DNA from: a virus
Taxonomy: Duplodnaviria > Caudoviricetes
Length of the DNA: 55,347 nucleotides
Direction: 5' to 3' (one strand)
IMG/VR virus record: IMGVR_UViG_3300017988_000845
Location: 1 to 55,347 of that record
Shown here: positions 1-55,347 of the stretch, piece after piece
How positions within the stretch are numbered: position 1 is the stretch's first letter
How the letters are laid out: each line of letters opens with the position of its first letter
The notes under the pieces: model-generated
Database searches by the model: none
Told to the model about the DNA's origin: nothing
The model's input: only the letters and a program-made list of their open reading frames with translations
Position numbers and translations under genes: made by a program

Positions 1-664
1 GACCTTGAATTCCTCCCTGGCCGGGAATGAGTCCTAGTCCCCAGCCATCGACTCCGCCGTCACCACCGCTGGCGGGAGTACCTGGCTGGATCCAACCTCC
101 ACCCCCAGCGCCCTGCCCCGTTATTGTACTGGACCCTCCATTTTGGCCATTGCCGAATCGATGCCCACTTGCACCGCCGCCGCTAGCGTCGGCGCCAGGG
201 TTATTCACACCGCCAAGGCCTCCTGAGGAACTGACGATCCCACCGGAACCAACCCCACCGCTGCTGCCTCCTCCGGTGGCGCTGATGAGACCGCCAAAGG
301 AGGAAGTTCCGCCGGCCGCGAGGGGGGCTAGTCTTCCGGATGCTCCGACGGTGTAGGCGAAAACGTCTCCGGCTTGAACAGAGAGTATGATTTCTTCATA
401 GCCTCCGCCGTTGCCGCCAGCGCCAGCGCCAGCGCCAATGCCGGAGACCGTTGTTCCGCCACCACCGACAACGAAAGCACGTATTGTATGTACGCCCGTA
501 GGAACGGTGAAGTTGCGGGTTCCGGGGTTGGAATCAAACAGCAGGATCGATGCCTTCATGGCACCATTTCCCTGGAGGGTTGCTAATCCTGCTGGTGCAA
601 GGGGTACTTGCTGAATGAAGCTTTTCCCTGTTGGGTAAGGGAACCCGAACATTCCGCGTTGCAT
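1..664 (-). CDS. Glycine-rich tail fibre/receptor-binding-type protein (partial, runs off window start)
   Basis: Not in the ORF track. Read by hand from ATG at 664: MQRGMFGFPYP...FTVPTGVHTIRAFVVGGGG...GGNGGGY...YTVGASG...GGTSSFGGLISATGG, the Gly-rich phage fibre domain pattern. The Pro-rich plus-strand ORFs are its antisense shadow. Confidence 0.75.
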   Translation of the reverse strand, partial: MQRGMFGFPYPTGKSFIQQVPLAPAGLATLQGNGAMKASILLFDSNPGTRNFTVPTGVHTIRAFVVGGGGTTVSGIGAGAGAGGNGGGYEEIILSVQAGDVFAYTVGASGRLAPLAAGGTSSFGGLISATGGGSSGGVGSGGIVSSSGGLGGVNNPGADASGGGASGHRFGNGQNGGSSTITGQGAGGGGWIQPGTPASGGDGGVDGWGLGLIPGQGGIQG

Positions 665-665
665 A

Positions 666-1082
666 TTAGTAGCTCCCGCCTTCGACTTGAACGATGACGC
701 CTGTTTGCGTGATGCTCAAGCCGGCAACCAAAGCCCATCCTGCTGGGAGTGCGATCGGAAATAGATTCGGATTGTCCACCGCTTCCAATGTTTGTCCGGG
801 AAGGGCCTGCCCCGTGGAAGCGGTTTGTATTGGCAATTGCACTTCATTATACAGGAAGTAGCCCGATGTTGCGGTATTGTACCGCCAGAGCAGCACGCTT
901 CCGGATACCGTGGTGGCGACCGGTTGGATGACGATTCGTTCGATCTCGGCGCCGATCGATCCGGATGGAGAGAACACGGTAGCCGTATTCGAGCCGGGAG
1001 CCGCACGCGTCCCAGTGATCGCCGTAGTCAATAAGGCGCCGCTGACAGTTGGCGTGCTGGCGAAATTCGGGGTTGCTGCCAT
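666..1082 (-). CDS. Putative tail fibre-associated virion protein
   Basis: 138 aa, Ala/Thr/Ser/Gly-rich, tightly packed between fibre genes. Confidence 0.55.
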   Translation of the reverse strand: MAATPNFASTPTVSGALLTTAITGTRAAPGSNTATVFSPSGSIGAEIERIVIQPVATTVSGSVLLWRYNTATSGYFLYNEVQLPIQTASTGQALPGQTLEAVDNPNLFPIALPAGWALVAGLSITQTGVIVQVEGGSY

Positions 1083-1090
1083 GATATCTC

Positions 1091-2341
1091 CTAGAGAAGT
1101 AGCCCTTGCATATAAAGAGAAGTATTCCCGGTCGCATTTATGGTTGCCGGTGAGATGCCGCTGTCACCAACGGTGCCGTTCGCATCGAGGAATTCGGCAA
1201 AATTGCCAGTATTAATACTTCCCGAGCCACTGGCCATTGCCACGGTACCTGTCAATGCTGACTGCGTCGGTCCCTGTTTGACCGTTCCGCTGACATCCGC
1301 GAAAACGGCGACATAATTCGGAGTGATACTCCCTGATCCACTGGCCATCGCCACAACGCCGGTCCGCGCCGATTGCGCTGGTCCGTTGGTAACATTGCCG
1401 TGGGTGTCACTGAATTGGGCGAGATTGCCAACGATCGTGCTGCCTGAGCAAGTGACCGACTGGTTCGGTGATGCCGCGGTGATCTGCCACAAGCCGAGAA
1501 CACCTTGGACAGTGACGAGTGCGCCTTGCTGAATGGATAAACTGGAAATACCCGAGGAGTAATTTCCCGGAGTTCCATAGATCAGATCGCTGCCGCTCGC
1601 CACTAATGACAACGCGCCGGATGTTGGATTCACGGTGAAGCTGACGCCATTCGCCGAGGCGACGGCCGGCAATGTCGCGGTACCGGAGGCGCTGAACTGA
1701 ATGGTCTTTCCGCCATGCGTCAGGACAGATAGGATAAGCGACCCCGAAGCTTGAACCGTTTGCGTTGCCCGTGTCGTGGATGCCCGCTGCTGATACGTCG
1801 TATTGATGGCGGTCAGGGTGCTTGCACCCGATGCGATGGTATAGCGTCCGATTTCGAAGGTCGTTTGATTGTCCGGCGCCGTTGTCGATGCCGTCATCGC
1901 CAGGCTATCGACGTTGAGCGCGTAGGCGGTATAGGGAACGAATTGGGGGTTGTAGTCCGGATGCCCGGGCGGCGGTCCCGGAACGGTGTACGGATTCTCC
2001 TGAATCATTGCATACGAGGCCAGGAGATAAGCGGTTACCGCGGCACCGGACGAAGGCACCGTACCTGAGAAATTGACAGTATATGTCGAAGATGTGGCTC
2101 CGCTGACCGTACCGCTCGCGGCGGCTAATACGCCACTGCCGAATAGAACCTGGAACGGCAGGGGAGCCTGGACTGTCGCAATAAGGCCGCTGGTCGTGAT
2201 GCCCACCGATTCCGGATGAATAAGTCCAGGCTTCAATGCGCCGGACGCCGTCTGCGCGAATGATCCGCTGACGGCTCCAGCCGCGGCATTCAATGTCGCG
2301 GCATTCAAATATTCGTACTGGGCGAAGTTCGCGGTTTGCAT
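1091..2341 (-). CDS. Tail fibre / distal baseplate protein
   Basis: 416 aa, immediately downstream of the baseplate wedge genes. The C-terminus has 37-aa repeats of the GNxAxFxDxxGxV type seen in phage fibres. Confidence 0.65.
   Translation of the reverse strand: MQTANFAQYEYLNAATLNAAAGAVSGSFAQTASGALKPGLIHPESVGITTSGLIATVQAPLPFQVLFGSGVLAAASGTVSGATSSTYTVNFSGTVPSSGAAVTAYLLASYAMIQENPYTVPGPPPGHPDYNPQFVPYTAYALNVDSLAMTASTTAPDNQTTFEIGRYTIASGASTLTAINTTYQQRASTTRATQTVQASGSLILSVLTHGGKTIQFSASGTATLPAVASANGVSFTVNPTSGALSLVASGSDLIYGTPGNYSSGISSLSIQQGALVTVQGVLGLWQITAASPNQSVTCSGSTIVGNLAQFSDTHGNVTNGPAQSARTGVVAMASGSGSITPNYVAVFADVSGTVKQGPTQSALTGTVAMASGSGSINTGNFAEFLDANGTVGDSGISPATINATGNTSLYMQGLLL
1160..1445 (-). repeat. 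About 2.6 imperfect tandem copies of a 111-bp (37-aa) coding repeat
   Basis: GSTIVGNLAQFSDTHG..VAMASGS / GSITPNYVAVFADVSG..VAMASGS / GSINTGNFAEFLDANG. The DNA word ccactggccat recurs 111 bp apart. Confidence 0.75.
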
Positions 2342-2369
2342 GGCGTCCCGGCGCGTGTGTGTTCATGCA

Positions 2370-2404
2370 AGATTAGCAGGTGCGTGGGGCGGGCGAGATA
2401 CCTA
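2370..2404 (-). promoter_or_regulatory. Putative late promoter TAGGTAT-N22-TAATCT
   Basis: Copy of the recurrent motif, upstream of the 1091..2341 gene. Confidence 0.7.
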
Positions 2405-3037
2405 CGGGTTGAGTGTTGGATCGACCAGAAGCAGCGTCGGGAGTAATGGCGATGCTGAAGGAGTTGCCGCCGCAAGCGTAGGATAAACCTGGATAACTCC
2501 ATTGCTCAAATAAGCTCCGGTAACGCGCGGGGCATCAAGAAAATTGATCGTATCCAGGTAAGGTCCAGCTCCCATGATATAAGTCGTAAATGGAACGCCG
2601 GCAGGACGAACACGGCTAAGCCCATTGAGCACTGTATTAATTTGAGCAAGATTAGTTTGCGATGTGAACGTAATCGTGTAGCCAAGGGTTCCTGGCGTAT
2701 CAGCGACAATCGTATTCAGTCCATAAACCAAAAGGATGTATGTTTGTATCACACTTGGACTACCGGCCCCGCTCGTTAGACCAAATTCGATTTGCGCGGA
2801 ATATGTTTCATCCGCTTCATTTGATCCACGGGGGAAACCAAACAACAACCCCCAGAAATCCAGCCATCCATACGCGGCACCGGAGAAAGACATCGCGGCA
2901 TCAATGCCGTCCGCACCAACTGCGCCAAGCGACAAAGCGGCGGTAAGGGCATCGAGCCATTGGGTAAACGGTGCCGCCTGCCGCACAAATGTGCTAGGAA
3001 GATCAGTGACCTGTTCTGATACTTGTTGCCAATCCAT
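2402..3037 (-). CDS. Baseplate wedge protein (P2 gpI-like)
   Basis: Follows the J-like gene. WLDFWGLLFGFPR..NEADETY and RPAGV motifs are typical of gpI-like wedge proteins. Confidence 0.7.
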   Translation of the reverse strand: MDWQQVSEQVTDLPSTFVRQAAPFTQWLDALTAALSLGAVGADGIDAAMSFSGAAYGWLDFWGLLFGFPRGSNEADETYSAQIEFGLTSGAGSPSVIQTYILLVYGLNTIVADTPGTLGYTITFTSQTNLAQINTVLNGLSRVRPAGVPFTTYIMGAGPYLDTINFLDAPRVTGAYLSNGVIQVYPTLAAATPSASPLLPTLLLVDPTLNP

Positions 3038-3042
3038 CGGTG

Positions 3043-4212
3043 TTAATCCAATGAGAAGGTAAGGCCGCCAAGAACGACGCGCCCACTGACCGGAGGCGAA
3101 ATGCCATTAACCGCCGTCACCATTCCCGAAGTGGCGTAGAGCGATACCGAGAGAGAATCCATCAGGCCAAGAACAGAGTTGCCGACTGCCGTAGTGAGGA
3201 GTCCGGCCGATCCCGAGGCGCCAAAAGGCAAGGTGAAATAGCCCGATACCGCCGCTGCCATAAGACCGCTGACCGTGGCGTCGGTGGATAGACTGGAAAC
3301 CATGCCGGATATACCGACATAGGCATAGGTTGGTATTACGCCAGATATCGTGTAGGGAACACCGGCGTCACGATATTGTTTTCCGGTTCCGCTTATCCCG
3401 CCATTCAGAAATGTGGTGACGGCGGCGATCAAACTGGCCGATGCGGACCCCGTGCCATTGTCAATGATCAATGTCCAACTGGCGGTGCCTGATCCGGCAC
3501 CCGATCCCGCGAAGGCGAATGGTTCATAGCATGTCGCGAAGCGGACGACTTCCCCTGTTCCCGAAGACGTGACCCCGATTGCCGCGTTGGCGATAGCGTA
3601 GGGTGATGCGGCGGGAATGGCACCGACCGTTGAATAGAATCGCGCCAGCGTCTGGCTGAATTGTTCCGCAGGCGCGCCACCTGAGAATACGTTCGGATTG
3701 GTCACGAACAGGGGGTAAAGAAGCCCGGTGACGATCTGCGTAATGCCACTCGCCGGTACATTCCCGGTTGTTCCACCGACGGCCGCCAAAGCCGGAACGA
3801 GAACGGTTGCCGCGCCACTTGCCAATGTACCGGAAGCGGTCGTCGAAAATTGAATTCCCCCAGGCGTTTGGATAATGGTTCCGGAAGGAATGAAAACATT
3901 CTGCGTAGCCGCCGGTGGGGAGGCCAGGGTGCTTGTCATGAATTGCGCGAGACCGGATGCGGGCATGACGGGGTAGGGAGAAATGCCGAGCAGCCCCATT
4001 GCGCCATAAATCAGGGCTTGCGCTGCCGCGGCCTGCGTCCAGGCGCCTTGCATCTCGACAACGGAGCCGATGCTCTCGGCAATTGTCCTGATCTGCGATC
4101 CACTGTTGTAATCCGTAAGGACCCCGGACAGAGCGGCCATCGAGGCAAGAAGTTGAGAAGCGACATCCTGCGTTGATGGCGGCGCGGCGACGGTCGGTTC
4201 GAGCGTGGTCAT
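3043..4212 (-). CDS. Baseplate J-like wedge protein
   Basis: TDYNSGSQIRTIAES, IPSGT, GGTTGNVPAS.IT, VTNP..FSGG..E are baseplate J motifs. Confidence 0.85.
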   Translation of the reverse strand: MTTLEPTVAAPPSTQDVASQLLASMAALSGVLTDYNSGSQIRTIAESIGSVVEMQGAWTQAAAAQALIYGAMGLLGISPYPVMPASGLAQFMTSTLASPPAATQNVFIPSGTIIQTPGGIQFSTTASGTLASGAATVLVPALAAVGGTTGNVPASGITQIVTGLLYPLFVTNPNVFSGGAPAEQFSQTLARFYSTVGAIPAASPYAIANAAIGVTSSGTGEVVRFATCYEPFAFAGSGAGSGTASWTLIIDNGTGSASASLIAAVTTFLNGGISGTGKQYRDAGVPYTISGVIPTYAYVGISGMVSSLSTDATVSGLMAAAVSGYFTLPFGASGSAGLLTTAVGNSVLGLMDSLSVSLYATSGMVTAVNGISPPVSGRVVLGGLTFSLD

Positions 4213-5654
4213 GTTCCTATTACCTCATTGACGCTGGCATTCTGTTGCCCGTTGCCGATCGGTTGAACATTGGCGGTGAATTGTATACTTGTTCCGGAAA
4301 GAAGGTTAGCTATGGCGGAGGGCACAGAACGAACGCGCGGATCGGATAGCAATGCACTCTTGCCGAATGCATTGATCTGCGCGGCGGAAGAAGCATCCGA
4401 GATGGCGCCAATCTCCGCCGGTATCCGGCTCCCATAGGCGCCGTGATAAATGAGACTTCCCAATGGCGTTTGGAGTCTTCGCCCGAGCGCCCAGGCTAGA
4501 TTGCTGATTCCAGTGATCGTTTGGAAATCTCCCGTCCAGGCGGGCATACTGCCATTGATCGGTCCGACATAAAGATCAGTTCCCAGGAAATTGTCGTTGT
4601 AAGATGGCGGGATTCCCGCGGCGGAGCTGGATACGCCCGGGGATGGAAGGATCAATGTCGATCCCCACGCGGCTACGCCCGGGGATTCCTGTGCTGCCGT
4701 GTAGGGTGGCTGTAATCCATTGAGCGTGGCGATCTGCGTCCAGAGTTCAAAATTTCCAAGAGCACGAGCCGCTACGTCCATCAAGGTCTCGCCGTTGAGT
4801 AAGACGGTCTGTTGAATCTGCGCAGTGGGTGGTGTGCCCAGGACAAGCAGCAACGTGGCGATTTGATTGGCTATGGTCAGCAATGCATAGCGCATGGCAA
4901 CCGATTGTTGGTTCGCTTGATTCGAGGGATTGCCATTCAGAACCGCCGCATCGGCAACCATCGCTGTCAGCGTTACGATCTGGTTCCAGGCGTTGGTGAA
5001 GCCGACGTCAAAGGCGACTGGACCCGAGCCAAAGGAATTGATGAAATAGGCCGCTTCCTGCGCGCAAAGATATTGGCGAAAGGCCACATCGCGCAATTGG
5101 GTAGGCATGCTGCCTTGCGATACGGCTATCGCATTGAACACTACGTCGAACGCATTGGCGCAGGCGGCCGCATCGGCGGCAAAGGTCGCTGAAGTCAGGC
5201 CGAGCGGTGGAGTCTCATAGGCAAACGCCTCATAGAATTCCAGCAATCCGGAATAAGGAATGGCTGGTACGCCGGAAGAAAGAGCGCTGCCTGTCGGGAA
5301 TGGCGGTTGCGGAGCTATGGCCGTCAATGCCGGCGCCGCAGTCTGATAAGCTGCCAAGCGTGCATTAAAATAGGTTGCGGAAAGCGGATCAACCCCACTA
5401 AGAGGCAAGACGGATACCGCCAATAGATTGCTCGCTTCGGCCTGCCATGCCCGCCCGATTGAATATGCGTTGATGGCATCAACCGCATTGAGCAGGGTAC
5501 TCAACATGGTCTTGGAGATGCTTACCGTAGTCGCCGGTGATGCCAACGCCGCGGGAGATGTTATCTGGCCGAGATAATAGCCCAACGCGGCATAGGTCGC
5601 TTGCCAGACTTGCCCTGTGTATCCGCCAAAGGTGTATCCGCTGGTGCTCGTCAT
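4209..5654 (-). CDS. Baseplate protein with LysM-like domain and C-terminal gp25/gpW-like domain
   Basis: GETLMDVAARALGNFELWTQIATLNGL is LysM-like. GDFQTITGISNL..ALGRRLQTPLGSLIYH..YGS..LLSDPRV is gp25-like. Start may be 5654 or 5660. Confidence 0.75.
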   Translation of the reverse strand: MTSTSGYTFGGYTGQVWQATYAALGYYLGQITSPAALASPATTVSISKTMLSTLLNAVDAINAYSIGRAWQAEASNLLAVSVLPLSGVDPLSATYFNARLAAYQTAAPALTAIAPQPPFPTGSALSSGVPAIPYSGLLEFYEAFAYETPPLGLTSATFAADAAACANAFDVVFNAIAVSQGSMPTQLRDVAFRQYLCAQEAAYFINSFGSGPVAFDVGFTNAWNQIVTLTAMVADAAVLNGNPSNQANQQSVAMRYALLTIANQIATLLLVLGTPPTAQIQQTVLLNGETLMDVAARALGNFELWTQIATLNGLQPPYTAAQESPGVAAWGSTLILPSPGVSSSAAGIPPSYNDNFLGTDLYVGPINGSMPAWTGDFQTITGISNLAWALGRRLQTPLGSLIYHGAYGSRIPAEIGAISDASSAAQINAFGKSALLSDPRVRSVPSAIANLLSGTSIQFTANVQPIGNGQQNASVNEVIGT

Positions 5655-5656
5655 GA

Positions 5657-6406
5657 TCATAATCCCAAAGCGGAAGCGCCCGGTGTGCTTGGAGCATAGG
5701 CTGTGAGAATAGCATTAAGCGATGAACTGAGATTGCCGAGTAATTGTCCGGCGCTTGTGCTAAGTAAGGTGTTGATTGGATCAGCACCCACTGGAAGCGC
5801 GGGCGCCTGCCCGAGATCAACAATCCCCGCCAACCGGAATGAATACTCGGCAAGGAGGGGCCTGGCGGCAGATTGTCTTATTGGATCCTGCTTGCCAATC
5901 GGCTCTACCTGCCAATAGTCGTCGAGAAAATAATCATAGAATTCTAATACGTATAACGGCTGGTTATTGATCGCTTGCCCAGTATTCAATTGCGCATAGA
6001 GAAGCAGAAATTGTTGCAGGGCAAGGATTGAATCGATGCCTGTATAGGAATATCCATCGGTGGCGTGGAGTTGCCATCCCGTTGTTCCTTCAATCGTGAA
6101 TGTAACAGGGGAATTCCCATAGGCATCCACTTTACGCTGAACACCGGCCTGTGCCTGAGTCCCTGCCACATCGTAAATATTGGACATCGCCGTATAATCA
6201 CGAAACAATGAAGAAGGCGACAGAGGGAAGGTGTAGGAGGCATAGATAGCGGTGGAGGGCTGTGGCCCAACGATCGCCAGGGCATACAGCGCTGATCGTG
6301 TATTTGGAACGGGGTGATTCTGGAACGATTGCCCGGGGCTGTTGGCTCCTGGAGAAAGAGCCTGCGCCGCGAGACCGGCAATGCCGGTGAGAATGCCCGT
6401 TGTCAT
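5657..6406 (-). CDS. Putative baseplate / tail tube initiator protein
   Basis: YTFPLSPSSL...VDAYG..P.TFTIEGTTG pattern and position in the baseplate module. Confidence 0.55.
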   Translation of the reverse strand: MTTGILTGIAGLAAQALSPGANSPGQSFQNHPVPNTRSALYALAIVGPQPSTAIYASYTFPLSPSSLFRDYTAMSNIYDVAGTQAQAGVQRKVDAYGNSPVTFTIEGTTGWQLHATDGYSYTGIDSILALQQFLLLYAQLNTGQAINNQPLYVLEFYDYFLDDYWQVEPIGKQDPIRQSAARPLLAEYSFRLAGIVDLGQAPALPVGADPINTLLSTSAGQLLGNLSSSLNAILTAYAPSTPGASALGL

Positions 6407-8235
6407 TGAAGCACCGCGATTGAATCATTCATGCTGCTGGCGGCGTATAAATGTCCAGCCAACCATTCCAGCGCCGAGAGGCCATTGACCGCAGTCTGAA
6501 GTTGCCCAGGGAACTGTAATACGCTACCACTGGAAGAAACAACAGCACCACTTGTGTATGTATAGAATAGATTGCCGAAGATGACGACCGACACATTTCC
6601 TGATGGATCCCACGCAATCGCATCGGGGATCTGGTTTGCGCCGAGTGTGCCGGAATGCCATGTTCCACTGGCATAGACGGACAGAGCACCATATCTCGTG
6701 CGCGCAGGCGTGAAAGGCGCGGTGAAGTTGTACTGCCACGCTGCTCCGGACCCGGCGACAAAGATGTCCTGGAATCCATTCACATAAGCGCCAAGAACCA
6801 TCGCCGTCGTTCCAGAGGGGGCGGAGACGGTTCCGTATGCGCCATAGGTGGAACCGATGGGTCCAAAAGCGCGGAGAAGATTATTCACTCCGTCGGCGAC
6901 AAGGGTCTGGCTGCGGAAAGAAATTACCCCGCTGGCGCTTCCGGCAAAGGAACCCGAACCAACCACGGCAAATCCGGAGACCACCGCGTAAAGACCGGAG
7001 CTTCCTGAAGTTCCGGCCGCATAAATGTTTTCGTATTGATCCACATACAATGAACCTGGGATGAATCCAAGAGCGACGGTCGACGCAACGGACCATGCTC
7101 CTGATGAAGACAGCCCCATGACCGCCAGGCCCGAACCGCATCCGACGACGGCGCCGGAAGGAGCGTACATAGCCACGGATGTTGCCTGCGCGATAGACAG
7201 CGCGATGCCGGACGACCAGACCCCCGATGCGGTCGCTGAGAGCGGTGTGACCTTGTTTTGCGATGGTTGACAGACAAGAGCGTTCTGGGATGATGCTTCG
7301 ATCGCAACCGCGGTTGCTCCGGAGACCGTAATAGTCTGGGAAGCGGACAAAAGACCGACCGAGTAGGCAAGCACCTTCACATTGCCAGATACCACGTCGC
7401 AAGTAATAGCCTGCTGCCCGTTGGGTACCCAAGCCACATAGGATGGATGCCCAAGGCCGGAGAGCACCGAACCAAATGCCCAGGTGCCGGGAACCGCCGT
7501 CAGGTCCCACACACTGACCGATCCTCCCGAAACGGTAGGGGTAGTGCCCAGGAGGATCGAGCTGAGACTTCCGCCGCCCCCGATCGCCATTGAGGTAAAG
7601 CCGGAACCAAGAACGCCCCAATTCCAACCGCCGACGGCCACCGCTGATGCCGATGATGACGCGGCCAGACAGGTCGGTACGTTCATCTGCGATGAAACCT
7701 GGCCGGAAGTCCCGGTCCCTGATGCGATAAGCGTGACGTAACCCAGATTGCCACTCACCGGATCGATAGAGAAGAGGGTTGATCCCGATGTGGCCAGGGA
7801 CCGGACGGACGATGTTCCGAATGCCGGGGCGATCGTGCGCAGAACACCGCCCGATGCCGCATAGATCGCACCGGAAGTGCTTAGCGCGTAGGCACCGGAA
7901 TATGCTGAAACATAAGCCCCGCCAACCCAGATCGGTGAAGCCCCGCTTGCTGTATATGAGACTACGGCGCCGGATACCGGAAGATTGAGTAAGGCACCGC
8001 TTGTCTGAAGAACCCAGGCGCCAGAACTTGCATCGGTGAACCCGGCGACAAAGCCATTGCCCGATACTCCGACGGCGCCGGAGACATTGAGCGCAGTCAA
8101 TCCCGATACCGCCGGCGCGAATAGCCATGCCGCATCGGCGAAGATTAATGGGTCGACGACGCCGGAGCCTTGCACGGCGAGCGCCATGGACTTCAGCGAG
8201 GCGTTCGGAGGAGGACGGTAATAGAGCGCGCTCAT
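6403..8235 (-). CDS. Ser/Gly-rich, probably beta-rich (propeller-like) virion protein
   Basis: 610 aa, short beta-strand/turn pattern, about 37 SG dipeptides, very few charged residues, preceded by the late-promoter-like motif. Confidence 0.6.
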   Translation of the reverse strand: MSALYYRPPPNASLKSMALAVQGSGVVDPLIFADAAWLFAPAVSGLTALNVSGAVGVSGNGFVAGFTDASSGAWVLQTSGALLNLPVSGAVVSYTASGASPIWVGGAYVSAYSGAYALSTSGAIYAASGGVLRTIAPAFGTSSVRSLATSGSTLFSIDPVSGNLGYVTLIASGTGTSGQVSSQMNVPTCLAASSSASAVAVGGWNWGVLGSGFTSMAIGGGGSLSSILLGTTPTVSGGSVSVWDLTAVPGTWAFGSVLSGLGHPSYVAWVPNGQQAITCDVVSGNVKVLAYSVGLLSASQTITVSGATAVAIEASSQNALVCQPSQNKVTPLSATASGVWSSGIALSIAQATSVAMYAPSGAVVGCGSGLAVMGLSSSGAWSVASTVALGFIPGSLYVDQYENIYAAGTSGSSGLYAVVSGFAVVGSGSFAGSASGVISFRSQTLVADGVNNLLRAFGPIGSTYGAYGTVSAPSGTTAMVLGAYVNGFQDIFVAGSGAAWQYNFTAPFTPARTRYGALSVYASGTWHSGTLGANQIPDAIAWDPSGNVSVVIFGNLFYTYTSGAVVSSSGSVLQFPGQLQTAVNGLSALEWLAGHLYAASSMNDSIAVLQ

Positions 8236-8241
8236 ATCAAT

Positions 8242-8276
8242 ATCCTAATGGGGATGCATTCTCTTGGGGATGCCTG
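8242..8276 (-). promoter_or_regulatory. Putative late promoter CAGGCAT-N22-TAGGAT (probably leaderless transcript)
   Basis: Variant of the recurrent motif. ATG at 8235 lies 6 nt after the -10 hexamer, with no Shine-Dalgarno. Confidence 0.55.
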
Positions 8277-8435
8277 CGCGGTTTGTTCGTGACGGCTAGT
8301 ATCCCCGCGAATGGTGTGGTCGTGCTATTTTCTATTTATCGCTCTTGCTGGACGAGTGCCGATGGCTGTTTCTACGATTGAACTGGCATAGGTCGTCATG
8401 ACTCAGATGCGGTATCATCTGAGGGCAATCAAGGA

Positions 8436-8870
8436 ATGAATGCGATGCTTGGATCGAAGTCTATCGTTGCTTTATGCCTATTTTTAGGAATCATTGGCAC
8501 CGCGCACGCACAATCCGCAGCCGGATTCCTGGTCGTTTCGTCCTGTACCTCTGTGCCGAGTTCTCAATTGCCTTATGTCATTGGTTCGGTTCATCCTGGG
8601 ACGATGGACCCTTACGGTAATATCTGCAATTTTGATTCACCCTTCATGGGTAGTATCGCCATGACCGACGGCACGGTCTATACGGCGCAACGCTCGATTG
8701 GTTTCAATTGCACCGTGGCTGGTAATGTCATTGTCACATTCTGGGATGGCTCGACGACGCAAGTACCGCTCGGTGTCGGTTGGCAAACATTCCCGTTTGC
8801 AGCGGTGAAATGGACGGCCAGCGGAGTCAGTGGCTCGGCTGCGACGGCAACGGCGGTGAATCTGAGATGA
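8436..8870 (+). CDS. Secreted protein (signal peptide)
   Basis: KSIVALCLFLGIIGTAHA|Q has a hydrophobic core and an AxA cleavage site. Confidence 0.7.
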   Translation: MNAMLGSKSIVALCLFLGIIGTAHAQSAAGFLVVSSCTSVPSSQLPYVIGSVHPGTMDPYGNICNFDSPFMGSIAMTDGTVYTAQRSIGFNCTVAGNVIVTFWDGSTTQVPLGVGWQTFPFAAVKWTASGVSGSAATATAVNLR

Positions 8871-10144
8871 CGATCATGAAGATTTGCAGAGCGAGCACGC
8901 TCGCCGTCCTGGCATTTGGCCTGTGGATTGCCGCCACGACATCGGTGGAAGCCGTTCCGCCGGGGACGCCTCCGCCTAGCGACGGCGTGCCATTTATTCT
9001 CGACGGTGCGGCCAACAGCCTCTACATCGGATCGAGCACGCAGAATGCCGGGACGACCGGCACCAGCAATATTATCCTCGGTACTCTTGGAACTGGCCAA
9101 AGCCTCACTTACAATTCGAGTGGTGGCGAGCCGGCAAAATACAGCGGAAATATTCTTATCGGCTCCAATAGTCTCGTCAATGTCACGACCATGCGCAGCA
9201 TTTGGTCTATTGGCAATTATAATGGTAATGCGTTGACCGGCGGCTGTAATAGCAATGCAACTGAAGATGGCTATGTAGCCATGATGGGCGAATTCGTATT
9301 TGACAATGCTGTGTGCGATGGTTCTGGTGGCGCAACAAACATGGTGGGTATTGGGTTAAAGGTCGTTGACAATGCGCTCCACCCGTCACTTCTAACGGCA
9401 TTTGGAACGCACACAGGTCAGGCTGTTACTGGAACTATTTACGACGCGGCACTTAACGGCCCAGAAATCTTGGATGGCGGTGGGGTAAATAATAGCAATG
9501 TCAACGCAAACAATTTGGATATTTCGGGCGATCACATTATGAGCGCTGTGATTCCGGCGAATACTACGATTGCGAATAACACAATCCATGGGTCGGGGGC
9601 TTGCATTTATTGTAGCGTCACTAATAATGCCACAATAACCGGTGCCGCTGCTGGTCAGTATGATAATACAACGGGTGGTGATGCTTTGTATGGGGAAACG
9701 GTTTTTCCACAAAACTTCACATCAACTGGTATTATTTCGTCTTTTGGTATTAACACTGGGTTTCATGCGACGACGGCTGGTAATGTTGCTATCTTCGGCG
9801 GCTACGGCGCGTGGGAAGCAACAACTCTCCAGCATGTTGCCATCTTCGGAGACAGCACGGCGCCAACTTGCACGGATTGCGAACACATCGCCTTGTTCGG
9901 CGATGCCGTGGATGTCCCGAACGCGACGACCACCTATTACATGAACTTGGACAACATCATCAAGACTACGGGCACCGGCACACCTTCAACATCAAACACA
10001 ACAGTTGCGGGCAACCTGTCTTTTGTAGGAACGCTTTCTTCCGGTTCGACACAGGGACTTGCTTCAAAGACTTGCACGATTTCAGCATTGGGTGCGTCAT
10101 TGACAATAACAAACGGCATTGTGACAGCCGCAAGCGGCTGTTGA
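8867..10144 (+). CDS. Signal-peptide-bearing adhesin/fibre-like beta-repeat protein
   Basis: Start re-called at 8867 (ATGA overlap). KICRASTLAVLAFGLWIAATTSVEA is a signal peptide, followed by NxxIG/VAIFG repeats and a fibre-like ending LTITNGIVTA. Confidence 0.65.
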   Translation: MTIMKICRASTLAVLAFGLWIAATTSVEAVPPGTPPPSDGVPFILDGAANSLYIGSSTQNAGTTGTSNIILGTLGTGQSLTYNSSGGEPAKYSGNILIGSNSLVNVTTMRSIWSIGNYNGNALTGGCNSNATEDGYVAMMGEFVFDNAVCDGSGGATNMVGIGLKVVDNALHPSLLTAFGTHTGQAVTGTIYDAALNGPEILDGGGVNNSNVNANNLDISGDHIMSAVIPANTTIANNTIHGSGACIYCSVTNNATITGAAAGQYDNTTGGDALYGETVFPQNFTSTGIISSFGINTGFHATTAGNVAIFGGYGAWEATTLQHVAIFGDSTAPTCTDCEHIALFGDAVDVPNATTTYYMNLDNIIKTTGTGTPSTSNTTVAGNLSFVGTLSSGSTQGLASKTCTISALGASLTITNGIVTAASGC

Positions 10145-10194
10145 TCGGTAGTATGTTTCAATCGAATATCTTAACGATGAGGCAGGAGTTAATG

Positions 10195-10482
10195 ATGTTG
10201 TTCAGAATGCCCTACGCGATCACGCTGTTCATTTTTCTGCTCTTACCCAGCTACGCCATCAGTGCTGAAACGGAAAACGTGCCGCTGCGGCCGATAGAGA
10301 ACAGCTTGATTATCACGGTTGGCGTTGGGCGGATACTGCTCGTTATTCACGAGGATGGAACAATTGAACATGGGCCGGCATTTAAGACAGACAGTCAAGC
10401 TGCCCGTGCCTTTTGGAAAGCTGTTCAATATAACTTTCCAAAACTTTGCAAACAGAACAAGATAAACGGAGATACAAAATAA
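10195..10482 (+). CDS. Small secreted protein
   Basis: AGGAG RBS. RMPYAITLFIFLLLPSYAISA is signal-like. The ORF-track start at 9811 is too far upstream. Confidence 0.55.
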   Translation: MLFRMPYAITLFIFLLLPSYAISAETENVPLRPIENSLIITVGVGRILLVIHEDGTIEHGPAFKTDSQAARAFWKAVQYNFPKLCKQNKINGDTK

Positions 10483-10766
10483 TGAAAACTGCTACGCTTG
10501 TGTTCATCGGAACGTTGCTTCTTTCAGCGTGCGCTCGTGCCGAAGGTCCTTCGTGTAATATCCCGACTGATCAACCGAAGGCACCGCCTGAAAAGTATTG
10601 TGTTATGCTTTCTGCTGAATCGCTCAGCCACACCGCTCGTCTCTATAATGCGGAGATAGCAACTGATACAGGGTTGATCCAAGATCTGAACGCCCAAATC
10701 AAGCCGCAGTTGCCGGAACCGCCGAAGGCCGCGAAGGCACCCGAACCGCCGAAGACGTCCCCGTGA
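10482..10766 (+). CDS. Small exported protein, possible lipoprotein with Pro-rich tail
   Basis: MKTATLVFIGTLLLSA|C lipobox-like; TAATG coupling with the upstream gene; GGAG RBS. Confidence 0.6.
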   Translation: MKTATLVFIGTLLLSACARAEGPSCNIPTDQPKAPPEKYCVMLSAESLSHTARLYNAEIATDTGLIQDLNAQIKPQLPEPPKAAKAPEPPKTSP

Positions 10767-10843
10767 ATTTCCTAACGTCGATCTTTCCCGCCGGAATGCC
10801 GGTGGTGCGCGGCTAAATTACTCTGATCCGGCATTAATCAATT

Positions 10844-11797
10844 TCAAGCATTCACATTGAAATCCGCCGATGAGAATGCGCTCGGCGACCAGGATGTGCT
10901 CGGTGGTGCTGTAATGGCGTCACCGGCTGTTACGCCGCCGTGCGTGTGCGTATCGAACGCTATTGATAGAGCATTGAGCGTTGCCATCAGCTTACTCACC
11001 AAGGCCAAGGCATCGCCACCACCATTCACCACGATCTTCCCGCCGCTGCCCAGGGTGATATCGACATTCCCGAAAGCATCCTGTTCTACGGTCGATCCAC
11101 CAAAAGCAAAGGTCGATGTCTGCCCGGGCGCTCCGGTGACCGTCAATGCGCCCGATGGGCCAATGACAAAAGTCGTTCCGTTAATGGCGATGGTGAAAGG
11201 ATTCGCGGTCGCTCCCGAAACAGTCACCGCGCCGGAAGCTGACACCGAGAATGTAATCCCACTTTTCGTTGCCAGAGTAATATTATAGGCGGACGGTGGT
11301 GTCGGGATACGATCGGCGGGGAGAAATGGAATCTTCTGGCGGTTCTGCCCAGAATCAACGGTATGCCGGTAAACCGTCGGCAGGGAGGTACCTGAGCCGA
11401 TAACCAGTGATGTTCCATCCGACCATTCTATCGCCTCATTTCCAGTGCCGTCGAGCAGACGCCACCATCCCGAAAAATGTGATTCGTAGTCGATGAATGG
11501 ATCGGTAGGCGCCGGCGCGCCGGATGTCGTGGTGGTGACAGCGTCAATGAAGGACGGCGGCATGGCGCACAGCCAAATGCCATTACGGTCATCCCCATAG
11601 GGGAAAGCGATCAATCCCCAAGTGCCGCGGCCCGGCATCGGGCGCTGGCTGACCCGCAACGCATCGAACACGCTGTGCCCCATCTTGACCGGGACGCCGA
11701 ATGACTGGAAACTGGTCCGGAGGACAATGGTAAGAAGCCGTTGCTCAGGATCCAGCGCCACCACCTGTCCGACAGTGAGAAGAGGGATACCGGTCAT
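10844..11797 (-). CDS. Baseplate central spike (gpV/gp5-like)
   Basis: N-terminal OB-fold-like segment (P.RGTWGLIAF..GD), beta-helix region and C-terminal metal-binding HTH motif (FDTHTHGGV). Confidence 0.8.
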   Translation of the reverse strand: MTGIPLLTVGQVVALDPEQRLLTIVLRTSFQSFGVPVKMGHSVFDALRVSQRPMPGRGTWGLIAFPYGDDRNGIWLCAMPPSFIDAVTTTTSGAPAPTDPFIDYESHFSGWWRLLDGTGNEAIEWSDGTSLVIGSGTSLPTVYRHTVDSGQNRQKIPFLPADRIPTPPSAYNITLATKSGITFSVSASGAVTVSGATANPFTIAINGTTFVIGPSGALTVTGAPGQTSTFAFGGSTVEQDAFGNVDITLGSGGKIVVNGGGDALALVSKLMATLNALSIAFDTHTHGGVTAGDAITAPPSTSWSPSAFSSADFNVNA

Positions 11798-12780
11798 GTT
11801 CTACATGCCTTATTGCGTCGCTCGATATAATACTCGGCAATATCGGGGATTGCGGCAAGCAAACATTCCTGCCATGTCGGGAATGTTTGATTTTCATGCC
11901 AACCGAAAGTTCTCTTGAACCGCGTATTATCCATTACGCTACAAGTAGGCCTTGGGCAAAGTGGAATATAATCCTCGAACCGCCATTCGTCGCCGCCGAA
12001 TATGTCAGCCAGCGCTCCCTGGATAAATGCCAATCGGTCCGTTGCCCCATCGGGCACAAGTCCATAGGTTCCACGCCCGGTGAACCAGTCCTCGGTACTC
12101 CATACACGGATCGTATCGAGGATCCGCAATATGGCATCGGCAACAAACCAAACAGATGTCGGAGTACAGCGCTGGCGCAGAATCGGTAAGGGATTAGCTT
12201 CTATGATACTGGGGCGGGAATATCCCAGTATTTCTTCACATAACTTTGCCGCATTCTCCAGCGGGGAGAGAGGACCAGTCCAAGTCTCATCGTAAATCGT
12301 CGACAGCCGTAAGATCAGATAATACAGACCATATTGAGCAACGGCCAATTCTCCGAGCATCTTGGTCCGGCCATAAACAGTGCGCGGCTTTGGGAAGTCA
12401 TACTCGGAGAAGCCTTCCCTGGCGCCGGGCGCGGTATCCGCGACGGCGTAGTCCGTGCTGAAATGAATCAACGGCAACGCCAGTTCTCGGCAAGCCGCCG
12501 CCAACCATCGTGGAAATTCGGCATTGACCGCCAGGGCCAAGGCCGGTTCCCGTTCACATCGTTCGATGTTGGTGATTGCCGCGGCATTGATGACCAACCC
12601 GAGACTATCGCAGGACTGGAATAGCGCGCCAAAGGCCCCCGCGCTGCATTCCGCGACATCGAATTCCTCGCGCGTTGGCGCAATCACCTCATACCCGGCG
12701 GCGCTGAGCGCTGTTCGCAATCGCCGACCGACCTTGCCGCTAGCGCCGAATAATAGCACGCGCAAAGCATCGTCGCTCAT
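11794..12780 (-). CDS. rmlD: NDP-4-keto-6-deoxyhexose reductase (RmlD family)
   Basis: LLFGASGKVG, VINAAA.T.IERCE, IHFSTDY, YGRTKMLGE. Confidence 0.9.
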   Translation of the reverse strand: MSDDALRVLLFGASGKVGRRLRTALSAAGYEVIAPTREEFDVAECSAGAFGALFQSCDSLGLVINAAAITNIERCEREPALALAVNAEFPRWLAAACRELALPLIHFSTDYAVADTAPGAREGFSEYDFPKPRTVYGRTKMLGELAVAQYGLYYLILRLSTIYDETWTGPLSPLENAAKLCEEILGYSRPSIIEANPLPILRQRCTPTSVWFVADAILRILDTIRVWSTEDWFTGRGTYGLVPDGATDRLAFIQGALADIFGGDEWRFEDYIPLCPRPTCSVMDNTRFKRTFGWHENQTFPTWQECLLAAIPDIAEYYIERRNKACRT

Positions 12781-13349
12781 GCGAAAAGCTCCGCATCACG
12801 CAGGAAAGGCGCCTTGCGGTCACGGTCCGAAAGAATCACATCCATCAAACAACTGCCACTGGCGGATGGACGTTTGCCGATCGGCCATCGAATACCGAGC
12901 GCCGGATCGTCCCATCGAATGGAACGCGCATTTTCCTCAGTATAGTAGGACGAACACTGGTAGGAGACGAGCGTGTCATCGGTCAACGACAAGAAGCCAT
13001 GGGCGAACCCGGGAGGTACCCACAAAGACTTGAGCGTGATGTCATCAAGATAGACACCGGCATACCCGCCAAAAGTCGGCGACGATTGACGAAGGTCGAC
13101 CGCCACGTCGAAAATACTGCCACGCAGGCAAGATACCAGCTTTCCTTGCGGATTCTTAATCTGATAATGCAGACCGCGGAGCACCCAGCGCTGGGAGAGA
13201 CTGACATTGCCCTGGACGAATTCGTCAAGCCCTTTACACTCGATTAATTTGCTTGTCCTATGGGTCTCCAAGAAGTACCCTCGGTTGTCTCGGTATACAT
13301 CTGGAGTAATGAGGACCACGTCCTCGATCGCCAGTTTTTTGATGTGCAT
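12777..13349 (-). CDS. rmlC: dTDP-4-dehydrorhamnose 3,5-epimerase
   Basis: DNRGYFLE, VLRGLHYQ, QGKLV, VAVDLR..SPTFG, VPPGFAHGF, IRWDDP. Confidence 0.95.
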   Translation of the reverse strand: MHIKKLAIEDVVLITPDVYRDNRGYFLETHRTSKLIECKGLDEFVQGNVSLSQRWVLRGLHYQIKNPQGKLVSCLRGSIFDVAVDLRQSSPTFGGYAGVYLDDITLKSLWVPPGFAHGFLSLTDDTLVSYQCSSYYTEENARSIRWDDPALGIRWPIGKRPSASGSCLMDVILSDRDRKAPFLRDAELFA

Positions 13350-13370
13350 CAACAATCACCTGGAGCGAGT

Positions 13371-14339
13371 ATGACAAAAAAGATCCTGGTCGCCGGTGGC
13401 GGCGGCTATGTCGGAACCTCTCTTGCCCCAGCCCTCGCGGCGCGCGGCCATGACGTTAAAGTAGCCGATCTATTTTGGTTCGGCAATCACCTTCCGCACG
13501 AAATCGCTACGGAAAAACATGATTTCTTTTCCCTGACGCCCGATGACCTTTCTGGATTCGACGTTCTTGTGTTTCTTGCGGGGCTGTCGAACGATCCGAT
13601 GGCGGCTTTCTCACCACGAATGAACTTCATCGCCAACACCGCGGGTCCGGTGTTTCTCGCTCATCAGGCAAAGACCGCTGGCGTGCGACGATTCATTCAC
13701 GGCGGCACCTGCTCAGTTTATGGATTCGCCGACAATACGGCAATGAACGAAGATTCCCCGACCATGCCGGCATTCCCCTACGGCGTCTCCAAGCTGGCCG
13801 GGGAACGCGGAGTTCTCGCCCTGGCGGATGACAAGTTCGAAGTCGTTGGATTCCGCAAAGGCACCGTCTGTGGGCATTCGCCTCGAATGCGTTTTGACCT
13901 CGTCGTCAACGCCATGGTCAAGGATGCTTTCACCAAGGGCGCTATAGCAGTCGACGATCCCGCGCTATGGCGCCCGATCCTTTCCGTCGATGATTGCGTC
14001 CATGCCTATATCCAGGCCACCGAGGGAGATTCCGGGCAACAGGGCATATTCAATGTCGGCTCGGTCAATATCCAAATCGGTGCGCTTGCAACACAAGTCG
14101 CGCTCGTTCTTACCGACGAATATGGGCTGCGACCCGATGTCATTACGCTTGGTCGTGCCAATCCCCGTAGCTATCGCGTGAGTTGGCACAGGGCATCGGC
14201 AATCTTGGGGTATACGCCATTCGACGGTATTGCCGAAATCGTCCGGTCAATCGCCGATCGGATCAAGATTTATGGTGATCTGGAAGACAGGACCTACTAC
14301 AATATAAGGACATTCAAGCATCTTGGCGTAGGTGCTTGA
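13371..14339 (+). CDS. NAD-dependent nucleotide-sugar epimerase/dehydratase (extended SDR)
   Basis: Start re-called at 13371 (GGAG RBS). GGGGYVG, LAGLSNDP, CSVYG, YGVSK, RMRFDLVVN, WRP. Confidence 0.9.
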   Translation: MTKKILVAGGGGYVGTSLAPALAARGHDVKVADLFWFGNHLPHEIATEKHDFFSLTPDDLSGFDVLVFLAGLSNDPMAAFSPRMNFIANTAGPVFLAHQAKTAGVRRFIHGGTCSVYGFADNTAMNEDSPTMPAFPYGVSKLAGERGVLALADDKFEVVGFRKGTVCGHSPRMRFDLVVNAMVKDAFTKGAIAVDDPALWRPILSVDDCVHAYIQATEGDSGQQGIFNVGSVNIQIGALATQVALVLTDEYGLRPDVITLGRANPRSYRVSWHRASAILGYTPFDGIAEIVRSIADRIKIYGDLEDRTYYNIRTFKHLGVGA

Positions 14340-14349
14340 GACAGAGGAA

Positions 14350-14467
14350 CATTTATCTCTGCGGCGATGTGGAAGGACACATCTCTGTAGGCCCCTCCAA
14401 GGTGGGAATGGGATTCCCGTGGCGTCAAGTGGGAGTCGGTATCAAGCCCGACCCGCAGAGATAAATG
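14350..14467 (+). ncRNA. Candidate tRNA-like structured RNA
   Basis: A 15-bp perfect closing stem (14350-14364/14453-14467) encloses the hairpins GATGTG-gaagga-CACATC and GTCGG-tatcaagc-CCGAC; the latter abuts the closing stem. Confidence 0.5.
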
Positions 14468-14493
14468 AATTCATAACCCGTGAGGAGATTCTA

Positions 14494-14685
14494 ATGCCCA
14501 GCAAATATTGGATGGTTCACAACACATCGGGGAATGCGCCAACCAAGACACATTCGACAATTGAAGAAGCCAAGGCGGAAGCTGGCCGACTGGCGGCGAA
14601 GAACGTCGGAGCGACATTCGTCGTTCTGGAAGCCATAGCTTATGTCGAAGTCGCGTTGCCGCCGCTCGATTGGAAGACATTGTAA
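14494..14685 (+). CDS. Small phage protein
   Basis: GAGGAG RBS; 63 aa; PTKTH.TIEEAKAEAGRLA...FVVLEA pattern seen in small phage proteins. Confidence 0.7.
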   Translation: MPSKYWMVHNTSGNAPTKTHSTIEEAKAEAGRLAAKNVGATFVVLEAIAYVEVALPPLDWKTL

Positions 14686-14847
14686 ATAGGCAGAAAAGTT
14701 ACGTGGTCGGGCACATTCCAACAGCGGACAAGCGCAGCCGCTGCGAAGCCCGGGATGTCGGACCTGAGGTTCCACGATGAATCACATGCCGCAGGGATCC
14801 GATCAACTCTGTGCCCGTAATGGGAAAGAGAAATCCTGGGAATGCGC

Positions 14848-16533
14848 CTACGGTGTTTGTGGCGTGATATACGCCTGGCCAAGAGACTGGAAAAACGTCT
14901 GAAACGTCGAAATATTCAGAGACGATAGGCCTGATGCGGATCCGGCCGGCAGACCAACGACATATTCGCCATTCTGCCGCATGGCGTTGCCGACATGCGC
15001 ATTGAACAACACGCCGGCCGTTGAAGAATCACCATCATAAACACTAGTCGGCAATCCACGCGCCAATGTCAACGTCGTCGTTGAAGGACCGCCAAAGATA
15101 TAGTGCTGACGAACTCCCGGAAGATAGAAATCCCAGGATAGATCATCCTTGAATGGTTGATAACGAAACTTTCCGCCGGGGTAGATATCGGGGCGTAACG
15201 GTAGCGTCACTTCTCCACGCGCCATAAGCGGTTCCGCTTCGTGCCAACTGGCTAACCGGGACAATAGTGTCGCTGAAAGCTGCGCTTGCCCAGGAATGCC
15301 GCTCACCCGTCCGCCCTGGGCCACGGCACCTGTCCGATCGGCCATCCAGCTCAATGCTCCATCCGCTGGACGGAATCCATAACGGCGAATCGAGGCGGCA
15401 TCACCGGCCGAGGCGAAACTGATGATGGCCGGTTGAATATTACCGTTCGTCGAGCCAAACTTGCCGTCATTCCAGGTTGGATTGATCGTATAGAAATTCC
15501 GTCCCCCTTCATCGGCGAACTCGACGACGTTACTAAGGAATCCAATACCGCTCTCCGGCGCATACAACGACAAGGCTTGCCAAGCCGGCATGCTCATCCC
15601 GGTAAAGGTGACTTGGCTTGGATTCGATGCAGTCGCCGTTAGAGTCGGAACCGGATTGATACGAGCGACAAGTGTTGGCGATGCTGTAACCATGGATCCG
15701 AGACCGCGTGTGGCAAAGGCATAACCGGAAAGTGTTGTGGAATAAGTCGCCCCGGATGCTTGGTAGAAATTCGCCGGTGCAGTCGTCACGAAGAATTCGT
15801 ACCACGGGTGCGGGAAAATCAGGTTGAATTTATCGTACCAGGATCCTTCGGTTCCAATAAAATTCTCCCCGTTCGGAATATATATATCATATTGTTCAAA
15901 AACTGCCGCCATTGCTTGCGGGAAGGTCACCTTGCCTCCGGCATAAGGCACAAATGCCTGCGACAAAACACCCGAAGGGCCTGCCATGATACCGGCGGCG
16001 CCGTTGATCCCATTGAACCATGCGGCGCCAGCCATTCCTGGATCACCCGTATTATAAGCGGCACCAAGAACACTGATCGCTTCGGCCTGCCCGGTTGGCG
16101 ACGTCGGCAAAAACCCATTGCCTGTCGCCGCGATGTACCACAGAGCGTAAAATGTGGACTGGCGGAAGAACTGCGCGAAATCATGCCCCTGGATAATGAT
16201 CGCCCGATGTACCGAAGACCCGGAAACCCAGTCCTGACTTTCAAAAACCCGGCTAACGATGCCGACCATCGGGATGCCGGCCGAATCGCCGCGGCGCATA
16301 CCAATGATCACCAAAGAATAGGGCGTAATCACCTTCGTCCAGGATGGCGGCTGATTGGCCCCTGCCGGACCGCCAGGGGCCAATCGAATCTCGAACGATC
16401 CGCTGGCATTGTCGAATATATTCTTCTCGGTGACGAGTTCTATAACCTGCGCGCCCGTGATCGTGTAGGTTCCACCCTCATATGGATAGATATCGACATA
16501 ACAGAGCGGGGTATTGACAGCGGCGGTGGTCAT
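14848..16533 (-). CDS. Baseplate hub / tail protein
   Basis: Follows the tape measure gene. SGSFEIRL, IIIQGHDF, IRRYGFR, FYLPGVRQHY..TTLTLARG are hub-like features. Confidence 0.7.
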   Translation of the reverse strand: MTTAAVNTPLCYVDIYPYEGGTYTITGAQVIELVTEKNIFDNASGSFEIRLAPGGPAGANQPPSWTKVITPYSLVIIGMRRGDSAGIPMVGIVSRVFESQDWVSGSSVHRAIIIQGHDFAQFFRQSTFYALWYIAATGNGFLPTSPTGQAEAISVLGAAYNTGDPGMAGAAWFNGINGAAGIMAGPSGVLSQAFVPYAGGKVTFPQAMAAVFEQYDIYIPNGENFIGTEGSWYDKFNLIFPHPWYEFFVTTAPANFYQASGATYSTTLSGYAFATRGLGSMVTASPTLVARINPVPTLTATASNPSQVTFTGMSMPAWQALSLYAPESGIGFLSNVVEFADEGGRNFYTINPTWNDGKFGSTNGNIQPAIISFASAGDAASIRRYGFRPADGALSWMADRTGAVAQGGRVSGIPGQAQLSATLLSRLASWHEAEPLMARGEVTLPLRPDIYPGGKFRYQPFKDDLSWDFYLPGVRQHYIFGGPSTTTLTLARGLPTSVYDGDSSTAGVLFNAHVGNAMRQNGEYVVGLPAGSASGLSSLNISTFQTFFQSLGQAYITPQTP

Positions 16534-16537
16534 GGCA

Positions 16538-18847
16538 TCACTGATGTTGAGCCTGCGGCCCGGCTAAATGCCGCGCGCCGCCTTGCCACCGGGTTTCCGG
16601 AGCGGCTTTGTTCTGCAATGTTCTAAGGAAATTTCCAAGTGCGCTTGTCGCCGCGACGACTGCGGGCGTGAAATTCTCCAACGCGGTCTTGGCACCGGAC
16701 AATGTACTTTCATAAGCTTGAAGTTCCGGCCCGGCAACGCCCGGCGGTAATGATGGAGCATTGGTCATGTCGAACCGACTCGACATGCCTTGCGAGCGCG
16801 CATAAGAATCGGTGATCTTGTTGATGTAGCTCGTTGGATCCTTTGTTCTGAATCCGCCGTAACGGGTCAACGCCGCCGACAAATCACCACCGGAGTCCTG
16901 AAGATATTTCGATAGGATATCGGCGCCGGCATCTATATTGGCTTGCGCGGATGCTCCCGCCCCCGGATAAGCGGATAGGTTGGAAGGCATCAATTGCATC
17001 AAGCCAAAGGCGCCCGTCTTACGGTTCTTCGCTCGAACATCGAAATTGGATTCAACCTGGGCCACTCTGGAAAGCAGCAAAGGATCAAGATTATACTTCT
17101 GCCCGGCCGCGATAAATTTCGCCACCAATTCCGCTGGAACACCAGCCATCATGGATTTGTAATCGATGTTGGCCTTATACCCATACTTTCCGGCCTGATT
17201 GACACCTCCACCAGCCGCATATTGGTATGCGGCTCTAGTCCCCATGCCCGTGACCATGCCCTGGATCGTGGCATTCAGGTAGGATTGCCCTCCGGTCATT
17301 GACGGAATGGCCGGTGCTGTCACTTCGGCAATACGTGCCGGATTGGCCGACATCAATTGTGAGGTAGCCAGATTGATCGCCAGCGGATAATTGCCAGCCT
17401 TCGCCGCAGCGGTAATATCCTTGACGACACGCCCGCGGACGCCAGGATCAATGGCATTCCACGCCTGTTCGCCAACCATGTTGCGAACACCCTTTTCGGT
17501 GCGCAGCATGTCATATTTCGGAAGTTGCGAGGTAAGCGCCCAAGATGCGATGGAATTTCCATAAATATTTCCCGTCGTCGCTTGCATGCCCGCTAATGCC
17601 GTCGCCGCCGTCTCACCAGTCCGACCTCCCGGAGTTCCCGCCGCCATGAACCTGGAGAACAGGCCAAGGACAGATGTCTGCGATATGCCGAGCGCACCAG
17701 TCTTGGCCAACATGTCGATCGAGGCTTCAATATTGCCCAGCACCTTGGAACGATCCATGCCCATCGCCTGGGCGCGTTCCATGATGCCAGTAAATCCAGA
17801 GAGGTACCCCTGCGCTCCACCGGGCGTATTCTTTGCCAACCCATACCCAGCACCCTGGCGCGCGATCTCCTGCGCTATGGTTGGCCCCATACCGGACAGG
17901 CCCCGAGATAGATTGGCCCGCTCGAAAACTTCGGGCATACGGCGGAGGAGATCAACCGATGACGCTGGCGCGATACCATAGGCCTGCAATCCAGCCATCG
18001 CCTTCTCAGGCGTCAACCGCAAGGCCTTCATCCACTCCAGTCCCTGCGTACTGCCTCCGCCTGGGAAAAACCCCTTGGCGATTCCCTTTCCACCAATTCC
18101 CATCCGCCTGGCGAATTCATATGCCGAAGTGGCCATCTCCGTATAGGGTGCGGCCATGCCCAAGACGCCACGGGTCAACTGCCCAGGCAACATCGGCGCT
18201 TCGACGGCGCCGGCGATCAATTCGAGAATAAGACGAGCCTGCGGAGGCAACGGAAGCATGGCCGCCAATAGCCCCATCCGTCCACTGCCACGCCCCCCGC
18301 CGCGTCCGCCACCGTCCTCCGTTGGTTGTGCTTCCTGCTTCGCCCGATCGCGATCAGCGTTGATCCATGATTGCATGGTAACGGCGGCAGCGGCTTGCTT
18401 CTTGCGATAGGCTGATCGATCCTGCGCCGCCGCGCGACGGGTTTGCGTCGCTTCAGCACGGGCGGCGCGCTCCCGCTCCTGATCAGCCCGCTGCTGTTCC
18501 CGCAAAGACCGTAACCGTGCCCGATCCTCAGCATCTGCCGCGGTCTTCAATCGACGAAGTTGCTGTGGCGTAAGCTGTGACATGGGGCCATCCGGCCCCA
18601 TGATGACCTGACTGCTCCGTAGATTTCGCACAGCGTTGCGAGCATCCTTGGCCAGTTCGCGGTCATATTTTTCGATATCTCGCTGAACAGACCGATGCAG
18701 ACGCTCTTGGGACTGGCGTTGCGCCGCCGACATGTCGATCCATGATTGCATAGTCGCGGTGGCCGACGCCTCGCGCTGTTTCAGCGTTGGTTCTTTCGGT
18801 TGACCTCCGCCTTTTCCACCTGCACCACTGATCTTGATCGTAGGCAC
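16538..18847 (-). CDS. Tape measure protein with C-terminal lytic transglycosylase (SLT) domain
   Basis: Helical Ala/Gly/Arg-rich body; LDP.LL..VAQVESNF...GAFGLMQLMP...ALTRY is the SLT signature. Confidence 0.85.
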   Translation of the reverse strand: MPTIKISGAGGKGGGQPKEPTLKQREASATATMQSWIDMSAAQRQSQERLHRSVQRDIEKYDRELAKDARNAVRNLRSSQVIMGPDGPMSQLTPQQLRRLKTAADAEDRARLRSLREQQRADQERERAARAEATQTRRAAAQDRSAYRKKQAAAAVTMQSWINADRDRAKQEAQPTEDGGGRGGGRGSGRMGLLAAMLPLPPQARLILELIAGAVEAPMLPGQLTRGVLGMAAPYTEMATSAYEFARRMGIGGKGIAKGFFPGGGSTQGLEWMKALRLTPEKAMAGLQAYGIAPASSVDLLRRMPEVFERANLSRGLSGMGPTIAQEIARQGAGYGLAKNTPGGAQGYLSGFTGIMERAQAMGMDRSKVLGNIEASIDMLAKTGALGISQTSVLGLFSRFMAAGTPGGRTGETAATALAGMQATTGNIYGNSIASWALTSQLPKYDMLRTEKGVRNMVGEQAWNAIDPGVRGRVVKDITAAAKAGNYPLAINLATSQLMSANPARIAEVTAPAIPSMTGGQSYLNATIQGMVTGMGTRAAYQYAAGGGVNQAGKYGYKANIDYKSMMAGVPAELVAKFIAAGQKYNLDPLLLSRVAQVESNFDVRAKNRKTGAFGLMQLMPSNLSAYPGAGASAQANIDAGADILSKYLQDSGGDLSAALTRYGGFRTKDPTSYINKITDSYARSQGMSSRFDMTNAPSLPPGVAGPELQAYESTLSGAKTALENFTPAVVAATSALGNFLRTLQNKAAPETRWQGGARHLAGPQAQHQ

Positions 18848-18850
18848 GGT

Positions 18851-19225
18851 CTACTTCCTCTTCGATGCCGGCCCCATCTTGATGGTCGGTTTCGTCCTTT
18901 TCTCGCGCTCCCGCAGAACGCGTAAAACCGCCTCGCCGGGAAGACGAGACTTCATCATGTCATCCTTGGCGGAGCCGAGCAATACCCGCTCCCATTCAGC
19001 CTCGACCCGAGACCTTGGTAGCGCTATGCTCTTACCGGGACGTTGGAACGTCGCCGATTCAGGATTCTCCTCGGCATACATCTCCATGATGAAGTCGAGT
19101 TGAGCTTCGGTGTGACTGAGCAGGACAGGATCGAAGGGCGAAATTCCACCCAGAATCCTACTTACCTGCCAGAGCTTCCGCCCCAGCGGGTGCGACGTCG
19201 GTAGCCCCCGCGCCACGAAAGGAAG
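18851..19225 (-). CDS. Tail assembly chaperone, gpT-like (probably expressed by frameshift)
   Basis: Overlaps the 3' end of the upstream chaperone in the +1 frame, lacks a good own RBS, and lies directly before the tape measure gene. Confidence 0.65.
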   Translation of the reverse strand, partial: LPFVARGLPTSHPLGRKLWQVSRILGGISPFDPVLLSHTEAQLDFIMEMYAEENPESATFQRPGKSIALPRSRVEAEWERVLLGSAKDDMMKSRLPGEAVLRVLREREKRTKPTIKMGPASKRK

Positions 19226-19577
19226 TCAGCGCTTCGCGAAACTTTCCATAAGCATCCGAAAGTTCGTCAATCTTATCCGGAGGAAATTTCGACGAATCGA
19301 CAACCGGCGTTCCTTGCGCCGTCTTGTTGAAAACCCAATTGGCCGACGACCGGCGCAAAAACGTTTCAAACGCCGCGCAGACTTCGAGATAAAAGAACGT
19401 CGTATTATCGAGTCCGAACAACGTGCTCGATCCCGAAATCGTCTGCAACAAGAACCGCATTTGCGCGCCATGCTTGATCTCATCATGCACGGTCGGAATC
19501 GCAAAAACGTATTTGTTCCCTCTGCTTTCGACCTCGATTTCAGTCTGCAGAAGATTGATACTATTCTGTTCGGTCAT
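19158..19577 (-). CDS. Tail assembly chaperone, gpG-like
   Basis: 139 aa, GAGGTGG RBS, located between the tube and tape measure genes. Confidence 0.7.
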   Translation of the reverse strand: MTEQNSINLLQTEIEVESRGNKYVFAIPTVHDEIKHGAQMRFLLQTISGSSTLFGLDNTTFFYLEVCAAFETFLRRSSANWVFNKTAQGTPVVDSSKFPPDKIDELSDAYGKFREALTSFRGAGATDVAPAGAEALAGK

Positions 19578-20538
19578 TCATTCCACCTCTAAGGCATTGA
19601 TCTCTGTACCATTCTACAGTCTCATCGAGACCTTCGGCCAGGGAAATCTGCGGAGACCACCCCGTGTCTCGAATCAATTTCGCCACATTCGCCTGAATGT
19701 GCATGGGTTGCCCCTGCCGGAAGGGCATTTGCCCATAGCCCACAAGAGGAAGATCTTCGCCACAGGCCACGAACTGGCGAATCAGTTCAACGACCTCGCG
19801 GAGCTGCGGCGCCGATCCCGAACCAAGATTGTAGATACCCGACGCGGTATCCGATTCAAGCAGCCCGACAATTGCCAGCGCCGCATCACGAACATGCAGA
19901 TAATCGCAGCACTGCGTGCATTCCGTGAGCGCAGGAATTTCTCCGCGAAGCAGAGTCCTGATGAGACAGGGAATCATCCAATCCGGCGCATCGTCAGGAC
20001 CATAGGCGGCGAATAGTCGAACCCAGCAGAACCGGGAGGCATCGAGCATGGCCATTTGATTCAACAGAATACAAGCCGCCAGCTTCGCCGCACCATATGC
20101 CGTCAGAGGCTTAGCCAGGTACCCTTCATCAATGGCGTCGAACGATGGGGCGTATTCCGCTTGCGAACCAATACCGATGAATGCCCGGCATGTGTGCTTC
20201 GTAGCGACGCTGACCGCCCGGTACAGGTCACAAAGATATTCGGTATTGACGTACTGCCGCGGATTATTTCGCTGATCTCCTTGTACTCCGCTCCAACCAA
20301 GCGCGATAACCGCACCCGGAGAAAATGATGCGAGATCTTCGACATCCTCCGAACGAAAATCACTCAAATCACGTTCGATCTGAGTAACAAACGGCAAAAG
20401 GTCCTCGATCCGATGACGGTCGGCGATGCCCTGGGACATTGGGCGTAAAACCAGCGCAACTTCATGCCCGCGCTCCAGCAATTGGCGAGTGACTGACGCG
20501 CCAATGAATCCGGAACCACCTGTGACAAGAACTCTCAT
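19561..20538 (-). CDS. NAD(P)-dependent CDP-sugar reductase/epimerase (extended SDR)
   Basis: VTGGSGFIG, GIGSQAEY, YGAAK, RLFAAYGP, DYLHVRD, YNLGSG; ATGA overlap with rfbF. Confidence 0.88.
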   Translation of the reverse strand: MRVLVTGGSGFIGASVTRQLLERGHEVALVLRPMSQGIADRHRIEDLLPFVTQIERDLSDFRSEDVEDLASFSPGAVIALGWSGVQGDQRNNPRQYVNTEYLCDLYRAVSVATKHTCRAFIGIGSQAEYAPSFDAIDEGYLAKPLTAYGAAKLAACILLNQMAMLDASRFCWVRLFAAYGPDDAPDWMIPCLIRTLLRGEIPALTECTQCCDYLHVRDAALAIVGLLESDTASGIYNLGSGSAPQLREVVELIRQFVACGEDLPLVGYGQMPFRQGQPMHIQANVAKLIRDTGWSPQISLAEGLDETVEWYRDQCLRGGMNDRTE

Positions 20539-21305
20539 TCCCATGTTCTCCATGGCGGACTACCGTCGAAGCACATGCCGTCCAACGTATCCCGATCACG
20601 AACCGTATCCATGGCATGCCAGAATCCAGAATGAAAATAGGCCTTCAATTGGTGTTCCAAAGCCAGAGCCGAAAGAGGTCCTTCTTCCCATGCCGTATCA
20701 TCCCCTTCGATATATGAAAGCACGCGGGGCGAAAGGACAAAGAACCCGCCACTAACATACCCGGATGTCTCTGGTGGTTTCTCCTTGAATCGTTGGACCT
20801 CGTCGCCGGCAAGATCAAGCTCCCCATAGCGCGCCGGCGGACGGACCGCCGTCACCGTCGCCAATCGACCATGCGCATGGTGGTAAGCCAGCAATGCCGC
20901 GATGTCTACATTACCGACCCCGTCGCCATAAGTCATCAGGAATGGAGCATTGCCCAGATAATCAACAGCACGGAGCAAGCGCCCACCGGTCAATGTCGCA
21001 TCGCCAGTATCGACCAAGGTCACTCGCCATGGCTCCATCTCCCGACGATGAAAGATACATTCGCCGGTGGTCATGTCGAAGGTCACATCGGACGTATGCT
21101 GGGCATGATTGGCGAACCATTCCTTGATCATGTAACCACGATATCCGAGGCAGACCACGAAATCATTGAACCCAAACGATGAATAAATCTTCATGACGTG
21201 CCAAAGAATCGGACGACCTCCGATCTCGACGAGTGGCTTCGGCCGCACATCCGTTATTTCTCCCATGCGGGTGCCACGGCCACCGGCGAGAATAACGACT
21301 TTCAC
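20535..21305 (-). CDS. rfbF: Glucose-1-phosphate cytidylyltransferase
   Basis: ILAGGRGTR, PKPLVEIGGRPILWH, W.VTLVDTG..TLTGGRL, TYGDGV, GFWHAMDT.RD. Confidence 0.95.
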   Translation of the reverse strand: MKVVILAGGRGTRMGEITDVRPKPLVEIGGRPILWHVMKIYSSFGFNDFVVCLGYRGYMIKEWFANHAQHTSDVTFDMTTGECIFHRREMEPWRVTLVDTGDATLTGGRLLRAVDYLGNAPFLMTYGDGVGNVDIAALLAYHHAHGRLATVTAVRPPARYGELDLAGDEVQRFKEKPPETSGYVSGGFFVLSPRVLSYIEGDDTAWEEGPLSALALEHQLKAYFHSGFWHAMDTVRDRDTLDGMCFDGSPPWRTWE

Positions 21306-22240
21306 TGTAACAACTCCAATGCCATGTCATGGAGCGATGCTCCATCAAGATTGTACATGGCGCGATGACTATCCTGATCCCGAGCCATGCTCTCATCGAG
21401 GATTATCCGGGATGAATTCACTCCGCAACAAAAAACTCGCGCTTTCGTTCCCGGCATACGGGCAATGACTGTTGCGACATTTTGCCCAAGCCCGCTCGCG
21501 ACATGCTCTTCCACTGTTATGATAAATCTTGACCGGCGGGCTATCTGCCTGATAGCCACTTCCTCAAGTGGCTGAATCACCGGGGCGCTAACCACACCGA
21601 TGTCATAATGGAGACTCCTGAGACTTCGTGCCGCCTCCATCGCCTCTCCGAGAATAGCTCCAGTGGCGATGAATGTCAGATCCTCATCAATGACGGAATC
21701 GACTTCCAGCACTTCGCCGAACAGGGGTAGCCGAATATCGGGTTTGTGCAAACGTGGTTCCCCACCCCGACCAAGCCGAAGGTGCCCGGGACGCATGCGT
21801 TCGATCAAACAGCGCGTCAGCCATCGTGCCTCAATTGCATCCGCCGGCGTTGCCACCGCCATGCCAGGCAAAACGCGTGTCCATGCCGCATCCTCGATTC
21901 CATGATGCGTATAGCCAGCCGGTCCGTAAGAAAATCCGGCGCCAACTGTCGCAATGACAACTGGAAGATTATGAAAGCACACATCATTGCGCAATTGCTC
22001 AAGACATCGGGCAACAGCGAAATTGGCAATTGAATAGCAAACCACTTGGTGACCGCTCAACGCCAATCCAGCGGCGATCCCGATCATGTTCTGCTCGGCG
22101 ACGCCAACATTCAAGAACTGGGCAGGGAACCGCTCAGTGAATGGGTCAAGAGCTTTATAGCCAAGGTCAGCCGTCAACAGAATCAACTCTGGATGATCTT
22201 CGGCGATTTTGCAGAGTTCGTCGACGAAGGCCGTTCTCAT
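21302..22240 (-). CDS. Transketolase-like ThDP enzyme, C-terminal subunit
   Basis: Start re-called at MRTAFVDEL. LTADLG, NVGVAEQNM.G.AAGLA, EQLRND, THHGIED, TVEEH. Confidence 0.92.
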   Translation of the reverse strand: MRTAFVDELCKIAEDHPELILLTADLGYKALDPFTERFPAQFLNVGVAEQNMIGIAAGLALSGHQVVCYSIANFAVARCLEQLRNDVCFHNLPVVIATVGAGFSYGPAGYTHHGIEDAAWTRVLPGMAVATPADAIEARWLTRCLIERMRPGHLRLGRGGEPRLHKPDIRLPLFGEVLEVDSVIDEDLTFIATGAILGEAMEAARSLRSLHYDIGVVSAPVIQPLEEVAIRQIARRSRFIITVEEHVASGLGQNVATVIARMPGTKARVFCCGVNSSRIILDESMARDQDSHRAMYNLDGASLHDMALELLQ

Positions 22241-22242
22241 GC

Positions 22243-23073
22243 TCAAAGCTCTCCCAACGCCCGCGCCAGTTCTTCCGCTGATGGCGAACGGTAATGCCAT
22301 TCCAGCCGATCCTGCATGAAGCTGACACCTTGTCCCTTGACCGTATAGCATATCAGTACCGTCGGCGAACCAATGCTGATCGGCACTGCCTCCAGATTGC
22401 GGAGCAATTCTCCACAATCATTTCCGTCAAGTTGTTTGGTCGCCCAGCCAAAAGCTTCCCATTTCTTACGCATTCCTTGTCGTGGAAAGGCATCAAGATC
22501 AAGGATATCCTTCAACCGTCCAAGTCCCTGCCAGCCATTCACATCAATCAAAACAACAACATTGTCCAATTGTGCGTAACCGGCGAAGGCCACTGCCTCC
22601 CAGACCGAACCCTCCTGGCATTCACCGTCGGACATTACGCAGAACACCCTTGCGGGGCTGCGCTGTTTCTTCAATGCCATCGCCATACCCAGCGCGATCG
22701 GAAGTCCATGCCCCAGGGATCCGGTCGATATTTCGACGCCAGGAATCTGATGACTGGCATGCCCAAGAAGCATCGACCGGTTCTCACAAAAATGTTCCAG
22801 CGTACTGACAGAAATGAACCCGCGCTCCGCCAGCACGGCGTACAGCGCAGCAGCGGCGTGCCCCTTGCTGAGGATCAGCCGATCTCTGTTCGGGTCATCC
22901 AGCGCCCGCGGATCGACATGCAGAACCGCTCCATACAAGACGGCCAGGATATCGGCAACCGACAAACAACTACCGATGTGTGATGCCTTGGCCTGGTGCG
23001 TCATGCATAATACGTGCCGACGAACCGCCCGAGCAAGGGCTTCCACATGACTGATACGTTGATCCACGCTCAT
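22243..23073 (-). CDS. Transketolase-like ThDP enzyme, N-terminal subunit
   Basis: SHIGSCLS, RDRLILSKGH, STGSLGHGL, DGECQEG..WE...N (ThDP motif), TVKGQGVSFM. Confidence 0.92.
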   Translation of the reverse strand: MSVDQRISHVEALARAVRRHVLCMTHQAKASHIGSCLSVADILAVLYGAVLHVDPRALDDPNRDRLILSKGHAAAALYAVLAERGFISVSTLEHFCENRSMLLGHASHQIPGVEISTGSLGHGLPIALGMAMALKKQRSPARVFCVMSDGECQEGSVWEAVAFAGYAQLDNVVVLIDVNGWQGLGRLKDILDLDAFPRQGMRKKWEAFGWATKQLDGNDCGELLRNLEAVPISIGSPTVLICYTVKGQGVSFMQDRLEWHYRSPSAEELARALGEL

Positions 23074-24155
23074 AGAAAGTTTCCGAGGAATTGATCGATC
23101 TGGGATAAGGTGAAATCGCGCATCGGCTGGAGACCAGCATAATAGGCCTGATACCATTCGACAGTACGCTTGATTGATTTTTCAAGATTCCACTGGGGCG
23201 TATGATTGAGAAGCATCTGCGCATTCGTGGAATCCAATCGCAGTATCAAATCCTCATGGACCAAATGCTCATCAGATCCCATCGTTAGCCCAATATCTCC
23301 CCAGGCAAGATTGAATCTACGAACAAGCTCGCCGACTGAGCATGATCCTTCATCGGACGGGCCAAAATTCCATGGGCGTTCATATTCACATGAATAATCG
23401 AACCATAGATTTTCGCAGAGCTTCAGATATCCGGCCAAAGGATCCAGAACATGTTGCCAGGGGCGAACAGCCTGTGGGTATCGAAGCCCAAGCACAGTGC
23501 CGGTTCTCCTTGCCCGAACCAGATCGGGCACAAGTCTTCCCAATGCCCAATCTCCGCCGCCGATAACATTACCGGCCCGCGCGGTGGCAAGACGAGCAAA
23601 TGAACCTCTCGCCGCCCACAATTCTCCGCAGCCATAAGCAACAACGACATGCTCCGCGCAAGATTTGCTGGCGGCATAGGGATCGACACCGCCGAGTGGA
23701 TCATCTTCATTGTAGGCGCGCAATCGCCCATCATTTTTGTAGACCTTGTCCGTCGTGACGACCAGGACAACTCGAACAGAATCTACTTGACGCGCTGCTT
23801 CCAGAAGATTGACCGTGCCCATGACGTTTGTTTGAAAAGTGCCAACGGGATCTTTGCATCCTTCACTGACCAAGGGCTGCGCCGCCAAATGAATGATGAT
23901 CTCTGGCTGTGTGTACTGAATTACATCAAGCATTCCGCGTGCATCGCGAACATCACCGATATAATTCTGGATACCAGATTCAACGGAAGCAGCCTCGAAC
24001 AAGCAGGGATCTGTTATACGGAGCAGATCGGAATACCCAGCGATACTTGCGCCCAGCCTCTGTAAGAGGAGACAGAGCCAACTACCCTTGAACCCGCTAT
24101 GCCCAGTCACGAGCACACGACGATCTTTCCAGAATTTGGGATTTATGACGGGCAC
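23070..24155 (-). CDS. rfbG: CDP-glucose 4,6-dehydratase
   Basis: FW..RRVLVTGHSGFKGSWL, HLAAQPLV, TTDKVY, DPYAASK, RAGNVIGGGDW, RPWQHVLDPL. GTG start at 24155 has a GGAG RBS. Confidence 0.95.
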   Translation of the reverse strand: MPVINPKFWKDRRVLVTGHSGFKGSWLCLLLQRLGASIAGYSDLLRITDPCLFEAASVESGIQNYIGDVRDARGMLDVIQYTQPEIIIHLAAQPLVSEGCKDPVGTFQTNVMGTVNLLEAARQVDSVRVVLVVTTDKVYKNDGRLRAYNEDDPLGGVDPYAASKSCAEHVVVAYGCGELWAARGSFARLATARAGNVIGGGDWALGRLVPDLVRARRTGTVLGLRYPQAVRPWQHVLDPLAGYLKLCENLWFDYSCEYERPWNFGPSDEGSCSVGELVRRFNLAWGDIGLTMGSDEHLVHEDLILRLDSTNAQMLLNHTPQWNLEKSIKRTVEWYQAYYAGLQPMRDFTLSQIDQFLGNFL

Positions 24156-24189
24156 CAAAAATTCTCCAACCGCCCAATCGTGTGATCGC

Positions 24190-24218
24190 ACGCTAGGACG
24201 GCCGGTGAGCACTGTCAA
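24190..24218 (-). promoter_or_regulatory. Sigma70-type promoter TTGACA-N17-TAGCGT for the CDP-sugar cassette
   Basis: Perfect -35, 17-nt spacer and TAnnnT -10 in the gap between the tube gene and rfbG. Confidence 0.65.
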
Positions 24219-24227
24219 CGAAAATGT

Positions 24228-24749
24228 TTAAGCCAGTGCGTTGGTGATCGCGCCAAGAACGGACGTGGTAATATTCAAGGCATTCGGTCCATTCAGAATC
24301 GATTGCCCGGTTCCATCGAGCACATCTTGCGCCATGAAAGTGATAGCCTCGGTGACCGGCTGATTGGCGGGAATGTTCATATTGTAGTTGGATGCCACGC
24401 AGCCAACATAGGTGAACAAAGCATTCCCCGTATTGCCGTCGATGATCGAAATGTTGAACGAATTGTTCGCCAATAGCGAAGACAGCGGCGGGCTGGACCC
24501 GAGCGATTCAATAAGTTGCTGCCCATTGCTGGTCAGAGCAAAATTATCGACGGTGATTTGTGGCGCGACCTTGAGCTGTTGCGTCTCTTGCGGCTTGGCA
24601 CTACCGATGCCATACAGTTGCTCAGCGCCCAGATCAAAGGTGTGCGAAACCGTTTGCGCGAAAGCGATCGGCTGGGCGCCTATGAGTACTGTGGTTGTGT
24701 TTCCTGTCCGCGCCGAATAGGAAAGCTGGTTCTGGGAAAATGCGGGCAT
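24228..24749 (-). CDS. Tail tube protein
   Basis: 173 aa downstream of the sheath. RTGNT..VLIG.QPIAFAQ, YGIGS, YVGC, ANQPVTE match myovirus tube patterns. Confidence 0.8.
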   Translation of the reverse strand: MPAFSQNQLSYSARTGNTTTVLIGAQPIAFAQTVSHTFDLGAEQLYGIGSAKPQETQQLKVAPQITVDNFALTSNGQQLIESLGSSPPLSSLLANNSFNISIIDGNTGNALFTYVGCVASNYNMNIPANQPVTEAITFMAQDVLDGTGQSILNGPNALNITTSVLGAITNALA

Positions 24750-24768
24750 CAGTTATATTCCTCTCGGC

Positions 24769-25122
24769 TCAGTTGCCTTCCCAGATGACCGCGGTCGCGC
24801 CGCTGGCGGAAGCAATGCCATAGAACGCGTTAACCGGTGTGTTCTGGTCGAAGTAAAGCGGCAGTTGCGATGCGATCACCGGCACACCGTTAGCAAGGGT
24901 GACGCCCGACGTGGTACCAACATACATGGTCGTTCCGCTGGCGTTGGCGATGAGGAGAGACTTCCGCGTCGGATTAGCGGCTACCAACAATGACGGCGCG
25001 CCCGAGGCAACACCCGTCACCGTCTGGGTGACGGTCGCGCCATAGGGAAGCGCGGTCACGGCGCCACTGACACCGACGGTACCGGCAATGGCGACTGTGT
25101 TGGAAATTGCGGTAACGGTCAT
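24769..25122 (-). CDS. Small beta-rich virion (decoration-like) protein
   Basis: 117 aa between sheath and tube; ANPTRKSLLIAN.SGTTMYVG; 5 SG dipeptides. Confidence 0.55.
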   Translation of the reverse strand: MTVTAISNTVAIAGTVGVSGAVTALPYGATVTQTVTGVASGAPSLLVAANPTRKSLLIANASGTTMYVGTTSGVTLANGVPVIASQLPLYFDQNTPVNAFYGIASASGATAVIWEGN

Positions 25123-25140
25123 AATCTCAATTCCCTCTCA

Positions 25141-26943
25141 TCAGGTCGGCGATCCACCAGTGGAAGATGCTGTCAATGTAATGTTCAACGGCAAGATGTT
25201 GACATACATCGGGATCATTCTATTCTGACCAACCAGAATTACATTCACGGTAATCCCGGCCGTCTGATTAGCTCCCGTATAGACCAATTGCAAGGTCGTC
25301 GGATCCCATGAAGATAGGACACCATTTTGATTGGTCTGCGAATAGATCAACCCGTTCAGCATTTGCTTGGCGGCATTCAGGACAATCGTCTCATTGAACG
25401 GTGAGGCGATGGTACCGACATAGGGTTGCAGCGCGCCCGTCAAAGCATATGCGGCATAATAGCGGCAAGCTACCTGCTGATTGAACACATTTTCGGGGTT
25501 CGCATCGTCAAGCCAAGTCGTGAAATCAGAAAGAACCGTTGGAAGACCAGTGATCTGCGATACAGCAATCGGCATTACGCCGCCTTGCTGGAGTTGATCA
25601 ATCTGCGACACCGTAAGCGCAATCTCAACGCCATTGCCAGTAAGCGATTTGTTGGTGAGCGGAGTCGCCGGCGGATTGCCCGTCGCCATGCCAGCTACTG
25701 CCGCGGCTGCATAAAGCCCACCATGCAGTTCATTCACGCCTGTCTGGATATTCGTCCGATAAATACCGGGATAGACATAAGTCGCATTGATCTCGCTCAT
25801 CGAAGCGGCAGCGGCCAATGTTGTCGAAATCGAATCACCGATCGACGATCCCGAGAAGAACCGGCGCCATGATTTATTGGTGATCGAACTCGCTGTCTGC
25901 ACGTGCTGCGCGCCGAGCGCGATGACGCCAGACGCATTGCTGCCAGCGAATACCGCCCAACCTGGGACAGTCAAAGCGGCATTAAATCCCGAAGCATAAT
26001 TCGCCGTAGTCGGTGTAACGCTCGTTGCGCCAGAGAACAGCGTGTAGGGGATATTCGTCGGAGCGACCCCCGATGAGGAGGTGATGCCGCTGGCGATGAC
26101 CGCCGAAGCATAGCCGGACGCATACTGATTAACCCAGAAGACAATGTCGCCTAGCGTAGCGTTGACACCTACATATTGGTCGACACCGGAAACCGGAATA
26201 CCCAGGGAAATACCGGACGCGGCATCCAGGCTCGATGATGGCAGAGCGCCATTCGACAGAACATAGGCGGAATAATATCCAGTTCCGCTCAAATACTGAA
26301 CAACCTGTTCGACTGTTGCATAGGCTCCAAGATTGAGAGTCACTGATTCACCCGCATTCGGGCTATTCGTCTGGAAGGTGACCGCGTTGTTCGCGCCCGA
26401 TGCAATGACCGAATAGGTAACGCCTGTTGCCGTTCCCGTATAGGCCAGGTTGAATGGCACACCAAGATTGACGCCCGTTACCGAAAGATTGGCGTACTGA
26501 TCATAAAGTGAAACATTCTTGCCAGCCGCGGTGCCAGTTTGCAATTGCGCCTGCAATTGATTCGACGGCAACCCATAATTGGCCGACGTCAAATTGATGA
26601 CGCCCGAGGAACCTGAGTTGAGAGTCAGCGAAGACTGCGTATTCGGCGCAACGTTAATGAAGGTGATCTGGCCGGCGCCGTTCAACTGCCCGGATGGATT
26701 GGTCAAGAACGGCACAAAGCCAGAAGCCGGACCGCCACGAATCGCCGCGAGCAACTGTGCCGACAAGGTACTACCGGCGAAGGTCGTCGGAGTGAATGGC
26801 TTCAGGCCATAACTGTTACCGAGAAAGATAAGCGGCGGTGTCGCTGGCTGCGTGGAACCAAGCGCATTCGACACGTTGTCCGCGTAATAGGCACCGGGAA
26901 GAACGAGCGTCGAGCCATTGAAATTGACGTCAAGGTTGGGCAT
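25141..26943 (-). CDS. Contractile tail sheath protein
   Basis: 600 aa; LPGAY N-terminus; AAAAVAGMA.G..PATPLTNKSL, IDQLQQGGV, DFTTW are sheath C-terminal motifs. Confidence 0.88.
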   Translation of the reverse strand: MPNLDVNFNGSTLVLPGAYYADNVSNALGSTQPATPPLIFLGNSYGLKPFTPTTFAGSTLSAQLLAAIRGGPASGFVPFLTNPSGQLNGAGQITFINVAPNTQSSLTLNSGSSGVINLTSANYGLPSNQLQAQLQTGTAAGKNVSLYDQYANLSVTGVNLGVPFNLAYTGTATGVTYSVIASGANNAVTFQTNSPNAGESVTLNLGAYATVEQVVQYLSGTGYYSAYVLSNGALPSSSLDAASGISLGIPVSGVDQYVGVNATLGDIVFWVNQYASGYASAVIASGITSSSGVAPTNIPYTLFSGATSVTPTTANYASGFNAALTVPGWAVFAGSNASGVIALGAQHVQTASSITNKSWRRFFSGSSIGDSISTTLAAAASMSEINATYVYPGIYRTNIQTGVNELHGGLYAAAAVAGMATGNPPATPLTNKSLTGNGVEIALTVSQIDQLQQGGVMPIAVSQITGLPTVLSDFTTWLDDANPENVFNQQVACRYYAAYALTGALQPYVGTIASPFNETIVLNAAKQMLNGLIYSQTNQNGVLSSWDPTTLQLVYTGANQTAGITVNVILVGQNRMIPMYVNILPLNITLTASSTGGSPT

Positions 26944-26947
26944 CGAA

Positions 26948-27124
26948 TCACTCCCCCTTTACAGCGTTAAGGACGGCCAGCCAATCACGCTCGGAATGCT
27001 TTTCGCGCCCATGCGCATTACGCAAGAGCTTCACCCACACCTCGTCGGGGGTGCCCTTCAGTCGACTGATGAAGACCTCGACATTAACGGGGAAATCATC
27101 GTTGAGTTCGGCCTGGTTCGGCAT
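26948..27124 (-). CDS. 58-aa protein preceding the sheath (below ORF-track cutoff)
   Basis: GAGGA RBS; MPNQAELNDDFPVNVEVFISRLKGTPDEVWVKLLRNAHGREKHSERDWLAVLNAVKGE; fills the gap and follows a late-promoter-like motif. Confidence 0.65.
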   Translation of the reverse strand: MPNQAELNDDFPVNVEVFISRLKGTPDEVWVKLLRNAHGREKHSERDWLAVLNAVKGE

Positions 27125-27162
27125 CGTGGATTATCCTCTGATCGCGCATGCGCCTAACGCGT

Positions 27163-27198
27163 ATCATACGACGCCGCCTCTCAACGTCTGAATACCTA
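27163..27198 (-). promoter_or_regulatory. Putative late promoter TAGGTAT-N23-TATGAT (sheath/tube operon)
   Basis: Copy of the recurrent motif. Confidence 0.65.
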
Positions 27199-27204
27199 GC
27201 AACG

Positions 27205-28065
27205 TTACCCAGACGCGGTGACACTGGTATTGATCGCATGCACGCCATCGGGAGTGGTACCGACAAAGGTAATGGTCTCCATGATTCCATAATTCTGTGT
27301 GATCGCAATGTTGAAAGTGCCCTTGACCTCACACAGAATGTCCGCACCATAAAAGCCAGGCGACATTCCATTTGGATCGTCCGCCATCTGATAACTCGAT
27401 GCCTGCCATCTATGCGTGACATTGTCGCCAAGATTATTGAATACCGAAGCAATCAATGAAATGAATATTCCGATACACGCATCTCGGTAATAATCACGAT
27501 CGGCTGTATTCGTTGCCATCACGGTAATACGGAAAACTCGCTTGGCCTGCTCGGTAACCGCCCACGTTCCTGTATAATCGGGCTGACTGATCGATTGCCC
27601 GACAGGAACTTCCTGTTGCTGAATGAGATCCTGATTTATGGTGACAAAGGGCATTGGCGGAATGCCGACGATCGGCATTTGCTGAAGAACCTGTACATTA
27701 CTATTAACGCCATTTGGCGGGGTCAGATTACTTATGCCCGCCTGAAACAATCGAATCATCAGATACAGCCATGGCTCTATCTCGACGTTCAGTTGCGGTG
27801 ATGGTTGATATGCCGCTGATTGTGTCGTTCCATTGGCATCTTGCAATTGATAAACGTAGAGAGACCCAGATGACAGCGGCGCCGGCAAATAATCTCCGGC
27901 ATCGATGTAAGCGGCGACGGGAGACCCTGAATAAAGCGTGGTAAACGGGCCAAGGCCTCCAACACCGGAGACTGCCCGCGAAAGCACCATACCACTGCCT
28001 GACGCACTGATACTTAGGGTAATAGCGCCACCAGTCGGGACGGATTGGCCAAGAATAGAAGACAT
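27205..28065 (-). CDS. Neck / tail terminator-type protein
   Basis: Start re-called at MSSILGQ; position between head completion and sheath genes. Confidence 0.55.
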   Translation of the reverse strand: MSSILGQSVPTGGAITLSISASGSGMVLSRAVSGVGGLGPFTTLYSGSPVAAYIDAGDYLPAPLSSGSLYVYQLQDANGTTQSAAYQPSPQLNVEIEPWLYLMIRLFQAGISNLTPPNGVNSNVQVLQQMPIVGIPPMPFVTINQDLIQQQEVPVGQSISQPDYTGTWAVTEQAKRVFRITVMATNTADRDYYRDACIGIFISLIASVFNNLGDNVTHRWQASSYQMADDPNGMSPGFYGADILCEVKGTFNIAITQNYGIMETITFVGTTPDGVHAINTSVTASG

Positions 28066-28604
28066 CAGGCGTAAGCTCCCTTCCTGTATTTTGCCGCTAT
28101 GAGTTGAGCCATGATATGCGCCGGTGCATATGCCGGCATTGACGGAATGGTCCACGCCGGTCCGGTCCCCGACGTATTCATTCTGTTTGGTCGCTCATGC
28201 GGAACCTTGACATATCCTGACAGATTACGCCCGGCGGAAACCGCCCAGATATATCCACCCTTGACCTTTCTACGCGTCTGTAATTTTCGCCCAACCCCTC
28301 CCCGATGCATAGGATAGCTGCGCCCGGCCGTCAGATGTTGCAGCATGTCGATACGTCCATGCCCTTCCTCCAACCAACGCGCTTCCGCGGCCTTTGACTC
28401 ATCGGCCATGACAGTAACGACTGTTGGCGTTGTTCGCATGCGTAGAGACGACGCGTAGCGGCCGGTCGGATGCTTGATCATCAATCCGCCAATATCGGTC
28501 AACCCGAGCGCGAATTCCGACCACATGCGAAAGACTTCCAATCCTACGGCATTCAGGCGATCGGGCGGCAAATCGGTGACGACATCGTAAACGATATTGG
28601 GCAT
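28065..28604 (-). CDS. Tail completion / neck protein (HK97 gp10-like)
   Basis: Basic protein with TGRYASSL and A.WLEEGH motifs. Confidence 0.6.
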   Translation of the reverse strand: MPNIVYDVVTDLPPDRLNAVGLEVFRMWSEFALGLTDIGGLMIKHPTGRYASSLRMRTTPTVVTVMADESKAAEARWLEEGHGRIDMLQHLTAGRSYPMHRGGVGRKLQTRRKVKGGYIWAVSAGRNLSGYVKVPHERPNRMNTSGTGPAWTIPSMPAYAPAHIMAQLIAAKYRKGAYA

Positions 28605-28609
28605 AATCG

Positions 28610-29410
28610 TCACGCTCCCGAAATGATCGGGATGTCGGCGCCGAACTTGGCACGACTCCATAGATCCAGGGTCTGTAGCCGGAAGCGCCGGGGTTCGGTC
28701 AATTGGCCGAATGGCCGCACATGCGCGGGCATGCCGGCAATTCTAAAGGCAACGTAGGCTGGCGCCGCAGTGAAATCGACAATGTAATTGGTTCCTTGGG
28801 GATAGCCAGATCCCAAATGTACCGCCGTCCCCGACACTGTATAGGCAACGCCAGATACCACCACATGATTAATCGGATCATAGATGGTCACCGCACCAGA
28901 TGCGGCAATGACCAAATTCTGTTGATAGGGGACATTCTGATTTCCGCCAACCTGAAGCTGGGCATTGAATCTGGATTCGGCGTCCTGCTCAACAAAAATG
29001 TCAAACAGCCCCGCTTCTTGCCAGATCGTCGGTTGCATAGGAAACGCGCCGGAATAGGGGACGGTAAGTGTCGGCTCACCGTTGACGATAAGTCCCTGAT
29101 TGATATCCATCGACGAACCCGGTTCATCAGGGGTAGGCCCACGATGGACGAAGGTCAAAAGAGCATTGAACGGTCCAATCGGTTGATCCCAATAGACACC
29201 ACGCCCATGACAGGTTTGGCACTGATTATCTGGAGTTCCTGGAGCATTATAATTGCCAAAAACACAAGCGCAACTATGGCTTTTCAGCCACTGCATACGA
29301 ATTCCATAAGCAGAAATCGCTTGCTCAAAGTATTGAGGAGCCAGAATATATGGAGATATGCTGGGCAAAAATGGCGTATATACTGTAGGATCGGGCACAC
29401 CGGAGACCAT
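28610..29410 (-). CDS. Head completion (stopper-like) protein
   Basis: W.KSHSCAC...PDNQCQTCHGRG Zn-type motif seen in SPO1-like head completion proteins; position. Confidence 0.65.
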   Translation of the reverse strand: MVSGVPDPTVYTPFLPSISPYILAPQYFEQAISAYGIRMQWLKSHSCACVFGNYNAPGTPDNQCQTCHGRGVYWDQPIGPFNALLTFVHRGPTPDEPGSSMDINQGLIVNGEPTLTVPYSGAFPMQPTIWQEAGLFDIFVEQDAESRFNAQLQVGGNQNVPYQQNLVIAASGAVTIYDPINHVVVSGVAYTVSGTAVHLGSGYPQGTNYIVDFTAAPAYVAFRIAGMPAHVRPFGQLTEPRRFRLQTLDLWSRAKFGADIPIISGA

Positions 29411-29424
29411 GATATCTTAATCTC

Positions 29425-30441
29425 CTAAAGTGTGTTGAACACAGGACCCTCGACCTTGCTCTTAGCCATCTGCAGCAATTTTGTCTTCATCTTGGTGAAT
29501 TGCCCGATAAGCCCAGAGAATGGCCCGGATGCTGGGTACTTGAACTGCTGCCCGAGACCATCAACCAGCGTCTGTACGCCCTCGGCACCCAGATTAATTG
29601 TACCCTGAACCGCCGACAACGCCATGATCGCCGCTTCGCAAAGCACGAGTTGCTGCATGAAGGCGAATCGCGATTGATAATCGAACGGGGTTAAGCCCGC
29701 CGTGTACTGATACCAAAGCGCACCTGGAACATTCTCAGCAAATCCCATGAAGGCCAATTGCATGGCGAACAATGGCAACATCTGAACATTCTGCGCAGGC
29801 ACCAGACGAATCAAGCCAAAGTCCTTATCCTCGACATACCATCCGGGGGGCACACGGAAAAAGACATTCAGCAAGGGATAGATATAAGCAATGTTCTTAA
29901 CCGCGGTAATACCCGCTGTCGCATTGTTCTGAGCCGCGCCGGATGTCACGCCATAAGCCAGACTCTGTACTGGACGATAGCGCAAAGTCTGCATCATCCA
30001 GCCTTCATCCTGAGCGCGACTGAACATGAAGTCATAGGCGCTGTCTTCCAGATCATAATCGTAACCCTGCTGCTGAAAGGCACTTGGCGTATTGACGTCC
30101 AGGCCAACCGCAGCGGTAATTGAGGGTGTCAGCGTCGGGGGCGAGGCTACCCACGTCTGGCACAACAGAATCGATGTCTCCTGCTCAACCGTATCCTCAG
30201 CCCATCGCAACCATTGGAGAATTGTTCCAGATGCGACAGGAATCGGCGGATTGCCATAATAGTTCAATGGCACCCCGACAAAATTCTGCAAATCCTGCGG
30301 CGTTAAGCCTGTTTTCGTTTGCGTAAAAACACCAGGCAACTGCGGATATCCGGAAACCACCGGAATGGCCCCAGACGTATCCCACAGCCATAACGCCTGG
30401 GTCGGAACCGGAGGAGCGTAACCTGAGCCGAAGACCGGCAT
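29425..30441 (-). CDS. Head-tail adaptor / neck protein
   Basis: AEDTVEQET.I, LRYRPV, YTAG, VDGL patterns; position after the capsid gene. Confidence 0.65.
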   Translation of the reverse strand: MPVFGSGYAPPVPTQALWLWDTSGAIPVVSGYPQLPGVFTQTKTGLTPQDLQNFVGVPLNYYGNPPIPVASGTILQWLRWAEDTVEQETSILLCQTWVASPPTLTPSITAAVGLDVNTPSAFQQQGYDYDLEDSAYDFMFSRAQDEGWMMQTLRYRPVQSLAYGVTSGAAQNNATAGITAVKNIAYIYPLLNVFFRVPPGWYVEDKDFGLIRLVPAQNVQMLPLFAMQLAFMGFAENVPGALWYQYTAGLTPFDYQSRFAFMQQLVLCEAAIMALSAVQGTINLGAEGVQTLVDGLGQQFKYPASGPFSGLIGQFTKMKTKLLQMAKSKVEGPVFNTL

Positions 30442-30447
30442 GATGAA

Positions 30448-30858
30448 TTACCCCTTAAGAGCGGCTTGGCGCCGGCGCCGTATTAATTCCGCTGCCGAAA
30501 CGGGATGCTCCGGAACTGGACGGGGGCTAGGCGAAGATTGAACAGAAATTGTTTCAGGTTCTATAGATTCCGGTTCTGGAATATCGATGACCTCTGGAGG
30601 GGGTTCTGAAGTCAAAACTTTCTGCTCAGGAACATTGGGCACTTCCGCAAAGGTTACCAACTGAACATCAAGCCGATCACGAAGAATCACCGCATCGTCA
30701 ACACTCAAATCACCAGATTCATACGTACCCGTGAGGCCCAGAATATTGTTCCCAGTAAAAGCGAACCTGACACCAAGATATTCTCCGCTTAACTGCTGGC
30801 GACGGCGCCAGAGATTATCGATCGGGCTTCCACGACGAATGCGCGCGATGAAATGCAT
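30448..30858 (-). CDS. Hypothetical late protein
   Basis: Start re-called at MHFIAR (GAGGT RBS) because ATG 30897 falls inside the -10 of the promoter motif. Confidence 0.55.
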   Translation of the reverse strand: MHFIARIRRGSPIDNLWRRRQQLSGEYLGVRFAFTGNNILGLTGTYESGDLSVDDAVILRDRLDVQLVTFAEVPNVPEQKVLTSEPPPEVIDIPEPESIEPETISVQSSPSPRPVPEHPVSAAELIRRRRQAALKG

Positions 30859-30895
30859 GGTTCTGTACCTACCTCGAGGACAGTCCTCATGCCCC

Positions 30896-30930
30896 ATGAT
30901 AAGAGGCGGTGATCCTACCGAGGATACCTA
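30896..30930 (-). promoter_or_regulatory. Putative late promoter TAGGTAT-N22-TATCAT (neck operon)
   Basis: Copy of the recurrent motif. Confidence 0.7.
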
Positions 30931-31175
30931 ACCGCCCGAAGCAAAATTCCCTTGGCCTCGGCGACTGCCTGCCCCGCCTTAACGACCGCGGAAGTTGTCG
31001 CCGCCAGAGCCTTTTCGGCCAGATGCATGTTGATAGCCCGTGCTTGCCGATCAGCCATGTCCTTGGTCGAATGCCCGCCGCCATCGCGGGGATGCCCCTG
31101 TGGAGTCATCTCAACGTTCCCGGCATGGTCGACGATACGGTACTTTTTGCCTCGCCGCGCGACATGTACAGGCAT
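30915..31175 (-). CDS. Small basic phage protein
   Basis: AAGGA RBS; MPVHVARRGKKYRIV...GGGHST...A.RQARAIN pattern seen in head-module proteins. Confidence 0.6.
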   Translation of the reverse strand: MPVHVARRGKKYRIVDHAGNVEMTPQGHPRDGGGHSTKDMADRQARAINMHLAEKALAATTSAVVKAGQAVAEAKGILLRAVRYPR

Positions 31176-31244
31176 GATCCAATCCTTCAATAGATTGGCC
31201 ATATATCATATATAGGATCAAGGAAGAAAATGAAACAGACGTCT

Positions 31245-31310
31245 TGACCAAAACCCGCCGCCCGCAAGCTCCGGCGTTCAGGCCGGAGATAGGGCGGCGG
31301 GTTTTGGTCA
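31245..31310. terminator. Long hairpin / probable terminator at the 3' end of the tRNA cluster
   Basis: 19-bp perfect arms TGACCAAAACCCGCCGCCC / GGGCGGCGGGTTTTGGTCA enclose a second hairpin CTCCGGC..GCCGGAG. Confidence 0.6.
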
Positions 31311-31315
31311 GCAAA

Positions 31316-31402
31316 TGGCGGAAGGCCGAGGACACGATCCCCTTACCTCGCGGTACGATCTCGCTTCGAACGAGCCCCGGTGTCCTGCCCGGTAGACCTT
31401 CC
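31316..31402 (-). tRNA. tRNA-Ser(CGA), 8/4 fold
   Basis: Acceptor GGAAGGTC/GGCCTTCC (8 bp), T-stem GGGG/CCTC (4 bp), loop TT-CGA-AG, long variable arm, G73, CCA. Confidence 0.85.
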
Positions 31403-31405
31403 AGG

Positions 31406-31494
31406 TGGCGGATGGCAGTGGTCCCGATCCACAAGCACTCTACATGCTCCAGCCGCTTAGCAGGCGGCGCTGGACCTTGTCCAGTTTACCATCC
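31406..31494 (-). tRNA. tRNA-Ser(GCT), 8/4 fold
   Basis: Acceptor GGATGGTA/TGCCATCC, T-stem GTGG/CCAC, anticodon arm GCCGC-CT-GCT-AA-GCGGC, long variable arm, GCCA end. Confidence 0.88.
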
Positions 31495-31497
31495 AAT

Positions 31498-31586
31498 TGG
31501 CGGAGAGCGGATGCACTCGAAGCTCAGGAACTTTCATCCCCCATCCCGCTTCAAACGGGCGCCGGTCCCTGCCCGGTTCACTCTCC
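31498..31586 (-). tRNA. tRNA-Ser(TGA), 8/4 fold
   Basis: Acceptor GGAGAGTG/CGCTCTCC, 4-bp T-stem with a bulge, CCCG-TT-TGA-AG-CGGG, long variable arm, GCCA end. Confidence 0.85.
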
Positions 31587-31588
31587 AA

Positions 31589-31676
31589 TGGCGGATGAAT
31601 GAGATCCCGACTCTCAAGCATTCACATGCTCCAATCGCTTTCTGAGCGATGCCGATCCCCGATCGGTTATTCATCC
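31589..31676 (-). tRNA. tRNA-Ser(AGA), 8/4 fold, atypical C33
   Basis: Acceptor GGATGAAT/ATTCATCC, T-stem GAGA/TCTC, ATCGC-TC-AGA-AA-GCGAT, long variable arm, GCCA end. Confidence 0.8.
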
Positions 31677-31680
31677 AGAA

Positions 31681-31755
31681 TGGTGCCGCCGATTGGTATC
31701 GTCCAATCTCTCGACCTCTTCAGGGTCGCGCTAATCAAGTCTCAGCTACAGCGGC
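31681..31755 (-). tRNA. tRNA-Phe(GAA), atypical T-loop
   Basis: GCCGCTG/CGGCGGC acceptor, CGACC-CT-GAA-GA-GGTCG, T-arm ATTGG-acgata-CCAAT, ACCA end. Confidence 0.8.
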
Positions 31756-31852
31756 AAAAATAGGGAAAACTCTCGGACTAACCAAGAGAAAATGGGGTCA
31801 GCATTTTTCCTTCTGAGGGAAAATGGTCTGCATTGCCTACACCGCCATGAAA

Positions 31853-31928
31853 TGGTGCCCAAGATCTCGAATCGAACGGACGACCTCACTCTTACAAGGA
31901 GTTTGCTCTACCACTGAGCTACAAGGGC
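31853..31928 (-). tRNA. tRNA-Thr(TGT), imperfect acceptor stem
   Basis: TAGCTCAGTGGTAGAGC D-arm, ACTC-CT-TGT-AA-GAGT, TTCGA T-loop, ACCA end; two T.T mismatches in the acceptor stem. Confidence 0.75.
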
Positions 31929-31933
31929 AGAAA

Positions 31934-31958
31934 TGGCGCCCGGGGAGAGGAATCAAAC
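31934..31958 (-). pseudogene. 3' fragment of a truncated tRNA
   Basis: GTTTGATTCCTCTCCCCGGGCGCCA (T-loop, acceptor 3' strand, CCA) abuts the inverted-repeat element. Confidence 0.6.
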
Positions 31959-32368
31959 GGGACTTATATAGATAACTCCCTTATTGGTCGGGATCAGCAT
32001 CGCCCTCGATGTCCGTGGCAAGCCCCAACAGCTTTTTGTGGTAGGTGTCCAACCGCTCAAAATGAGCCTGGATTGCTCCGGCAATTTCTTTCGAGTTTTT
32101 TACCGCAAGAAAATGTCCGACGATTTCTTGATCTTCGTCGCCTTACGCTTTCGCGCCTTCCCGGCCTTGGACTTCGGCTTCGGTCGGAACGACAGATTAG
32201 TTCACCTGCGGTGACTGGTTACCAAACGGCTGTCAACTGGAAAATTTATACCCCGAATCATGCAGATTCGCAAACAGGTTTGTCTAATCAACAAAATGCA
32301 TAGCGGCGCTTTAGTTTTCGGCGAACGACTAAACCTCCTTAATTTAGGGAGTTATCTATATAAGTCCC
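31959..32368. mobile_element. 410-bp non-autonomous MITE-like element with 22-bp terminal inverted repeats (possible IS1595-family remnant)
   Basis: GGGACTTATATAGATAACTCCC (31959-31980) and its exact reverse complement (32347-32368). No transposase and no target duplication seen. Confidence 0.7.
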
Positions 32369-32383
32369 AATTATTTGTCAAAT

Positions 32384-32423
32384 ACCAAAAACCCCCCTGA
32401 AGTTAATCAGGAGGGTTTTTGGT
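32384..32423 (-). terminator. Rho-independent terminator after the major capsid gene
   Basis: Hairpin ACCAAAAACCCtCCTGA-ttaact-TCAGGgGGGTTTTTGGT, 22 nt after the capsid stop. Confidence 0.75.
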
Positions 32424-32445
32424 TCTTTTAGCGAAAAATCACCAG

Positions 32446-34239
32446 TTATGTGGCATTCGCGTTCGCCTGCAACGGATAAAAGTTCGTATTATCGGGCACG
32501 TAGTTCTTCACGAGACCATTGAACTTGCTGATCTTAACTCGCACGGAACCAATCTCAGCAACCGCCCAAGGCATGTAGAGGTTGGCGGCGAATAATTCTA
32601 TCCGGGTCAATGGCAGCAAGAACCGGAAGTCCACGGCCTGGTCATTCTCGTCCAAGTCGAGCAGGAAGATGGTCTCACTGCCCGGGATGTAGGTGTTGTT
32701 GTCGACGAACGTAACCGCCGAAGCGCCACTGGCCGCGACCGTACCGATGTAACGATAAGCTGCCGCATTGGCCACGCCCGAGGACGCCGGCGCATAGCCC
32801 AGGCCCGACCGGTAGATACGGAAGGCCGCGGCATCAGCCGCCGTTGGTCCGGTGATGGACAACGAGTACGCGCCGCTGACCGCAGCAACACCAGAGATGG
32901 ACAGCGTGCTGCCCGATCCCGCGCCGCTCGCCAGGTAGGTCAAGTACGATTCGTTCATTGAACTGTCGCACGAGGCCACGGCGTAGGAGTAAACGCCCGA
33001 GGACGCCGCATAGGCCGCGGTCCACGCACTGCCACTGGCAACCGTCCCAGTGACCGCTGTGGCGGTAACGCTGGCCGGCGGGGTCGGGGCGGAAGTAGAA
33101 GCGGCATTGGCGCCATTGCCGTAAACAATGGTTTGGGCTGGTTTGTCGCGCGCGGTGATGTAGAAGTCGATCGGGAACTGAATCTCGCCGAAGCGGGTCC
33201 GGATACCCTGGAGATCGCCATCAACGATCACGCCATGAACACTCTCCATCGTCGGCGTCAGACGCGTAACGATGTTGTTCAACAGCGTAGTCACCAAGCT
33301 CTGCAAGGAACCGGCGCATACCGGGCTCATGAAGGCATGAGTGATACGACCGTACTGGCGATAGCTGGTGATCGACGCAGCCGCTTCATAGATCAGGTTG
33401 AACAGAGCCTGCGCGCTGCTCCAACCCTGAGCCGAGGCATAGGTGTTGTAGAATGATTGATAGTCAAAGATGTTGCCGCTCGGAATGACACCGGCAATGC
33501 CCTGGAACTGATTGGCAAACAGGGTCGGATTGCCCCAGTAGCAGCAATAGTTCACCGATTCAAGAACGGTCAGGGCAGCGTTGATATTTTCCTGCGCCGT
33601 CACATCGACGAAGCTATTCTGCGCAGCCAACGCGGTGGTGATTGCACGTCCATTCACCGCCAACTTCAGGGTGATGTTATTGAGCTGATAGACACCAGCC
33701 GATGTGGACAACGTGCCAGAAGCAACATTGCCAAAGCCCTGGAATGCGGTGCCCGGCAATCCGCCGCCGGTGTCGGAGGCATACGGCCAGTAATCGACGA
33801 CCTGAAACGCAGCGGACTTGTGAAGAGCCTGATACAGCGTGAAGCTGTTCGGCCGCACAGTGCCGCGGGCCATCTGGGTATCGAGAGACACATAACCGAG
33901 GGACTGACCTCCGGTAATCGACGCGAAAGTGGTCAATGTATTGACGTCAAGCTGTGCCTTGGAGATGGCGCCCTTGGCAAGCAGGTCTTCATTCGTTGGG
34001 AACCGTGCCCGACGCGTGTTCTGCCGGAACATCTTGGAAATGGCATTGGCCTTGGCTATGGCCGGCGCCGTGTCCCGCTGTACCTTCTCAACCAAATCGG
34101 GATTCATCCCCGCGAAGGACATATAAACATCCTTCAGGGGATCGTTCGGGTTGATGTGCCTGATCATCACGTCGAGGGCTTGGCCCATCGCCATGTCGAA
34201 CTGGGCTTTGCTGGTGATGAGGTTACCGCCGTCGGGCAT
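32446..34239 (-). CDS. Major capsid protein with Ser/Gly/Ala-rich insertion domain
   Basis: 597 aa after protease and scaffold, strong GC3 bias, own terminator. GGQSL..VSLD, E.INAAL.VL..V...YWGN..L..NQFQGI and LLPL.RI.L resemble SPO1-like capsid motifs. Confidence 0.85.
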   Translation of the reverse strand: MPDGGNLITSKAQFDMAMGQALDVMIRHINPNDPLKDVYMSFAGMNPDLVEKVQRDTAPAIAKANAISKMFRQNTRRARFPTNEDLLAKGAISKAQLDVNTLTTFASITGGQSLGYVSLDTQMARGTVRPNSFTLYQALHKSAAFQVVDYWPYASDTGGGLPGTAFQGFGNVASGTLSTSAGVYQLNNITLKLAVNGRAITTALAAQNSFVDVTAQENINAALTVLESVNYCCYWGNPTLFANQFQGIAGVIPSGNIFDYQSFYNTYASAQGWSSAQALFNLIYEAAASITSYRQYGRITHAFMSPVCAGSLQSLVTTLLNNIVTRLTPTMESVHGVIVDGDLQGIRTRFGEIQFPIDFYITARDKPAQTIVYGNGANAASTSAPTPPASVTATAVTGTVASGSAWTAAYAASSGVYSYAVASCDSSMNESYLTYLASGAGSGSTLSISGVAAVSGAYSLSITGPTAADAAAFRIYRSGLGYAPASSGVANAAAYRYIGTVAASGASAVTFVDNNTYIPGSETIFLLDLDENDQAVDFRFLLPLTRIELFAANLYMPWAVAEIGSVRVKISKFNGLVKNYVPDNTNFYPLQANANAT

Positions 34240-34264
34240 GATCCTGTTTCCCTCTCGTCAAATC

Positions 34265-35572
34265 TCAGGCCGCAGCCCGGCCGAAAAGCATCTGTACCGC
34301 CGTCGAGGACTTCGCGATGCGGTCCGTGACGATCTTCTTGTCGATCAACCCGGCCGCCGCGGCACCCGCCTTGGAAATGATGTCGAGCGCGGCAAGACGA
34401 TCGGCGTCGAGCAACTGTCCAGCGTCGCACAGTTCTTCGATCCGCTGCGGAGTCACCTGCGCGATGGTATCGCCGGCCACCGACTTGCTGATCTCGGGTA
34501 CGACACCGGTTCCACGGGACTGCCCCATGATGGTGGACATCATTCCCTGGACATCGGTCTTCAGCAAACCGAACCCACTGAGCGCGTCATCGATCTTCTT
34601 GCCCATGGCTTCGATCGCCTTGGCGGCGCTGTCATCCTGGTTTCCGGTCGCCGGATCCTGCTTGGCCGCCTGGTTGCCCTTGGCCGGCTTCTTGGCCTTG
34701 GACTTGGCGTCGCCCTCTTCCTCTTCCTCTTCGTCCTCTTCCTCTTCGTCCTCTTCCTCTTCCTGGACGACATTGATGTCGGCCTTGGCGGCGAGGGTCA
34801 GAATATCGGTCTCGAAGTGTGCCTTGGAAAGTTCCTTCGACAAACGGGCAATCGCAAGAGCCTTCCCAAGGAAGAGCGCGGCGCGCTTGTCCAATTCCTT
34901 TGCCGACTTGCGGCAGGCCTTCCGTTCTTCGGCGGTCTTCATGTCCTTCGCCTTGTCGCGGGTCTTCGCGGCCTTGGCGATAAGAACACGCGCCTTGGCG
35001 AGGAACGACTTGACCAAGAGCTTATTGGCGACCGGCGACTTGGAGATCAGGGTGCGCGCCTTGGCCGCATTGATCTCGACAACCTCCGATTCCTCTTCGT
35101 CCTCTTCCTCTTCGTCCTCTTCCTCTTCGTCGTCTTCTTCCTGTTCGGACTTGACCAATCCGGAAAGGATTGCGGCGACGGACTTGGAATGCTCGATCAA
35201 TGAGCCAATGGCCTCGGTCTGCGCCTTGGAGGCGGCGGCGACCGGTTCCATGATACGCGCCAGACTTTCCGCGGTCAGCGTTGTTCCATTCTGCGGGGCG
35301 GGCATCGAATAATCGCGCACCATGCGTTCGGCACCGCCGCCCGAGGAAGCTTCGGAAGGACCAGTCTTGATCTCTTCGCGCTGCGCGCCCTTGTTCATAT
35401 TGCCCTCCAACCAATGATCGCCGACGACTTCTCCCGGCTTCAGGCTCTGAGCGGCGGAAAGATCCGCAGCGGCCTTGATCAAATTGCCATCCTTGATGGA
35501 CGATTCGATCTCGTTCATCGGGGTATTCTGCAGGATGTGCAGGGCACTGAGGATCTCACTCATCTTGCTCAT
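34265..35572 (-). CDS. Scaffolding-like head protein
   Basis: Between protease and capsid; helical, Lys/Ala-rich, two poly-acidic tracts, many xKS/xKA sites. Confidence 0.7.
   Translation of the reverse strand: MSKMSEILSALHILQNTPMNEIESSIKDGNLIKAAADLSAAQSLKPGEVVGDHWLEGNMNKGAQREEIKTGPSEASSGGGAERMVRDYSMPAPQNGTTLTAESLARIMEPVAAASKAQTEAIGSLIEHSKSVAAILSGLVKSEQEEDDEEEEDEEEEDEEESEVVEINAAKARTLISKSPVANKLLVKSFLAKARVLIAKAAKTRDKAKDMKTAEERKACRKSAKELDKRAALFLGKALAIARLSKELSKAHFETDILTLAAKADINVVQEEEEDEEEEDEEEEEEGDAKSKAKKPAKGNQAAKQDPATGNQDDSAAKAIEAMGKKIDDALSGFGLLKTDVQGMMSTIMGQSRGTGVVPEISKSVAGDTIAQVTPQRIEELCDAGQLLDADRLAALDIISKAGAAAAGLIDKKIVTDRIAKSSTAVQMLFGRAAA
34714..34763. repeat. 15-bp-period coding repeat (poly E/D tract 2)
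   Basis: Repeats of cctcttcctcttcgt encode EEEEDEEEEDEEEEEE. Confidence 0.85.
35090..35141. repeat. 15-bp-period coding repeat (poly E/D tract 1)
   Basis: The same unit encodes EEDDEEEEDEEEEDEEE. Confidence 0.85.
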
Positions 35573-35625
35573 TCGAAAAATCTCCGTGGCTGCGCATCTA
35601 TCGCAACGGTTCGTCTGTTGAAGTC

Positions 35626-35660
35626 ATGATAGTCGGCGGGCATTTGATCCCAAATACCTA
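35626..35660 (-). promoter_or_regulatory. Putative late promoter TAGGTAT-N22-TATCAT (scaffold-capsid)
   Basis: Copy of the recurrent motif. Confidence 0.72.
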
Positions 35661-35664
35661 TTCT

Positions 35665-36606
35665 TCATTGCGTCAAAAGATAGTGCATCAACGCACGAGA
35701 AAGAATCTCGGCCGTACTGCCATCAGCCCCGCAGCATTGGCGGAAATGCACAGAGAAACCAAGCGTGGAAGGAAGAGCATCGCTATACGGACAATGCCCG
35801 GGAAAAATATGCCGTGCGTGCTGCCCAACCAATTCATCCATTGACTTAGGCACATCCATCGGCAATTGGGCATAGGTTGGAATCACTGGAACGGAAGAAG
35901 CTGTTCGCAACGCTGGCAGATCAGATGGAATCCCCGCCACGCCTTCGGCTGATCCGGGTTGCCCGGGGGCACCGTGATCCTTCGCCAGCAAACGAGACTT
36001 GATGATCGCTTCCACATGTGATTTCGCCGAGACAATCTTGGCGTAGCCTTGCAGATCGGTATTGACCGGGTTCCGAGTGAAAGCAAGCGACCGCCAGTCA
36101 ATGCCCTTTATGACGAAGCGCGTTGCCCCACCATACGACGCGCCGCCATCCCGACAATCCTCAACCATATCAGGCATCGGGTAACCAAAAATTGATGCCC
36201 TCCACCGAACCGGGGGTTCAGACTGCAAGCTCTCCCAGAATTCATCGTATCGTCGATTCTTAGGATCGTATGTTCCATCGGGGGATCGCGCGATTTCACC
36301 GACGACCCCGGTGCGGCCACCGCCCAAATCCTTTACCGACAATGGACGACCAATAATATACGACAACGGATTAGGGATGCCCAGCCGATCACCAAGTTCG
36401 GAATAATGATCGATGTCAAGATGTCCGTTCGCAACAAAACTTATGGCTGAATCAAGGAGCGCCTTTTGTAGAACGATATCTCCTTGACTATCCACTGTTT
36501 CACTGCTTGCTTCAACAGAAACAATCCGACGACCATCGGCCACGACCTGTGACTTCATGACAATTGGTATGTCAAGGATAATGGCGTCCTGAAACGTGTC
36601 GAGCAT
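35665..36606 (-). CDS. Prohead (capsid maturation) protease
   Basis: AS.ETVDSQGDIVLQ, G.LDIDH, IIGRP, ASIFG, LAFTRNPVN are HK97/herpes-type protease motifs. Confidence 0.85.
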   Translation of the reverse strand: MLDTFQDAIILDIPIVMKSQVVADGRRIVSVEASSETVDSQGDIVLQKALLDSAISFVANGHLDIDHYSELGDRLGIPNPLSYIIGRPLSVKDLGGGRTGVVGEIARSPDGTYDPKNRRYDEFWESLQSEPPVRWRASIFGYPMPDMVEDCRDGGASYGGATRFVIKGIDWRSLAFTRNPVNTDLQGYAKIVSAKSHVEAIIKSRLLAKDHGAPGQPGSAEGVAGIPSDLPALRTASSVPVIPTYAQLPMDVPKSMDELVGQHARHIFPGHCPYSDALPSTLGFSVHFRQCCGADGSTAEILSRALMHYLLTQ

Positions 36607-36635
36607 ATCTGTGCAACCCGTGAACAATTGCCTCT

Positions 36636-36670
36636 AGGTTAGCCCAGTGCTTATCGGATCGGGATACCTA
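36636..36670 (-). promoter_or_regulatory. Putative late promoter TAGGTAT-N22-TAACCT (protease)
   Basis: Copy of the recurrent motif, directly after a terminator. Confidence 0.7.
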
Positions 36671-36672
36671 TG

Positions 36673-36702
36673 AAAAAAAGACCCCACTACATGAGCGGGG
36701 TC
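36673..36702 (-). terminator. Rho-independent terminator ending the portal-glycosyltransferase unit
   Basis: GACCCCGCT-catgt-AGTGGGGTC followed by T7. Confidence 0.8.
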
Positions 36703-36791
36703 AAGGTTGGGGAGGAAACGTCTACACGGTGTCAAGTTGGACAAGTACCAGATCAGAATCTACGGGTGAATCATCTTCTGGTCAAGAACAT

Positions 36792-37220
36792 TCAGTTGAT
36801 CAGGCCAAGGACGCCACGGCCGGAAGCAATCAACACGGCGCCGGACATGGAAGGCGATTGCGCCAGGTCGAACTGGCGAAACCACCAGAGAAGTGGAAGT
36901 CTGGAAGCAACACGATTCCACCAGTTGCGATCTGTCTTGTCGACCTCGATCGTCACGCCATCAAGCCAGTTCATGAAATATGGACCCCACCAATTTCGCG
37001 TGGCGTGATAAGAGGATTCACAATACAGATCGCGCCGAGTAGCGGCGGCGAAATAAGATAATCGGGCATCCAGGGCATCCGTTCGAGTAACCCTCGTATA
37101 AAGATCACCCCGCTTCTCGACAACCGCCTTCTTATTCCGCCAATCTTCGCAAACGCGGCAGGAACAATCCTTATCCAATACTTGATAATTATAATGTTCC
37201 AAGGGGCCATAGACCCTCAT
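36792..37220 (-). CDS. Hypothetical protein (CxCxxC, Trp-rich)
   Basis: GGAGG RBS and ATGA overlap with the large glycosyltransferase. Confidence 0.6.
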   Translation of the reverse strand: MRVYGPLEHYNYQVLDKDCSCRVCEDWRNKKAVVEKRGDLYTRVTRTDALDARLSYFAAATRRDLYCESSYHATRNWWGPYFMNWLDGVTIEVDKTDRNWWNRVASRLPLLWWFRQFDLAQSPSMSGAVLIASGRGVLGLIN

Positions 37221-40200
37221 GCCACGGCCTCCTGTTCTTCATCACTCATCCCGTAAGTATCCGTCACCGCAAGCAACTTCTCCGGGCCAAGCAACATCGG
37301 TCGAATATCAATTTCCACATTCGCCGAAGCCAGGAAACGCAGCCATTCCGCCCGCCAGGCCATGACACTGACATATCCGTGCGGACTTCCATTTCTATCT
37401 ATGCAGGCCTGGCAAGTCTCCATGTCCCGCCACCCCCCACCACAGTACCGACTGCCATCCGTCAAATCATGCCGCGGGCAAACACTCTCCGCATCGGTCG
37501 GACGATAGATGACAGGAACACCAAGGCGAGCCACAAAAGCGAGCACTGACGGATGCAATTTTCCAATCGCGGTAACGATAACCCGCTCGATGTCAAGGTG
37601 CCGCATCGCAGTTGCCGCAACATCAGGTCGCTCGATCGGGAAAGCCCGAACATTCTCCATCGGAGGTGAGGTAATCACGCCAGCGCCATCGTGGAAGGCC
37701 ATTTCATAGATCGACACTCGATCCCCGCGCTCCTCGTCGATAGATCCAGATGGGCCAATCAACAAAACGGCAGATTTCTTCAATTCCTTTACCCAGGACA
37801 ATGGCTCCGGACTCCAATTCAGCACGTCAAAATTGGTTCCGACCACTAGCGTCCTATCCTGGACCAGCATGATAGACAAATTGTTGTTCCAGTATGGATC
37901 AACGTCTGGATATTTGTCACGAAGAAGTAATCCTTCCGTTATCTGTAGCGTTCGCCCTTCCGAAGTCATTGGGCTCACCCGGGTAACACCTTCGTAATGC
38001 TGCAATTCCGCATGGGTTGCCACAACGTTAACAAGCCCCCGACGCCGCATCTCCCAACCAAATGCGACATCATTGAAGTTATGCGCGAATTCTTCATCCA
38101 GGCCACCGACCAAATCGAATAGTTCTCGGGAAACGAGCATGCACGCGCCAGTCACCACTGTAGCTTCGTGACTTATACAGGCAATGCCGTTATAGCCGAC
38201 ATATTGTGTCGGCATGCCCTTGTGATAATGCCCGGTGACACCGTTCGAACAACACACGCCGACATGCTGAATCAGTCCATTCGGGTAAGTCAGGCGAGCA
38301 CCTACCGTACCAACGCCTGGAATTTTCGCCGCTCCAACCATTTCACTGAGCCAGGATCGCGAAACAACTCGGGTGTCATCATTCAGCAAACACAGAAATT
38401 CACCATCTGTCCTGGCAACTGCCCAATTATTGAGCGTTGACCAATTATAGGGCTCATTCCATTCCACTACGCGCACACGAGCATCCAACAAACCTTCTCG
38501 CAGATATCGCTTCATCTCGGGATTGGTCGTGTTGTTACTGACGATAAGAACTTCGAAGTTCTGATAATCCGTCATCGACAAAAGGGTAGCGAGGCATGGC
38601 CCCAACATATCGAGATTGTCTTTGGTCGGAACAATGATCGATACCTTCGGCTGTGGGGCGTCAGGGGACGCTGCATAAGACACATCCATGAGGATTGGTC
38701 CAACGCCATGACGATCAATCCGCACGGGCCACCCAATGGCTCGCGCCGCTTCTTGGGCAACGACCAACTTTCGATCCGCAAGCGCAACGAATGCCTCCGG
38801 GGCAGTCGGTGGGCGAAGATGAGCCAATACGCGCGGCACGTGGACTAGGGATCCACGGTCGCGCCGCGCCGCGGCATGCGCAGCGCGATAAATATCAACC
38901 TCGCTGACTTCTGATCCATCTGGGATTTCAAGAAATGACCGGCGCACCATAACCACCTGCGACACATAGTCACGGGCAAACAGCATGTGGTGATCGAAAT
39001 CTGGTTTGAAATCATGCGCGGCGCGCCCCATTTTCGGCAGCGCGTAATCATGATCCGCATAAGCGAATACTGAATCAAGGCCTTTCACAGCATCAAGAAA
39101 GACTGCGGCGGCATGATCCTCAAGCTTGGCATCTTTTTGCGTGAACAAGATCCATTCCGAATTTCCCGAAAGAACCTCCCCGTATCGACATACGGCAACG
39201 TCGGCAGAAGAGATAACGGGAATCAGTTCCCGCCCGCGAGGCCCGAGCGTATCGACATAGCGAACCCAGGTCGCATAATCCCCATGCTCCTGCGGGGGGA
39301 TGAACCGGTATCCATCCCGATGAAATTGCAATTCAAGCCGTTCGCGAAACGCTCCAAGGGCAATCTCATCTGTCTGACCCTGCGCCCACCGCATCCCGAT
39401 CCGAGCAGCGTACAATTGCGACATCTCGGCTGTGAACGTATGCGTCTGTTGTACAGCCACGAAAACTTCCGTATTGACCACGTTCTGAAATCCACGCGAA
39501 CCGGCCATCGCGCTCCATTCCAACACGGCGAATTCAGGATATTCCCCGTGTTCGATGGCGGGATAACCAAGCGCACGGAGCGCCGGCGCGCGGATAAGAA
39601 GAACCGGTCCGCTCGCTATGGCGATTTGAATTTCATTGGCATCCGCTGCACACAACTTATCGAGAGACGCCACAACCGTATCATCCACCGTCACGAATTC
39701 TCGCCGTGGAAATCCGGTAATCCCCCCATCGTTGGTCATGACGGAGACACTGGCGACTTCATCCCGTCGGGTACTCTTCCATAAGGTCCTAACCTTCTCG
39801 GCAGTCAGCGTAACCCCAGGGCGCACGACCAGAATGTCGCTATTGCGGGAACCGGAGAACAACGCCAATGCCTCCGGTAAAGAGGGAACGATCCTACCGA
39901 CAGAAGCCAAACTGTCATCCAGCCCGGAGCCCACGATAATCAATTTGCTGGCCGAATTAGGCTTAGCTTTCTGCGCCACGAAGGGCGCTACCCCATCCGG
40001 CAACCATCCACAAAGACGCTCCTCGGCATGGTCTTCCAAGACATAATTCGTCTCGACCCACCGGCGCATACGCTCACCCGCGAATTCTCGGCGAGCTTTG
40101 TCCCATGAGATGAATTCTCGAATCAGCGAAACCCACTCTTCCGGAGAATCGGCGTAACCGACGAGTGGCGGTGTGTTCGTCTTGTAGGGGTCTACCGGCG

Positions 40201-41044
40201 AAGCGATCACCGGATAGCAACAAGCGCCGGCCTCGACGAGACGTAAATTCGATTTGCACCGATTAAAAAGATTCTCCTCCAGGGGCGCAACGACAAGATC
40301 CACTTCAATGCTGGCCAGGGCCTGAAGATATTGTTGCGGACCGGTTGCCCCACAGAATTCAACGGAGGTACCCAGGGGAACATCCGGCTGCATACCAAGA
40401 AATACCCAGGTTACCTCATCTCGCAATTCAGCGAACACGTCATTCAACAAGGCCAAATCGCCGTGATGCCCGATGCCTCCGCCCCAACCAATGCGAAGCT
40501 TGTCATCCTTCCGCAACTGGGGTTCGGCAAGGGTCTTACGACGCATGCCATCGGCCAACTGGACATCCTCGCGGGCCAGCATATTCGGCACCACGCGAAC
40601 CGCCGTACCGGGTTCACAGATCGATAGCATGTGCTGGCGGAGTGGTTCGGTCGTGACCGTCACCGCATCGCACAGGGCCACGGCCTTTTCCGTCCGCGCA
40701 TCAATATCCAACGGCATGAACGGACGATGCCACGACTTTTCCGGTACCGCGGACAAGGCATCGTCAATCTCATAGACAAAGAACGCATGCGGAAGCGCCT
40801 CGCGGTATTGCCGCATGATATCGATCTGACTCTCCTCCGCCTGGCGCTGCCAGACCACCACATCCGGCTCAAGAGCCAAGATCACATGCGGAGGAAGAAA
40901 CATTGGCTCGGCACGACCATGCATAAGACCAAGTTGCTGCATGCATTGCATAGGTCTCATTATCCGGTGCCATCCGCACCCACTTTGATCTCCGGGGTGA
41001 GCAAGGATATATGGAGGACGGGTAAGCATTCGCTTAGCAGCCAA
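37217..41044 (-). CDS. Multidomain glycosyltransferase (GT4-like plus several GT2-like domains)
   Basis: N-terminal GT-B (YEIDD, RIGWGGG..H.GDL, APLEENLFNRCKSNLRLVE); GT2 (VSIIVPTKD, LLNDD, IQHVGV, VTGACML, FNDV); two degenerate GT2-like segments. No signal peptide or transmembrane helix seen. Confidence 0.9.
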   Translation of the reverse strand: MAAKRMLTRPPYILAHPGDQSGCGWHRIMRPMQCMQQLGLMHGRAEPMFLPPHVILALEPDVVVWQRQAEESQIDIMRQYREALPHAFFVYEIDDALSAVPEKSWHRPFMPLDIDARTEKAVALCDAVTVTTEPLRQHMLSICEPGTAVRVVPNMLAREDVQLADGMRRKTLAEPQLRKDDKLRIGWGGGIGHHGDLALLNDVFAELRDEVTWVFLGMQPDVPLGTSVEFCGATGPQQYLQALASIEVDLVVAPLEENLFNRCKSNLRLVEAGACCYPVIASPVDPYKTNTPPLVGYADSPEEWVSLIREFISWDKARREFAGERMRRWVETNYVLEDHAEERLCGWLPDGVAPFVAQKAKPNSASKLIIVGSGLDDSLASVGRIVPSLPEALALFSGSRNSDILVVRPGVTLTAEKVRTLWKSTRRDEVASVSVMTNDGGITGFPRREFVTVDDTVVASLDKLCAADANEIQIAIASGPVLLIRAPALRALGYPAIEHGEYPEFAVLEWSAMAGSRGFQNVVNTEVFVAVQQTHTFTAEMSQLYAARIGMRWAQGQTDEIALGAFRERLELQFHRDGYRFIPPQEHGDYATWVRYVDTLGPRGRELIPVISSADVAVCRYGEVLSGNSEWILFTQKDAKLEDHAAAVFLDAVKGLDSVFAYADHDYALPKMGRAAHDFKPDFDHHMLFARDYVSQVVMVRRSFLEIPDGSEVSEVDIYRAAHAAARRDRGSLVHVPRVLAHLRPPTAPEAFVALADRKLVVAQEAARAIGWPVRIDRHGVGPILMDVSYAASPDAPQPKVSIIVPTKDNLDMLGPCLATLLSMTDYQNFEVLIVSNNTTNPEMKRYLREGLLDARVRVVEWNEPYNWSTLNNWAVARTDGEFLCLLNDDTRVVSRSWLSEMVGAAKIPGVGTVGARLTYPNGLIQHVGVCCSNGVTGHYHKGMPTQYVGYNGIACISHEATVVTGACMLVSRELFDLVGGLDEEFAHNFNDVAFGWEMRRRGLVNVVATHAELQHYEGVTRVSPMTSEGRTLQITEGLLLRDKYPDVDPYWNNNLSIMLVQDRTLVVGTNFDVLNWSPEPLSWVKELKKSAVLLIGPSGSIDEERGDRVSIYEMAFHDGAGVITSPPMENVRAFPIERPDVAATAMRHLDIERVIVTAIGKLHPSVLAFVARLGVPVIYRPTDAESVCPRHDLTDGSRYCGGGWRDMETCQACIDRNGSPHGYVSVMAWRAEWLRFLASANVEIDIRPMLLGPEKLLAVTDTYGMSDEEQEAVA

Positions 41045-41069
41045 GACAATTCTCCTGTGGCAAATTCAA

Positions 41070-42812
41070 TTATTCATGAGATTCAGATGCAGAGTCCCTA
41101 CGAACACCGCTTGTATGCCCATGTTCTTCACTGAGCGCAGGGTCCGTTTTGCTGTTCATCAGATTCCCAGACGCACCATCGCCTGACACGTCGACGCCAA
41201 ACCATTTCTTCAACAATGGCGCCGAGAGCGTTTGGAAGATACCCGACAAATTGGGATCGATCGGCGCCATGGAAGCCACGACGGCTAATTTCTGAAGATC
41301 TTTCTCTTCTTCGGAAGAAACCAGGCCCTTGAGACGCTTGATGTCAAAGATTTCAGACAACCGCCGCAGCCCGGACAACGCGCGGGCTTCGGCCCAGGTC
41401 ATGGCGTTCTTTTTGAACTCGAACCGGCGCGCATCCTCCTTGGGAGACTTGCCGCTGAAAACAAACCGCAGATTCGGCCAGCGAGTCCATAGAAGATATT
41501 CGTTGATCACGTTCTCAATGTGAATGAGCAGCGGTGCCAATCCCGGATCATCATCATCGACCAATTTCGCCGAAGAATCGGGAAGCGGCTCGGTATCCTT
41601 GCCATGCCCGCTGATCCGATACCCCAGCCGCCGCACTGGAAACCGATAAACCGTGGCGAAGGCACCCATGATCATGTTCATGAGTTCCTTGTAGACACCC
41701 TCATTACCCTTCAATTGCGAAAAATCGATCAACTCCAACTTACTCTGCTCGGAAAGTCCAATAACCGGCAATGACCATGCCTTGGTGATACCCTTCTTGA
41801 GGTTGGTCCACATGCGGTTGAGAAGATCGAGTTGCCGTTGTGTTACTTGCCCACCAGAAAGTACGAGTAGCCCATGCGGGACTGAACTTCTGTCGAAACT
41901 ATCAAGATTGAAGTCTACGGCATTCTGAAATCCTTTGATCAATCGCATCGAGATCTCGATCTCAGAATAACCATAACCGAGCGCATCCGGGTCCATTCTG
42001 GGATTTCTTACATATACCGCAAGCTCATCTCGCTTGAACTCGCAGACTACCTTCGCGCCCTCGTCGATCGCCACGGCAAATATTTCTTTTCTACCTTCAT
42101 ATCCACCCGGACCGACCAACCGGATATTGCCGCCAGGCAACAGACTGTACCCCTTGACCTTCCCATCATTCGACATGTCCGTCCACACCGCGATCATGTC
42201 AAAGGTGAGCGTGTCGCGGACCAGGGCGGAAAGAAACTTCTGAAAATCGGACAATCGATTGGCATCTCGTACCCGGGCATCCTTGAGACCCAGATCGATT
42301 GACGAATTCATCAGAAATAATTCGGCCTCGCGCATGTCCTTGAGATCAGTGAGCGATGGATTCTCTTCATTGGCCAACGGCTCGACCCGCCAGCCCGGTT
42401 GCCATGGTTGCGATGACAACTGTGAATAACGAAGTACATCATCGCATCGCATACCAATGATCATCTGCGGCGCGACGTTTTCCCGCACAATCTTGCGCAA
42501 AGCTTCAGGAGCGATGCCGGGCCATTGAAGAACGCCGGAATTATATGCTTCCGGCATATAGGAAATCTTGCCGAAGGAAAAGATGCCCATCGGCGGTCCG
42601 ATAGAGGCCTTCGCCGCCTCGGACATGTCCATGTTTCGCATGGCCCCGGAAAACACCTGCATGTAGGCGTCAACATCGCCCACCTTCGACAGAATCTCCT
42701 CTGGAATCATGGTACTCTTGGCATCGAATCCGACAAGCCCATCAATGCTCGGAAACATCGGATGTGCAGCGCCCTTATTGGGATCGAACTTGTCTTTGGA
42801 TTCCTCAGCCAT
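41070..42812 (-). CDS. Portal protein
   Basis: LVRDTLTFD, VRNPR.D...GYGYSE.E, F..SSVPHGLL, W.LPV, GL.PLL.HIE.VIN are portal motifs; follows the terminase nuclease gene. Confidence 0.9.
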   Translation of the reverse strand: MAEESKDKFDPNKGAAHPMFPSIDGLVGFDAKSTMIPEEILSKVGDVDAYMQVFSGAMRNMDMSEAAKASIGPPMGIFSFGKISYMPEAYNSGVLQWPGIAPEALRKIVRENVAPQMIIGMRCDDVLRYSQLSSQPWQPGWRVEPLANEENPSLTDLKDMREAELFLMNSSIDLGLKDARVRDANRLSDFQKFLSALVRDTLTFDMIAVWTDMSNDGKVKGYSLLPGGNIRLVGPGGYEGRKEIFAVAIDEGAKVVCEFKRDELAVYVRNPRMDPDALGYGYSEIEISMRLIKGFQNAVDFNLDSFDRSSVPHGLLVLSGGQVTQRQLDLLNRMWTNLKKGITKAWSLPVIGLSEQSKLELIDFSQLKGNEGVYKELMNMIMGAFATVYRFPVRRLGYRISGHGKDTEPLPDSSAKLVDDDDPGLAPLLIHIENVINEYLLWTRWPNLRFVFSGKSPKEDARRFEFKKNAMTWAEARALSGLRRLSEIFDIKRLKGLVSSEEEKDLQKLAVVASMAPIDPNLSGIFQTLSAPLLKKWFGVDVSGDGASGNLMNSKTDPALSEEHGHTSGVRRDSASESHE

Positions 42813-42815
42813 ATG

Positions 42816-43916
42816 CTATCCCGGCCCTCGCTCAACGTACAATTCACAGGTATCAAGCGATACCTTGTTCATCCCATGGCGCCTGCACCACGATCCCAGA
42901 TATTCCTGGCAGGTTCCACAGAACCCGTAGAATGGATCAGATACCAAACTAGGCAATTCTCCGAGCATCGTCAAGAATTGTGCGCGCCTATCTCCATGCT
43001 CACCGACATAATCCCCCGGCATCAGCATGTCCGTACTATTCGGAGTGCCGCGTTCCGGCGTCCAATCACTTGGCAGCACTGCACCGCCGGCGCCCAGCTT
43101 GATAGCATAGGTTACCAGATGGACAAGCGCATCGACCTGATCGCTTGACGCATCGTCCTCGCCGGAGAAGTCCTTCAGCTCGGTTTCCAGGGCGCGCAAC
43201 CATGGGCATGGCGAATCTGGCGTCTCAATAGGAAATAATACCCGATGCAACCGGAACCATCCCTGAACAGATCCCGCGCCGCCACCAATTCCATTCACCG
43301 CGCGCTGTCGCTTGCCCTCTTCGGCCTTGACTTCCTGAATAGGCGCCCCGGCCGAACGAAGATTCTGAATCAGCGCGATGCCCGACGATTTATCTTCGAC
43401 GAGCGATACATCCGGCGACCATTTTCGCGTCTCGATCTTGAACGCCGCGGTCAATCCGCCCCAACCCACCTTATCGCGGAACACGTCGAGGATCAGAACA
43501 TCAAAATGATCCTCGCAGGGGCCTTCGACCGCGGGATCCTCTCCACAATGATACTTGTTGCATGGAATCAAGAGCCCGGTGATACAGACCGTATGCGCCG
43601 AAGTCGCCGTGTCTTTCGAGGCGGTATCCCATGCCTGCCCGACGCTATGCCCACGCGCGATAAAGGCTTGAACCGTCGGCACCGCACGACCCAGGCACAA
43701 ATTATCAGGGGGAATGTAGTAGGCGAAGTCGGATTGTGTGAAAATGCTACCAATTCGATTGCCGGGACGGCATTGATAGGTCGATTCGAAAGTCATCGGT
43801 TCACCGCGCTTGACAGCACGGACTTCGCCCCGCTTCTGGTCCGATTCCGGCCAATAGAACGCGAATTTGCCCTTCCCGACCGGATCGATACCGTAATGAA
43901 CTTTAAGCCGTTGCAC
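42816..43916 (-). CDS. terL: Terminase large subunit, C-terminal (nuclease) part
   Basis: YWPE..F.STYQ.RP, QAWDTA.K, VEDKSSG.ALIQ.L, K.QRA, ELKDF....SDQVDAL. GTG start at 43916 is inferred; the ORF-track start overlaps the opposite gene. Confidence 0.85.
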   Translation of the reverse strand: MQRLKVHYGIDPVGKGKFAFYWPESDQKRGEVRAVKRGEPMTFESTYQCRPGNRIGSIFTQSDFAYYIPPDNLCLGRAVPTVQAFIARGHSVGQAWDTASKDTATSAHTVCITGLLIPCNKYHCGEDPAVEGPCEDHFDVLILDVFRDKVGWGGLTAAFKIETRKWSPDVSLVEDKSSGIALIQNLRSAGAPIQEVKAEEGKRQRAVNGIGGGAGSVQGWFRLHRVLFPIETPDSPCPWLRALETELKDFSGEDDASSDQVDALVHLVTYAIKLGAGGAVLPSDWTPERGTPNSTDMLMPGDYVGEHGDRRAQFLTMLGELPSLVSDPFYGFCGTCQEYLGSWCRRHGMNKVSLDTCELYVERGPG

Positions 43917-43983
43917 GAGGCACCAAAGACGTGACGAAATCAACAATCCGTGGCAGGATATCACAGATTTTACGGAGATTCCG

Positions 43984-44637
43984 ATGAAATTTGCACTTGT
44001 GACACTCAACAGCCTCGAATATGCACCACTGGCGGATCTTACATTCACCAATAACAAGTTGAAATACTGCGAAAAACACGGATATTCAACATTTCATCGT
44101 ACCGGTGGTCCTTCCTGTGGAGTAATCGGCTTCGACAAGCTCTATTTTCTTAGAGAATTGCTCGATTCCGATGATTCTGACTGGTTCTTCTGGTGTGGCT
44201 GCGATTCGCTGATCACAAATTTCAATAGAACGCTCAAATCCTTCGTCGAATCCGAAGAAAAGGACTTCATCATCGGCCGAGACGTCAATGGAATCAATGC
44301 AGATGCCTTCTTTCTGCGAAATTCGGTCGAATCTAAACGATATCTTGCTCTTTTGCTTGGCCTGTTCCCCAATTATCGAGGGCATTTCTGGTTCGAGCAA
44401 CAAGCCATCATCGATACTCATGCATTGTATCCGGAAATTGTAAAGGTTATCTCGCAAAAGGCCTTCAACGCGTATGACTATGCGCTTTATCCCCAGCATG
44501 CCGGGGATCCTTTAGCGGTGGAGGGGCAATGGGAACCGGGTGATTTCCTCATTCACTGGCCAGGGACATCGTTGCAGCATCGAATCGAACTGGCCAAAAC
44601 ATACTTGAACAAAATTACAGGCATCCCCGAAGAATGA
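43984..44637 (+). CDS. GT34-like (GMA12/MNN10-type) glycosyltransferase
   Basis: NKLKYC.KHGY, DWFFW.GCDSLITN, D.NGINA..F.LRNS, EQQAI, W.PGDFLIHWPG. Confidence 0.8.
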   Translation: MKFALVTLNSLEYAPLADLTFTNNKLKYCEKHGYSTFHRTGGPSCGVIGFDKLYFLRELLDSDDSDWFFWCGCDSLITNFNRTLKSFVESEEKDFIIGRDVNGINADAFFLRNSVESKRYLALLLGLFPNYRGHFWFEQQAIIDTHALYPEIVKVISQKAFNAYDYALYPQHAGDPLAVEGQWEPGDFLIHWPGTSLQHRIELAKTYLNKITGIPEE

Positions 44638-44652
44638 CACTCGCGCTATCCT
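44618..44652 (+). promoter_or_regulatory. Putative late promoter CAGGCAT-N22-TATCCT
   Basis: Variant motif; shares CAGGCATCCCC with the copy at 8242-8276. Confidence 0.55.
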
Positions 44653-44677
44653 CCCGTAGCAGCAGGAGAATTCTAGA

Positions 44678-45037
44678 ATGCGCGTGCTCGCTTTCGGTAG
44701 TAGAACCTACACCAACCAGACCAATATCAATTCGGCGCTGAACACCATTCACGCGGCAACACCGGCTGAAATTCTTATCACCGGATGCTCCAACCGCACC
44801 GTCGACATCTACGCGCGTACCTGGGCCAAGAGCAAAGGCGTTCCGATTATCGATCTGGATGACTACATCTCAGGAAGTTCCGGCAGCTACGGCCCCCAGC
44901 ACAATGCCGCGCTGTTGCTCAAGGGCTATCCGGGAAGCGTCGTGGTCTTCGGAGATCCGACAAAGGATGGAGAAGTCGCGGACATGATCAAACGATGCCA
45001 GGACCAGAAACTTACGCTTACGCAGCAAGTCAGCTAA
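44678..45037 (+). CDS. DUF2493 / YspA-like SLOG-family protein
   Basis: MRVL.FGSR.Y, LITG, D.YA..WA..KGVP, VVVF, DMI.R; some catalytic-type residues look diverged. Confidence 0.65.
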   Translation: MRVLAFGSRTYTNQTNINSALNTIHAATPAEILITGCSNRTVDIYARTWAKSKGVPIIDLDDYISGSSGSYGPQHNAALLLKGYPGSVVVFGDPTKDGEVADMIKRCQDQKLTLTQQVS

Positions 45038-45866
45038 CGAAGCGCGCCACAGCTTCGATTACATCTTCAGCGCTTATCGCGCGCACACAGGCATCATCCC
45101 CACGACGACAGGCCAAGTTCGTCGTGGGAATTGATGCCTGTTCCAAACATCCCGCGCATTCGATGTTCGCATCCAGAACCACCGTGTTCCAGGCTAGTTC
45201 GTTGTGCCGATAAGGCGCGCGATATTTCCCGCGGACCGATGTATAAATTCCGACGATCGGCACCTCGGTTGCGCCAGCCAAATGCAGAAGCGACGAATCG
45301 CTTCCAATATGGCAAGACGCCCGGGCAATCAAACTGGCGGTATCGCGCAGGGATAACTTGCCGACGGCCGATTGCACGTCGTTGCCATTCTCCCGGACAA
45401 AATCACCGGTCCCACCGACCATGACGACACGCCGATGTAATCTCCCTACGATGCCATCAACGACGGCATTCCAGAAATCGGGAGGCATCGTCCGATTGGT
45501 CCAGGAATGAGCACCGTGAATCGTAACGTACCCGTAACGACCAATCTTGGGATTTGGCGCATCGTGATCGAAGATGATGGATTTGTCACCAGCCTGTTCG
45601 CCAAAAGCCATCTCGAAATAGGCATCGACGATATGCATGCTCGGCCGATTCTCATAAGCCAAATCAAGGTTAGCCCCGCGATCATACGCAATGTTCGGCG
45701 GGTCCGCGCTGAATGTGGATGCAACGTGGGGATTACGCTCAAGCGCGCTGGGCGTACCTGTCTGGACGTGAACTTCCCAACCAGCTTCCGCGAACCGCCG
45801 GATGACCGGCGTCGTGCAAAGGACATCGCCGAGAGCGGCCTGACGACGAATTAGAATTCTATTCAT
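45030..45866 (-). CDS. GT9-family (heptosyltransferase-like) glycosyltransferase
   Basis: R..ALGDVL.TTP, NPHV, GKLSLR.TA.LI, IGSDSSLLHLAGA..VPIV, C..C. Confidence 0.88.
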   Translation of the reverse strand: MNRILIRRQAALGDVLCTTPVIRRFAEAGWEVHVQTGTPSALERNPHVASTFSADPPNIAYDRGANLDLAYENRPSMHIVDAYFEMAFGEQAGDKSIIFDHDAPNPKIGRYGYVTIHGAHSWTNRTMPPDFWNAVVDGIVGRLHRRVVMVGGTGDFVRENGNDVQSAVGKLSLRDTASLIARASCHIGSDSSLLHLAGATEVPIVGIYTSVRGKYRAPYRHNELAWNTVVLDANIECAGCLEQASIPTTNLACRRGDDACVRAISAEDVIEAVARFVS

Positions 45867-46293
45867 GGCAATTCGCTCCACCAGGCATGCCCAAGATCTT
45901 CACCAGCTTCCGCACCTCGATAATGAACACATAGAATATCGCTGGCAGGCTCAAAAATCCTACAAACATCTGGACGATTTTCATAATCCCCGCACCGCCC
46001 ATCAAGTTGAAGCCTAGGACAAATAAACACTGCCCCCCCCGTGATTTATTCTCCTTGAATCTAAATGGAAGATTCAATACATCCATCAGGATGTTTGCCT
46101 TCCTTTCCGAAGATATAAGCATATAGTGCTCAGTATCTCCTCTCGGAATCCTCAAGTCATGACTATGCAGTCCCATTTCTCGGCAACAGGCACCTGGCGC
46201 ATAGCATCTGTCACAAAGACTACTCATCTTCTCTTGGGAACGGGCCTCAAGCACCCCAGCCAGGCTATTCTCGGGAATGGCGGAAAGATTCAT
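45863..46293 (-). pseudogene. YkgJ-like CxxCxxCC Fe-S/Zn protein, frameshifted at a G8 tract
   Basis: The N-half has CDRC...GACC. The C-half CPRLQLDGRCGDYENRPDVCRIF is in the -1 frame after the run at 46033-46040. Confidence 0.75.
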
Positions 46294-46922
46294 ATCCGGC
46301 GCAGCACGAATTCAATGGCGCACTCGGCCTCGGACATCAATGTCTGATCTCCACGCTCCCGGGGATTGTGATAGTCCCTGATCAAGACCAATCGCTCCAA
46401 TTCAATCTCCCGCACGGTATCCGATTCGTTCGCCACCGACGCGAGAAGATCAGTCACCGCGATCAGTTGCGGCTTCCGCGGGCCACCACCGGTCGCCTGC
46501 CCGCAAATAGCGGCGCTGGTCATGCAAAACCGCCAACGGTGCTCGCCGCTGAACCGGCTCGGCCAGCAGCCATGCTCGTAAAGCTGCCAATCCGGAACCG
46601 TAATGATCAGATGTCCGCCCGGGCGTACCGCCCGGACCCAATTATAAAACGCCTGATAAGGCATATCCAAATGTTCGAGACAATGCGAACTGGAAAGCCA
46701 GTCATATGAATCATCGTCGACGCCATCCAGAAACTGGGCATCGCCGTCAGCCTTGTCCCATTCGCGAACGGATGTAATCTTCGGAAACAGGTGCGCGCTC
46801 TTGGACATGCCATCAGCGCCGGCGCCAACGTCAAGACCATCCCCGACGAAATACGTCGAGGCAAAGATGGGATCGCGGGAGCGGCGGCGGCAGGCCTTTG
46901 ACTGTTCGTTCATAACCTTCAC
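46290..46922 (-). CDS. Class I SAM-dependent methyltransferase
   Basis: GLDVGAG, YD...SSHCLEHL, VRPGGHLIITVPD. Confidence 0.88.
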   Translation of the reverse strand: MKVMNEQSKACRRRSRDPIFASTYFVGDGLDVGAGADGMSKSAHLFPKITSVREWDKADGDAQFLDGVDDDSYDWLSSSHCLEHLDMPYQAFYNWVRAVRPGGHLIITVPDWQLYEHGCWPSRFSGEHRWRFCMTSAAICGQATGGGPRKPQLIAVTDLLASVANESDTVREIELERLVLIRDYHNPRERGDQTLMSEAECAIEFVLRRI

Positions 46923-47044
46923 CTTATCAGATCGAGCACTCCGGATAATACGCAGGCTATCAGACCGACGAAGAGAATCAACTCCAATGCGGTAAACCTC
47001 AGAATAAATGATTCCGAAGCATCTTGCTGTTTGGCACGATCCAC
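46919..47044 (-). CDS. Possible 41-aa single-transmembrane peptide
   Basis: GTG directly after the terL-N stop; LILFVGLIACVLSGVL hydrophobic stretch; GTGA overlap with the methyltransferase start. Confidence 0.35.
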   Translation of the reverse strand: MDRAKQQDASESFILRFTALELILFVGLIACVLSGVLDLIR

Positions 47045-47830
47045 TCAGACAAGCCCTTCATTGAAACAACAAACCAGCCCATCCGGAACCTGAACATCCC
47101 AATAAAGGCGGTCGGTTTTCTCGCGCTCCGCAGGTAAAGTCATGATTACCCAGTCCTCGGACTGCTCCTTGGCAAGATGGGCATAAATGTCATCATCGCG
47201 CCAACGCCTGCCCGCCATGATGAACCGCGCTCCTCGTGGATCGGCACGACCAATCACAGTGTCATAATATGACGATATTACTTTCAGACATGCGGCACTA
47301 GACGACGCATTCTCTTTGTTGTGTATGTCATCGATAAGCAATACTCTGGCATGTTTGCCCGTCAACGCGGCGGATGTCAGTCCCGCGGCGAAGTATGTCG
47401 CATCGGGATCCCCGGGATTCCGCCCAGTCACATACATTCCCCGCTCGGTGCTCCAACCAGCTTCTTTGTCGGCCTTCACCTTGGGGAAAAGCTGCGACCA
47501 CTGAAAGGAGGTATCAACCCATTCCATGACCGCTTTCTGAAAGCCCTGCATCAAAGCTTCGCCGGCGGATAGACCGAGAATCGTTGTCGTTGGATCGTGC
47601 CCGACGGTGAATGCGGGATAGGCTACGGATAGCATCAAACTCTTGCCCGCTCCCGGGCCAATCAGAATCATGAGCTTCCGTATGCGATTATCCATCAGCG
47701 CCCGCGCCGGATCGCGCAAGTGCGGCGGTAGCGTAATACCGCGATCACGAAACATCACATTGTAGAAAGTGACGAATCCTTCATAGGTGTAAGGAAGGGA
47801 AAGAGAAGAGGAAGCTGGGGAATCGATCAA
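47045..47830 (-). CDS. terL: Terminase large subunit, N-terminal (ATPase) part
   Basis: Walker A GPGAGKS, AAG...ALTGKHA, Walker B LLIDD, RW..DD, W..MTLPA. Confidence 0.85.
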   Translation of the reverse strand: MIDSPASSSLSLPYTYEGFVTFYNVMFRDRGITLPPHLRDPARALMDNRIRKLMILIGPGAGKSLMLSVAYPAFTVGHDPTTTILGLSAGEALMQGFQKAVMEWVDTSFQWSQLFPKVKADKEAGWSTERGMYVTGRNPGDPDATYFAAGLTSAALTGKHARVLLIDDIHNKENASSSAACLKVISSYYDTVIGRADPRGARFIMAGRRWRDDDIYAHLAKEQSEDWVIMTLPAEREKTDRLYWDVQVPDGLVCCFNEGLV

Positions 47831-48273
47831 TTCCCTTCACCCTTCGCCAATTGTTCCGCAACCGAACGGATTCTCTCCACCAGCAAACGATCCTTCGCCG
47901 GCTGGAGGATATAAGGAACAACGCCGAAATAACCGATCAGGATATATTGAACAAGGACGAAGAGCGCATAGCCGGGATAAACCAGACCTATGCATAGAAA
48001 CGAACAGGTCAGAGACCACAGCAAAAGGCACCAGGCTTCCAGAAGATTCCGCAATGTCCTCGCGTGCTTTATTCCGTAAATGCAACAAATGATAACGAAC
48101 ACAATCACCGCATGAAGCGCCGGTATCCAAATTTTGCAAACGACACGGGGCCAGGACGAATGCTGAATGACATCGGTTGCCTGGAGCGCCAGGAGAATAG
48201 CCCCAACGACCGTCAACAAGAACCAGCACCATCCCTCGCGCACGCCGCGACGAAAATATTCAGCGTCATCCAT
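47827..48273 (-). CDS. Membrane protein (about 4 transmembrane segments)
   Basis: Four hydrophobic segments; ATGA overlap with terL-N; start uncertain. Confidence 0.6.
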   Translation of the reverse strand: MDDAEYFRRGVREGWCWFLLTVVGAILLALQATDVIQHSSWPRVVCKIWIPALHAVIVFVIICCIYGIKHARTLRNLLEAWCLLLWSLTCSFLCIGLVYPGYALFVLVQYILIGYFGVVPYILQPAKDRLLVERIRSVAEQLAKGEGN

Positions 48274-48673
48274 GCCCTTTCTCCATCCCCGGGATATAAA
48301 AACAGCGGGCGCCATCCTTCGACCGTACCACTTCCATCGATTCGAACGATACCTCCGGACCCAATATCAGGAATGGTTGCCCAGGGTACCGCAATTGCAT
48401 CCAGGTACTGAAATCCTCGGCCAATCGCATATCGGCAACGGGGCTAAGGAAGCGCAGAATGAATAATCCATCGGGTGCCGACGTCTGACACATGCGCAAC
48501 TCGACCCCGGCCGCTACCGTCGCCCGCACGGCCACGGCGCCCAATCGGGTAAGATCAAGTTCCCCCGTCTCAACATCCTTCACCAGCGCATCGCGCAGCG
48601 CATCGCGCAGCGCCTGCCCAACCATACGGGAAAGAAAGTCATCAACCATATCGCGTTCAGGAGTCATGCTCAT
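48266..48673 (-). CDS. Hypothetical protein
   Basis: GGGGAGG RBS before ATG 48673; operon packing. Confidence 0.55.
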   Translation of the reverse strand: MSMTPERDMVDDFLSRMVGQALRDALRDALVKDVETGELDLTRLGAVAVRATVAAGVELRMCQTSAPDGLFILRFLSPVADMRLAEDFSTWMQLRYPGQPFLILGPEVSFESMEVVRSKDGARCFYIPGMEKGHG

Positions 48674-48739
48674 CCTCCCCGAAGCATGTTTGTAATGACA
48701 CCCGCCGCAAAGAAGAACGAGCCGGTGAGGAAGAACCAA

Positions 48740-49207
48740 TTACTCGGGTTTCTCATTCTGTTTTCTCGCTTTATACATCCGCATATACTTCGTCATGTAC
48801 TTACTCTTCCTCTTCCGATGCGCAGCCGCCAGCGTCTTCGGCCCAGTCCCCCGAATCTGCCCTTCCGGTGGTACGGGCGCCCAACCGAATGCGGTTTCGA
48901 GGGTAACACCGCGCAAATCTTTCGGCTCTCTGCCGTTCAGCCCAACGTATCTGACAATATAACGATTGTCCAATAATGACCGTTCGGCAATCAAGAATTC
49001 CCCGCGCATGGGCATTGCGGCAACTGGACGCCATTCGATCAGCGCCGCTCCACCTTCTTCGGTCCACTTCAATTCGCGGTTGGCCAATCCGCGTATCCAG
49101 GCGGATACGGTCTTGCCAATACGGCGCGCTTCCTTCTTCCACAATCTATGTTCGGACGTGGACGCCCGAACATGGAGAAATTTATCTAGCGTCGACACCG
49201 TCGCCAC
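48740..49207 (-). CDS. Putative ribbon-helix-helix DNA-binding protein
   Basis: LHVRASTSEHRLWKKEARRIGKTVSAWIR is an RHH-like N-terminus; basic C-terminus. Confidence 0.55.
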   Translation of the reverse strand: MATVSTLDKFLHVRASTSEHRLWKKEARRIGKTVSAWIRGLANRELKWTEEGGAALIEWRPVAAMPMRGEFLIAERSLLDNRYIVRYVGLNGREPKDLRGVTLETAFGWAPVPPEGQIRGTGPKTLAAAHRKRKSKYMTKYMRMYKARKQNEKPE

Positions 49208-49231
49208 CGAAGATACCCGATTCCGCGGGGG

Positions 49232-49474
49232 TCATTCTTGAATTCCCCGGCGTTCCAGCATCATGTCGGCGACCGCGTAAGCGTAATCCGCATAGGCTTT
49301 CTCGAACCCACCGACATCATGTTCGGCATTCGGCACCCAGCGACCGGCGAACAGACCGATCATCGCCTGGCCGGCGAACCAATCGCGCAGGGTCAAGCCT
49401 CCGGTCCCCAGATCATTCAGTCTCTGCACTTGCGAATGGGCAAGAACATCTTCGGGCGCCTTGATCTTCATCAT
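49232..49474 (-). CDS. Conserved small phage protein
   Basis: GLTLRDWFAGQAM...AYAVADMML. Confidence 0.75.
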   Translation of the reverse strand: MMKIKAPEDVLAHSQVQRLNDLGTGGLTLRDWFAGQAMIGLFAGRWVPNAEHDVGGFEKAYADYAYAVADMMLERRGIQE

Positions 49475-49776
49475 GAATCCTCCTCGTCCGTTCGCGTACG
49501 CGCACGCGAGGACATCCCCATCGCCGCGCGGTAAACTTCCAACAAACTCTCCTGCTCGATCAGATCAAGAGGGCTCTTCGACCGTTCGGCGATAAGCTTC
49601 TTCATGATCTTGGTATCAAACCCGAACGACTTCGCCTCTTTGTAGACCTCGGAGACATCGGAATTCAGCGCCTTGATCTCTTCGCGCAAGCGCTCGATCC
49701 GGTCGACGAAGGATTTCAGCGCATCGGCGGAGACGGAATTGTGACCGGCGGCAGGTGTTGGTTCAGGAGCGTTCAT
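49471..49776 (-). CDS. gapR: GapR/DUF2312 nucleoid-associated protein homologue
   Basis: LKSFVDRIERLREEIKAL..DV.EVY.EAKS.GFDTKIM......EQESLLEVY.AA. Confidence 0.88.
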   Translation of the reverse strand: MNAPEPTPAAGHNSVSADALKSFVDRIERLREEIKALNSDVSEVYKEAKSFGFDTKIMKKLIAERSKSPLDLIEQESLLEVYRAAMGMSSRARTRTDEEDS

Positions 49777-50066
49777 AGGGGATCACTCCCCTCAACCGCG
49801 TCATCATCCGGTGCCGCGGCCAACGCATCGAAGAGCGTTCGAGACGATACCGCTTGAATGGGATGCCGGTATATGCCAACGCCTCCAGCAGATCCACATC
49901 TTTCCTCAACGTCCGTCTTCTTGAATTCGATGACGATATCACGGACCGATGAATATGCGGCGGGAACCGCAATATTCTCGATCTCATGCCCATCGATAAT
50001 TCTTATGGACCGGAAATGCTTGAGAATCAACGCGTGAAACTCTTCCTCGGTCAAAACGATCTTCAT
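49773..50066 (-). CDS. Hypothetical protein
   Basis: GAGGAGG RBS and ATGA coupling. Confidence 0.6.
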   Translation of the reverse strand: MKIVLTEEEFHALILKHFRSIRIIDGHEIENIAVPAAYSSVRDIVIEFKKTDVEERCGSAGGVGIYRHPIQAVSSRTLFDALAAAPDDDAVEGSDPL

Positions 50067-50266
50067 GACTTAACCTCCTCAGACAATATCCGCACCACCG
50101 CGGTTCTCAGTACCCTGATCTGATCCGACAGATTATACGGTAACGGCGGGTGGTCCGGCGCCATCTCCCATGAACCATCAGCGTTGAATACCGCGCCCAG
50201 TTCCCGCGCCTCCTTGATGCGAAGGCGGGCGGTATCGAGGAAAGATGGAACCAGAAGCTCCATCAC
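50063..50266 (-). CDS. Hypothetical protein
   Basis: AGGAGG RBS; coupled to rfbH. Confidence 0.6.
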   Translation of the reverse strand: MMELLVPSFLDTARLRIKEARELGAVFNADGSWEMAPDHPPLPYNLSDQIRVLRTAVVRILSEEVKS

Positions 50267-51570
50267 CGCCTCCTGAAATATTTCAACAGGCGCTCCACGA
50301 CGTAGTCCCGCATGCCCGCGGTCAAGCCGGGATAGACCCCGATGAACAGCGCCTGGCGCATCAGCCGATCAGTTTCGGTCAACGGCGCAACAAGCCGATG
50401 CGGTATGTCCGCATACCCAGGCTGCCGAAGGATATTGCCGGCGAATAACAGCCGCGTCTCAATCCGCGACCCGGCAAGATACCGAAGCAAATCGACACGG
50501 TCGACGTGATCCCGGAGGATCAGGGGGAATCCGAACCAGGAGGGTTCCGCGGCCGGGTCGACGCTGGCGAATTCGACGTGTTCGGCCAAGTCCCCCAGCG
50601 CGGTACGGTAGTAGTCATAGTTGAACCGACGCTGGGTAATGAACGATGGCAATCTGGCCAACTGCGCGATGCCAACCGCCGCCTGGAGATCGGTCATCTT
50701 CAAATTGTAGCCGATCTCCGAATAGACGTATTTGTGATCGTAGCCATGCGGCAAATCGCCATGATCCTGCTCATAGCGCTTCCCGCATGTGTCGGATGCG
50801 CCCGGCATGCACCAGCAATCCCGTCCCCAATCCCGCAGGGACGGCACGATCTTGGAGAACCGTGAATCATTGATCGCCACCCCGCCACCCTCGCCGGTCG
50901 TCATGTGATGCGCCGGGTAGAACGATACCGAGGACATGTGCCCGAAGGAACCAATCAATTGCCCATTATAGGTCGCGCCAAGGGCATCGCAGCCATCCTC
51001 CAGGAACCATATTCCATGCCGGTCGGCCAGTTCGCGCAACTTCGTAACATTGTGCGGACTGCCAAGCGTGTGCGGAATGAAGATGGCTCGGGTGCGCGGA
51101 CCGATCGCCGCCTCGACCTGGGCATAATCGGCGTTCAGCGTATTTACCGCGCAATCGACGAAGACCGGAATGAGACGGTTCTGCAGGATCGGCGCCAGCG
51201 TCGTCGGGAAAGTGGCCGCCGGCGTGATAACTTCATCCCCATCAGTCGCCCGAATCGGGCACCCCCTGGCACACAGCGCCGAAACCATCAACAGATTGGC
51301 CGAGGACCCGGAATTGACGAGGCAAAAACGATTGACCCCGAAATATTGACGCAGCGCGCGTTCCAGCCGAACTGCGTAGGGTCCGGCGGTCAGCGTGAAA
51401 TCCAGGGCCGAAGAAACGAGCGAAACTATTTCCTCGGCGCCGAAAACCCGGCCAGCGTAATGGACCGTGTCAATGCCTGGGCGAAACGGCTCGGAAACAT
51501 GCGCCAGGCCTTGATAGACTGCGACATCCCGCAGAATCTGCTGACGGAGAAAGGCGGGAGCATCACTCAT
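50263..51570 (-). CDS. rfbH: CDP-4-keto-6-deoxyglucose 3-dehydrase (E1, DdhC/RfbH)
   Basis: VNSGSSANL, HTLG.P, ED.CDALG, SFYPAHHMTTGEGG (His in place of the PLP Lys), RDWGRDCWC...TC Fe-S motif, YDHKY.Y..IGYNLK. Confidence 0.95.
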   Translation of the reverse strand: MSDAPAFLRQQILRDVAVYQGLAHVSEPFRPGIDTVHYAGRVFGAEEIVSLVSSALDFTLTAGPYAVRLERALRQYFGVNRFCLVNSGSSANLLMVSALCARGCPIRATDGDEVITPAATFPTTLAPILQNRLIPVFVDCAVNTLNADYAQVEAAIGPRTRAIFIPHTLGSPHNVTKLRELADRHGIWFLEDGCDALGATYNGQLIGSFGHMSSVSFYPAHHMTTGEGGGVAINDSRFSKIVPSLRDWGRDCWCMPGASDTCGKRYEQDHGDLPHGYDHKYVYSEIGYNLKMTDLQAAVGIAQLARLPSFITQRRFNYDYYRTALGDLAEHVEFASVDPAAEPSWFGFPLILRDHVDRVDLLRYLAGSRIETRLLFAGNILRQPGYADIPHRLVAPLTETDRLMRQALFIGVYPGLTAGMRDYVVERLLKYFRRR

Positions 51571-51916
51571 CCGACATGTCCACTCCGCTCGTTCCGAGAG
51601 GACGCTCCGCCCAACCCTCCACCGTCAGCCGCCTGATTTCCCGGTCCAGATACCACGCCGCCTTGCGCAGATCGGTGATCCTGTTGCTACCGGGTTTGCG
51701 ACCGGCCCGCAGGACATATTTCAGCAGGTTGCCGAGACAAAACCCCAGCTTGTAGTGCTCGATGATCTTGATCGCCTCAAAGGGATCATCAACACCGCCA
51801 TAATGGGCCGGATGGTTCACGAGACTGTCATCGTGCGCACGAGGACCGGATTCCCTCATCAGGGGTGTATCCACGAATTTCATTTGGCTCCGCGCGACTT
51901 CCGCAGGGGATGTCAT
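51563..51916 (-). CDS. DUF3310 family protein
   Basis: VNHPAHY, EAI.IIE, GFCLGN.LKY..RAGRK, DL.KA.WYL.REI. Confidence 0.88.
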   Translation of the reverse strand: MTSPAEVARSQMKFVDTPLMRESGPRAHDDSLVNHPAHYGGVDDPFEAIKIIEHYKLGFCLGNLLKYVLRAGRKPGSNRITDLRKAAWYLDREIRRLTVEGWAERPLGTSGVDMSDE

Positions 51917-52038
51917 GCTCTCAACCTCCATGCCTTCTGTTCCAACCAATCAGTTACCCAGGACATCGCCCAGCCGATCGCGCCGGCGATCACCAGACAA
52001 ATGCCAAGAGCCAGCGCCAGTATGCCGATGTCCATCAT
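51913..52038 (-). CDS. 41-aa single-transmembrane peptide (below ORF cutoff)
   Basis: MMDIGILALALGICLVIAGAIGWAMSWVTDWLEQKAWRLRA; ATGA overlaps at both ends. Confidence 0.55.
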   Translation of the reverse strand: MMDIGILALALGICLVIAGAIGWAMSWVTDWLEQKAWRLRA

Positions 52039-52277
52039 GGTTCGATCACCGGCAAAGTATCAGCGATCTGTGGCGAAATGACGGTACCCAAACGCCGAAC
52101 GCCGGCCATCTCATTCGGATCGACCATATACCAGGCACCGTTCATCAGGAGAAGAACGGCGGCACCGATAACTCCACGCTTTATGATGCGCGGAAGGGGT
52201 GGAAAGGCGTGTTCGGCGGAAGAAGGAATACCGACCATGATGATACCCCGCAGTGTGAACACAAGTTCGTTCCGCAC
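52035..52277 (-). CDS. Small membrane protein resembling the N-terminus of an SPFH/band-7 protein (truncated?)
   Basis: A transmembrane helix, then WYMVDPNEMAGVRRLG, then an early stop. Confidence 0.45.
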   Translation of the reverse strand: MRNELVFTLRGIIMVGIPSSAEHAFPPLPRIIKRGVIGAAVLLLMNGAWYMVDPNEMAGVRRLGTVISPQIADTLPVIEP

Positions 52278-52307
52278 ACCCTATAGATTAGGTATTGCAG
52301 GTGTCAA
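52278..52307 (-). promoter_or_regulatory. Sigma70-type promoter for the leftward rfbH/gapR operon
   Basis: TTGACA (52307-52302) with TATAGG at a 16-nt or TAGGGT at an 18-nt spacer. Confidence 0.5.
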
Positions 52308-52644
52308 GGATATTGTGAACACGTTTTTCGGTCCGGGTCGTTGAATAATGGATATCTGCGCTAGGGGGCAGGCCATTCGCCCGCCGTTGAACGCGGTCCG
52401 CCCCACCTCCCTACCACCTTATGCATCAGCCGCACCACGCGCGGGCCCGCGGGAAGGCTCGCCTTGAGACTGCCCCTGCCCCTCAATAACTCGCAATATA
52501 TTGTGCAATATGTTGTGAGTGGCGGAAATGCTGGGGATTTTAGGGGGTAAACAGACTTTAGACAGTGATACTAGCAATGAAATCGTGAATGCAATGATTT
52601 CATGACATAACGAGAAGTCCATAAATAATTGATGTCATTGGCGA

Positions 52645-53139
52645 TTATTCTCTTGACACCTCTATTATGTTATCAGTTAACGATTCGTCGTCGGCGAAGG
52701 TTCCGCCAGCCGATTCATCGCCTGGCGGAATTACTTCCACGGCGCCCATCGGCAGGTCCGGACGCGATACAACCGACTCGTGGGCTAACTGTGCCGCTTC
52801 CTGAAACGCGATCATGAATTGCTTGACCCTGTCGTCGTCACCTTCCAATTGAACCTTGACCGGCGCCCGACCATAACCACGATCGAGGAGCGCATTCGCG
52901 GCAGCAACCCGTGCTGCATCCTTTGCGTCGGGATTGGCGGCAATCTCTGCCAGAGTCCGAACCGCCAAGAGTGTATATTGCCGGGCGAGCTTTGTGATGG
53001 TCGGATGCACGTATGCATGCCCAAGTGGGTTCCCGGATTCGCCTTTTTTCCACCCATAATTCGGGCGAAATCTGTTTTCCCCCGTCTCTTTCGCTTCTTC
53101 GCTCATTTTTTCCCCCGTCTCTTTCGCTTCTTCGCTCAT
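52645..53139 (-). CDS. terS: Terminase small subunit-like protein (DUF5681-type N-terminus)
   Basis: WKKGESGNP.G, LAR.YT..AV.TL.EI, ARVAAANALLDRGYGR. Confidence 0.7.
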   Translation of the reverse strand: MSEEAKETGEKMSEEAKETGENRFRPNYGWKKGESGNPLGHAYVHPTITKLARQYTLLAVRTLAEIAANPDAKDAARVAAANALLDRGYGRAPVKVQLEGDDDRVKQFMIAFQEAAQLAHESVVSRPDLPMGAVEVIPPGDESAGGTFADDESLTDNIIEVSRE

Positions 53140-53288
53140 TTTTTACCACCCATAATTCGCCAAAAAATCCAATTTCCACCCACGATTCGCCCAAAAATCC
53201 GTTTTTCCACCCAAAAATCCACCCAAAAATCCGTTTTTCGGCTGGAATCCGTTTTCCCCCGTCTCTTTCGCTTCTTCGCTCATTTTTA
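53050..53288. repeat. Repeat complex at the terS 5' end: three exact 33-bp copies plus short repeats
   Basis: ttttcccccgtctctttcgcttcttcgctcatt at 53075, 53108 and 53252; ccacccataattcg twice; caaaaatcc-type words several times. Confidence 0.9.
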
Positions 53289-53430
53289 CCTGTCGATTCA
53301 ACATGTTAGGCCATTCAACCAACCACCGACCGCGCCTTCTTAGCCCAGATGGTAGCGCAGCCAGGGGTCATTTAGCCAGATACCAAAGTCATTATTCGGT
53401 AATCCCTTCTACATTTTTCACCATCTTTTG

Positions 53431-53605
53431 CACAAATACCTTATTTTGCCCCAATAGTTCATCTCTATTCACGTGAAAAAACATAATATTATTATTAGTT
53501 ACATTAAATTATTAAATGTTATTATAATCAATGTAACTAATAATAATATTAACATATGTAGATGTAACAGGACTTGAACTATTGGGGCAAAATAAGGTAT
53601 TTGTG
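53431..53605. repeat. Nested perfect inverted repeats (31-bp outer, 22-bp inner) with AT-rich core
   Basis: 53431-53461 pairs with 53575-53605; 53484-53505 pairs with 53530-53551. Confidence 0.92.
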
Positions 53606-53654
53606 ATATTTCGCGATAACCGATATCTGAATTCACCCTGCACAGGAGCATCGC

Positions 53655-54149
53655 ATGACCGAAAACGCAAAGAAAATCAACCTTCTATGTGCAGCCATGG
53701 GGAGAACGGCGAAGCGCCATCGCTTTCTGGTCCGCATGGCGCTTGCCGAGATGAAACGGAAGCTGGCGAAGGAATCCGCCCGGCACACGGCACGGTGTAA
53801 GCCAGTAAAAAAAGATCCAATGGACCAAGATTATGTGTGGAACAATGACCATACAAAGTTAATCCCTGTTCTCGGGGAGAATGAATCTTACGCATGGAAT
53901 GAAGATCGCACAGCAATGATTGTGGTTGGTCCCCCAAATCCCTATGAAGACTATTATCACCGTAAGCGGATGGCTGTCATTGCTGATAAGTATACCGGTA
54001 CCATCCGGGCAATTCGCGCGAAGACATGGAAGCGTATTGACAATTATTTAGTGGATCATGACTTGTCGCGTACCGACATTCCACTGCAGTGTTTGGCCTT
54101 TTTTCGTACGGAAAATGAGAATTTGGCAAATGTGAAGTTTCCCGCTTGA
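53655..54149 (+). CDS. Hypothetical protein
   Basis: AGGAG RBS; 164 aa; internal near-repeat YVWNNDHT / YAWNEDRT. Confidence 0.65.
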   Translation: MTENAKKINLLCAAMGRTAKRHRFLVRMALAEMKRKLAKESARHTARCKPVKKDPMDQDYVWNNDHTKLIPVLGENESYAWNEDRTAMIVVGPPNPYEDYYHRKRMAVIADKYTGTIRAIRAKTWKRIDNYLVDHDLSRTDIPLQCLAFFRTENENLANVKFPA

Positions 54150-54183
54150 CATACTTTTGATTGAATTTCGTAAATCGCATTCA

Positions 54184-54216
54184 ATCAATTTGCGGAATTC
54201 CTTTCCGCAAATTGAT
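54184..54216. repeat. 14-bp perfect hairpin (terminator or operator)
   Basis: ATCAATTTGCGGAA-ttcct-TTCCGCAAATTGAT; no U-tract. Confidence 0.55.
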
Positions 54217-54324
54217 CATACCCCGATATCCTTTCGCGCATGTAACCCGCTGAAATCGCGAGGAAACACGTCAAGATAAAAATAGGGGATTGATAAAAAT
54301 TATCACGCCTGGCAAGGAATCTTG

Positions 54325-54353
54325 TTGCAGTGACAAGCAATCCTTGCTATTGT
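54325..54353 (+). promoter_or_regulatory. Sigma70-type promoter TTGCAG-N17-TATTGT within an imperfect inverted repeat
   Basis: Flanked by GCAAGGAATCTTG..CAAGCAATCCTTGC; upstream of small early-type genes. Confidence 0.4.
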
Positions 54354-54528
54354 GTGGATCATGAAATGAACACGTGGAATCACTCATGCGCTATGCGACA
54401 TCCCGTCAAGTTTTCGAGCGGCGTAGTCCTTTTGGTTCACAAAAGCGGATTTCGCGTTGTCTGACATAGCGTAGTAACAAGCGCAAGCGGGTGGAAATCC
54501 CGCACCAATTTAAGAAGGAGTCAAGACC

Positions 54529-54912
54529 ATGCCCGAATTTATCCTTAACGGTCAGGACAATCCAGCCTATCGCGCACTTGACGATTTCGCGAAAGGCTAC
54601 GTTCAAGCAATGTTTTTCGCCGACACTCCGGAAGGCGAGGATTGGTCATTCGGTGACCTATCGGAAAGCGCTTTTCGCAAGATTAAGGAGGATTGCGCGT
54701 CCTTTTGCGCGGATCAAAGGACTCTTGATTTGATCGACGGCGACGAAGAACGGGCAGGACGTGATTTTTGGTATACGCGCCAAAGGCATGGTTGCGGATT
54801 TTGGGATGGTGACTGGGATCTGGTCGATGTTGAAGGCTACCTTGACGCCAGAGCCGGGACTTTCGGCGAAGTCTATCCGTACAAAGGTGACGATGGTTTG
54901 ATCTATTTCTAG
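54529..54912 (+). CDS. Conserved phage hypothetical protein
   Basis: AAGGAG RBS; AG.DFW.TR..HG.GFWD motif. Confidence 0.8.
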   Translation: MPEFILNGQDNPAYRALDDFAKGYVQAMFFADTPEGEDWSFGDLSESAFRKIKEDCASFCADQRTLDLIDGDEERAGRDFWYTRQRHGCGFWDGDWDLVDVEGYLDARAGTFGEVYPYKGDDGLIYF

Positions 54913-55007
54913 CGTATCGGTTTTTAGGGTTGCTCGGTCAACAAGCCGATCAATCCTAAGTATCGACTCTTAACCCTGACCCTGCAACACCGTTTGGAGT
55001 CATTACC

Positions 55008-55223
55008 ATGGCAACATATCGTGTATTCAAGCTCGAAATAATCACCGATGGTTCCGCCTTTGGCGATGATGATGATGCATCCTGCGCCGGGGAGATTGCT
55101 CGCATTCTTCGCTCGGCAGCGGATAATCTGGAATCGGGTGGAGCGGGCGCTTTGCAACACCTGTGGGATTGGAACGGCAATTGTGTTGGTTCCGCGTGCC
55201 TGATCAATCGGTGTGAACGCTGA
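55008..55223 (+). CDS. Small phage protein
   Basis: GGAG RBS; AF.D....EIARILR..AD...L.D.NGN.VG. Confidence 0.75.
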   Translation: MATYRVFKLEIITDGSAFGDDDDASCAGEIARILRSAADNLESGGAGALQHLWDWNGNCVGSACLINRCER

Positions 55224-55242
55224 TAAAAGGGAGTTTTCTCGA

Positions 55243-55347
55243 ATGTGCAAGCGTCATTCTTTCATGATCACCCGGTCGGGGAGAGTCTTCGACGGGTATG
55301 GGATCACCGACAGTCACACACTGATCCGTGAATTCGCCGGCCTATGC
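55243..55347 (+). CDS. Hypothetical protein (partial)
   Basis: GGGAG RBS; MCKRHSFMITRSGRV...DSH..IR is open to the window end. Confidence 0.55.
   Translation, partial: MCKRHSFMITRSGRVFDGYGITDSHTLIREFAGLC

What the first reader, a model, noticed from the sequence alone, without database searches (positions are those of the whole stretch)
666..34239. Directional Ser-Gly dipeptide excess in exposed virion proteins: a possible glycosylation sequon
Seen (hand counts): SG occurs about 37 times in the 610-aa protein (GS about 15), 19 in the 389-aa baseplate J (GS about 6), 21 in the 416-aa fibre, 15 in the sheath, 5 in the 117-aa protein and 11 in the capsid protein. It occurs about 6 times in the 769-aa tape measure, 6 in the 1275-aa glycosyltransferase and once in RfbH. 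The context is mostly (A/V/S/T)-S-G. SG exceeding GS argues against composition alone. Caveats: the portal also has about 10, and SG is common in beta-turns. Known: Ser-Gly is the acceptor motif for proteoglycan xylosylation in animals. Inference: these are selected O-glycosylation sites for the phage's own enzymes.
Basis: partly seen in the sequence, partly recalled or inferred. Interest (0 to 1): 0.88.

Follow-up and report, generated by a model that had tools for sequence, protein, structure and literature searches.

The report
Ser-Gly excess on phage virion proteins
The outward-facing capsid, sheath, baseplate and fibre proteins of this uncultured phage and its relatives carry two to three times more serine-glycine pairs than chance allows, which may mark attachment sites for the phage's own sugar-adding enzymes, but no chemistry shows this yet.

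Summary
All hand counts are exact. In 18 virion proteins SG occurs 170 times against 66.9 expected (z 14.1), the strongest of 400 dipeptides. GS, TG and the 21 non-virion proteins show nothing. The signal is at protein level and recurs in relatives. It is absent from T4, two distant GT-less phages and 99 outgroup capsid proteins.

In baseplate J and the 610-aa tandem beta-propeller the excess survives removal of conserved SG columns. The Ser, not the Gly, is extra-conserved.

The glycosylation reading is only partly supported:
- The giant glycosyltransferase does not track the excess.
- A small GT9-like enzyme with a four-cysteine C-terminal motif is the best-tracking gene: 6 of 7 high-SG genomes against 0 of 3 low-SG ones, with one exception.
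- Unrelated phages carrying homologues of it show no virion-wide excess.

No chemistry is available. This scan has noted the same [S/T]-G signature in many other phage lineages.

The parts
6403..8235 (-). 610-aa tandem beta-propeller virion protein with the strongest SG excess (SG 37, GS 15, expected 13.1).
   Evidence: z 7.7. AlphaFold2 model with pLDDT 86.4 and pTM 0.82. Foldseek matches tandem WD40/DDB1-type propellers at E about 1e-15, but TM-scores are only 0.21-0.38. 26 of 37 SG serines lie in loops and 6 at the last residue of a strand. 13 homologues have z 2.3-9.1.
3043..4212 (-). Baseplate J protein (389 aa), SG 19, GS 6.
   Evidence: Pfam PF04865 E 5.9e-15; z 6.1. 120 homologues average SG 13.0, GS 6.8, expected 5.4, with SG>GS in 113 of 120.
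1091..2341 (-). 416-aa fibre-like protein, SG 21, GS 9.
   Evidence: z 7.0. No Pfam or PHROG hit. The label 'fibre' rests on its position after the baseplate genes only.
666..1082 (-). 138-aa protein downstream of the fibre, SG 4, GS 4.
   Evidence: z 2.75 for SG and 2.74 for GS, so not directional.
4209..5660 (-). 483-aa baseplate protein. The excess is in the N-terminal half only.
   Evidence: phrog_975. Residues 1-240 have SG 5 against 1.4 expected (z 3.3); residues 241-483 have 1 against 2.2.
10844..11797 (-). 317-aa protein, possibly spike-like, SG 9, GS 3.
   Evidence: z 3.1. Weak GpV Apex motif hit, E 0.0027, below the cut-off.
24769..25122 (-). 117-aa protein between sheath and tube, SG 5, GS 0. 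No homologue in nine related genomes.
   Evidence: z 4.1. tblastn finds it only in the window.
25141..26943 (-). Tail sheath (600 aa). All 15 SG lie in residues 74-364.
   Evidence: phrog_279. The model matches the phage 812 sheath at Z 34.4, rmsd 3.0 over 512 residues. Residues 71-370 have z 5.2. Residues 1-70 and 371-600 have 0 SG.
27205..28155 (-). 316-aa neck or tail protein, SG 7, GS 5.
   Evidence: z 2.3.
28610..29410 (-). 266-aa virion structural protein, SG 7, GS 2.
   Evidence: phrog_1004; z 4.9.
29425..30441 (-). 338-aa head-proximal protein, SG 7, GS 1.
   Evidence: z 4.9.
32446..34239 (-). Major capsid protein (597 aa). 9 of its 11 SG lie in residues 391-510.
   Evidence: phrog_752. 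The segment has z 4.7. The excess rests on five conserved columns.
41070..42812 (-). Portal protein (580 aa), SG 10, GS 0, with a different flanking context.
   Evidence: PHROG portal families; z 3.2; site contexts.
45030..45881 (-). GT9-like glycosyltransferase (283 aa) with an invariant C-terminal C-x2-C-x12-C-x6-C motif. Best candidate for an SG-directed enzyme.
   Evidence: PF01075 at 42 bits (cut-off 22). TIGR04414 at 23.9 bits (cut-off 200). Cys columns. Presence pattern.
37217..41044 (-). 1275-aa multidomain glycosyltransferase between portal and prohead protease.
   Evidence: GT2 domain at residues 799-1019 and a weak GT1-type hit at 198-310. Homologues are present in G001-G004 and L022-L026. 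Its presence does not track the SG excess.
43984..44637 (+). GT34-family glycosyltransferase (217 aa), seen only in this phage.
   Evidence: PF05637 E 2.1e-14. tblastn finds it only in the window.
46290..46922 (-). Methyltransferase next to the GT9-like gene.
   Evidence: PF08241. Its G002 orthologue is found in 5 of 7 high-SG genomes and 0 of 3 low-SG genomes.
20535..21305 (-). Glucose-1-phosphate cytidylyltransferase (RfbF).
   Evidence: TIGR02623 at 375 bits, above the cut-off of 300.
23070..24218 (-). CDP-glucose 4,6-dehydratase (RfbG).
   Evidence: TIGR02622 at 405 bits, above the cut-off of 278.
50263..51570 (-). RfbH-type CDP-6-deoxy-4-hexulose 3-dehydrase.
   Evidence: NF011936 at 580 bits, above the cut-off of 423.
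24228..24749 (-). Tail tube, an internal negative control (0 SG, 2 GS).
   Evidence: phrog_985. The G001, G002 and G003 orthologues also have 0 SG.
16538..18847 (-). Tape measure or lytic tail protein, an internal negative control (SG 6, expected 5.8).
   Evidence: phrog_2013; z 0.09.

Best explanation
The serine of a loose motif, (A/V)-S-G-(A/S/T/V), is under selection on the outward-facing proteins of this phage clade. It most likely serves as the acceptor for a post-translational modification added in the host cytoplasm during virion assembly. The most plausible modification is O-glycosylation by phage-encoded glycosyltransferases.

The best candidate for the initiating enzyme is the 283-aa GT9-like protein with a four-cysteine C-terminal motif. 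It would work like the autotransporter heptosyltransferases TibC and AAH, which decorate many serines, but not threonines, on one substrate. The 1275-aa GT2/GT4-like enzyme, the GT34-like enzyme and the phage's CDP-dideoxyhexose pathway could then extend or vary the glycan.

Shown here: the excess, its specificity, its distribution and selection on the Ser. Inferred: that the Ser is modified, that the modification is a sugar, and which enzyme adds it.
For: 1. SG is the single outlier of 400 dipeptides in virion proteins (z 14.1). GS (z 1.2), TG (z 0.0) and the non-virion proteins (z 0.1) are flat. The same holds in G001 (z 9.7) and G002 (z 10.1), with z 0.4 and -0.2 outside the structural module.
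2. The bias is at protein level. It is not a shared domain: all cross-protein BLAST E-values exceed 0.1.
3. The folds do not need it.
   - T4's 23 virion proteins have SG 76, GS 76, expected 69.4.
   - Thermus phage Lalka27b has 19 against 20.3, and Pseudomonas phage Dolphis 54 against 43.4.
   - 99 outgroup capsid proteins average 2.87 against 2.98.
   - In-clade genomes G007, G008 and G012 have baseplate-module ratios of only 1.37 to 1.53.
4. The excess is maintained through turnover. After removing columns where at least half the sequences have SG, baseplate J keeps 7.6 SG against 4.1 expected (GS 4.4; 120 sequences). The propeller keeps 15.6 against 7.1 (GS 7.1; 13 sequences).
5. The Ser of SG is more conserved than other Ser: 57% against 42% versus G001 (p 0.0016), and 43% against 33% versus G002 (p 0.06). 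The Gly is not: 74% against 69%, and 59% against 62%.
6. The SG sites sit in the sheath's middle segment and not in its C-terminal 230 residues. No SG occurs in the tube and no excess in the tape measure. The flanks show hydrophobic residues at -5, -3, -1, +3 and +5, out of phase with the Ser. In the sheath, SG also occurs inside predicted helices (4 of 15), so it is not only a hairpin-turn motif.
7. The phage has three glycosyltransferase genes plus RfbF, RfbG and RfbH above curated cut-offs.
8. In a presence/absence scan of 223 proteins over 10 genomes, the GT9-like orthologue is the best discriminator. It is found in 6 of 7 high-SG genomes and 0 of 3 low-SG genomes. On the baseplate J tree the high-SG, GT9-like-bearing genomes form two well-supported groups separated by the low-SG G007 and G008.
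9. The GT9-like protein has an invariant C-x2-C-x12-C-x6-C just after its nucleotide-sugar lobe. TibC has a four-Cys iron finger (C339, C342, C358, C370) needed for substrate recognition. TibC modifies Ser but not Thr, including a Ser in N-S-G-G (passages of PMC4358343). G007's unrelated GT9 gene lacks the Cys motif.
Against: - There is no chemical evidence of any kind.
- The giant glycosyltransferase does not track the excess. SG/expected is 1.57 in 26 loci with it and 1.50 in 9 loci without it at its usual slot, measured on head, neck and sheath proteins. G007 and G008 have it but show weak excess.
- G010 is 95% complete and lacks any PF01075 match, yet has a ratio of 2.23.
- The high/low split (at least 2.19 against at most 1.53) was drawn after seeing the data. 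Ten genomes are few. 6 of 7 against 0 of 3 gives a Fisher p of about 0.03 (my arithmetic) before any correction, and the genomes are related.
- Unrelated phage contigs with GT9-like homologues, three of them with the Cys motif, show no virion-wide excess: SG/expected 0.84 to 1.37, and at most 1 ORF with z above 3.
- The GT9-like protein scores best against LPS heptosyltransferase models. It is far below the BAHT cut-off (23.9 against 200 bits).
- The portal, which is mostly buried, has SG 10 and GS 0.
- The capsid excess is explained by five conserved columns. Thr replaces Ser at some of them although TG is not enriched.
- In the propeller most SG sit at tight turns, where a purely structural role is plausible.
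Confidence: 0.4

Rival explanations
1. The excess is a lineage-specific structural or physico-chemical preference with no modification. Ser-Gly would be favoured at tight turns, strand ends and helix caps of the exposed beta-rich domains of this clade, for example for folding, solubility or stability in the hosts' environment. The glycosyltransferases would serve other ends, such as host surface polysaccharide or DNA.
For: In the propeller, 26 of 37 SG serines are in loops and 6 at strand ends, many in two-residue hairpins. Gly is often kept when Ser changes. The capsid excess is five conserved columns. The portal also shows it. The giant GT does not track it, and G010 has the excess without the GT9-like gene. 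Unrelated prophage tail modules show a mild SG>GS of 1.2 to 1.5 times. At one related locus the slot of the giant GT holds a GH5 glycoside hydrolase protein instead, so that slot may carry host-directed carbohydrate enzymes.
Against: The same folds in T4, Dolphis, Lalka27b, 99 outgroup capsid proteins and in-clade G007 do without it. The excess persists at non-conserved positions. The Ser, not the Gly, is extra-conserved. Thr, Ala, Asn and Asp before Gly are not enriched. SG also occurs in predicted helices of the sheath. No known structural rule gives a 2.5-fold, one-directional, Ser-only excess; this last point is my recollection, not tested.
Confidence: 0.33
2. SG serines are modified, but not by the phage glycosyltransferases. 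The modification would come from a host enzyme, or be a non-sugar group such as phosphate, acyl or nucleotidyl. The adjacent methyltransferase, or other unannotated phage genes, might take part.
For: No single phage glycosyltransferase tracks the excess perfectly. The methyltransferase orthologue is found in 5 of 7 high-SG genomes and 0 of 3 low-SG genomes. Tail-protein methylation by a host enzyme is reported for a mycobacteriophage (passages of PMC13445384).
Against: No kinase, acyltransferase or similar candidate was seen among the annotated genes, but many small ORFs were not annotated. The host is unknown, so host enzymes could not be examined.
Confidence: 0.12
3. The excess is an artefact of composition, repeats, gene calling or DNA-level bias.
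For: The virion proteins are rich in Ser and Gly (15.6% and 13.8% in the 610-aa protein). The fibre holds one short internal duplication that carries SG sites.
Against: Composition-preserving shuffles, flat GS, identical codon use and frame-specificity all argue against it. There is no cross-protein similarity. The excess is replicated in independently assembled relatives.
Confidence: 0.02

Closest known systems
Bacterial autotransporter heptosyltransferases (BAHT: TibC and AAH) acting on TibA and AIDA-I
   Same: These are cytoplasmic GT9-type enzymes that add sugar to many serines of one folded beta-rich substrate. They modify Ser but not Thr, and one mapped site is N-S-G-G. A four-Cys metal finger sits after the sugar-nucleotide lobe and takes part in substrate recognition (passages of PMC4358343). 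The window's 283-aa protein is GT9-like and has an invariant four-Cys motif at the corresponding place.
   Different: The phage protein is 283 aa against 406 aa. It scores 23.9 bits on TIGR04414 (cut-off 200) and scores better on LPS heptosyltransferase models. Its Cys spacing differs (2, 12, 6 against 2, 15, 11). The other mapped TibA site is T-S-A-A, so SG is not a BAHT sequon. The substrates here would be many unrelated virion proteins, not one beta-helix. No activity is shown.
Virion glycosylation of mycobacteriophages (Che8 and relatives; Freeman et al. 2023, Cell Host Microbe)
   Same: Phage-encoded glycosyltransferases O-glycosylate capsid proteins in the host cell. I saw this only as one sentence and a reference in PMC13445384.
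   Different: The paper itself is not held, so details are recalled. As I recall, the sugars sit on C-terminal extensions of the capsid and tail-tube subunits, not on a dispersed dipeptide motif. Here the tube has no SG at all. The host group and the enzymes differ.
Proteoglycan xylosylation at Ser-Gly in animals
   Same: Ser followed by Gly is the acceptor.
   Different: As I recall, that sequon needs acidic neighbours. Here D precedes 2 of 152 sites and E none, and the flanks are A, V, S and T. The enzyme families differ and the animal reaction occurs in the secretory pathway. This is a resemblance in two letters only.
The [S/T]-G excess on outer virion proteins noted elsewhere by this scan
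   Same: Other follow-ups report a two- to three-fold, directional, conserved Ser-Gly or Thr-Gly excess on tail, baseplate and fibre proteins. They cover many unrelated uncultured phages, usually beside phage sugar transferases.
   Different: Those are unchecked AI notes on other DNA. Here the signal is Ser-only, and it also covers the capsid and sheath. None of those windows shares sequence with window positions 1-12000, the only stretch looked up.

Membership tests
BAHT (TibC/AAH; NCBIfam TIGR04414), for the 283-aa GT9-like protein | Scores above the curated cut-off of the family model. | tested here: not met
   23.9 bits, E 1.8e-5, against a cut-off of 200. 3 of 4 orthologues match at all.
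BAHT (TibC/AAH), for the 283-aa GT9-like protein | GT9-type (GT-B) sugar-nucleotide-binding lobe. | tested here: met
   PF01075 at 42 bits, above the cut-off of 22. The profile matches 3tov at E 4.6e-10, WaaF 1psw at 4.9e-9 and TibC at 1.3e-3.
BAHT (TibC/AAH), for the 283-aa GT9-like protein | Four-cysteine iron finger inserted after the C-lobe. | tested here: inconclusive
   C242, C245, C258 and C265 are invariant in 4 of 4 orthologues, and the same motif occurs in G014. The spacing differs from TibC's C339, C342, C358 and C370. No alignment or model places them in register.
BAHT (TibC/AAH), for the 283-aa GT9-like protein | N-terminal beta-barrel (about 97 residues) and dodecameric ring. | not tested
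   The protein is 123 residues shorter than TibC, which suggests the barrel is absent.
BAHT (TibC/AAH), for the 283-aa GT9-like protein | Transfers heptose to serines of a protein. | not testable with these tools
   This needs enzymology or mass spectrometry.
Animal xylosyltransferase sequon | Acidic residues flanking Ser-Gly. | tested here: not met
   D precedes 2 of 152 sites and follows the Gly at 1; E does not appear at -1 or +1. A and V are enriched about twofold at -1. That the sequon is acidic is recalled, not taken from a call.
Contractile tail sheath | Sheath fold. | tested here: met
   Z 34.4, rmsd 3.0 over 512 residues to the phage 812 sheath. About 300 residues align to minimal sheaths such as pyocin R2, Z 28.7-29.0.
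Tandem beta-propeller, for the 610-aa protein | Two propellers of four-stranded blades. | tested here: inconclusive
   The model has 56 strands. Foldseek gives probability 1.00 and E about 1e-15 to tandem WD40/DDB1 propellers, but TM-scores are 0.21 to 0.38 and rmsd exceeds 22 A.
CDP-3,6-dideoxyhexose pathway | RfbF, RfbG and RfbH present. | tested here: met
   All three score above NCBIfam cut-offs. The E3 reductase and the final synthase were not identified.

The most novel reading that the evidence does not exclude
Ser in (A/V)-S-G-(A/S/T/V) would be the sequon of a previously unrecognised phage system that coats the outer virion with sugars. A small four-cysteine GT9 enzyme, an analogue of the autotransporter heptosyltransferases, would start the glycan on dozens of serines per protein. 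The serines lie across unrelated capsid, sheath, baseplate and fibre proteins. Variable phage enzymes would then extend it; here these are a 1275-aa multidomain transferase, a GT34 enzyme and a CDP-dideoxyhexose pathway. Related [S/T]-G codes would operate in many other uncultured phage lineages.
Probability: 0.28. Interest if true: 0.85.

Novelty: new variant of a known kind. Interest (0 to 1): 0.62.

Why it matters
Protein glycosylation of phage particles is so far documented, to my knowledge, only for a few mycobacteriophages. If the serines are glycosylated, a sequence-readable sequon would let virion glycosylation be predicted from metagenomes. It would explain why many phages carry sugar-nucleotide pathways and glycosyltransferases inside their structural modules. 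It would also bear on phage adsorption, stability and recognition by antibodies or host defences.

If the serines are not modified, the clade still poses an unexplained question. A 2.5-fold, one-directional, Ser-only dipeptide bias is kept by selection on unrelated folds.

The claim can be tested directly. The 117-aa protein (5 SG) or baseplate J (19 SG) could be co-expressed with the 283-aa enzyme and weighed.

Tried and rejected
Explanations tested and rejected:
- DNA-level cause: codon use is the same and the hexamers are frame-specific.
- A shared SG-rich domain: no cross-protein BLAST hit below E 0.1.
- A general property of myovirus outer proteins: T4, Dolphis, Lalka27b, the outgroup capsid proteins and Desulfosporosinus prophage baseplate J show none.
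- The giant glycosyltransferase as the cause: no difference between loci with and without it.
- The CDP-sugar genes as the cause: they are absent from nine related genomes that partly share the excess.
- The GT9-like gene as sufficient: unrelated contigs with homologues lack a virion-wide excess.

Searches that gave nothing:
- PDB sequence search with the sheath and the 610-aa protein found nothing usable.
- tblastn of baseplate J against 50,697 phage records found no match. No cultured relative was found by that search.
- Four literature searches listed no paper describing a Ser-Gly excess on phage virions. I read listings and abstracts only.
- Freeman et al. 2023 is not held.

Limits of what was done:
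- Supplements are closed. The full lists of TibA and AIDA-I sites, which would show how often the modified Ser precedes Gly, could not be seen.
- Complex prediction was not used, because an enzyme with its substrate is a poor case for it.
- The gene sets of relatives come from my own simple ORF caller. Spurious or mis-started ORFs may be included in whole-contig totals.
- Rows dropped before counts: only representatives of at least 440 aa were kept as outgroup (99 of 129 ids), and 11 full-length ones as in-clade. In one search only proteins aligned over at least 150 residues were counted, and identical sequences were counted once.

Full report
WHAT THE WINDOW IS. The window is a whole 55,347-base virus record. 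It is probably about 60% of a genome, because complete relatives measure 94 to 111 kb. Nearly all genes lie on the minus strand. They encode a contractile-tailed phage:
- the C-terminal part of a terminase, a portal, a 1275-aa glycosyltransferase, a protease, a scaffold-like protein and the major capsid protein;
- neck proteins, sheath, tube, tape measure, baseplate proteins and a fibre.

Sugar genes are scattered among them:
- RfbF, RfbG and RfbH, all above NCBIfam cut-offs;
- a transketolase-like gene, three further SDR-family sugar epimerase/reductase-type genes (one of them RmlD-like), and a methyltransferase;
- a GT9-like and a GT34-like glycosyltransferase.

Against 5000 shuffles per protein, SG is in excess in ten proteins. 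The z values run from 3.1 to 7.7, and GS is never in excess. Pooled over 18 virion proteins, SG is 170 against 66.9 expected (z 14.1). It is the single outlier of 400 dipeptides; the next reaches z 3.7. GS (z 1.2) and TG (z 0.0) are flat, and AG and GG are depleted. In 21 non-virion proteins SG is 37 against 36.2.

The bias is on the protein, not the DNA. Ser and Gly codon use at SG sites matches that elsewhere (p 0.27 and 0.97). SG-coding hexamers are enriched only in the reading frame. The SG-rich proteins share no detectable domain.

The flanks carry modest information. A or V precedes the Ser about twice as often as expected, and A, V, S or T follows the Gly. Hydrophobic residues recur at -5, -3, -1, +3 and +5. 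Glycines preceded by other residues have no such context.

WHERE THE SITES SIT.
- Sheath. All 15 SG lie in residues 74-364 (z 5.2 for residues 71-370). None lies in the first 70 or the last 230 residues. The model (pLDDT 82.7) matches the phage 812 sheath at Z 34.4. Only about 300 residues align to minimal sheaths. From general knowledge of sheath proteins, the conserved C-terminal domain faces the tube and the inserted domains face outward. I did not map this residue by residue.
- Capsid protein. 9 of 11 SG lie in residues 391-510 (z 4.7). In-clade capsid proteins are about 100 residues longer than outgroup ones.
- The 610-aa protein. It is predicted to be a tandem beta-propeller (pLDDT 86.4). 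26 of its 37 SG serines are in loops and 6 are at strand ends.
- Secondary structure in the sheath. The SG serines are spread over loops (6), strands (5) and helices (4).
- Internal or transient parts. The tube and the protease have no SG, the tape measure has 6 against 5.8 expected, and the scaffold-like protein has no excess. The portal is the exception: it has SG 10 and GS 0, in a different context.

THE EXCESS IS A TRAIT OF THE CLADE, NOT OF THE FOLDS. In two near-complete relatives, SG is again the top dipeptide in virion orthologues (z 9.7 and 10.1) and flat outside the structural module.
- 120 baseplate J homologues (44-65% identity) average SG 13.0, GS 6.8 and expected 5.4. SG exceeds GS in 113 of 120, and TG is flat.
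- 13 propeller homologues have z 2.3 to 9.1.
- 120 capsid homologues average SG 7.8, GS 5.0 and expected 3.8.

The controls lack it:
- T4's 23 virion proteins: SG 76, GS 76, expected 69.4.
- Thermus phage Lalka27b: 19 against 20.3. Pseudomonas phage Dolphis: 54 against 43.4.
- 99 outgroup capsid proteins: 2.87 against 2.98.
- Baseplate J of three Desulfosporosinus prophages: 3 to 4 against about 3.
- Those prophage modules as a whole do show a mild background of 1.2 to 1.5 times.

Within the clade the trait varies. Baseplate-module ratios run from 1.12 to 2.64 in relatives. The window's ratio is 2.66 (my sum rows: 85 against 31.9).

SIGNS OF SELECTION ON THE SERINE. After removing alignment columns where at least half the sequences have SG:
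- baseplate J keeps 7.6 SG against 4.1 expected (GS 4.4);
- the propeller keeps 15.6 against 7.1 (GS 7.1);
- the capsid protein keeps nothing (4.1 against 3.25, GS 4.6).

So in the baseplate proteins sites come and go while the excess is kept. In the capsid protein the excess is five fixed positions. Alignment slippage in loops could inflate the apparent turnover.

In pairwise orthologue alignments the Ser of SG is more conserved than other Ser: 57% against 42% (p 0.0016) and 43% against 33% (p 0.06). The Gly is not.

WHICH ENZYME, IF ANY. The giant glycosyltransferase sits between portal and protease in all nine IMG/VR relatives first found. Across 35 metagenome loci its presence makes no difference to SG in head, neck and sheath proteins. 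The ratio is 1.57 in 26 loci with it and 1.50 in 9 loci where at least 4.6 kb upstream of the capsid gene shows none. The gene could lie elsewhere in those nine. G007 and G008 have it with weak excess. The CDP-sugar genes and the GT34 gene occur only in the window among ten genomes.

A tblastn presence scan of 223 proteins from the window, G001 and G002 was run over ten genomes. It picked the GT9-like orthologue as the best discriminator. The gene is present in 6 of 7 genomes with baseplate ratio of at least 2.19 and in 0 of 3 with at most 1.53. The neighbouring methyltransferase came next (5 of 7, 0 of 3). I drew the threshold after seeing the ratios. On a baseplate J tree the genomes with both traits form two well-supported groups separated by the low-SG G007 and G008, so more than one change is implied. 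The exception is G010: it is 95% complete, has no PF01075 match and has a ratio of 2.23.

THE GT9-LIKE PROTEIN. It matches Pfam GT9 above the cut-off. It also matches LPS heptosyltransferase models, though far below their cut-offs. It matches the BAHT model TIGR04414 only weakly: 23.9 bits against a cut-off of 200, over residues 156-279, which reaches its C-terminus.

Its orthologues share an invariant C-x2-C-x12-C-x6-C just after the sugar-nucleotide lobe. The unrelated GT9 gene of low-SG G007 has no cysteine there. According to passages of PMC4358343, TibC has a four-Cys iron finger at C339, C342, C358 and C370. That finger is needed for assembly and substrate recognition. TibC modifies Ser but not Thr of TibA, at a Ser in N-S-G-G and at one in T-S-A-A. 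This is a resemblance in how it may work, not family membership.

Against generality: eight unrelated viral contigs with GT9-like homologues have whole-contig SG ratios of 0.84 to 1.37, with at most one ORF at z above 3. Three of the six GT9-like ORFs whose C-termini I read carry the Cys motif. Three of the eight contigs instead show a TG excess (z 2.9 to 4.4), which in G028 comes largely from one 181-aa ORF.

VERDICT. That the serines are sugar acceptors is plausible and now has a concrete candidate enzyme. It remains unproven, and several comparative tests failed to support it. I put O-glycosylation by phage enzymes at 0.40, a structural preference without modification at 0.33, another modification or a host enzyme at 0.12, and artefact at 0.02.

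This scan has recorded the same kind of [S/T]-G signature in many other phage lineages. The window is therefore one more instance of a recurring, still unexplained pattern. I reached the BAHT comparison on my own before reading those notes. One of them gave me the TIGR04414 accession, which I then tested.

Noticed in passing
window 31316-31584 (minus strand), and 31853-31928: With relaxed thresholds ARAGORN finds three tandem tRNA-Ser genes (anticodons CGA, GCT, TGA) beside a tRNA-Thr. At default settings it reports only Ser(CGA) and Thr, and the Rfam tRNA model sees only the Thr. A phage supply of unusual Ser tRNAs fits its Ser-rich late proteins. A first-stage note claims a fourth (AGA), which I did not see.
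   Followed up: partly
window 42816-44057 and 47045-47830: The 413-aa ORF matches only the C-terminal part of terminase large-subunit profiles. A first-stage note says the ATPase half is the 261-aa ORF 3 kb away. Between them lie the GT34, SLOG (PF10686), GT9-like and methyltransferase genes. I confirmed those four Pfam hits but not the identity of the 261-aa ORF, which has no Pfam hit. Its homologue in G004 is part of a 644-aa ORF.
   Followed up: partly
L071:1-4452 (related metagenome locus): Upstream of the protease and capsid genes of this relative, roughly where the others carry the giant glycosyltransferase, lies an ORF of at least 1483 aa. It has a C-terminal GH5 cellulase domain (E 1.1e-20) and no similarity to the glycosyltransferase. 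A TROVE/VWA protein follows it. No portal was found on this locus.
   Followed up: no
G008:C1:16315-19974: The giant glycosyltransferase homologue of this complete, low-SG relative has one in-frame TAA stop.
   Followed up: no
G009 region L127:11188-13455: Baseplate J of this relative is about 755 aa. The two halves of the homology are separated by an insertion of about 1 kb within one open frame.
   Followed up: no
window 19561-24218 and 50263-51570: The window encodes a CDP-3,6-dideoxyhexose pathway (RfbF, RfbG, RfbH) plus a transketolase-like gene inside the tail module. None of these genes is found in nine related genomes.
   Followed up: partly
window 8780-10144 (plus strand): A 454-aa plus-strand ORF with good coding score, no Pfam hit and no homologue in nine related genomes sits inside the baseplate module, which is otherwise on the minus strand.
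   Followed up: no
G028 (L210-L213) 12308-12853; also G033 and G025: Three of eight unrelated viral contigs with GT9-like homologues show a Thr-Gly rather than Ser-Gly excess (whole-contig z 4.4, 3.8, 2.9). In G028 one 181-aa ORF alone holds 23 TG.
   Followed up: partly
L076:1427-3573 (related metagenome locus): A sugar 4,6-dehydratase-like gene and a C-methyltransferase lie upstream of the head genes of a relative that shows no giant glycosyltransferase. Sugar genes in this clade therefore vary in kind and place.
   Followed up: no

What the first reader, a model, noticed from the sequence alone, without database searches (positions are those of the whole stretch)
11794..51570. Candidate self-contained virion glycosylation system woven through a myovirus structural module
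Seen: thirteen glycan-related genes (rfbF, rfbG, rfbH, two transketolase subunits, two SDRs, rmlC, rmlD, three glycosyltransferases, one methyltransferase) occur at five separate sites. These are before the spike, between tube and tail chaperone, right after the portal, inside the split terL, and between terS and terL. Several overlap structural genes: the rmlD stop and spike start share ATGA, and an SDR overlaps the chaperone start. None of the glycosyltransferases shows a signal peptide or transmembrane helix, and there is no flippase, Wzy or GtrAB-type set. Known: some mycobacteriophages O-glycosylate virion proteins with their own glycosyltransferases, and giant eukaryotic viruses make their own NDP-sugars. 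Inference: this phage makes both donors and transferases to coat its particle with a glycan. I do not know of this being described for a proteobacterial myovirus.
Basis: partly seen in the sequence, partly recalled or inferred. Interest (0 to 1): 0.93.

Follow-up and report, generated by a model that had tools for sequence, protein, structure and literature searches.

The report
Phage sugar genes among virion genes
An uncultured wetland phage carries twelve sugar-making and sugar-attaching genes scattered among its head and tail genes, one of them a giant enzyme kept beside the portal gene in every relative examined, so the phage probably sugar-coats its own particle, although no chemistry has shown this.

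Summary
The observation largely holds. Family models confirm 12 of the 13 claimed glycan genes at five sites. The third glycosyltransferase (44086-44499) and the terS landmark are not supported.

Comparative data split the "system" into a core and add-ons.
- Core: a soluble 1275-aa four-module glycosyltransferase. It lies between portal and protease in 5 of 5 long relatives and directly after the portal in 13 of 19 long-form loci.
- Add-ons: the CDP-sugar cassette is absent from 0 of 11 relatives' tube-chaperone junctions. The RmlC/RmlD block is in 3 of 6 relatives and the GT9 cassette in 3 of 6.
- A complete 110-kb relative has the big enzyme but no match to the two donor-pathway families searched. 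The system is therefore not self-contained.

The acceptor cannot be read from sequence. Virion proteins are my leading reading (0.42), for four reasons: late-operon coupling, no membrane parts, phage-only enzyme lineages, and a directional Ser-Gly excess confined to structural proteins (186 against 79.6 +/- 8). Host envelope remodelling is the main rival.

This scan has flagged similar head-module candidates on other DNA. I rate it a new variant of a known kind, interest 0.6.

The parts
37217..41044 (-). Core enzyme: a soluble 1275-aa four-module glycosyltransferase. It has a GT-B/GT4-like module (about residues 10-345), GT-A-like modules around conserved NDGG (about 439) and YADHD (about 660), a GT2 module with NDD (about 800-1020), and a Cys-rich C-terminal alpha/beta domain.
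   Evidence: Pfam GT2. AF2 models have pLDDT 89.3 and 89.8. Foldseek gives GT4 and GT-A matches. Acidic motifs are nearly invariant in 27 aligned sequences. A homologue is present in 5 of 5 long relatives. There is no TM segment.
36792..37220 (-). 142-aa protein of unknown family that follows the large GT in relatives.
   Evidence: No Pfam or PHROG family. A homologue lies directly after the GT in L018, L019 and L020 and in most long-form loci.
41070..42812 (-). Portal protein, directly upstream of the large GT.
   Evidence: PHROG 15361 and PHROG 12. The portal is upstream on the same strand in 13 of 19 long-form loci.
35665..36627 (-). Prohead protease, downstream end of the portal-GT-hyp142 slot.
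   Evidence: PHROG 1028; synteny.
32446..34239 (-). Major capsid protein (597 aa), a candidate acceptor, with an S/T/P-rich linker and an inserted domain at about residues 375-545.
   Evidence: PHROG 752; alignment with relatives; Ser-Gly 11 against 4.3 expected.
23070..24218 (-). CDP-glucose 4,6-dehydratase (RfbG), first gene of the cassette, about 10 nt after the tube stop.
   Evidence: TIGR02622, 405 bits against cut-off 278; junction sequence.
22243..23157 (-). Transketolase-like ThDP-binding N half. An in-frame ATG overlaps the RfbG stop (ATGA).
   Evidence: PF00456. It pairs with the C half in 77 of 80 bacterial loci.
21302..22417 (-). Transketolase-like pyrimidine-binding/C-terminal half. 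The true start is probably near 22240, at the nearly invariant Met60.
   Evidence: PF02779 and PF02780; alignment A3.
20535..21305 (-). Glucose-1-phosphate cytidylyltransferase (RfbF).
   Evidence: TIGR02623, 375 bits against cut-off 300.
19561..20553 (-). SDR epimerase/reductase, last gene of the cassette. It overlaps the tail-chaperone start by 17 nt.
   Evidence: PF01370. A homologue lies beside the transketolase pair in 23 of 80 bacterial loci.
50263..51570 (-). RfbH (CDP-6-deoxy-D-xylo-4-hexulose 3-dehydrase type), 26 kb from the rest of its pathway.
   Evidence: NF011936, 580 bits against cut-off 423. An RfbH homologue lies within 10 kb of the transketolase pair in 25 of 80 bacterial loci and 21 of 41 viral loci.
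12777..13355 (-). RmlC-type 3,5-epimerase.
   Evidence: TIGR01221, 206 bits against cut-off 156.
11794..12780 (-). RmlD-family 4-keto reductase. Its stop shares ATGA with the start of the 317-aa spike-position gene.
   Evidence: PF04321; TIGR01214, 128 bits, below cut-off 224.
13260..14339 (+). Third SDR, on the opposite strand.
   Evidence: PF01370. It has the same position and orientation in L006 and L016.
45030..45881 (-). Compact GT9-family glycosyltransferase between the terL halves.
   Evidence: PF01075. Its family of 24 proteins at E<=1e-33 (the window's own copy among them; 261-332 aa) lies on contigs of at most 125 kb, and the next matches are at E 5e-7 or weaker.
45859..46293 (-). 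144-aa protein with a C-terminal hydrophobic segment that travels with GT9.
   Evidence: No Pfam family. A 55% homologue lies next to GT9 in L106. KD 2.16.
46290..46922 (-). Class-I SAM methyltransferase.
   Evidence: PF08241. It sits with GT9 in L003 and L106.
42816..44057 (-). terL nuclease half.
   Evidence: PHROG 38, positions 482-725.
47045..47830 (-). terL ATPase half.
   Evidence: PHROG 38, positions 270-481.
44086..44499 (-). 137-aa ORF counted elsewhere as a third glycosyltransferase. Not supported.
   Evidence: No Pfam family at E<=0.1; best Atlas score 0.81.

Best explanation
THE CLADE AND ITS CORE ENZYME. The window is part of an uncultured myovirus found in wetland and peat runs. 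In its clade, a soluble enzyme of about 1250 aa with four glycosyltransferase modules is a fixed gene of the head-assembly operon. The order is portal, GT, a 142-aa protein, protease, scaffold, capsid.

THE ADD-ON CASSETTES. In this phage, accessory cassettes sit at hot spots of the late operons and add unusual sugar donors and tailoring steps.
- RfbF makes CDP-glucose.
- RfbG makes the 4-keto-6-deoxy sugar.
- RfbH removes the 3-hydroxyl; the reductase partner must come from elsewhere.
- The split transketolase-like ThDP enzyme probably adds a two-carbon branch.
- The SDR reduces the product.
- RmlC, an RmlD-like reductase and a further SDR give a 6-deoxy-L-hexose.
- GT9 and the methyltransferase add and cap further residues.

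THE PROPOSED TARGET. All of this is made in the cytoplasm at the time of virion assembly. I infer that the acceptors are the exposed virion proteins, probably at Ser in [A/V]-S-G-[A/V/S/T] contexts.

SHOWN VERSUS INFERRED.
- Shown: gene identities, tight coupling to structural genes, conservation of the core enzyme, variability of the cassettes, absence of membrane parts, and the Ser-Gly excess.
- Inferred: co-transcription, the branched sugar, the protein acceptor and the sequon.
For: 1. Core status. A GT homologue is present in 5 of 5 long relatives, 3 of them at least 90% complete. The order portal-GT-hyp142-protease is seen in L018 and L019, with portal-GT-hyp142 in L020. Portal is directly upstream on the same strand in 13 of 19 long-form loci, with portal identity down to 40%.

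2. Phage-only lineages. All 44 full-length GT homologues lie on contigs of at most 103 kb, while named cellular hits cover only 27-32% of the protein. The GT9 family is 24 short proteins on contigs of at most 125 kb.

3. Coupling to late genes. ATGA overlaps occur at RmlD/spike, RmlC/RmlD and RfbG/transketolase N half. The tube stop lies about 10 nt from the RfbG frame. The SDR overlaps the chaperone start.

4. No TM segment in the three transferases or methyltransferase, and no export family found.

5. The Ser-Gly signal.
- Ser-Gly is the most over-represented dipeptide in 21 structural proteins: 186 against 79.6 +/- 8.0, with a maximum of 111 in 2000 shuffles.
- Gly-Ser is 82 against 79.4, and the 35 other proteins give 52 against 49.0.
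- Five buried or internal proteins (tube, tube initiator, tape measure, protease, scaffold) give 9 against 14.0 expected.
- The ratio is 2.06 and 1.94 in the two closest long relatives and 1.22 in the outgroup phage Dolphis.
- Ser-Gly sites are conserved in 84 of 149 cases in G001, against 98 of 367 for Ser in other contexts.

6. The scattered pathway genes belong together. RfbH, RfbG, RfbF and the SDR accompany the transketolase pair in 25, 22, 19 and 23 of 80 bacterial loci.

7. No tyrosine integrase in G001 or G004, the two closest relatives that are 93-95% complete.

8. In one unrelated phage type of about 40 kb that I annotated (L137), a single-module homologue of the N-terminal domain sits next to a GT2 gene, downstream of the portal and capsid genes on the same strand.
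Against: - There is no chemistry, and no tool here can name an acceptor.
- Fold matches are equally good to enzymes acting on lipid-linked sugars (PglA, PimA), on small molecules (MshA, BshA) and on proteins (ppGalNAc-T; SdgB at rank 28).
- Multi-module GTs of this size are named O-antigen biosynthesis proteins among Atlas look-alikes.
- The donor cassettes are absent from most relatives, and insertion of accessory genes between structural genes is common in phages.
- The Ser-Gly excess does not track the core GT. The ratio is 1.19 in the complete relative G002 and 1.60-1.69 in G005 and G003, all of which keep the enzyme.
- Part of the site conservation is explained by conserved glycine: x-Gly sites are conserved in 188 of 388 cases.
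- Capsid and tube share no C-terminal motif of the mycobacteriophage kind.
- The N-terminal domain's homologues in phapecoctaviruses lie beside endolysin and replication genes, not head genes.
- RNA-library contigs cover mainly sheath and tube, with only single pieces in RfbG and RmlD, and such libraries can hold DNA.
Confidence: 0.42

Rival explanations
1. Host envelope glycan remodelling. The multi-module GT and the cassettes would build or alter a lipid-linked polysaccharide (O-antigen, capsule or LPS core) at the cytoplasmic face of the host membrane. Host transporters would export it. The effect would be to block superinfection or to keep progeny from sticking to debris.
For: - Atlas look-alikes of the large GT are 1100-1300-aa proteins, some named O-antigen biosynthesis protein.
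- The GT4-like module resembles PglA and PimA, which act on lipid-linked acceptors.
- GT9 is the LPS heptosyltransferase family.
- The CDP/transketolase cassette is a cellular polysaccharide-type cassette found across many phyla and recurs in 41 other viral contigs.
- The cassettes vary between relatives as O-antigen genes do.
Against: - No flippase, ABC transporter, ligase or Gtr part is found in the window.
- The core GT is fixed in the head operon across deep divergence, an odd place for a host-directed gene.
- The GT and GT9 are phage-only lineages without close cellular homologues.
- The two closest long relatives lack a tyrosine integrase.
- A passage I read in PMC11990801 argues that full O-antigen modification during lytic growth is likely futile.
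- Late timing suits exclusion poorly.
Confidence: 0.25
2. No single system. The five sites would hold unrelated accessory genes that happen to share sugar chemistry. The portal-adjacent GT would have one, unknown, role. The CDP cassette, the Rml genes and GT9 with its methyltransferase would be independent acquisitions with their own targets.
For: - Each cassette has its own distribution: CDP cassette in 0 of 11 relatives, Rml block in 3 of 6, GT9 in 3 of 6 split-terL relatives.
- The GT9 cassette is inverted in L003, L106 and L107 relative to the window.
- One SDR is on the opposite strand.
Against: - RfbH, 26 kb away, belongs to the same cellular cassette as the transketolase genes, so at least two sites form one pathway.
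- GT9 homologues share contigs with large-GT homologues: the same longest-contig lengths of 22513 and 29038 appear.
- A donor pathway needs a transferase, and the only transferases seen are the large GT and GT9.
Confidence: 0.15
3. DNA glycosylation. The transferases would decorate modified bases of the phage genome to escape restriction.
For: Phage DNA glycosyltransferases and phage-made sugar donors are known (abstract listings of PMC13326640 and 10.1101/2023.12.21.572611). The GT gene lies next to the packaging genes.
Against: - No thymidylate-synthase-like hydroxymethylase in 0 of 5 relatives, although the control rang in 10 of 14 genomes.
- The Tet/JBP search found nothing, but its control was silent, so that result is inconclusive.
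- As I recall, known DNA transferases are small single-module enzymes encoded among replication genes, not 1275-aa four-module enzymes in the head operon.
- The Ser-Gly signal is a protein signal.
Confidence: 0.05

Closest known systems
Mycobacteriophage virion O-glycosylation (Freeman et al. 2023, Cell Host Microbe). I could not read the paper. I know it only from passages in PMC12619734, PMC13313380 and PMC12894461.
   Same: Phage-encoded soluble glycosyltransferases plus a methyltransferase, made in the cytoplasm, with virion proteins as the proposed acceptors.
   Different: - The enzyme here is one 1275-aa four-module protein fixed between portal and protease.
- This phage also encodes donor pathways.
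- The candidate acceptor motif is internal Ser-Gly rather than the C-termini of capsid and tube; no shared C-terminal motif was found.
- Mycobacterium is not among the 10 organism names that one search lists for the 145 phage records matching the large GT; 7 further names were not shown.
- Nothing has been demonstrated chemically.
Chlorovirus and giant-virus capsid glycosylation with virus-encoded multi-domain transferases and sugar-nucleotide enzymes (abstract listings of PMC9614988 and PMC5408694; details recalled).
   Same: The virus encodes both donors and multi-domain cytoplasmic transferases, with methylation as a tailoring step.
   Different: Those are eukaryotic viruses with unrelated capsids. 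No sequence relation was tested.
Multi-module O-antigen and S-layer glycan transferases of bacteria (recalled: the WbdA type; Atlas cluster names).
   Same: Size, soluble multi-module build, and a GT4 module joined to GT2 modules.
   Different: Cellular hits align only to the GT2 part, 27-32% of the protein. No transporter or ligase partner is present. The gene sits in a phage head operon.
CDP-3,6-dideoxyhexose pathway RfbF/RfbG/RfbH with E3 (ascarylose, abequose and related sugars; recalled biochemistry), and ThDP-dependent branching as in yersiniose (recalled).
   Same: RfbF, RfbG and RfbH score above NCBIfam equivalog cut-offs.
   Different: No E3 reductase is in the window. The ThDP enzyme is a split transketolase type, not the acetolactate-synthase type that I recall for YerE. 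The product is unknown. Two paper searches found no paper holding all the terms.
Gtr-type serotype conversion of temperate phages (GtrABS; passages in PMC11990801).
   Same: Phage-encoded glycosylation genes.
   Different: No GtrA or GtrB family match and no membrane transferase. The closest relatives have no tyrosine integrase.

Membership tests
Phage virion protein glycosylation (mycobacteriophage type) | Phage-encoded soluble glycosyltransferase(s), often with a methyltransferase. | tested here: met
   GT2, GT4-like and GT9 enzymes plus a methyltransferase, none with a TM segment.
Phage virion protein glycosylation (mycobacteriophage type) | Glycan covalently bound to virion proteins. | not testable with these tools
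   This needs glycostain and mass spectrometry of particles.
Phage virion protein glycosylation (mycobacteriophage type) | Acceptor at the C-termini of capsid and tail-tube subunits (as stated in PMC12619734). | tested here: not met
   Capsid and tube end in unrelated sequences, with no motif shared within the window or across five relatives. The candidate motif is internal Ser-Gly instead.
Phage virion protein glycosylation (mycobacteriophage type) | Sequence relation to the mycobacteriophage transferases. | tested here: inconclusive
   tblastn of the large GT against 50,697 phage records gave 145 matching records. Mycobacterium is not among the 10 organism names listed; 7 further names were not shown.
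CDP-3,6-dideoxyhexose pathway | RfbF, RfbG and RfbH at equivalog level. | tested here: met
   375, 405 and 580 bits, all above cut-off.
CDP-3,6-dideoxyhexose pathway | E3 (RfbI/AscD) iron-sulfur flavoprotein reductase. | tested here: not met
   No ferredoxin-reductase-type family in any ORF scanned. The window is only about 41% of the genome.
dTDP-L-rhamnose pathway | RmlA, RmlB, RmlC and RmlD all present. | tested here: not met
   Only RmlC is above cut-off. The RmlD-like protein is below cut-off (128 against 224). No RmlA or RmlB is in the window.
Gtr serotype-conversion module | GtrA flippase, membrane GtrB and a GtrC-type transferase. | tested here: not met
   No such Pfam family was found. 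The only 4-segment small ORF (47827-48315) has no family match.
ABC-transporter-dependent O-antigen assembly | Multi-module soluble polymerising transferase. | tested here: met
   Four modules in confident models; Atlas look-alikes.
ABC-transporter-dependent O-antigen assembly | Wzm/Wzt transporter and a lipid-linked acceptor. | tested here: not met
   No transporter is in the window. The acceptor cannot be tested here.
Phage DNA glycosylation | A pyrimidine hydroxymethylase or Tet-like oxygenase that creates the acceptor base. | tested here: inconclusive
   PF00303 in 0 of 5 relatives with a working control. PF12851 in 0 of 5, but the control was silent. The window's own replication module is not on the contig.

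The most novel reading that the evidence does not exclude
A clade of uncultured myoviruses would build a strain-variable glycan on the outer proteins of its own particle. It would use a head-operon 'glycan assembly line' enzyme. The glycan's composition would be re-tooled by swapping donor cassettes at fixed hot spots: tube/chaperone, tail/spike, and inside a split terminase gene. These hot spots would be a phage counterpart of bacterial O-antigen serotype loci. In this member the glycan would include a C-branched 3,6-dideoxy sugar attached at Ser-Gly sites.
Probability: 0.3. Interest if true: 0.85.

Novelty: new variant of a known kind. Interest (0 to 1): 0.6.

Why it matters
If it holds, virion glycosylation would extend beyond actinobacteriophages to a large uncultured group of contractile-tailed phages. 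It would come with a defined core enzyme, a testable attachment motif and swappable donor cassettes.

That bears on how phages resist proteases, grazers and antibodies, and on how they tune adsorption. It would also supply a compact soluble enzyme set for putting rare deoxy and branched sugars on proteins.

If instead the host envelope is the target, this would be an unusual case of a host-directed enzyme fixed in a head operon.

Separately, the split transketolase cassette is a widespread and, as far as my two searches show, undescribed CDP-sugar pathway. It occurs in many bacterial phyla and in 41 viral contigs.

Tried and rejected
SEARCHES THAT GAVE NOTHING USEFUL
- Megablast of 24 kb against cultured phages: no match.
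- Sigma-70 promoter and terminator scan of 10500-30400: 17 promoter-like sites against 15.0 +/- 4.0 and 19 terminator-like sites against 19.3 +/- 4.5. This is chance level, so it gives no evidence on transcription units.
- PDB sequence searches of the large GT, GT9 and the methyltransferase: only weak generic hits. SpsA scored E 0.005 and TibC E 0.077, which is not significant.
- Foldseek could not separate lipid-, small-molecule- and protein-acting relatives.
- The single-sequence search for the transketolase C half in viral contigs found nothing. The alignment-based search then found 41 loci.
- Paper searches for the transketolase/CDP-sugar pathway found no paper holding all the terms.
- PMC8402811 proved irrelevant to tailed-phage protein glycosylation.

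IDEAS TESTED AND DROPPED
- The third glycosyltransferase at 44086-44499 is not supported.
- The 'nucleotide kinase' PHROG label for 51563-51949 gave way to DUF3310.
- A shared C-terminal acceptor motif was not found.
- Dolphis gp6, which occupies the portal-protease slot of the outgroup, shows no similarity to the large GT.

RNA EVIDENCE
- Contigs from four metatranscriptome runs lie mostly on sheath and tube (24187-27136).
- Most of the CDP cassette, the tape measure and the Rml block had no cover.
- That absence proves nothing, because these are contigs, not reads.

NOT RUN OR NOT SEEN
- I did not run complex prediction, because an enzyme-substrate pair is a poor case for it.
- Supplements of papers were not opened, and Freeman et al. 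2023 could not be read. Its gene positions and site data may bear on the comparison.

Full report
WHAT THE WINDOW IS

The window is a whole IMG/VR virus record: 55,347 bases, linear, rated about 41% complete. Nearly all genes lie on the minus strand and form a contractile-tail virion module. In transcription order (descending window coordinates) the module reads:
- terL ATPase half and terL nuclease half
- portal
- a 1275-aa glycosyltransferase
- protease, an acidic 435-aa protein in the scaffold position, and a 597-aa major capsid protein
- neck proteins, sheath, tube, two chaperone-position ORFs
- a tape measure with an SLT domain, and tail proteins
- a 317-aa protein in the spike position (no family match)
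- baseplate and fibre genes

The capsid protein is only 25-31% identical to those of cultured phages: Pseudomonas phage Dolphis, Thermus phages and several enterobacterial myoviruses. A 24-kb megablast found no cultured relative. Dolphis shares the gene order but has none of the sugar genes in the annotated 45 kb that I read. Near-identical DNA is held by wetland and peat runs. The host is unknown.

CHECKING THE OBSERVATION

Twelve glycan-related genes are real.
- RfbF, RfbG, RfbH and RmlC pass NCBIfam equivalog cut-offs.
- The RmlD-like reductase, two transketolase halves, two SDRs, the large GT, a GT9 enzyme and a class-I methyltransferase match at family level.

They lie at the five sites described. 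The claimed overlaps are there, with ATGA at RmlC/RmlD, RmlD/spike and RfbG/transketolase N half. The SDR overlaps the chaperone start by 17 nt, and the tube stop lies about 10 nt from the RfbG frame. The three transferases and the methyltransferase have no hydrophobic segment, and no export family was found.

Two details fail.
- The third glycosyltransferase (44086-44499) has no family support.
- The ORF taken as the terS side of rfbH is DUF3310.

A CORE ENZYME AND VARIABLE ADD-ONS

I collected relatives through the sheath, the portal and the large GT. These included five long records: G001 at 87 kb (93% complete), G002 at 110.5 kb with terminal repeats (100%), G003 at 116 kb (76%), G004 at 89 kb (95%) and G005 at 67 kb (44%).

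The large GT is the core.
- It is present in 5 of 5 long records.
- It is the only GT2-family gene in each of them.
- The order portal, GT, 142-aa protein, protease is seen in L018 and L019, and L020 shows portal, GT and the 142-aa protein.
- Among 19 long-form loci in IMG/VR, the portal lies directly upstream on the same strand in 13. In 4 the portal and terL are upstream but divergent. In 2 the upstream side is not informative.
- In the 5.8-billion-protein set, 44 full-length homologues all lie on contigs of at most 103 kb. Named cellular proteins align only to the GT2 part, covering 27-32%.

The donor and tailoring cassettes are add-ons.
- At the tube-chaperone junction, 0 of 11 relatives carry any CDP-cassette gene.
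- At the tail-spike junction, 3 of 6 carry RmlC alone or RmlC with RmlD and an SDR.
- Between the terL halves, 3 of 6 split-terL relatives carry GT9, with or without the methyltransferase and the 144-aa protein, and always on the opposite strand to that in the window. In more distant relatives the ORF that holds the terL ATPase part is 644-943 aa long and no separate nuclease-half ORF was hit, so terL is probably unsplit there.
- No NTP-transferase was found in 0 of 5 long relatives. SDRs were found in 1 of 5 and GT9 in 1 of 5.

The complete relative G002 therefore keeps the large GT but has no match to the NTP-transferase or SDR families that I searched. The arrangement is not self-contained. 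The core enzyme must be able to work with host-made donors.

THE PATHWAY

The scattered genes do belong together. Homologues of the transketolase C half occur in many bacterial phyla. Within 10 kb of them, the N half is present in 77 of 80 loci, RfbH in 25, the SDR in 23, RfbG in 22 and RfbF in 19. An alignment-based scan found the same pair in 41 viral contigs, 21 of them with an RfbH-like or DegT-like gene.

The chemistry that follows is inferred from the known RfbF/RfbG/RfbH route (recalled). A CDP-4-keto-3,6-dideoxy intermediate would be branched by a ThDP enzyme and then reduced. The E3 reductase is not in the window. Two paper searches found no description of this transketolase variant.

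THE LARGE ENZYME

Two confident models (pLDDT 89.3 and 89.8) show four catalytic-type modules and a tail domain:
- a GT-B module, with best matches to GT4 enzymes PglA, HepE, MshA and BshA
- three GT-A-type regions
- a Cys-rich C-terminal domain

The clearest GT2 module matches PcManGT, polypeptide GalNAc-transferases, chondroitin polymerase and GlfT2 at similar E-values. Acidic motifs (NDGG, YADHD, NDD) are nearly invariant in 27 aligned sequences. None of this names the acceptor.

The N-terminal module has single-domain homologues elsewhere.
- In phapecoctaviruses, four GT genes sit by endolysin and replication genes.
- In L137, one of the viral contigs of about 40 kb, the homologue sits next to a GT2 gene, downstream of the portal and capsid genes on the same strand. 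L125 and L148 show the same ORF layout by size.

THE SER-GLY SIGNAL

I followed a sister note on this genome.
- In 21 structural proteins, Ser-Gly is the most over-represented dipeptide: 186 observed against 79.6 +/- 8.0, and no shuffle of 2000 exceeded 111.
- Gly-Ser (82 against 79.4) and Thr-Gly (71 against 67.9) show no excess.
- The 35 other proteins show none either (52 against 49.0).
- The context is [A/V]-S-G-[A/V/S/T].
- Five buried or transient proteins together give 9 against 14.0 expected.
- The ratio is 2.06 (G004), 1.94 (G001), 1.69 (G003), 1.60 (G005) and 1.19 (G002), and 1.22 in Dolphis.
- Ser-Gly sites are conserved in 84 of 149 cases (G001) and 58 of 144 (G004). Ser in other contexts is conserved in 98 of 367 and 64 of 368. 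Any residue before Gly is conserved in 188 of 388 and 128 of 378.

The signal is real, directional and specific to structural proteins (the five buried or transient ones show none). It fades in distant clade members that still keep the enzyme, and part of the conservation is ordinary glycine conservation. It fits a sequon but does not prove one.

WEIGHING THE READINGS

Virion-protein glycosylation (0.42) best joins these facts: a head-operon core enzyme, translational coupling to structural genes, cytoplasmic soluble enzymes with no export parts, phage-only lineages of the large GT and GT9, no integrase in the closest relatives, and the Ser-Gly signal.

Host envelope remodelling (0.25) is favoured by three things: the O-antigen-like build of the enzyme, the cellular origin of the cassette, and the LPS family of GT9.

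A no-single-system reading (0.15) is favoured by the independent distributions of the cassettes.

DNA glycosylation (0.05) is disfavoured by the absence of a hydroxymethylase in 0 of 5 relatives. The Tet-type test was inconclusive.

RNA-library contigs from four runs lie mainly on sheath and tube. Single pieces lie in RfbG and RmlD, and one piece bridges the tube stop into the RfbG frame. This is a weak hint of read-through and no more.

COMPARISON WITH WHAT IS KNOWN, AND NOVELTY

Experimental virion glycosylation by phage enzymes is reported for mycobacteriophages. Citing passages place it at the C-termini of capsid and tube. I could not read the primary paper. Four searches found no such report for phages of Gram-negative hosts. 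One study saw no glycostain on ten phages of food-borne pathogens, E. coli and Bacillus cereus phages among them.

This window differs in four ways: the single four-module head-operon enzyme, the encoded donor pathways, the absence of a shared C-terminal motif, and the internal Ser-Gly candidate motif.

The scan itself has already flagged head-module glycosylation candidates on other DNA; 87 notes hold the words I searched. The theme is therefore not unique to this window.

I rate it a new variant of a known kind, with interest 0.6. It is a well-supported and experimentally tractable hypothesis, with a clear core enzyme and a candidate motif, but no proof of the acceptor.

Noticed in passing
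window 42816-47830; loci L002, L003, L106-L115: The large terminase is encoded as two ORFs that split exactly at PHROG 38 position 481/482. The halves are adjacent in L002, L108 and L115 and are separated by a GT9 cassette in the window, L003, L106 and L107. In L109-L114 the ORF that holds the ATPase part is 644-943 aa long and no separate nuclease-half ORF was hit, so terL is probably unsplit there. The split site acts as an insertion hot spot.
   Followed up: partly
window 31316-31928: ARAGORN finds tRNA-Ser(CGA) at 31316-31402 and tRNA-Thr(TGT) at 31853-31928, just downstream of the capsid gene. Rfam confirms only the Thr gene. A sister note claims four tandem Ser tRNAs here, and I did not verify the other three.
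   Followed up: partly
window 8436-10766 (+ strand): A plus-strand cassette lies inside the baseplate module. Its first ORF (8436-8870) begins with a signal-peptide-like hydrophobic stretch, and two further ORFs have hydrophobic segments. None has a Pfam family.
   Followed up: no
window 47827-48315: A small ORF (162 aa) with four hydrophobic segments lies directly upstream of the terL ATPase half. It has no Pfam or PHROG family and was not seen in relatives. It could be a holin-like or flippase-like membrane protein.
   Followed up: partly
window 44678-45037 (+ strand): A 119-aa YAcAr/SLOG-family protein lies on the opposite strand between the terL halves (PF10686, E 4.7e-10).
   Followed up: no
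G002 (L164-L165), about 29.6-42.3 kb of that record: In the complete relative G002, about 13 kb of DNA without homologues in the window separates the neck genes from the sheath gene. These are adjacent in the window. G002 is also the only relative with tyrosine recombinases, of which it has two.
   Followed up: no
loci L024-L103 (bacterial) and L181-L221 (viral): A split transketolase pair, linked to CDP-sugar genes (RfbF, RfbG, RfbH), is spread over many bacterial phyla and 41 viral contigs. Two paper searches found no description of its product.
   Followed up: partly
window 24187-27136: Contigs from four metatranscriptome runs of wetland samples, at 99% identity or more, pile up on the sheath and tube genes. 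This suggests the phage was active in those samples, although such libraries can hold DNA.
   Followed up: partly
window 52000-55347: G+C falls from about 0.57 to 0.46-0.49 at the right end of the window, where ORFs are sparse and the strand changes.
   Followed up: no

Follow-up and report, generated by a model that had tools for sequence, protein, structure and literature searches.

The window, which here means the whole 55,347-nucleotide stretch of DNA analysed, comes from an uncultured wetland phage and carries a serine tRNA array on its minus strand at positions 31316-31676. As the preliminary description had stated, four tRNA genes follow one another on this strand, with the anticodons AGA (tRNA A, 31589-31676), TGA (tRNA B, 31498-31586), GCT (tRNA C, 31406-31494) and CGA (tRNA D, 31316-31402). 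All were identified by direct reading of the sequence, and tRNA D was also called by ARAGORN. The A/B, B/C and C/D spacers measure 2, 3 and 3 nt, and spacers across the array overall are 2-4 nt.

The array lies beyond the major head protein gene (32446-34239, minus strand; phrog_752, E = 3.4e-34). The head gene stop is followed by a hairpin with a T run (32384-32423, inverted repeat I3), a likely terminator that likely separates the head mRNA from the tRNA unit, and then by a 364-nt segment with perfect 23-nt inverted repeats at its ends, a tRNA 3′ remnant, a tRNA-Thr gene, a tRNA-like gene with the anticodon GAA, and the serine genes. The tRNA-Thr (TGT; 31853-31928, minus strand) is canonical (ARAGORN; Rfam RF00005, 43.6 bits) and is the first whole gene of the array, which also contains anticodon-arm-like remnants. 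The GAA gene (31681-31755, minus strand; fold z-score -3.51) is irregular: A73 and CCA are present, the D loop lacks GG and the T loop has 6 nt, and it was neither called by ARAGORN nor matched by Rfam. The earlier placement of the serine genes directly downstream of the capsid gene thus needs correction, since these other elements come first; the count of four serine genes among six intact tRNAs is right for the whole tRNA genes downstream of the head gene. On the far side, inverted repeat I2 (31245-31310, 100% complementary) starts 5 nt past tRNA D; it forms a 19-bp hairpin, with a further hairpin inside it and a T run, and, judged by its sequence, is likely a two-way terminator ending the tRNA unit. 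The repeat-flanked segment was considered as a jumping element, which was not supported: the 22-nt core of its inverted repeat has only two copies in the window, the two arms themselves, and no other exact match in IMG/VR.

Structure of the four serine tRNAs

All four tRNAs have an 8-bp acceptor stem in both sequence and folds (entirely Watson-Crick in tRNA A; in B, C and D the only wobble is a U.G at pair 7), a long variable arm (stems of 6, 6, 6 and 4 bp in A, B, C and D, respectively), G73 and an encoded CCA. These features had been attributed to every member, together with a 4-bp T stem; the latter holds for A, C and D, whereas the T arm of B is 16 nt instead of 15, and its stem has to bulge out an A on the 3′ strand to reach 4 bp. 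The T loops read GUCGGGA in A, UUCGAGU (canonical) in B, AUCGGGA in C and AUCGUGU in D. U54 is absent from three of the four, in agreement with their description as mostly non-canonical, and position 58, an A in most family members, is G in tRNAs A and C and U in tRNA D. The two tRNAs said to be able to form 6-bp D stems are A and C, in which the stem closes a 3-nt loop; in B and D the D stem is 4 bp long and the loop 7 and 8 nt, respectively. In B a G.A mismatch tops the anticodon stem. The anticodon loop of A, UCAGAAA, contains C33 instead of U33, followed by A34. Because both residues are rare and this is the sole AGA anticodon seen, tRNA A may be impaired.

Unconstrained minimum-free-energy folds retained the 8-bp acceptor stem in all four and the whole 8/4 cloverleaf in A and C, with a weak T arm of just 2 bp in B. 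Fold z-scores against shuffled sequences were -2.89 for A, -0.63 for B, -2.97 for C and -1.31 for D, so that B and D are unremarkable by thermodynamics alone.

Standard gene finders recovered few of these genes, as had been anticipated. ARAGORN called one of the four (D), and likewise one of four in each of four bacterial arrays, and the Rfam models for tRNA (RF00005) and tRNA-Sec (RF01852) matched none of tRNAs A-D even at E<=10; RF00005 scored the canonical tRNA-Ser genes of a Rhodobacteraceae genome (G025) at 52-60 bits. Unlabelled serine tRNAs thus sit even in well-studied cultured phages (DLP_6, the CcrRogue group and AbTZA1), and because standard tools miss most such genes, serine will be under-counted when phage tRNA content or codon matching is surveyed.

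Covariation and the acceptor branch register

A model (R1) built from the four window tRNAs gave 58 further matches across 25 other loci at E<=1e-5. The phage-locus hit set comprises 62 matches, the window's four included, and the bacterial-locus set 52, for a total of 114. In the R1 alignment (54 distinct rows) 95.8% of cells were paired, compared with 71.2% in shuffles, although these percentages, like the T-loop frequencies, are biased toward 8/4 because the homologues were collected with a T-arm/3′-acceptor pattern and a model fitted to the 8/4 structure. Double changes were found in 25 of 27 pairs, a number reached by none of 500 shuffles, and sliding the partners by 1-3 columns reduced pairing to 40-49%. 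The eighth acceptor pair was GC in 29 rows, AU in 10, UA in 9 and CG in 6, with no row unpaired.

An alignment-free count was made on 100 distinct sequences from phages and bacteria. All eight acceptor pairs could form in 90 of them, the eighth pair in 97 (GC 41, UA 22, AU 20, CG 12, UG 2) and a 4-bp T stem in 97, while the 49:65 pair of the rival register was possible in 38. Both the covariation and these counts favour 8/4 over the 7/5 fold, better support for which had been named in advance as a refutation; the assignment as 8/4 serine-type tRNAs is borne out by the acceptor stems of all four, their serine anticodons and the covariation at the eighth pair. The family includes both forms of the D arm: a 6-bp stem was found in 28 of 54 distinct sequences and in 33 of 46.

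Distribution of the family

Serine anticodons (CGA, GCT, TGA, GGA or AGA) were present in 61 of the 62 phage-locus matches, the exception (GTA) being the weakest match, and in all 52 bacterial-locus matches; no other anticodon was found among the 113 family matches with the 8/4 fold. This confinement to serine argues for selection on decoding. A missense or nonsense suppressor allo-tRNA was rejected as an identity for the window genes, whose anticodons all read serine codons. The four-member set GGA, TGA, CGA and GCT was read in seven phage records (G008, G009, G016, G018, G019, G022 and DLP_6). The isoacceptor lineages are old: of 100 sequences, 59 were most similar to a tRNA with the same anticodon at another locus.

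The AGA anticodon of the window is the only one among the 114 matches, and the nearest relatives of tRNA A are GGA tRNAs of other phages. tRNA C has unannotated counterparts in phages DLP_6 and AbTZA1, at ~78% identity, and a bulge in the 3′ strand of the T stem, as in tRNA B, also occurs in the TGA tRNA of DLP_6. C33 was found in the TGA tRNA of a related phage (G003, loop CCUGAAA) and in three Myxococcales-type assemblies (L038, L040 and L042), whose near-identical GCT tRNAs have the loop CCGCUAA. The AGA/C33 and bulged TGA members add to the natural variation that bacterial translation may be able to accommodate, which is relevant to the engineering of allo-tRNA scaffolds. tRNA D is nearest to tRNAs with the same anticodon in alphaproteobacterial assemblies and in Caulobacter phage CcrRogue; a host call from such tRNA relatives was rejected as too weakly based.

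In the one bacterial genome checked in full, that of Rhodobacteraceae G025, the tandem 8/4 set coexists with a full, dispersed canonical set (TGA, GCT, GGA and CGA), and two further Rhodobacteraceae (G026 and G027) combine the 8/4 array with at least a canonical TGA gene. A 336-aa open reading frame beside a Rhodobacteraceae array was discarded as a chance ORF (no Pfam match, odd composition, no relative in the other loci). The recurrence of full sets and the double set of G025 raise the question of why a second, differently shaped serine system is kept.

Closest relatives and serine demand

The two closest, near-complete relatives of the phage, G001 (93% complete, head protein 74-76% identical) and G002 (100% complete), had no R1 match anywhere in their records, so the array is dispensable for this phage lineage. 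In four IMG/VR relatives identified through the head protein, ARAGORN called no tRNA closer than 4 kb to the head gene. The related phage G003 has two 8/4 tRNA-Ser genes, sited in a large tRNA cluster elsewhere. In the closest relatives the flanking head gene and a 338-aa gene are syntenic, and relatives carry other inserts in the same gap (about 2.4 kb in L002, including a 561-aa ORF; about 0.56 kb in L003). Compared with the head proteins of cultured phages (of Pseudomonas, Thermus, Yersinia and others), that of the window phage shows only 26-29% identity.

The phage uses all six serine codons, at 12-25% each. UCC, which makes up 22.7% of its serine codons, normally requires a GGA tRNA for decoding. 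The proposal that the four tRNAs could cover all serine codons thus stands for UCA, UCG, AGC and AGU, which the TGA, CGA and GCT members would read, and falls short for UCC, as there is no GGA member; with AGA/C33 standing in for GGA, reading of UCC hinges on a putative modification of A34 or on loose wobble. Serine is the fourth most common residue overall (7.8%) and reaches 9-15.6% in several structural proteins, which agrees with the serine-heavy virion proteome proposed as a possible reason for the array. The closest relative lacks such tRNAs, yet its head protein contains 8.9% serine, against 9.0% in the window phage, and serine demand alone is therefore inadequate as an explanation.

Transcription signals

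Metatranscriptome contigs from four runs, compared with positions 30400-34300, cover the head gene and all end at 32415-32425, a weak hint of a terminator after that gene. None lies on 30562-32414, array included, although these contigs derive from libraries not aimed at small RNAs and are uninformative on tRNAs. A sigma-70 scan of 30800-32600 returned one weak minus-strand site (32286-32257), compared with 1.5 expected, and identified no promoter between the two terminators. No late-promoter-like motif was seen upstream of the array in the stretches read.

Discussion

The results above establish how the genes are built, that they belong to the family, and how that family covaries and is distributed. 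The best explanation for these findings, to which we assign a probability of roughly 70%, is that the four are real genes for serine isoacceptors of the published (8/4) tRNA-Ser class, itself a subgroup of the allo-tRNAs, and would provide the phage with a near-complete serine decoding set. Such tRNAs have been described in phage tRNA gene clusters (Mukai et al. 2017, Nucleic Acids Res 45:2776, PMC5389517), consistent with the preliminary statement that they occur in certain bacteria and phages, and 8/4 and 9/3 allo-tRNAs inserted serine in E. coli (PMC5389517, PMC7609411).

Transcription, processing, serylation and ribosomal use are predicted from the genes themselves. Lying between two hairpin terminators, the array would probably form a short transcription unit of its own, from which host RNase P and 3′ trimming would release single tRNAs, given the short spacers and the encoded CCA. 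Host seryl-tRNA synthetase, which recognises the long variable arm and G73 and not the anticodon, would charge each with serine. The ribosome would be expected to use them, as the 8+4 stack matches the usual 7+5 in the length of its acceptor/T helix (12 bp), and late proteins could then be translated with near-complete serine decoding that draws little on the host's own tRNA-Ser. The genes would descend from an old four-member module (GGA, TGA, CGA, GCT) moving among unrelated phages and also present in some bacterial chromosomes, whose GGA member would have turned into AGA with C33 in the window phage.

A possible, though considerably less probable, reading is that the tRNAs translate and are kept as a backup, replacing host tRNA-Ser that is cleaved or disabled during infection by a host defence nuclease, a toxin-antitoxin toxin or the phage itself, with the 8/4 body, D arm and T loop making them putatively poor substrates for the attacker. 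It overlaps with the best explanation, the difference being only the reason for keeping the set. The family moves as complete four-anticodon sets and not as single rare-codon helpers; G025 keeps its tandem 8/4 set amid ordinary metabolic genes and alongside a full canonical set, and the arrays of G026 and G027 likewise accompany at least the canonical TGA gene. The share of serine genes among the tRNAs of this phage and the equally serine-rich head protein of its array-less relative point the same way. The idea is in print for other phage tRNAs (PMC10264068), some VapC toxins cut tRNA-Ser with NGA anticodons within the anticodon (PMC10264068), and allo-tRNA genes have been noted near toxin-antitoxin systems (PMC5389517). 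Against this, no nuclease, toxin or repair gene is linked to the window array, and B, C and D have anticodon loops of the usual tRNA-Ser kind, which a nuclease acting there would probably still cut. Bacterial Schlafen nucleases, reported to cut within the anticodon arm of tRNAs for Lys, Met, Ala, Val, Phe and Ile (PMC13056530), were considered as an attacker specific for type II tRNAs and set aside, tRNA-Ser having no occurrence in the main text of that paper.

More tentatively still, the set may be a self-contained second serine-decoding system, moved as a unit, whose different body evades an agent acting on ordinary tRNA-Ser. Candidates for such an agent would be a nuclease or toxin that targets tRNA, or else a step in regulation or modification. 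If so, phages, and some bacteria that already have a full canonical set, would keep the 8/4 set for its shape, and the 8/4 branch, the Sec-like D arm and the A54-type T loop would matter in themselves and would not be an accident of descent.

It is unlikely that the array is a hitch-hiking or decaying cassette, recent mobile cargo at a variable site after the head gene that contributes little and in which some members (A, given its C33/A34, and B, given its weak T arm) are becoming pseudogenes. The absence of the array from the closest relatives despite syntenic flanks, the other inserts in the same gap, the tRNA remnants, the adjoining perfect 23-nt inverted repeat and the singular anticodon loop of A would all suit such a history. 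The stems of A and C are nevertheless all intact, and the 8-bp acceptor, G73 and CCA are kept in every member. The bulge in B is not simple decay, as the DLP_6 TGA tRNA has one of the same kind, and C33 recurs in the G003 TGA tRNA and the Myxococcales-type GCT tRNAs.

Finally, that the four are ordinary (7/5, canonical class II) serine tRNAs drawn in the wrong register is very improbable, because this drawing is feasible in the window for tRNA A alone, where U49 may pair with A65 in place of U8, and, although the 49:65 pair is also feasible in a minority of the family, it cannot form in B, C or D, position 8 is paired, by all four Watson-Crick types, in nearly every family member and in all 54 rows of the model alignment, and the Rfam model that expects 7/5 finds none of A-D yet scores canonical tRNA-Ser well.

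Comparison with known systems

Phage tRNAs in published counter-defence systems (PMC10264068, PMC11464382, PMC11555353) resemble the window set in that they could replace attacked host tRNAs; the cases described there involve altered anticodon loops or particular Lys and Tyr tRNAs, whereas here the tRNA body differs. Bacterial tRNA-Sec (RF01852) shares the 8-bp acceptor, the long variable arm and the expected serylation by SerRS, and its 6-bp D stem with a small loop is common to tRNAs A and C. It differs in its 5-bp T stem (8/5 branch) and UCA anticodon, and was rejected as an identity for A-D, which have 4-bp T stems, no UCA anticodon and no RF01852 match at E<=10.

Among cultured phages, single genes 74-79% identical and of the same fold occur in Stenotrophomonas phage DLP_6 (KU682439), Caulobacter phage CcrRogue (NC_019408) and its relatives, and Acinetobacter phage AbTZA1 (NC_049445). 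DLP_6 has four unannotated members (GGA, TGA, CGA and GCT) and CcrRogue three in tandem (CGA, GGA and GCT); in the records of these phages the 8/4 genes are unannotated or labelled 'tRNA-Pseudo'. They differ from the window phage in having genomes of 168-224 kb, many other tRNAs and unrelated capsid genes. Rhodobacteraceae, other alphaproteobacterial and Myxococcales-type assemblies (L035-L048) carry tandem 8/4 tRNA-Ser arrays of the same fold, with four genes in about 350-460 nt and an anticodon set that matches except for the window's AGA. These arrays are chromosomal and lie amid metabolic genes, and the bacterial gene order is GCT-TGA-GGA-CGA as against AGA-TGA-GCT-CGA in the window.

The closest match is the (8/4) tRNA-Ser of Mukai et al. 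(PMC5389517), with which the window genes share the 8+4 stems, long variable arm, G73, serine anticodons, location in a phage tRNA cluster and tendency to be missed by standard finders. The window tRNAs have the 12-bp acceptor branch of that class (in B with one T-stem bulge), the long variable arm with the G73 or U73 that serve as SerRS identity elements, and serine anticodons (AGA, TGA, GCT, CGA) that set them apart from missense and nonsense allo-tRNAs. The tRNA-Sec-like D arm, with a long stem and very small loop, is present in A and C and not in B and D. Compared with the class as presented in the text of that paper, four isoacceptors stand in tandem here, AGA with C33 substitutes for the family's GGA, one T stem is bulged, and no (8/4) tRNA-His adjoins them within the 55 kb of the window. 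The array is a good new example of an already published tRNA shape.

Layout and anatomy of the tRNA array

The window spans the 55,347 bases of an IMG/VR virus record with a completeness rating of 41%, and most of its long genes, which include those for the major head protein (32446-34239, minus strand; phrog_752, E 3.4e-34), a prohead-protease-like protein, a virion protein and the tail sheath (phrog_279), are carried on the minus strand. The head gene is followed downstream, on its own strand, by a tRNA array consisting of tRNA-Thr(TGT) (31853-31928; ARAGORN, and Rfam at gathering score), an irregular tRNA-like gene with anticodon GAA (31681-31755; read from sequence and fold), and four long-variable-arm serine tRNAs read from the sequence: A (AGA, 31589-31676), B (TGA, 31498-31586), C (GCT, 31406-31494) and D (CGA, 31316-31402), all on the minus strand and separated by spacers of 2, 3 and 3 nt. 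The preliminary description of four 8/4 tRNA-Ser genes (8-bp acceptor stem, 4-bp T stem) in tandem is confirmed by the sequences and folds. Its remark that scanners can miss such genes also held, as ARAGORN called only D and tRNA-Thr in the array, Rfam at gathering score reported tRNA-Thr alone (one and none of A-D, respectively), and A-D had no match to the Rfam tRNA or tRNA-Sec models even at E≤10.

Each of the four genes combines an 8-bp acceptor stem with two linker bases (AA in A, B and C; UA in D), an anticodon stem of five positions, an anticodon loop of 7 nt, a long variable arm and a T arm, and carries G73 and an encoded CCA. The D stem is 6 bp with a 3-nt loop in A and C, and 4 bp with loops of 7 and 8 nt in B and D, respectively. 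The T arm of A, C and D is 4 bp with a 7-nt loop, and that of B is 16 nt and forms 4 bp only with a bulged A on its 3′ strand; since a bulge in the same position is seen in the TGA tRNA of Stenotrophomonas phage DLP_6, this looks like a shared trait rather than decay. Likewise, the G.A mismatch that opens the anticodon stem in B and D is a family trait, with 31 of 54 distinct family sequences lacking a pair at the top of the anticodon stem (homologues matched by a covariance model, described below). U55 and C56 are retained in all four T loops (GUCGGGA in A, UUCGAGU in B, AUCGGGA in C, AUCGUGU in D) and GG is found in each D loop, so the usual elbow contacts would remain possible. The anticodon loop of A is UCAGAAA, with C33 and A34. 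Unconstrained folding retained the 8-bp acceptor in all four and, for A and C, recovered the 8/4 cloverleaf in full (fold z-scores of -2.89, -0.63, -2.97 and -1.31 for A to D).

Covariation supports the 8/4 register

The canonical 7/5 drawing fails for B, C and D, in which the bases on either side of the T stem are unable to pair; both drawings are possible for A alone. The 7/5 register is thus ruled out in three of the genes by unpairable bases, and the question is settled by the pairing evidence of the family. A covariance model (R1) was built from A-D, and homologues were gathered by blastn of cultured phages, by a scan of IMG/VR with a T-arm/3′-acceptor pattern (21 loci), and by applying this pattern to prokaryotes, with each species represented by one genome (18 loci). 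At E≤1e-5, R1 had 62 matches in the window and 25 loci, and there were 52 matches in the 18 bacterial loci. The search pattern constrains the T arm in part, as well as the acceptor 3′ end, so T-loop frequencies in the homologue sets (e.g. AUCGAGA in 30/54) are biased; the co-resident genes at each locus entered the sets without selection by it.

Across the 54 distinct rows of the first R1 alignment, 95.8% of cells were paired vs 71.2% in shuffles, changes on both sides were present in 25 of 27 pairs, none of 500 shuffles attained any of five covariation measures, and pairing fell to 40-49% when partners were slid by 1-3 columns. The eighth acceptor pair was never unpaired in these rows (GC 29, AU 10, UA 9, CG 6). 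Because this alignment was fitted to R1, an alignment-free recount was performed in which positions were measured from both ends of 100 distinct sequences. Of these, 90 form the full eight acceptor pairs, 97 the eighth pair (GC 41, UA 22, AU 20, CG 12, UG 2) and 97 a 4-bp T stem; the rival 49:65 pair is possible in 38. The structural (8/4) reading of A-D is therefore supported. A six-pair D stem with a 3-5-nt loop occurs in 28/54 and 33/46 distinct sequences, and its pairs 5 and 6 show all four Watson-Crick types across the family; the long D stem is a family feature.

Four-member sets recur in phages and bacteria

R1 was used to search 23 whole records, selected for holding at least one match, giving four matches in eight records, three in five, two in two and one in eight; the counts are 4, 4, 4 and 3 in the four IMG/VR records with a completeness rating of 90% or more. 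In all seven records where four anticodons were read (G008, G009, G016, G018, G019, G022 and DLP_6) the set is GGA, TGA, CGA and GCT. A four-member 8/4 Ser set thus recurs among phages. DLP_6 (KU682439; L008/L059) has four unannotated 8/4 tRNA-Ser, one overlapping the end of CDS AAY80_136; in Caulobacter phage CcrRogue (NC_019408; L009) a 1.1-kb unannotated gap of the annotated tRNA cluster contains a tandem of three; and Acinetobacter phage AbTZA1 (NC_049445; L010) has one unannotated and one labelled 'tRNA-Pseudo-TGA'. Two further CcrRogue genes (L009 1812-1898 and 1904-1993; 87 and 90 nt) are annotated as tRNA-Lys and reach 31-32 bits against the 8/4 Ser model. As both are long-variable-arm tRNAs, this label deserves a check.

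On bacterial chromosomes this module is again arranged in tandem, with the order GCT-TGA-GGA-CGA in four Rhodobacteraceae-type assemblies (L036, L043, L046, L048) and GCT-CGA-GGA-TGA at L035, and three-member arrays are found in alphaproteobacterial and Myxococcales-type assemblies. ARAGORN called one of four genes in each of L035, L043, L046 and L048, one of three in L044 and none of three in L039. In the Rhodobacteraceae genome G025, the array (L048 5995-6451) neighbours PLP enzyme, MFS transporter and enolase-superfamily genes, and four dispersed canonical tRNA-Ser are also present (TGA, GCT, GGA and CGA at L050, L051, L057 and L058; 52-60 bits with the general tRNA model), the TGA gene being read as a plain 7/5 fold. 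In at least one genome, then, the 8/4 array is a second complete Ser set, its four anticodons being carried by canonical genes as well; G026 and G027 likewise keep the canonical TGA gene, at least.

Nearest-neighbour comparison of the 100 sequences placed 59 with the same anticodon at another locus and 17 with a different anticodon at the same locus, and the isoacceptor lineages are old. A groups with the GGA tRNAs of other phages, and is thus the GGA member with G34→A and U33→C. Among the 62 and 52 R1 matches, the AGA anticodon is found only in A; C33 recurs elsewhere, in the TGA tRNA of G003 (a related phage) and in three Myxococcales-type assemblies whose GCT tRNAs are near-identical. The G003 gene (L006 1595-1681, minus strand) is an 8/4 tRNA-Ser(TGA) with loop CCUGAAA, and is without the usual AA linker.

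The array occupies a variable slot

The head gene and a downstream 338-aa gene are syntenic in four relatives, with differing inserts between them. The closest relative has a 2.4-kb insert with a 561-aa ORF after the head gene in place of the tRNAs (L002 5789-8243), so this slot varies between related phages. No R1 match was found anywhere in the records of G001 (93% complete) or G002 (100% complete), the closest relatives; the array is accessory in the lineage.

Inverted repeats resembling two-way terminators lie just after the head gene (32384-32423) and 5 nt after D (31245-31310). Head-gene contigs from four metatranscriptome runs all end at 32415-32425, the foot of the first hairpin, which hints weakly that the head mRNA ends at this point and that a separate promoter would be required for the tRNA unit; none was identified between the two hairpins. 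Between the head-gene terminator and the array, a perfect 23-nt inverted repeat (31959-31981, plus strand; 32346-32368, minus strand) flanks a 364-nt segment. The repeat is found nowhere else in the window and has no exact match in IMG/VR, and may represent the termini of a small insertion or of an invertible segment. A 25-nt tRNA 3′ fragment (31934-31958, minus strand; T loop, 3′ strands of the T stem and acceptor, G and CCA) is truncated exactly at the repeat arm. The spacer between tRNA-Thr and the GAA gene (~31770-31850, minus strand) contains a hairpin (loop CUCAGAA) shaped like an anticodon arm. This hairpin is similar to the one in a tRNA with a short variable arm from the G003 tRNA cluster (L006, ~1786-1862), and is thus probably a further tRNA remnant. 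The GAA gene itself has A73, an encoded CCA, a D loop without GG, a 6-nt T loop and a branch drawable as 7/5 or 6/6 (fold z-score -3.51), and was called by neither ARAGORN nor Rfam.

Proposed function

The array, bounded by its two terminator-like hairpins, would be transcribed from a promoter of its own. From general tRNA biology and the allo-tRNA experiments, RNase P and 3′ trimming would be expected to free single tRNAs, host SerRS to charge A-D via the variable arm and G73, and the 12-bp acceptor/T stack to allow acceptance by EF-Tu and the ribosome. B, D and C cover UCA, UCG, AGC and AGU, and UCU can be read by A. Reading of UCC (22.7% of serine codons in the window ORFs) depends on conversion of A34 to inosine, loose wobble of unmodified A34, or a host GGA tRNA; unmodified A34 reportedly reads C-ending codons in Salmonella. 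The earlier proposal that the set could cover all Ser codons is therefore plausible overall, being conditional for UCC.

Among 54 greedily picked ORFs, serine makes up 7.8% of residues and all six Ser codons are used (12-25% each), which would fit a supply role for the array. Several structural proteins are 9-15.6% serine, in keeping with the Ser-heavy virion proteome put forward in the preliminary description, but the head protein of G001, which lacks such tRNAs, is equally Ser-rich (8.9% vs 9.0% in the window). The G001 head gene uses almost only UCG, AGC and UCC, and that of the window additionally uses UCU, UCA and AGU, a difference that may stem from tRNA supply or just from lower G+C (0.55 vs 0.60). 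A backup against loss of host tRNA-Ser would fit the set a little better than topping up single rare codons, as the 8/4 module is a complete anticodon set and is present beside the canonical set in bacteria. The window array has no linked gene for a nuclease, a toxin or a repair function. Phage tRNAs as counter-defence are an existing hypothesis (PMC10264068), and the available main text of a bacterial Schlafen paper makes no mention of tRNA-Ser (PMC13056530).

Comparison with known (8/4) tRNA-Ser

A-D belong to the (8/4) tRNA-Ser class of Mukai et al. (PMC5389517), and it was correctly anticipated that such tRNAs had already been reported in bacteria and phages. According to that study, members of the class are found in bacteriophage tRNA clusters, their variable arm is long and their base 73 is G or U; the D arm of allo-tRNAs is tRNA-Sec-like, and 8/4 and 9/3 allo-tRNAs inserted serine in E. 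coli (PMC5389517); the allo-tRNA findings are restated in a review (PMC7609411). No statement on coexistence of a second set with canonical tRNA-Ser was found in the available main text (PMC5389517). The long variable arm and G73 are common to the class and to A-D. The window array is a clean, slightly unusual member, set apart by its AGA/C33 variant, its bulged TGA member and the presence of just two further tRNA genes alongside, and adds a further instance to a class in print since 2017.
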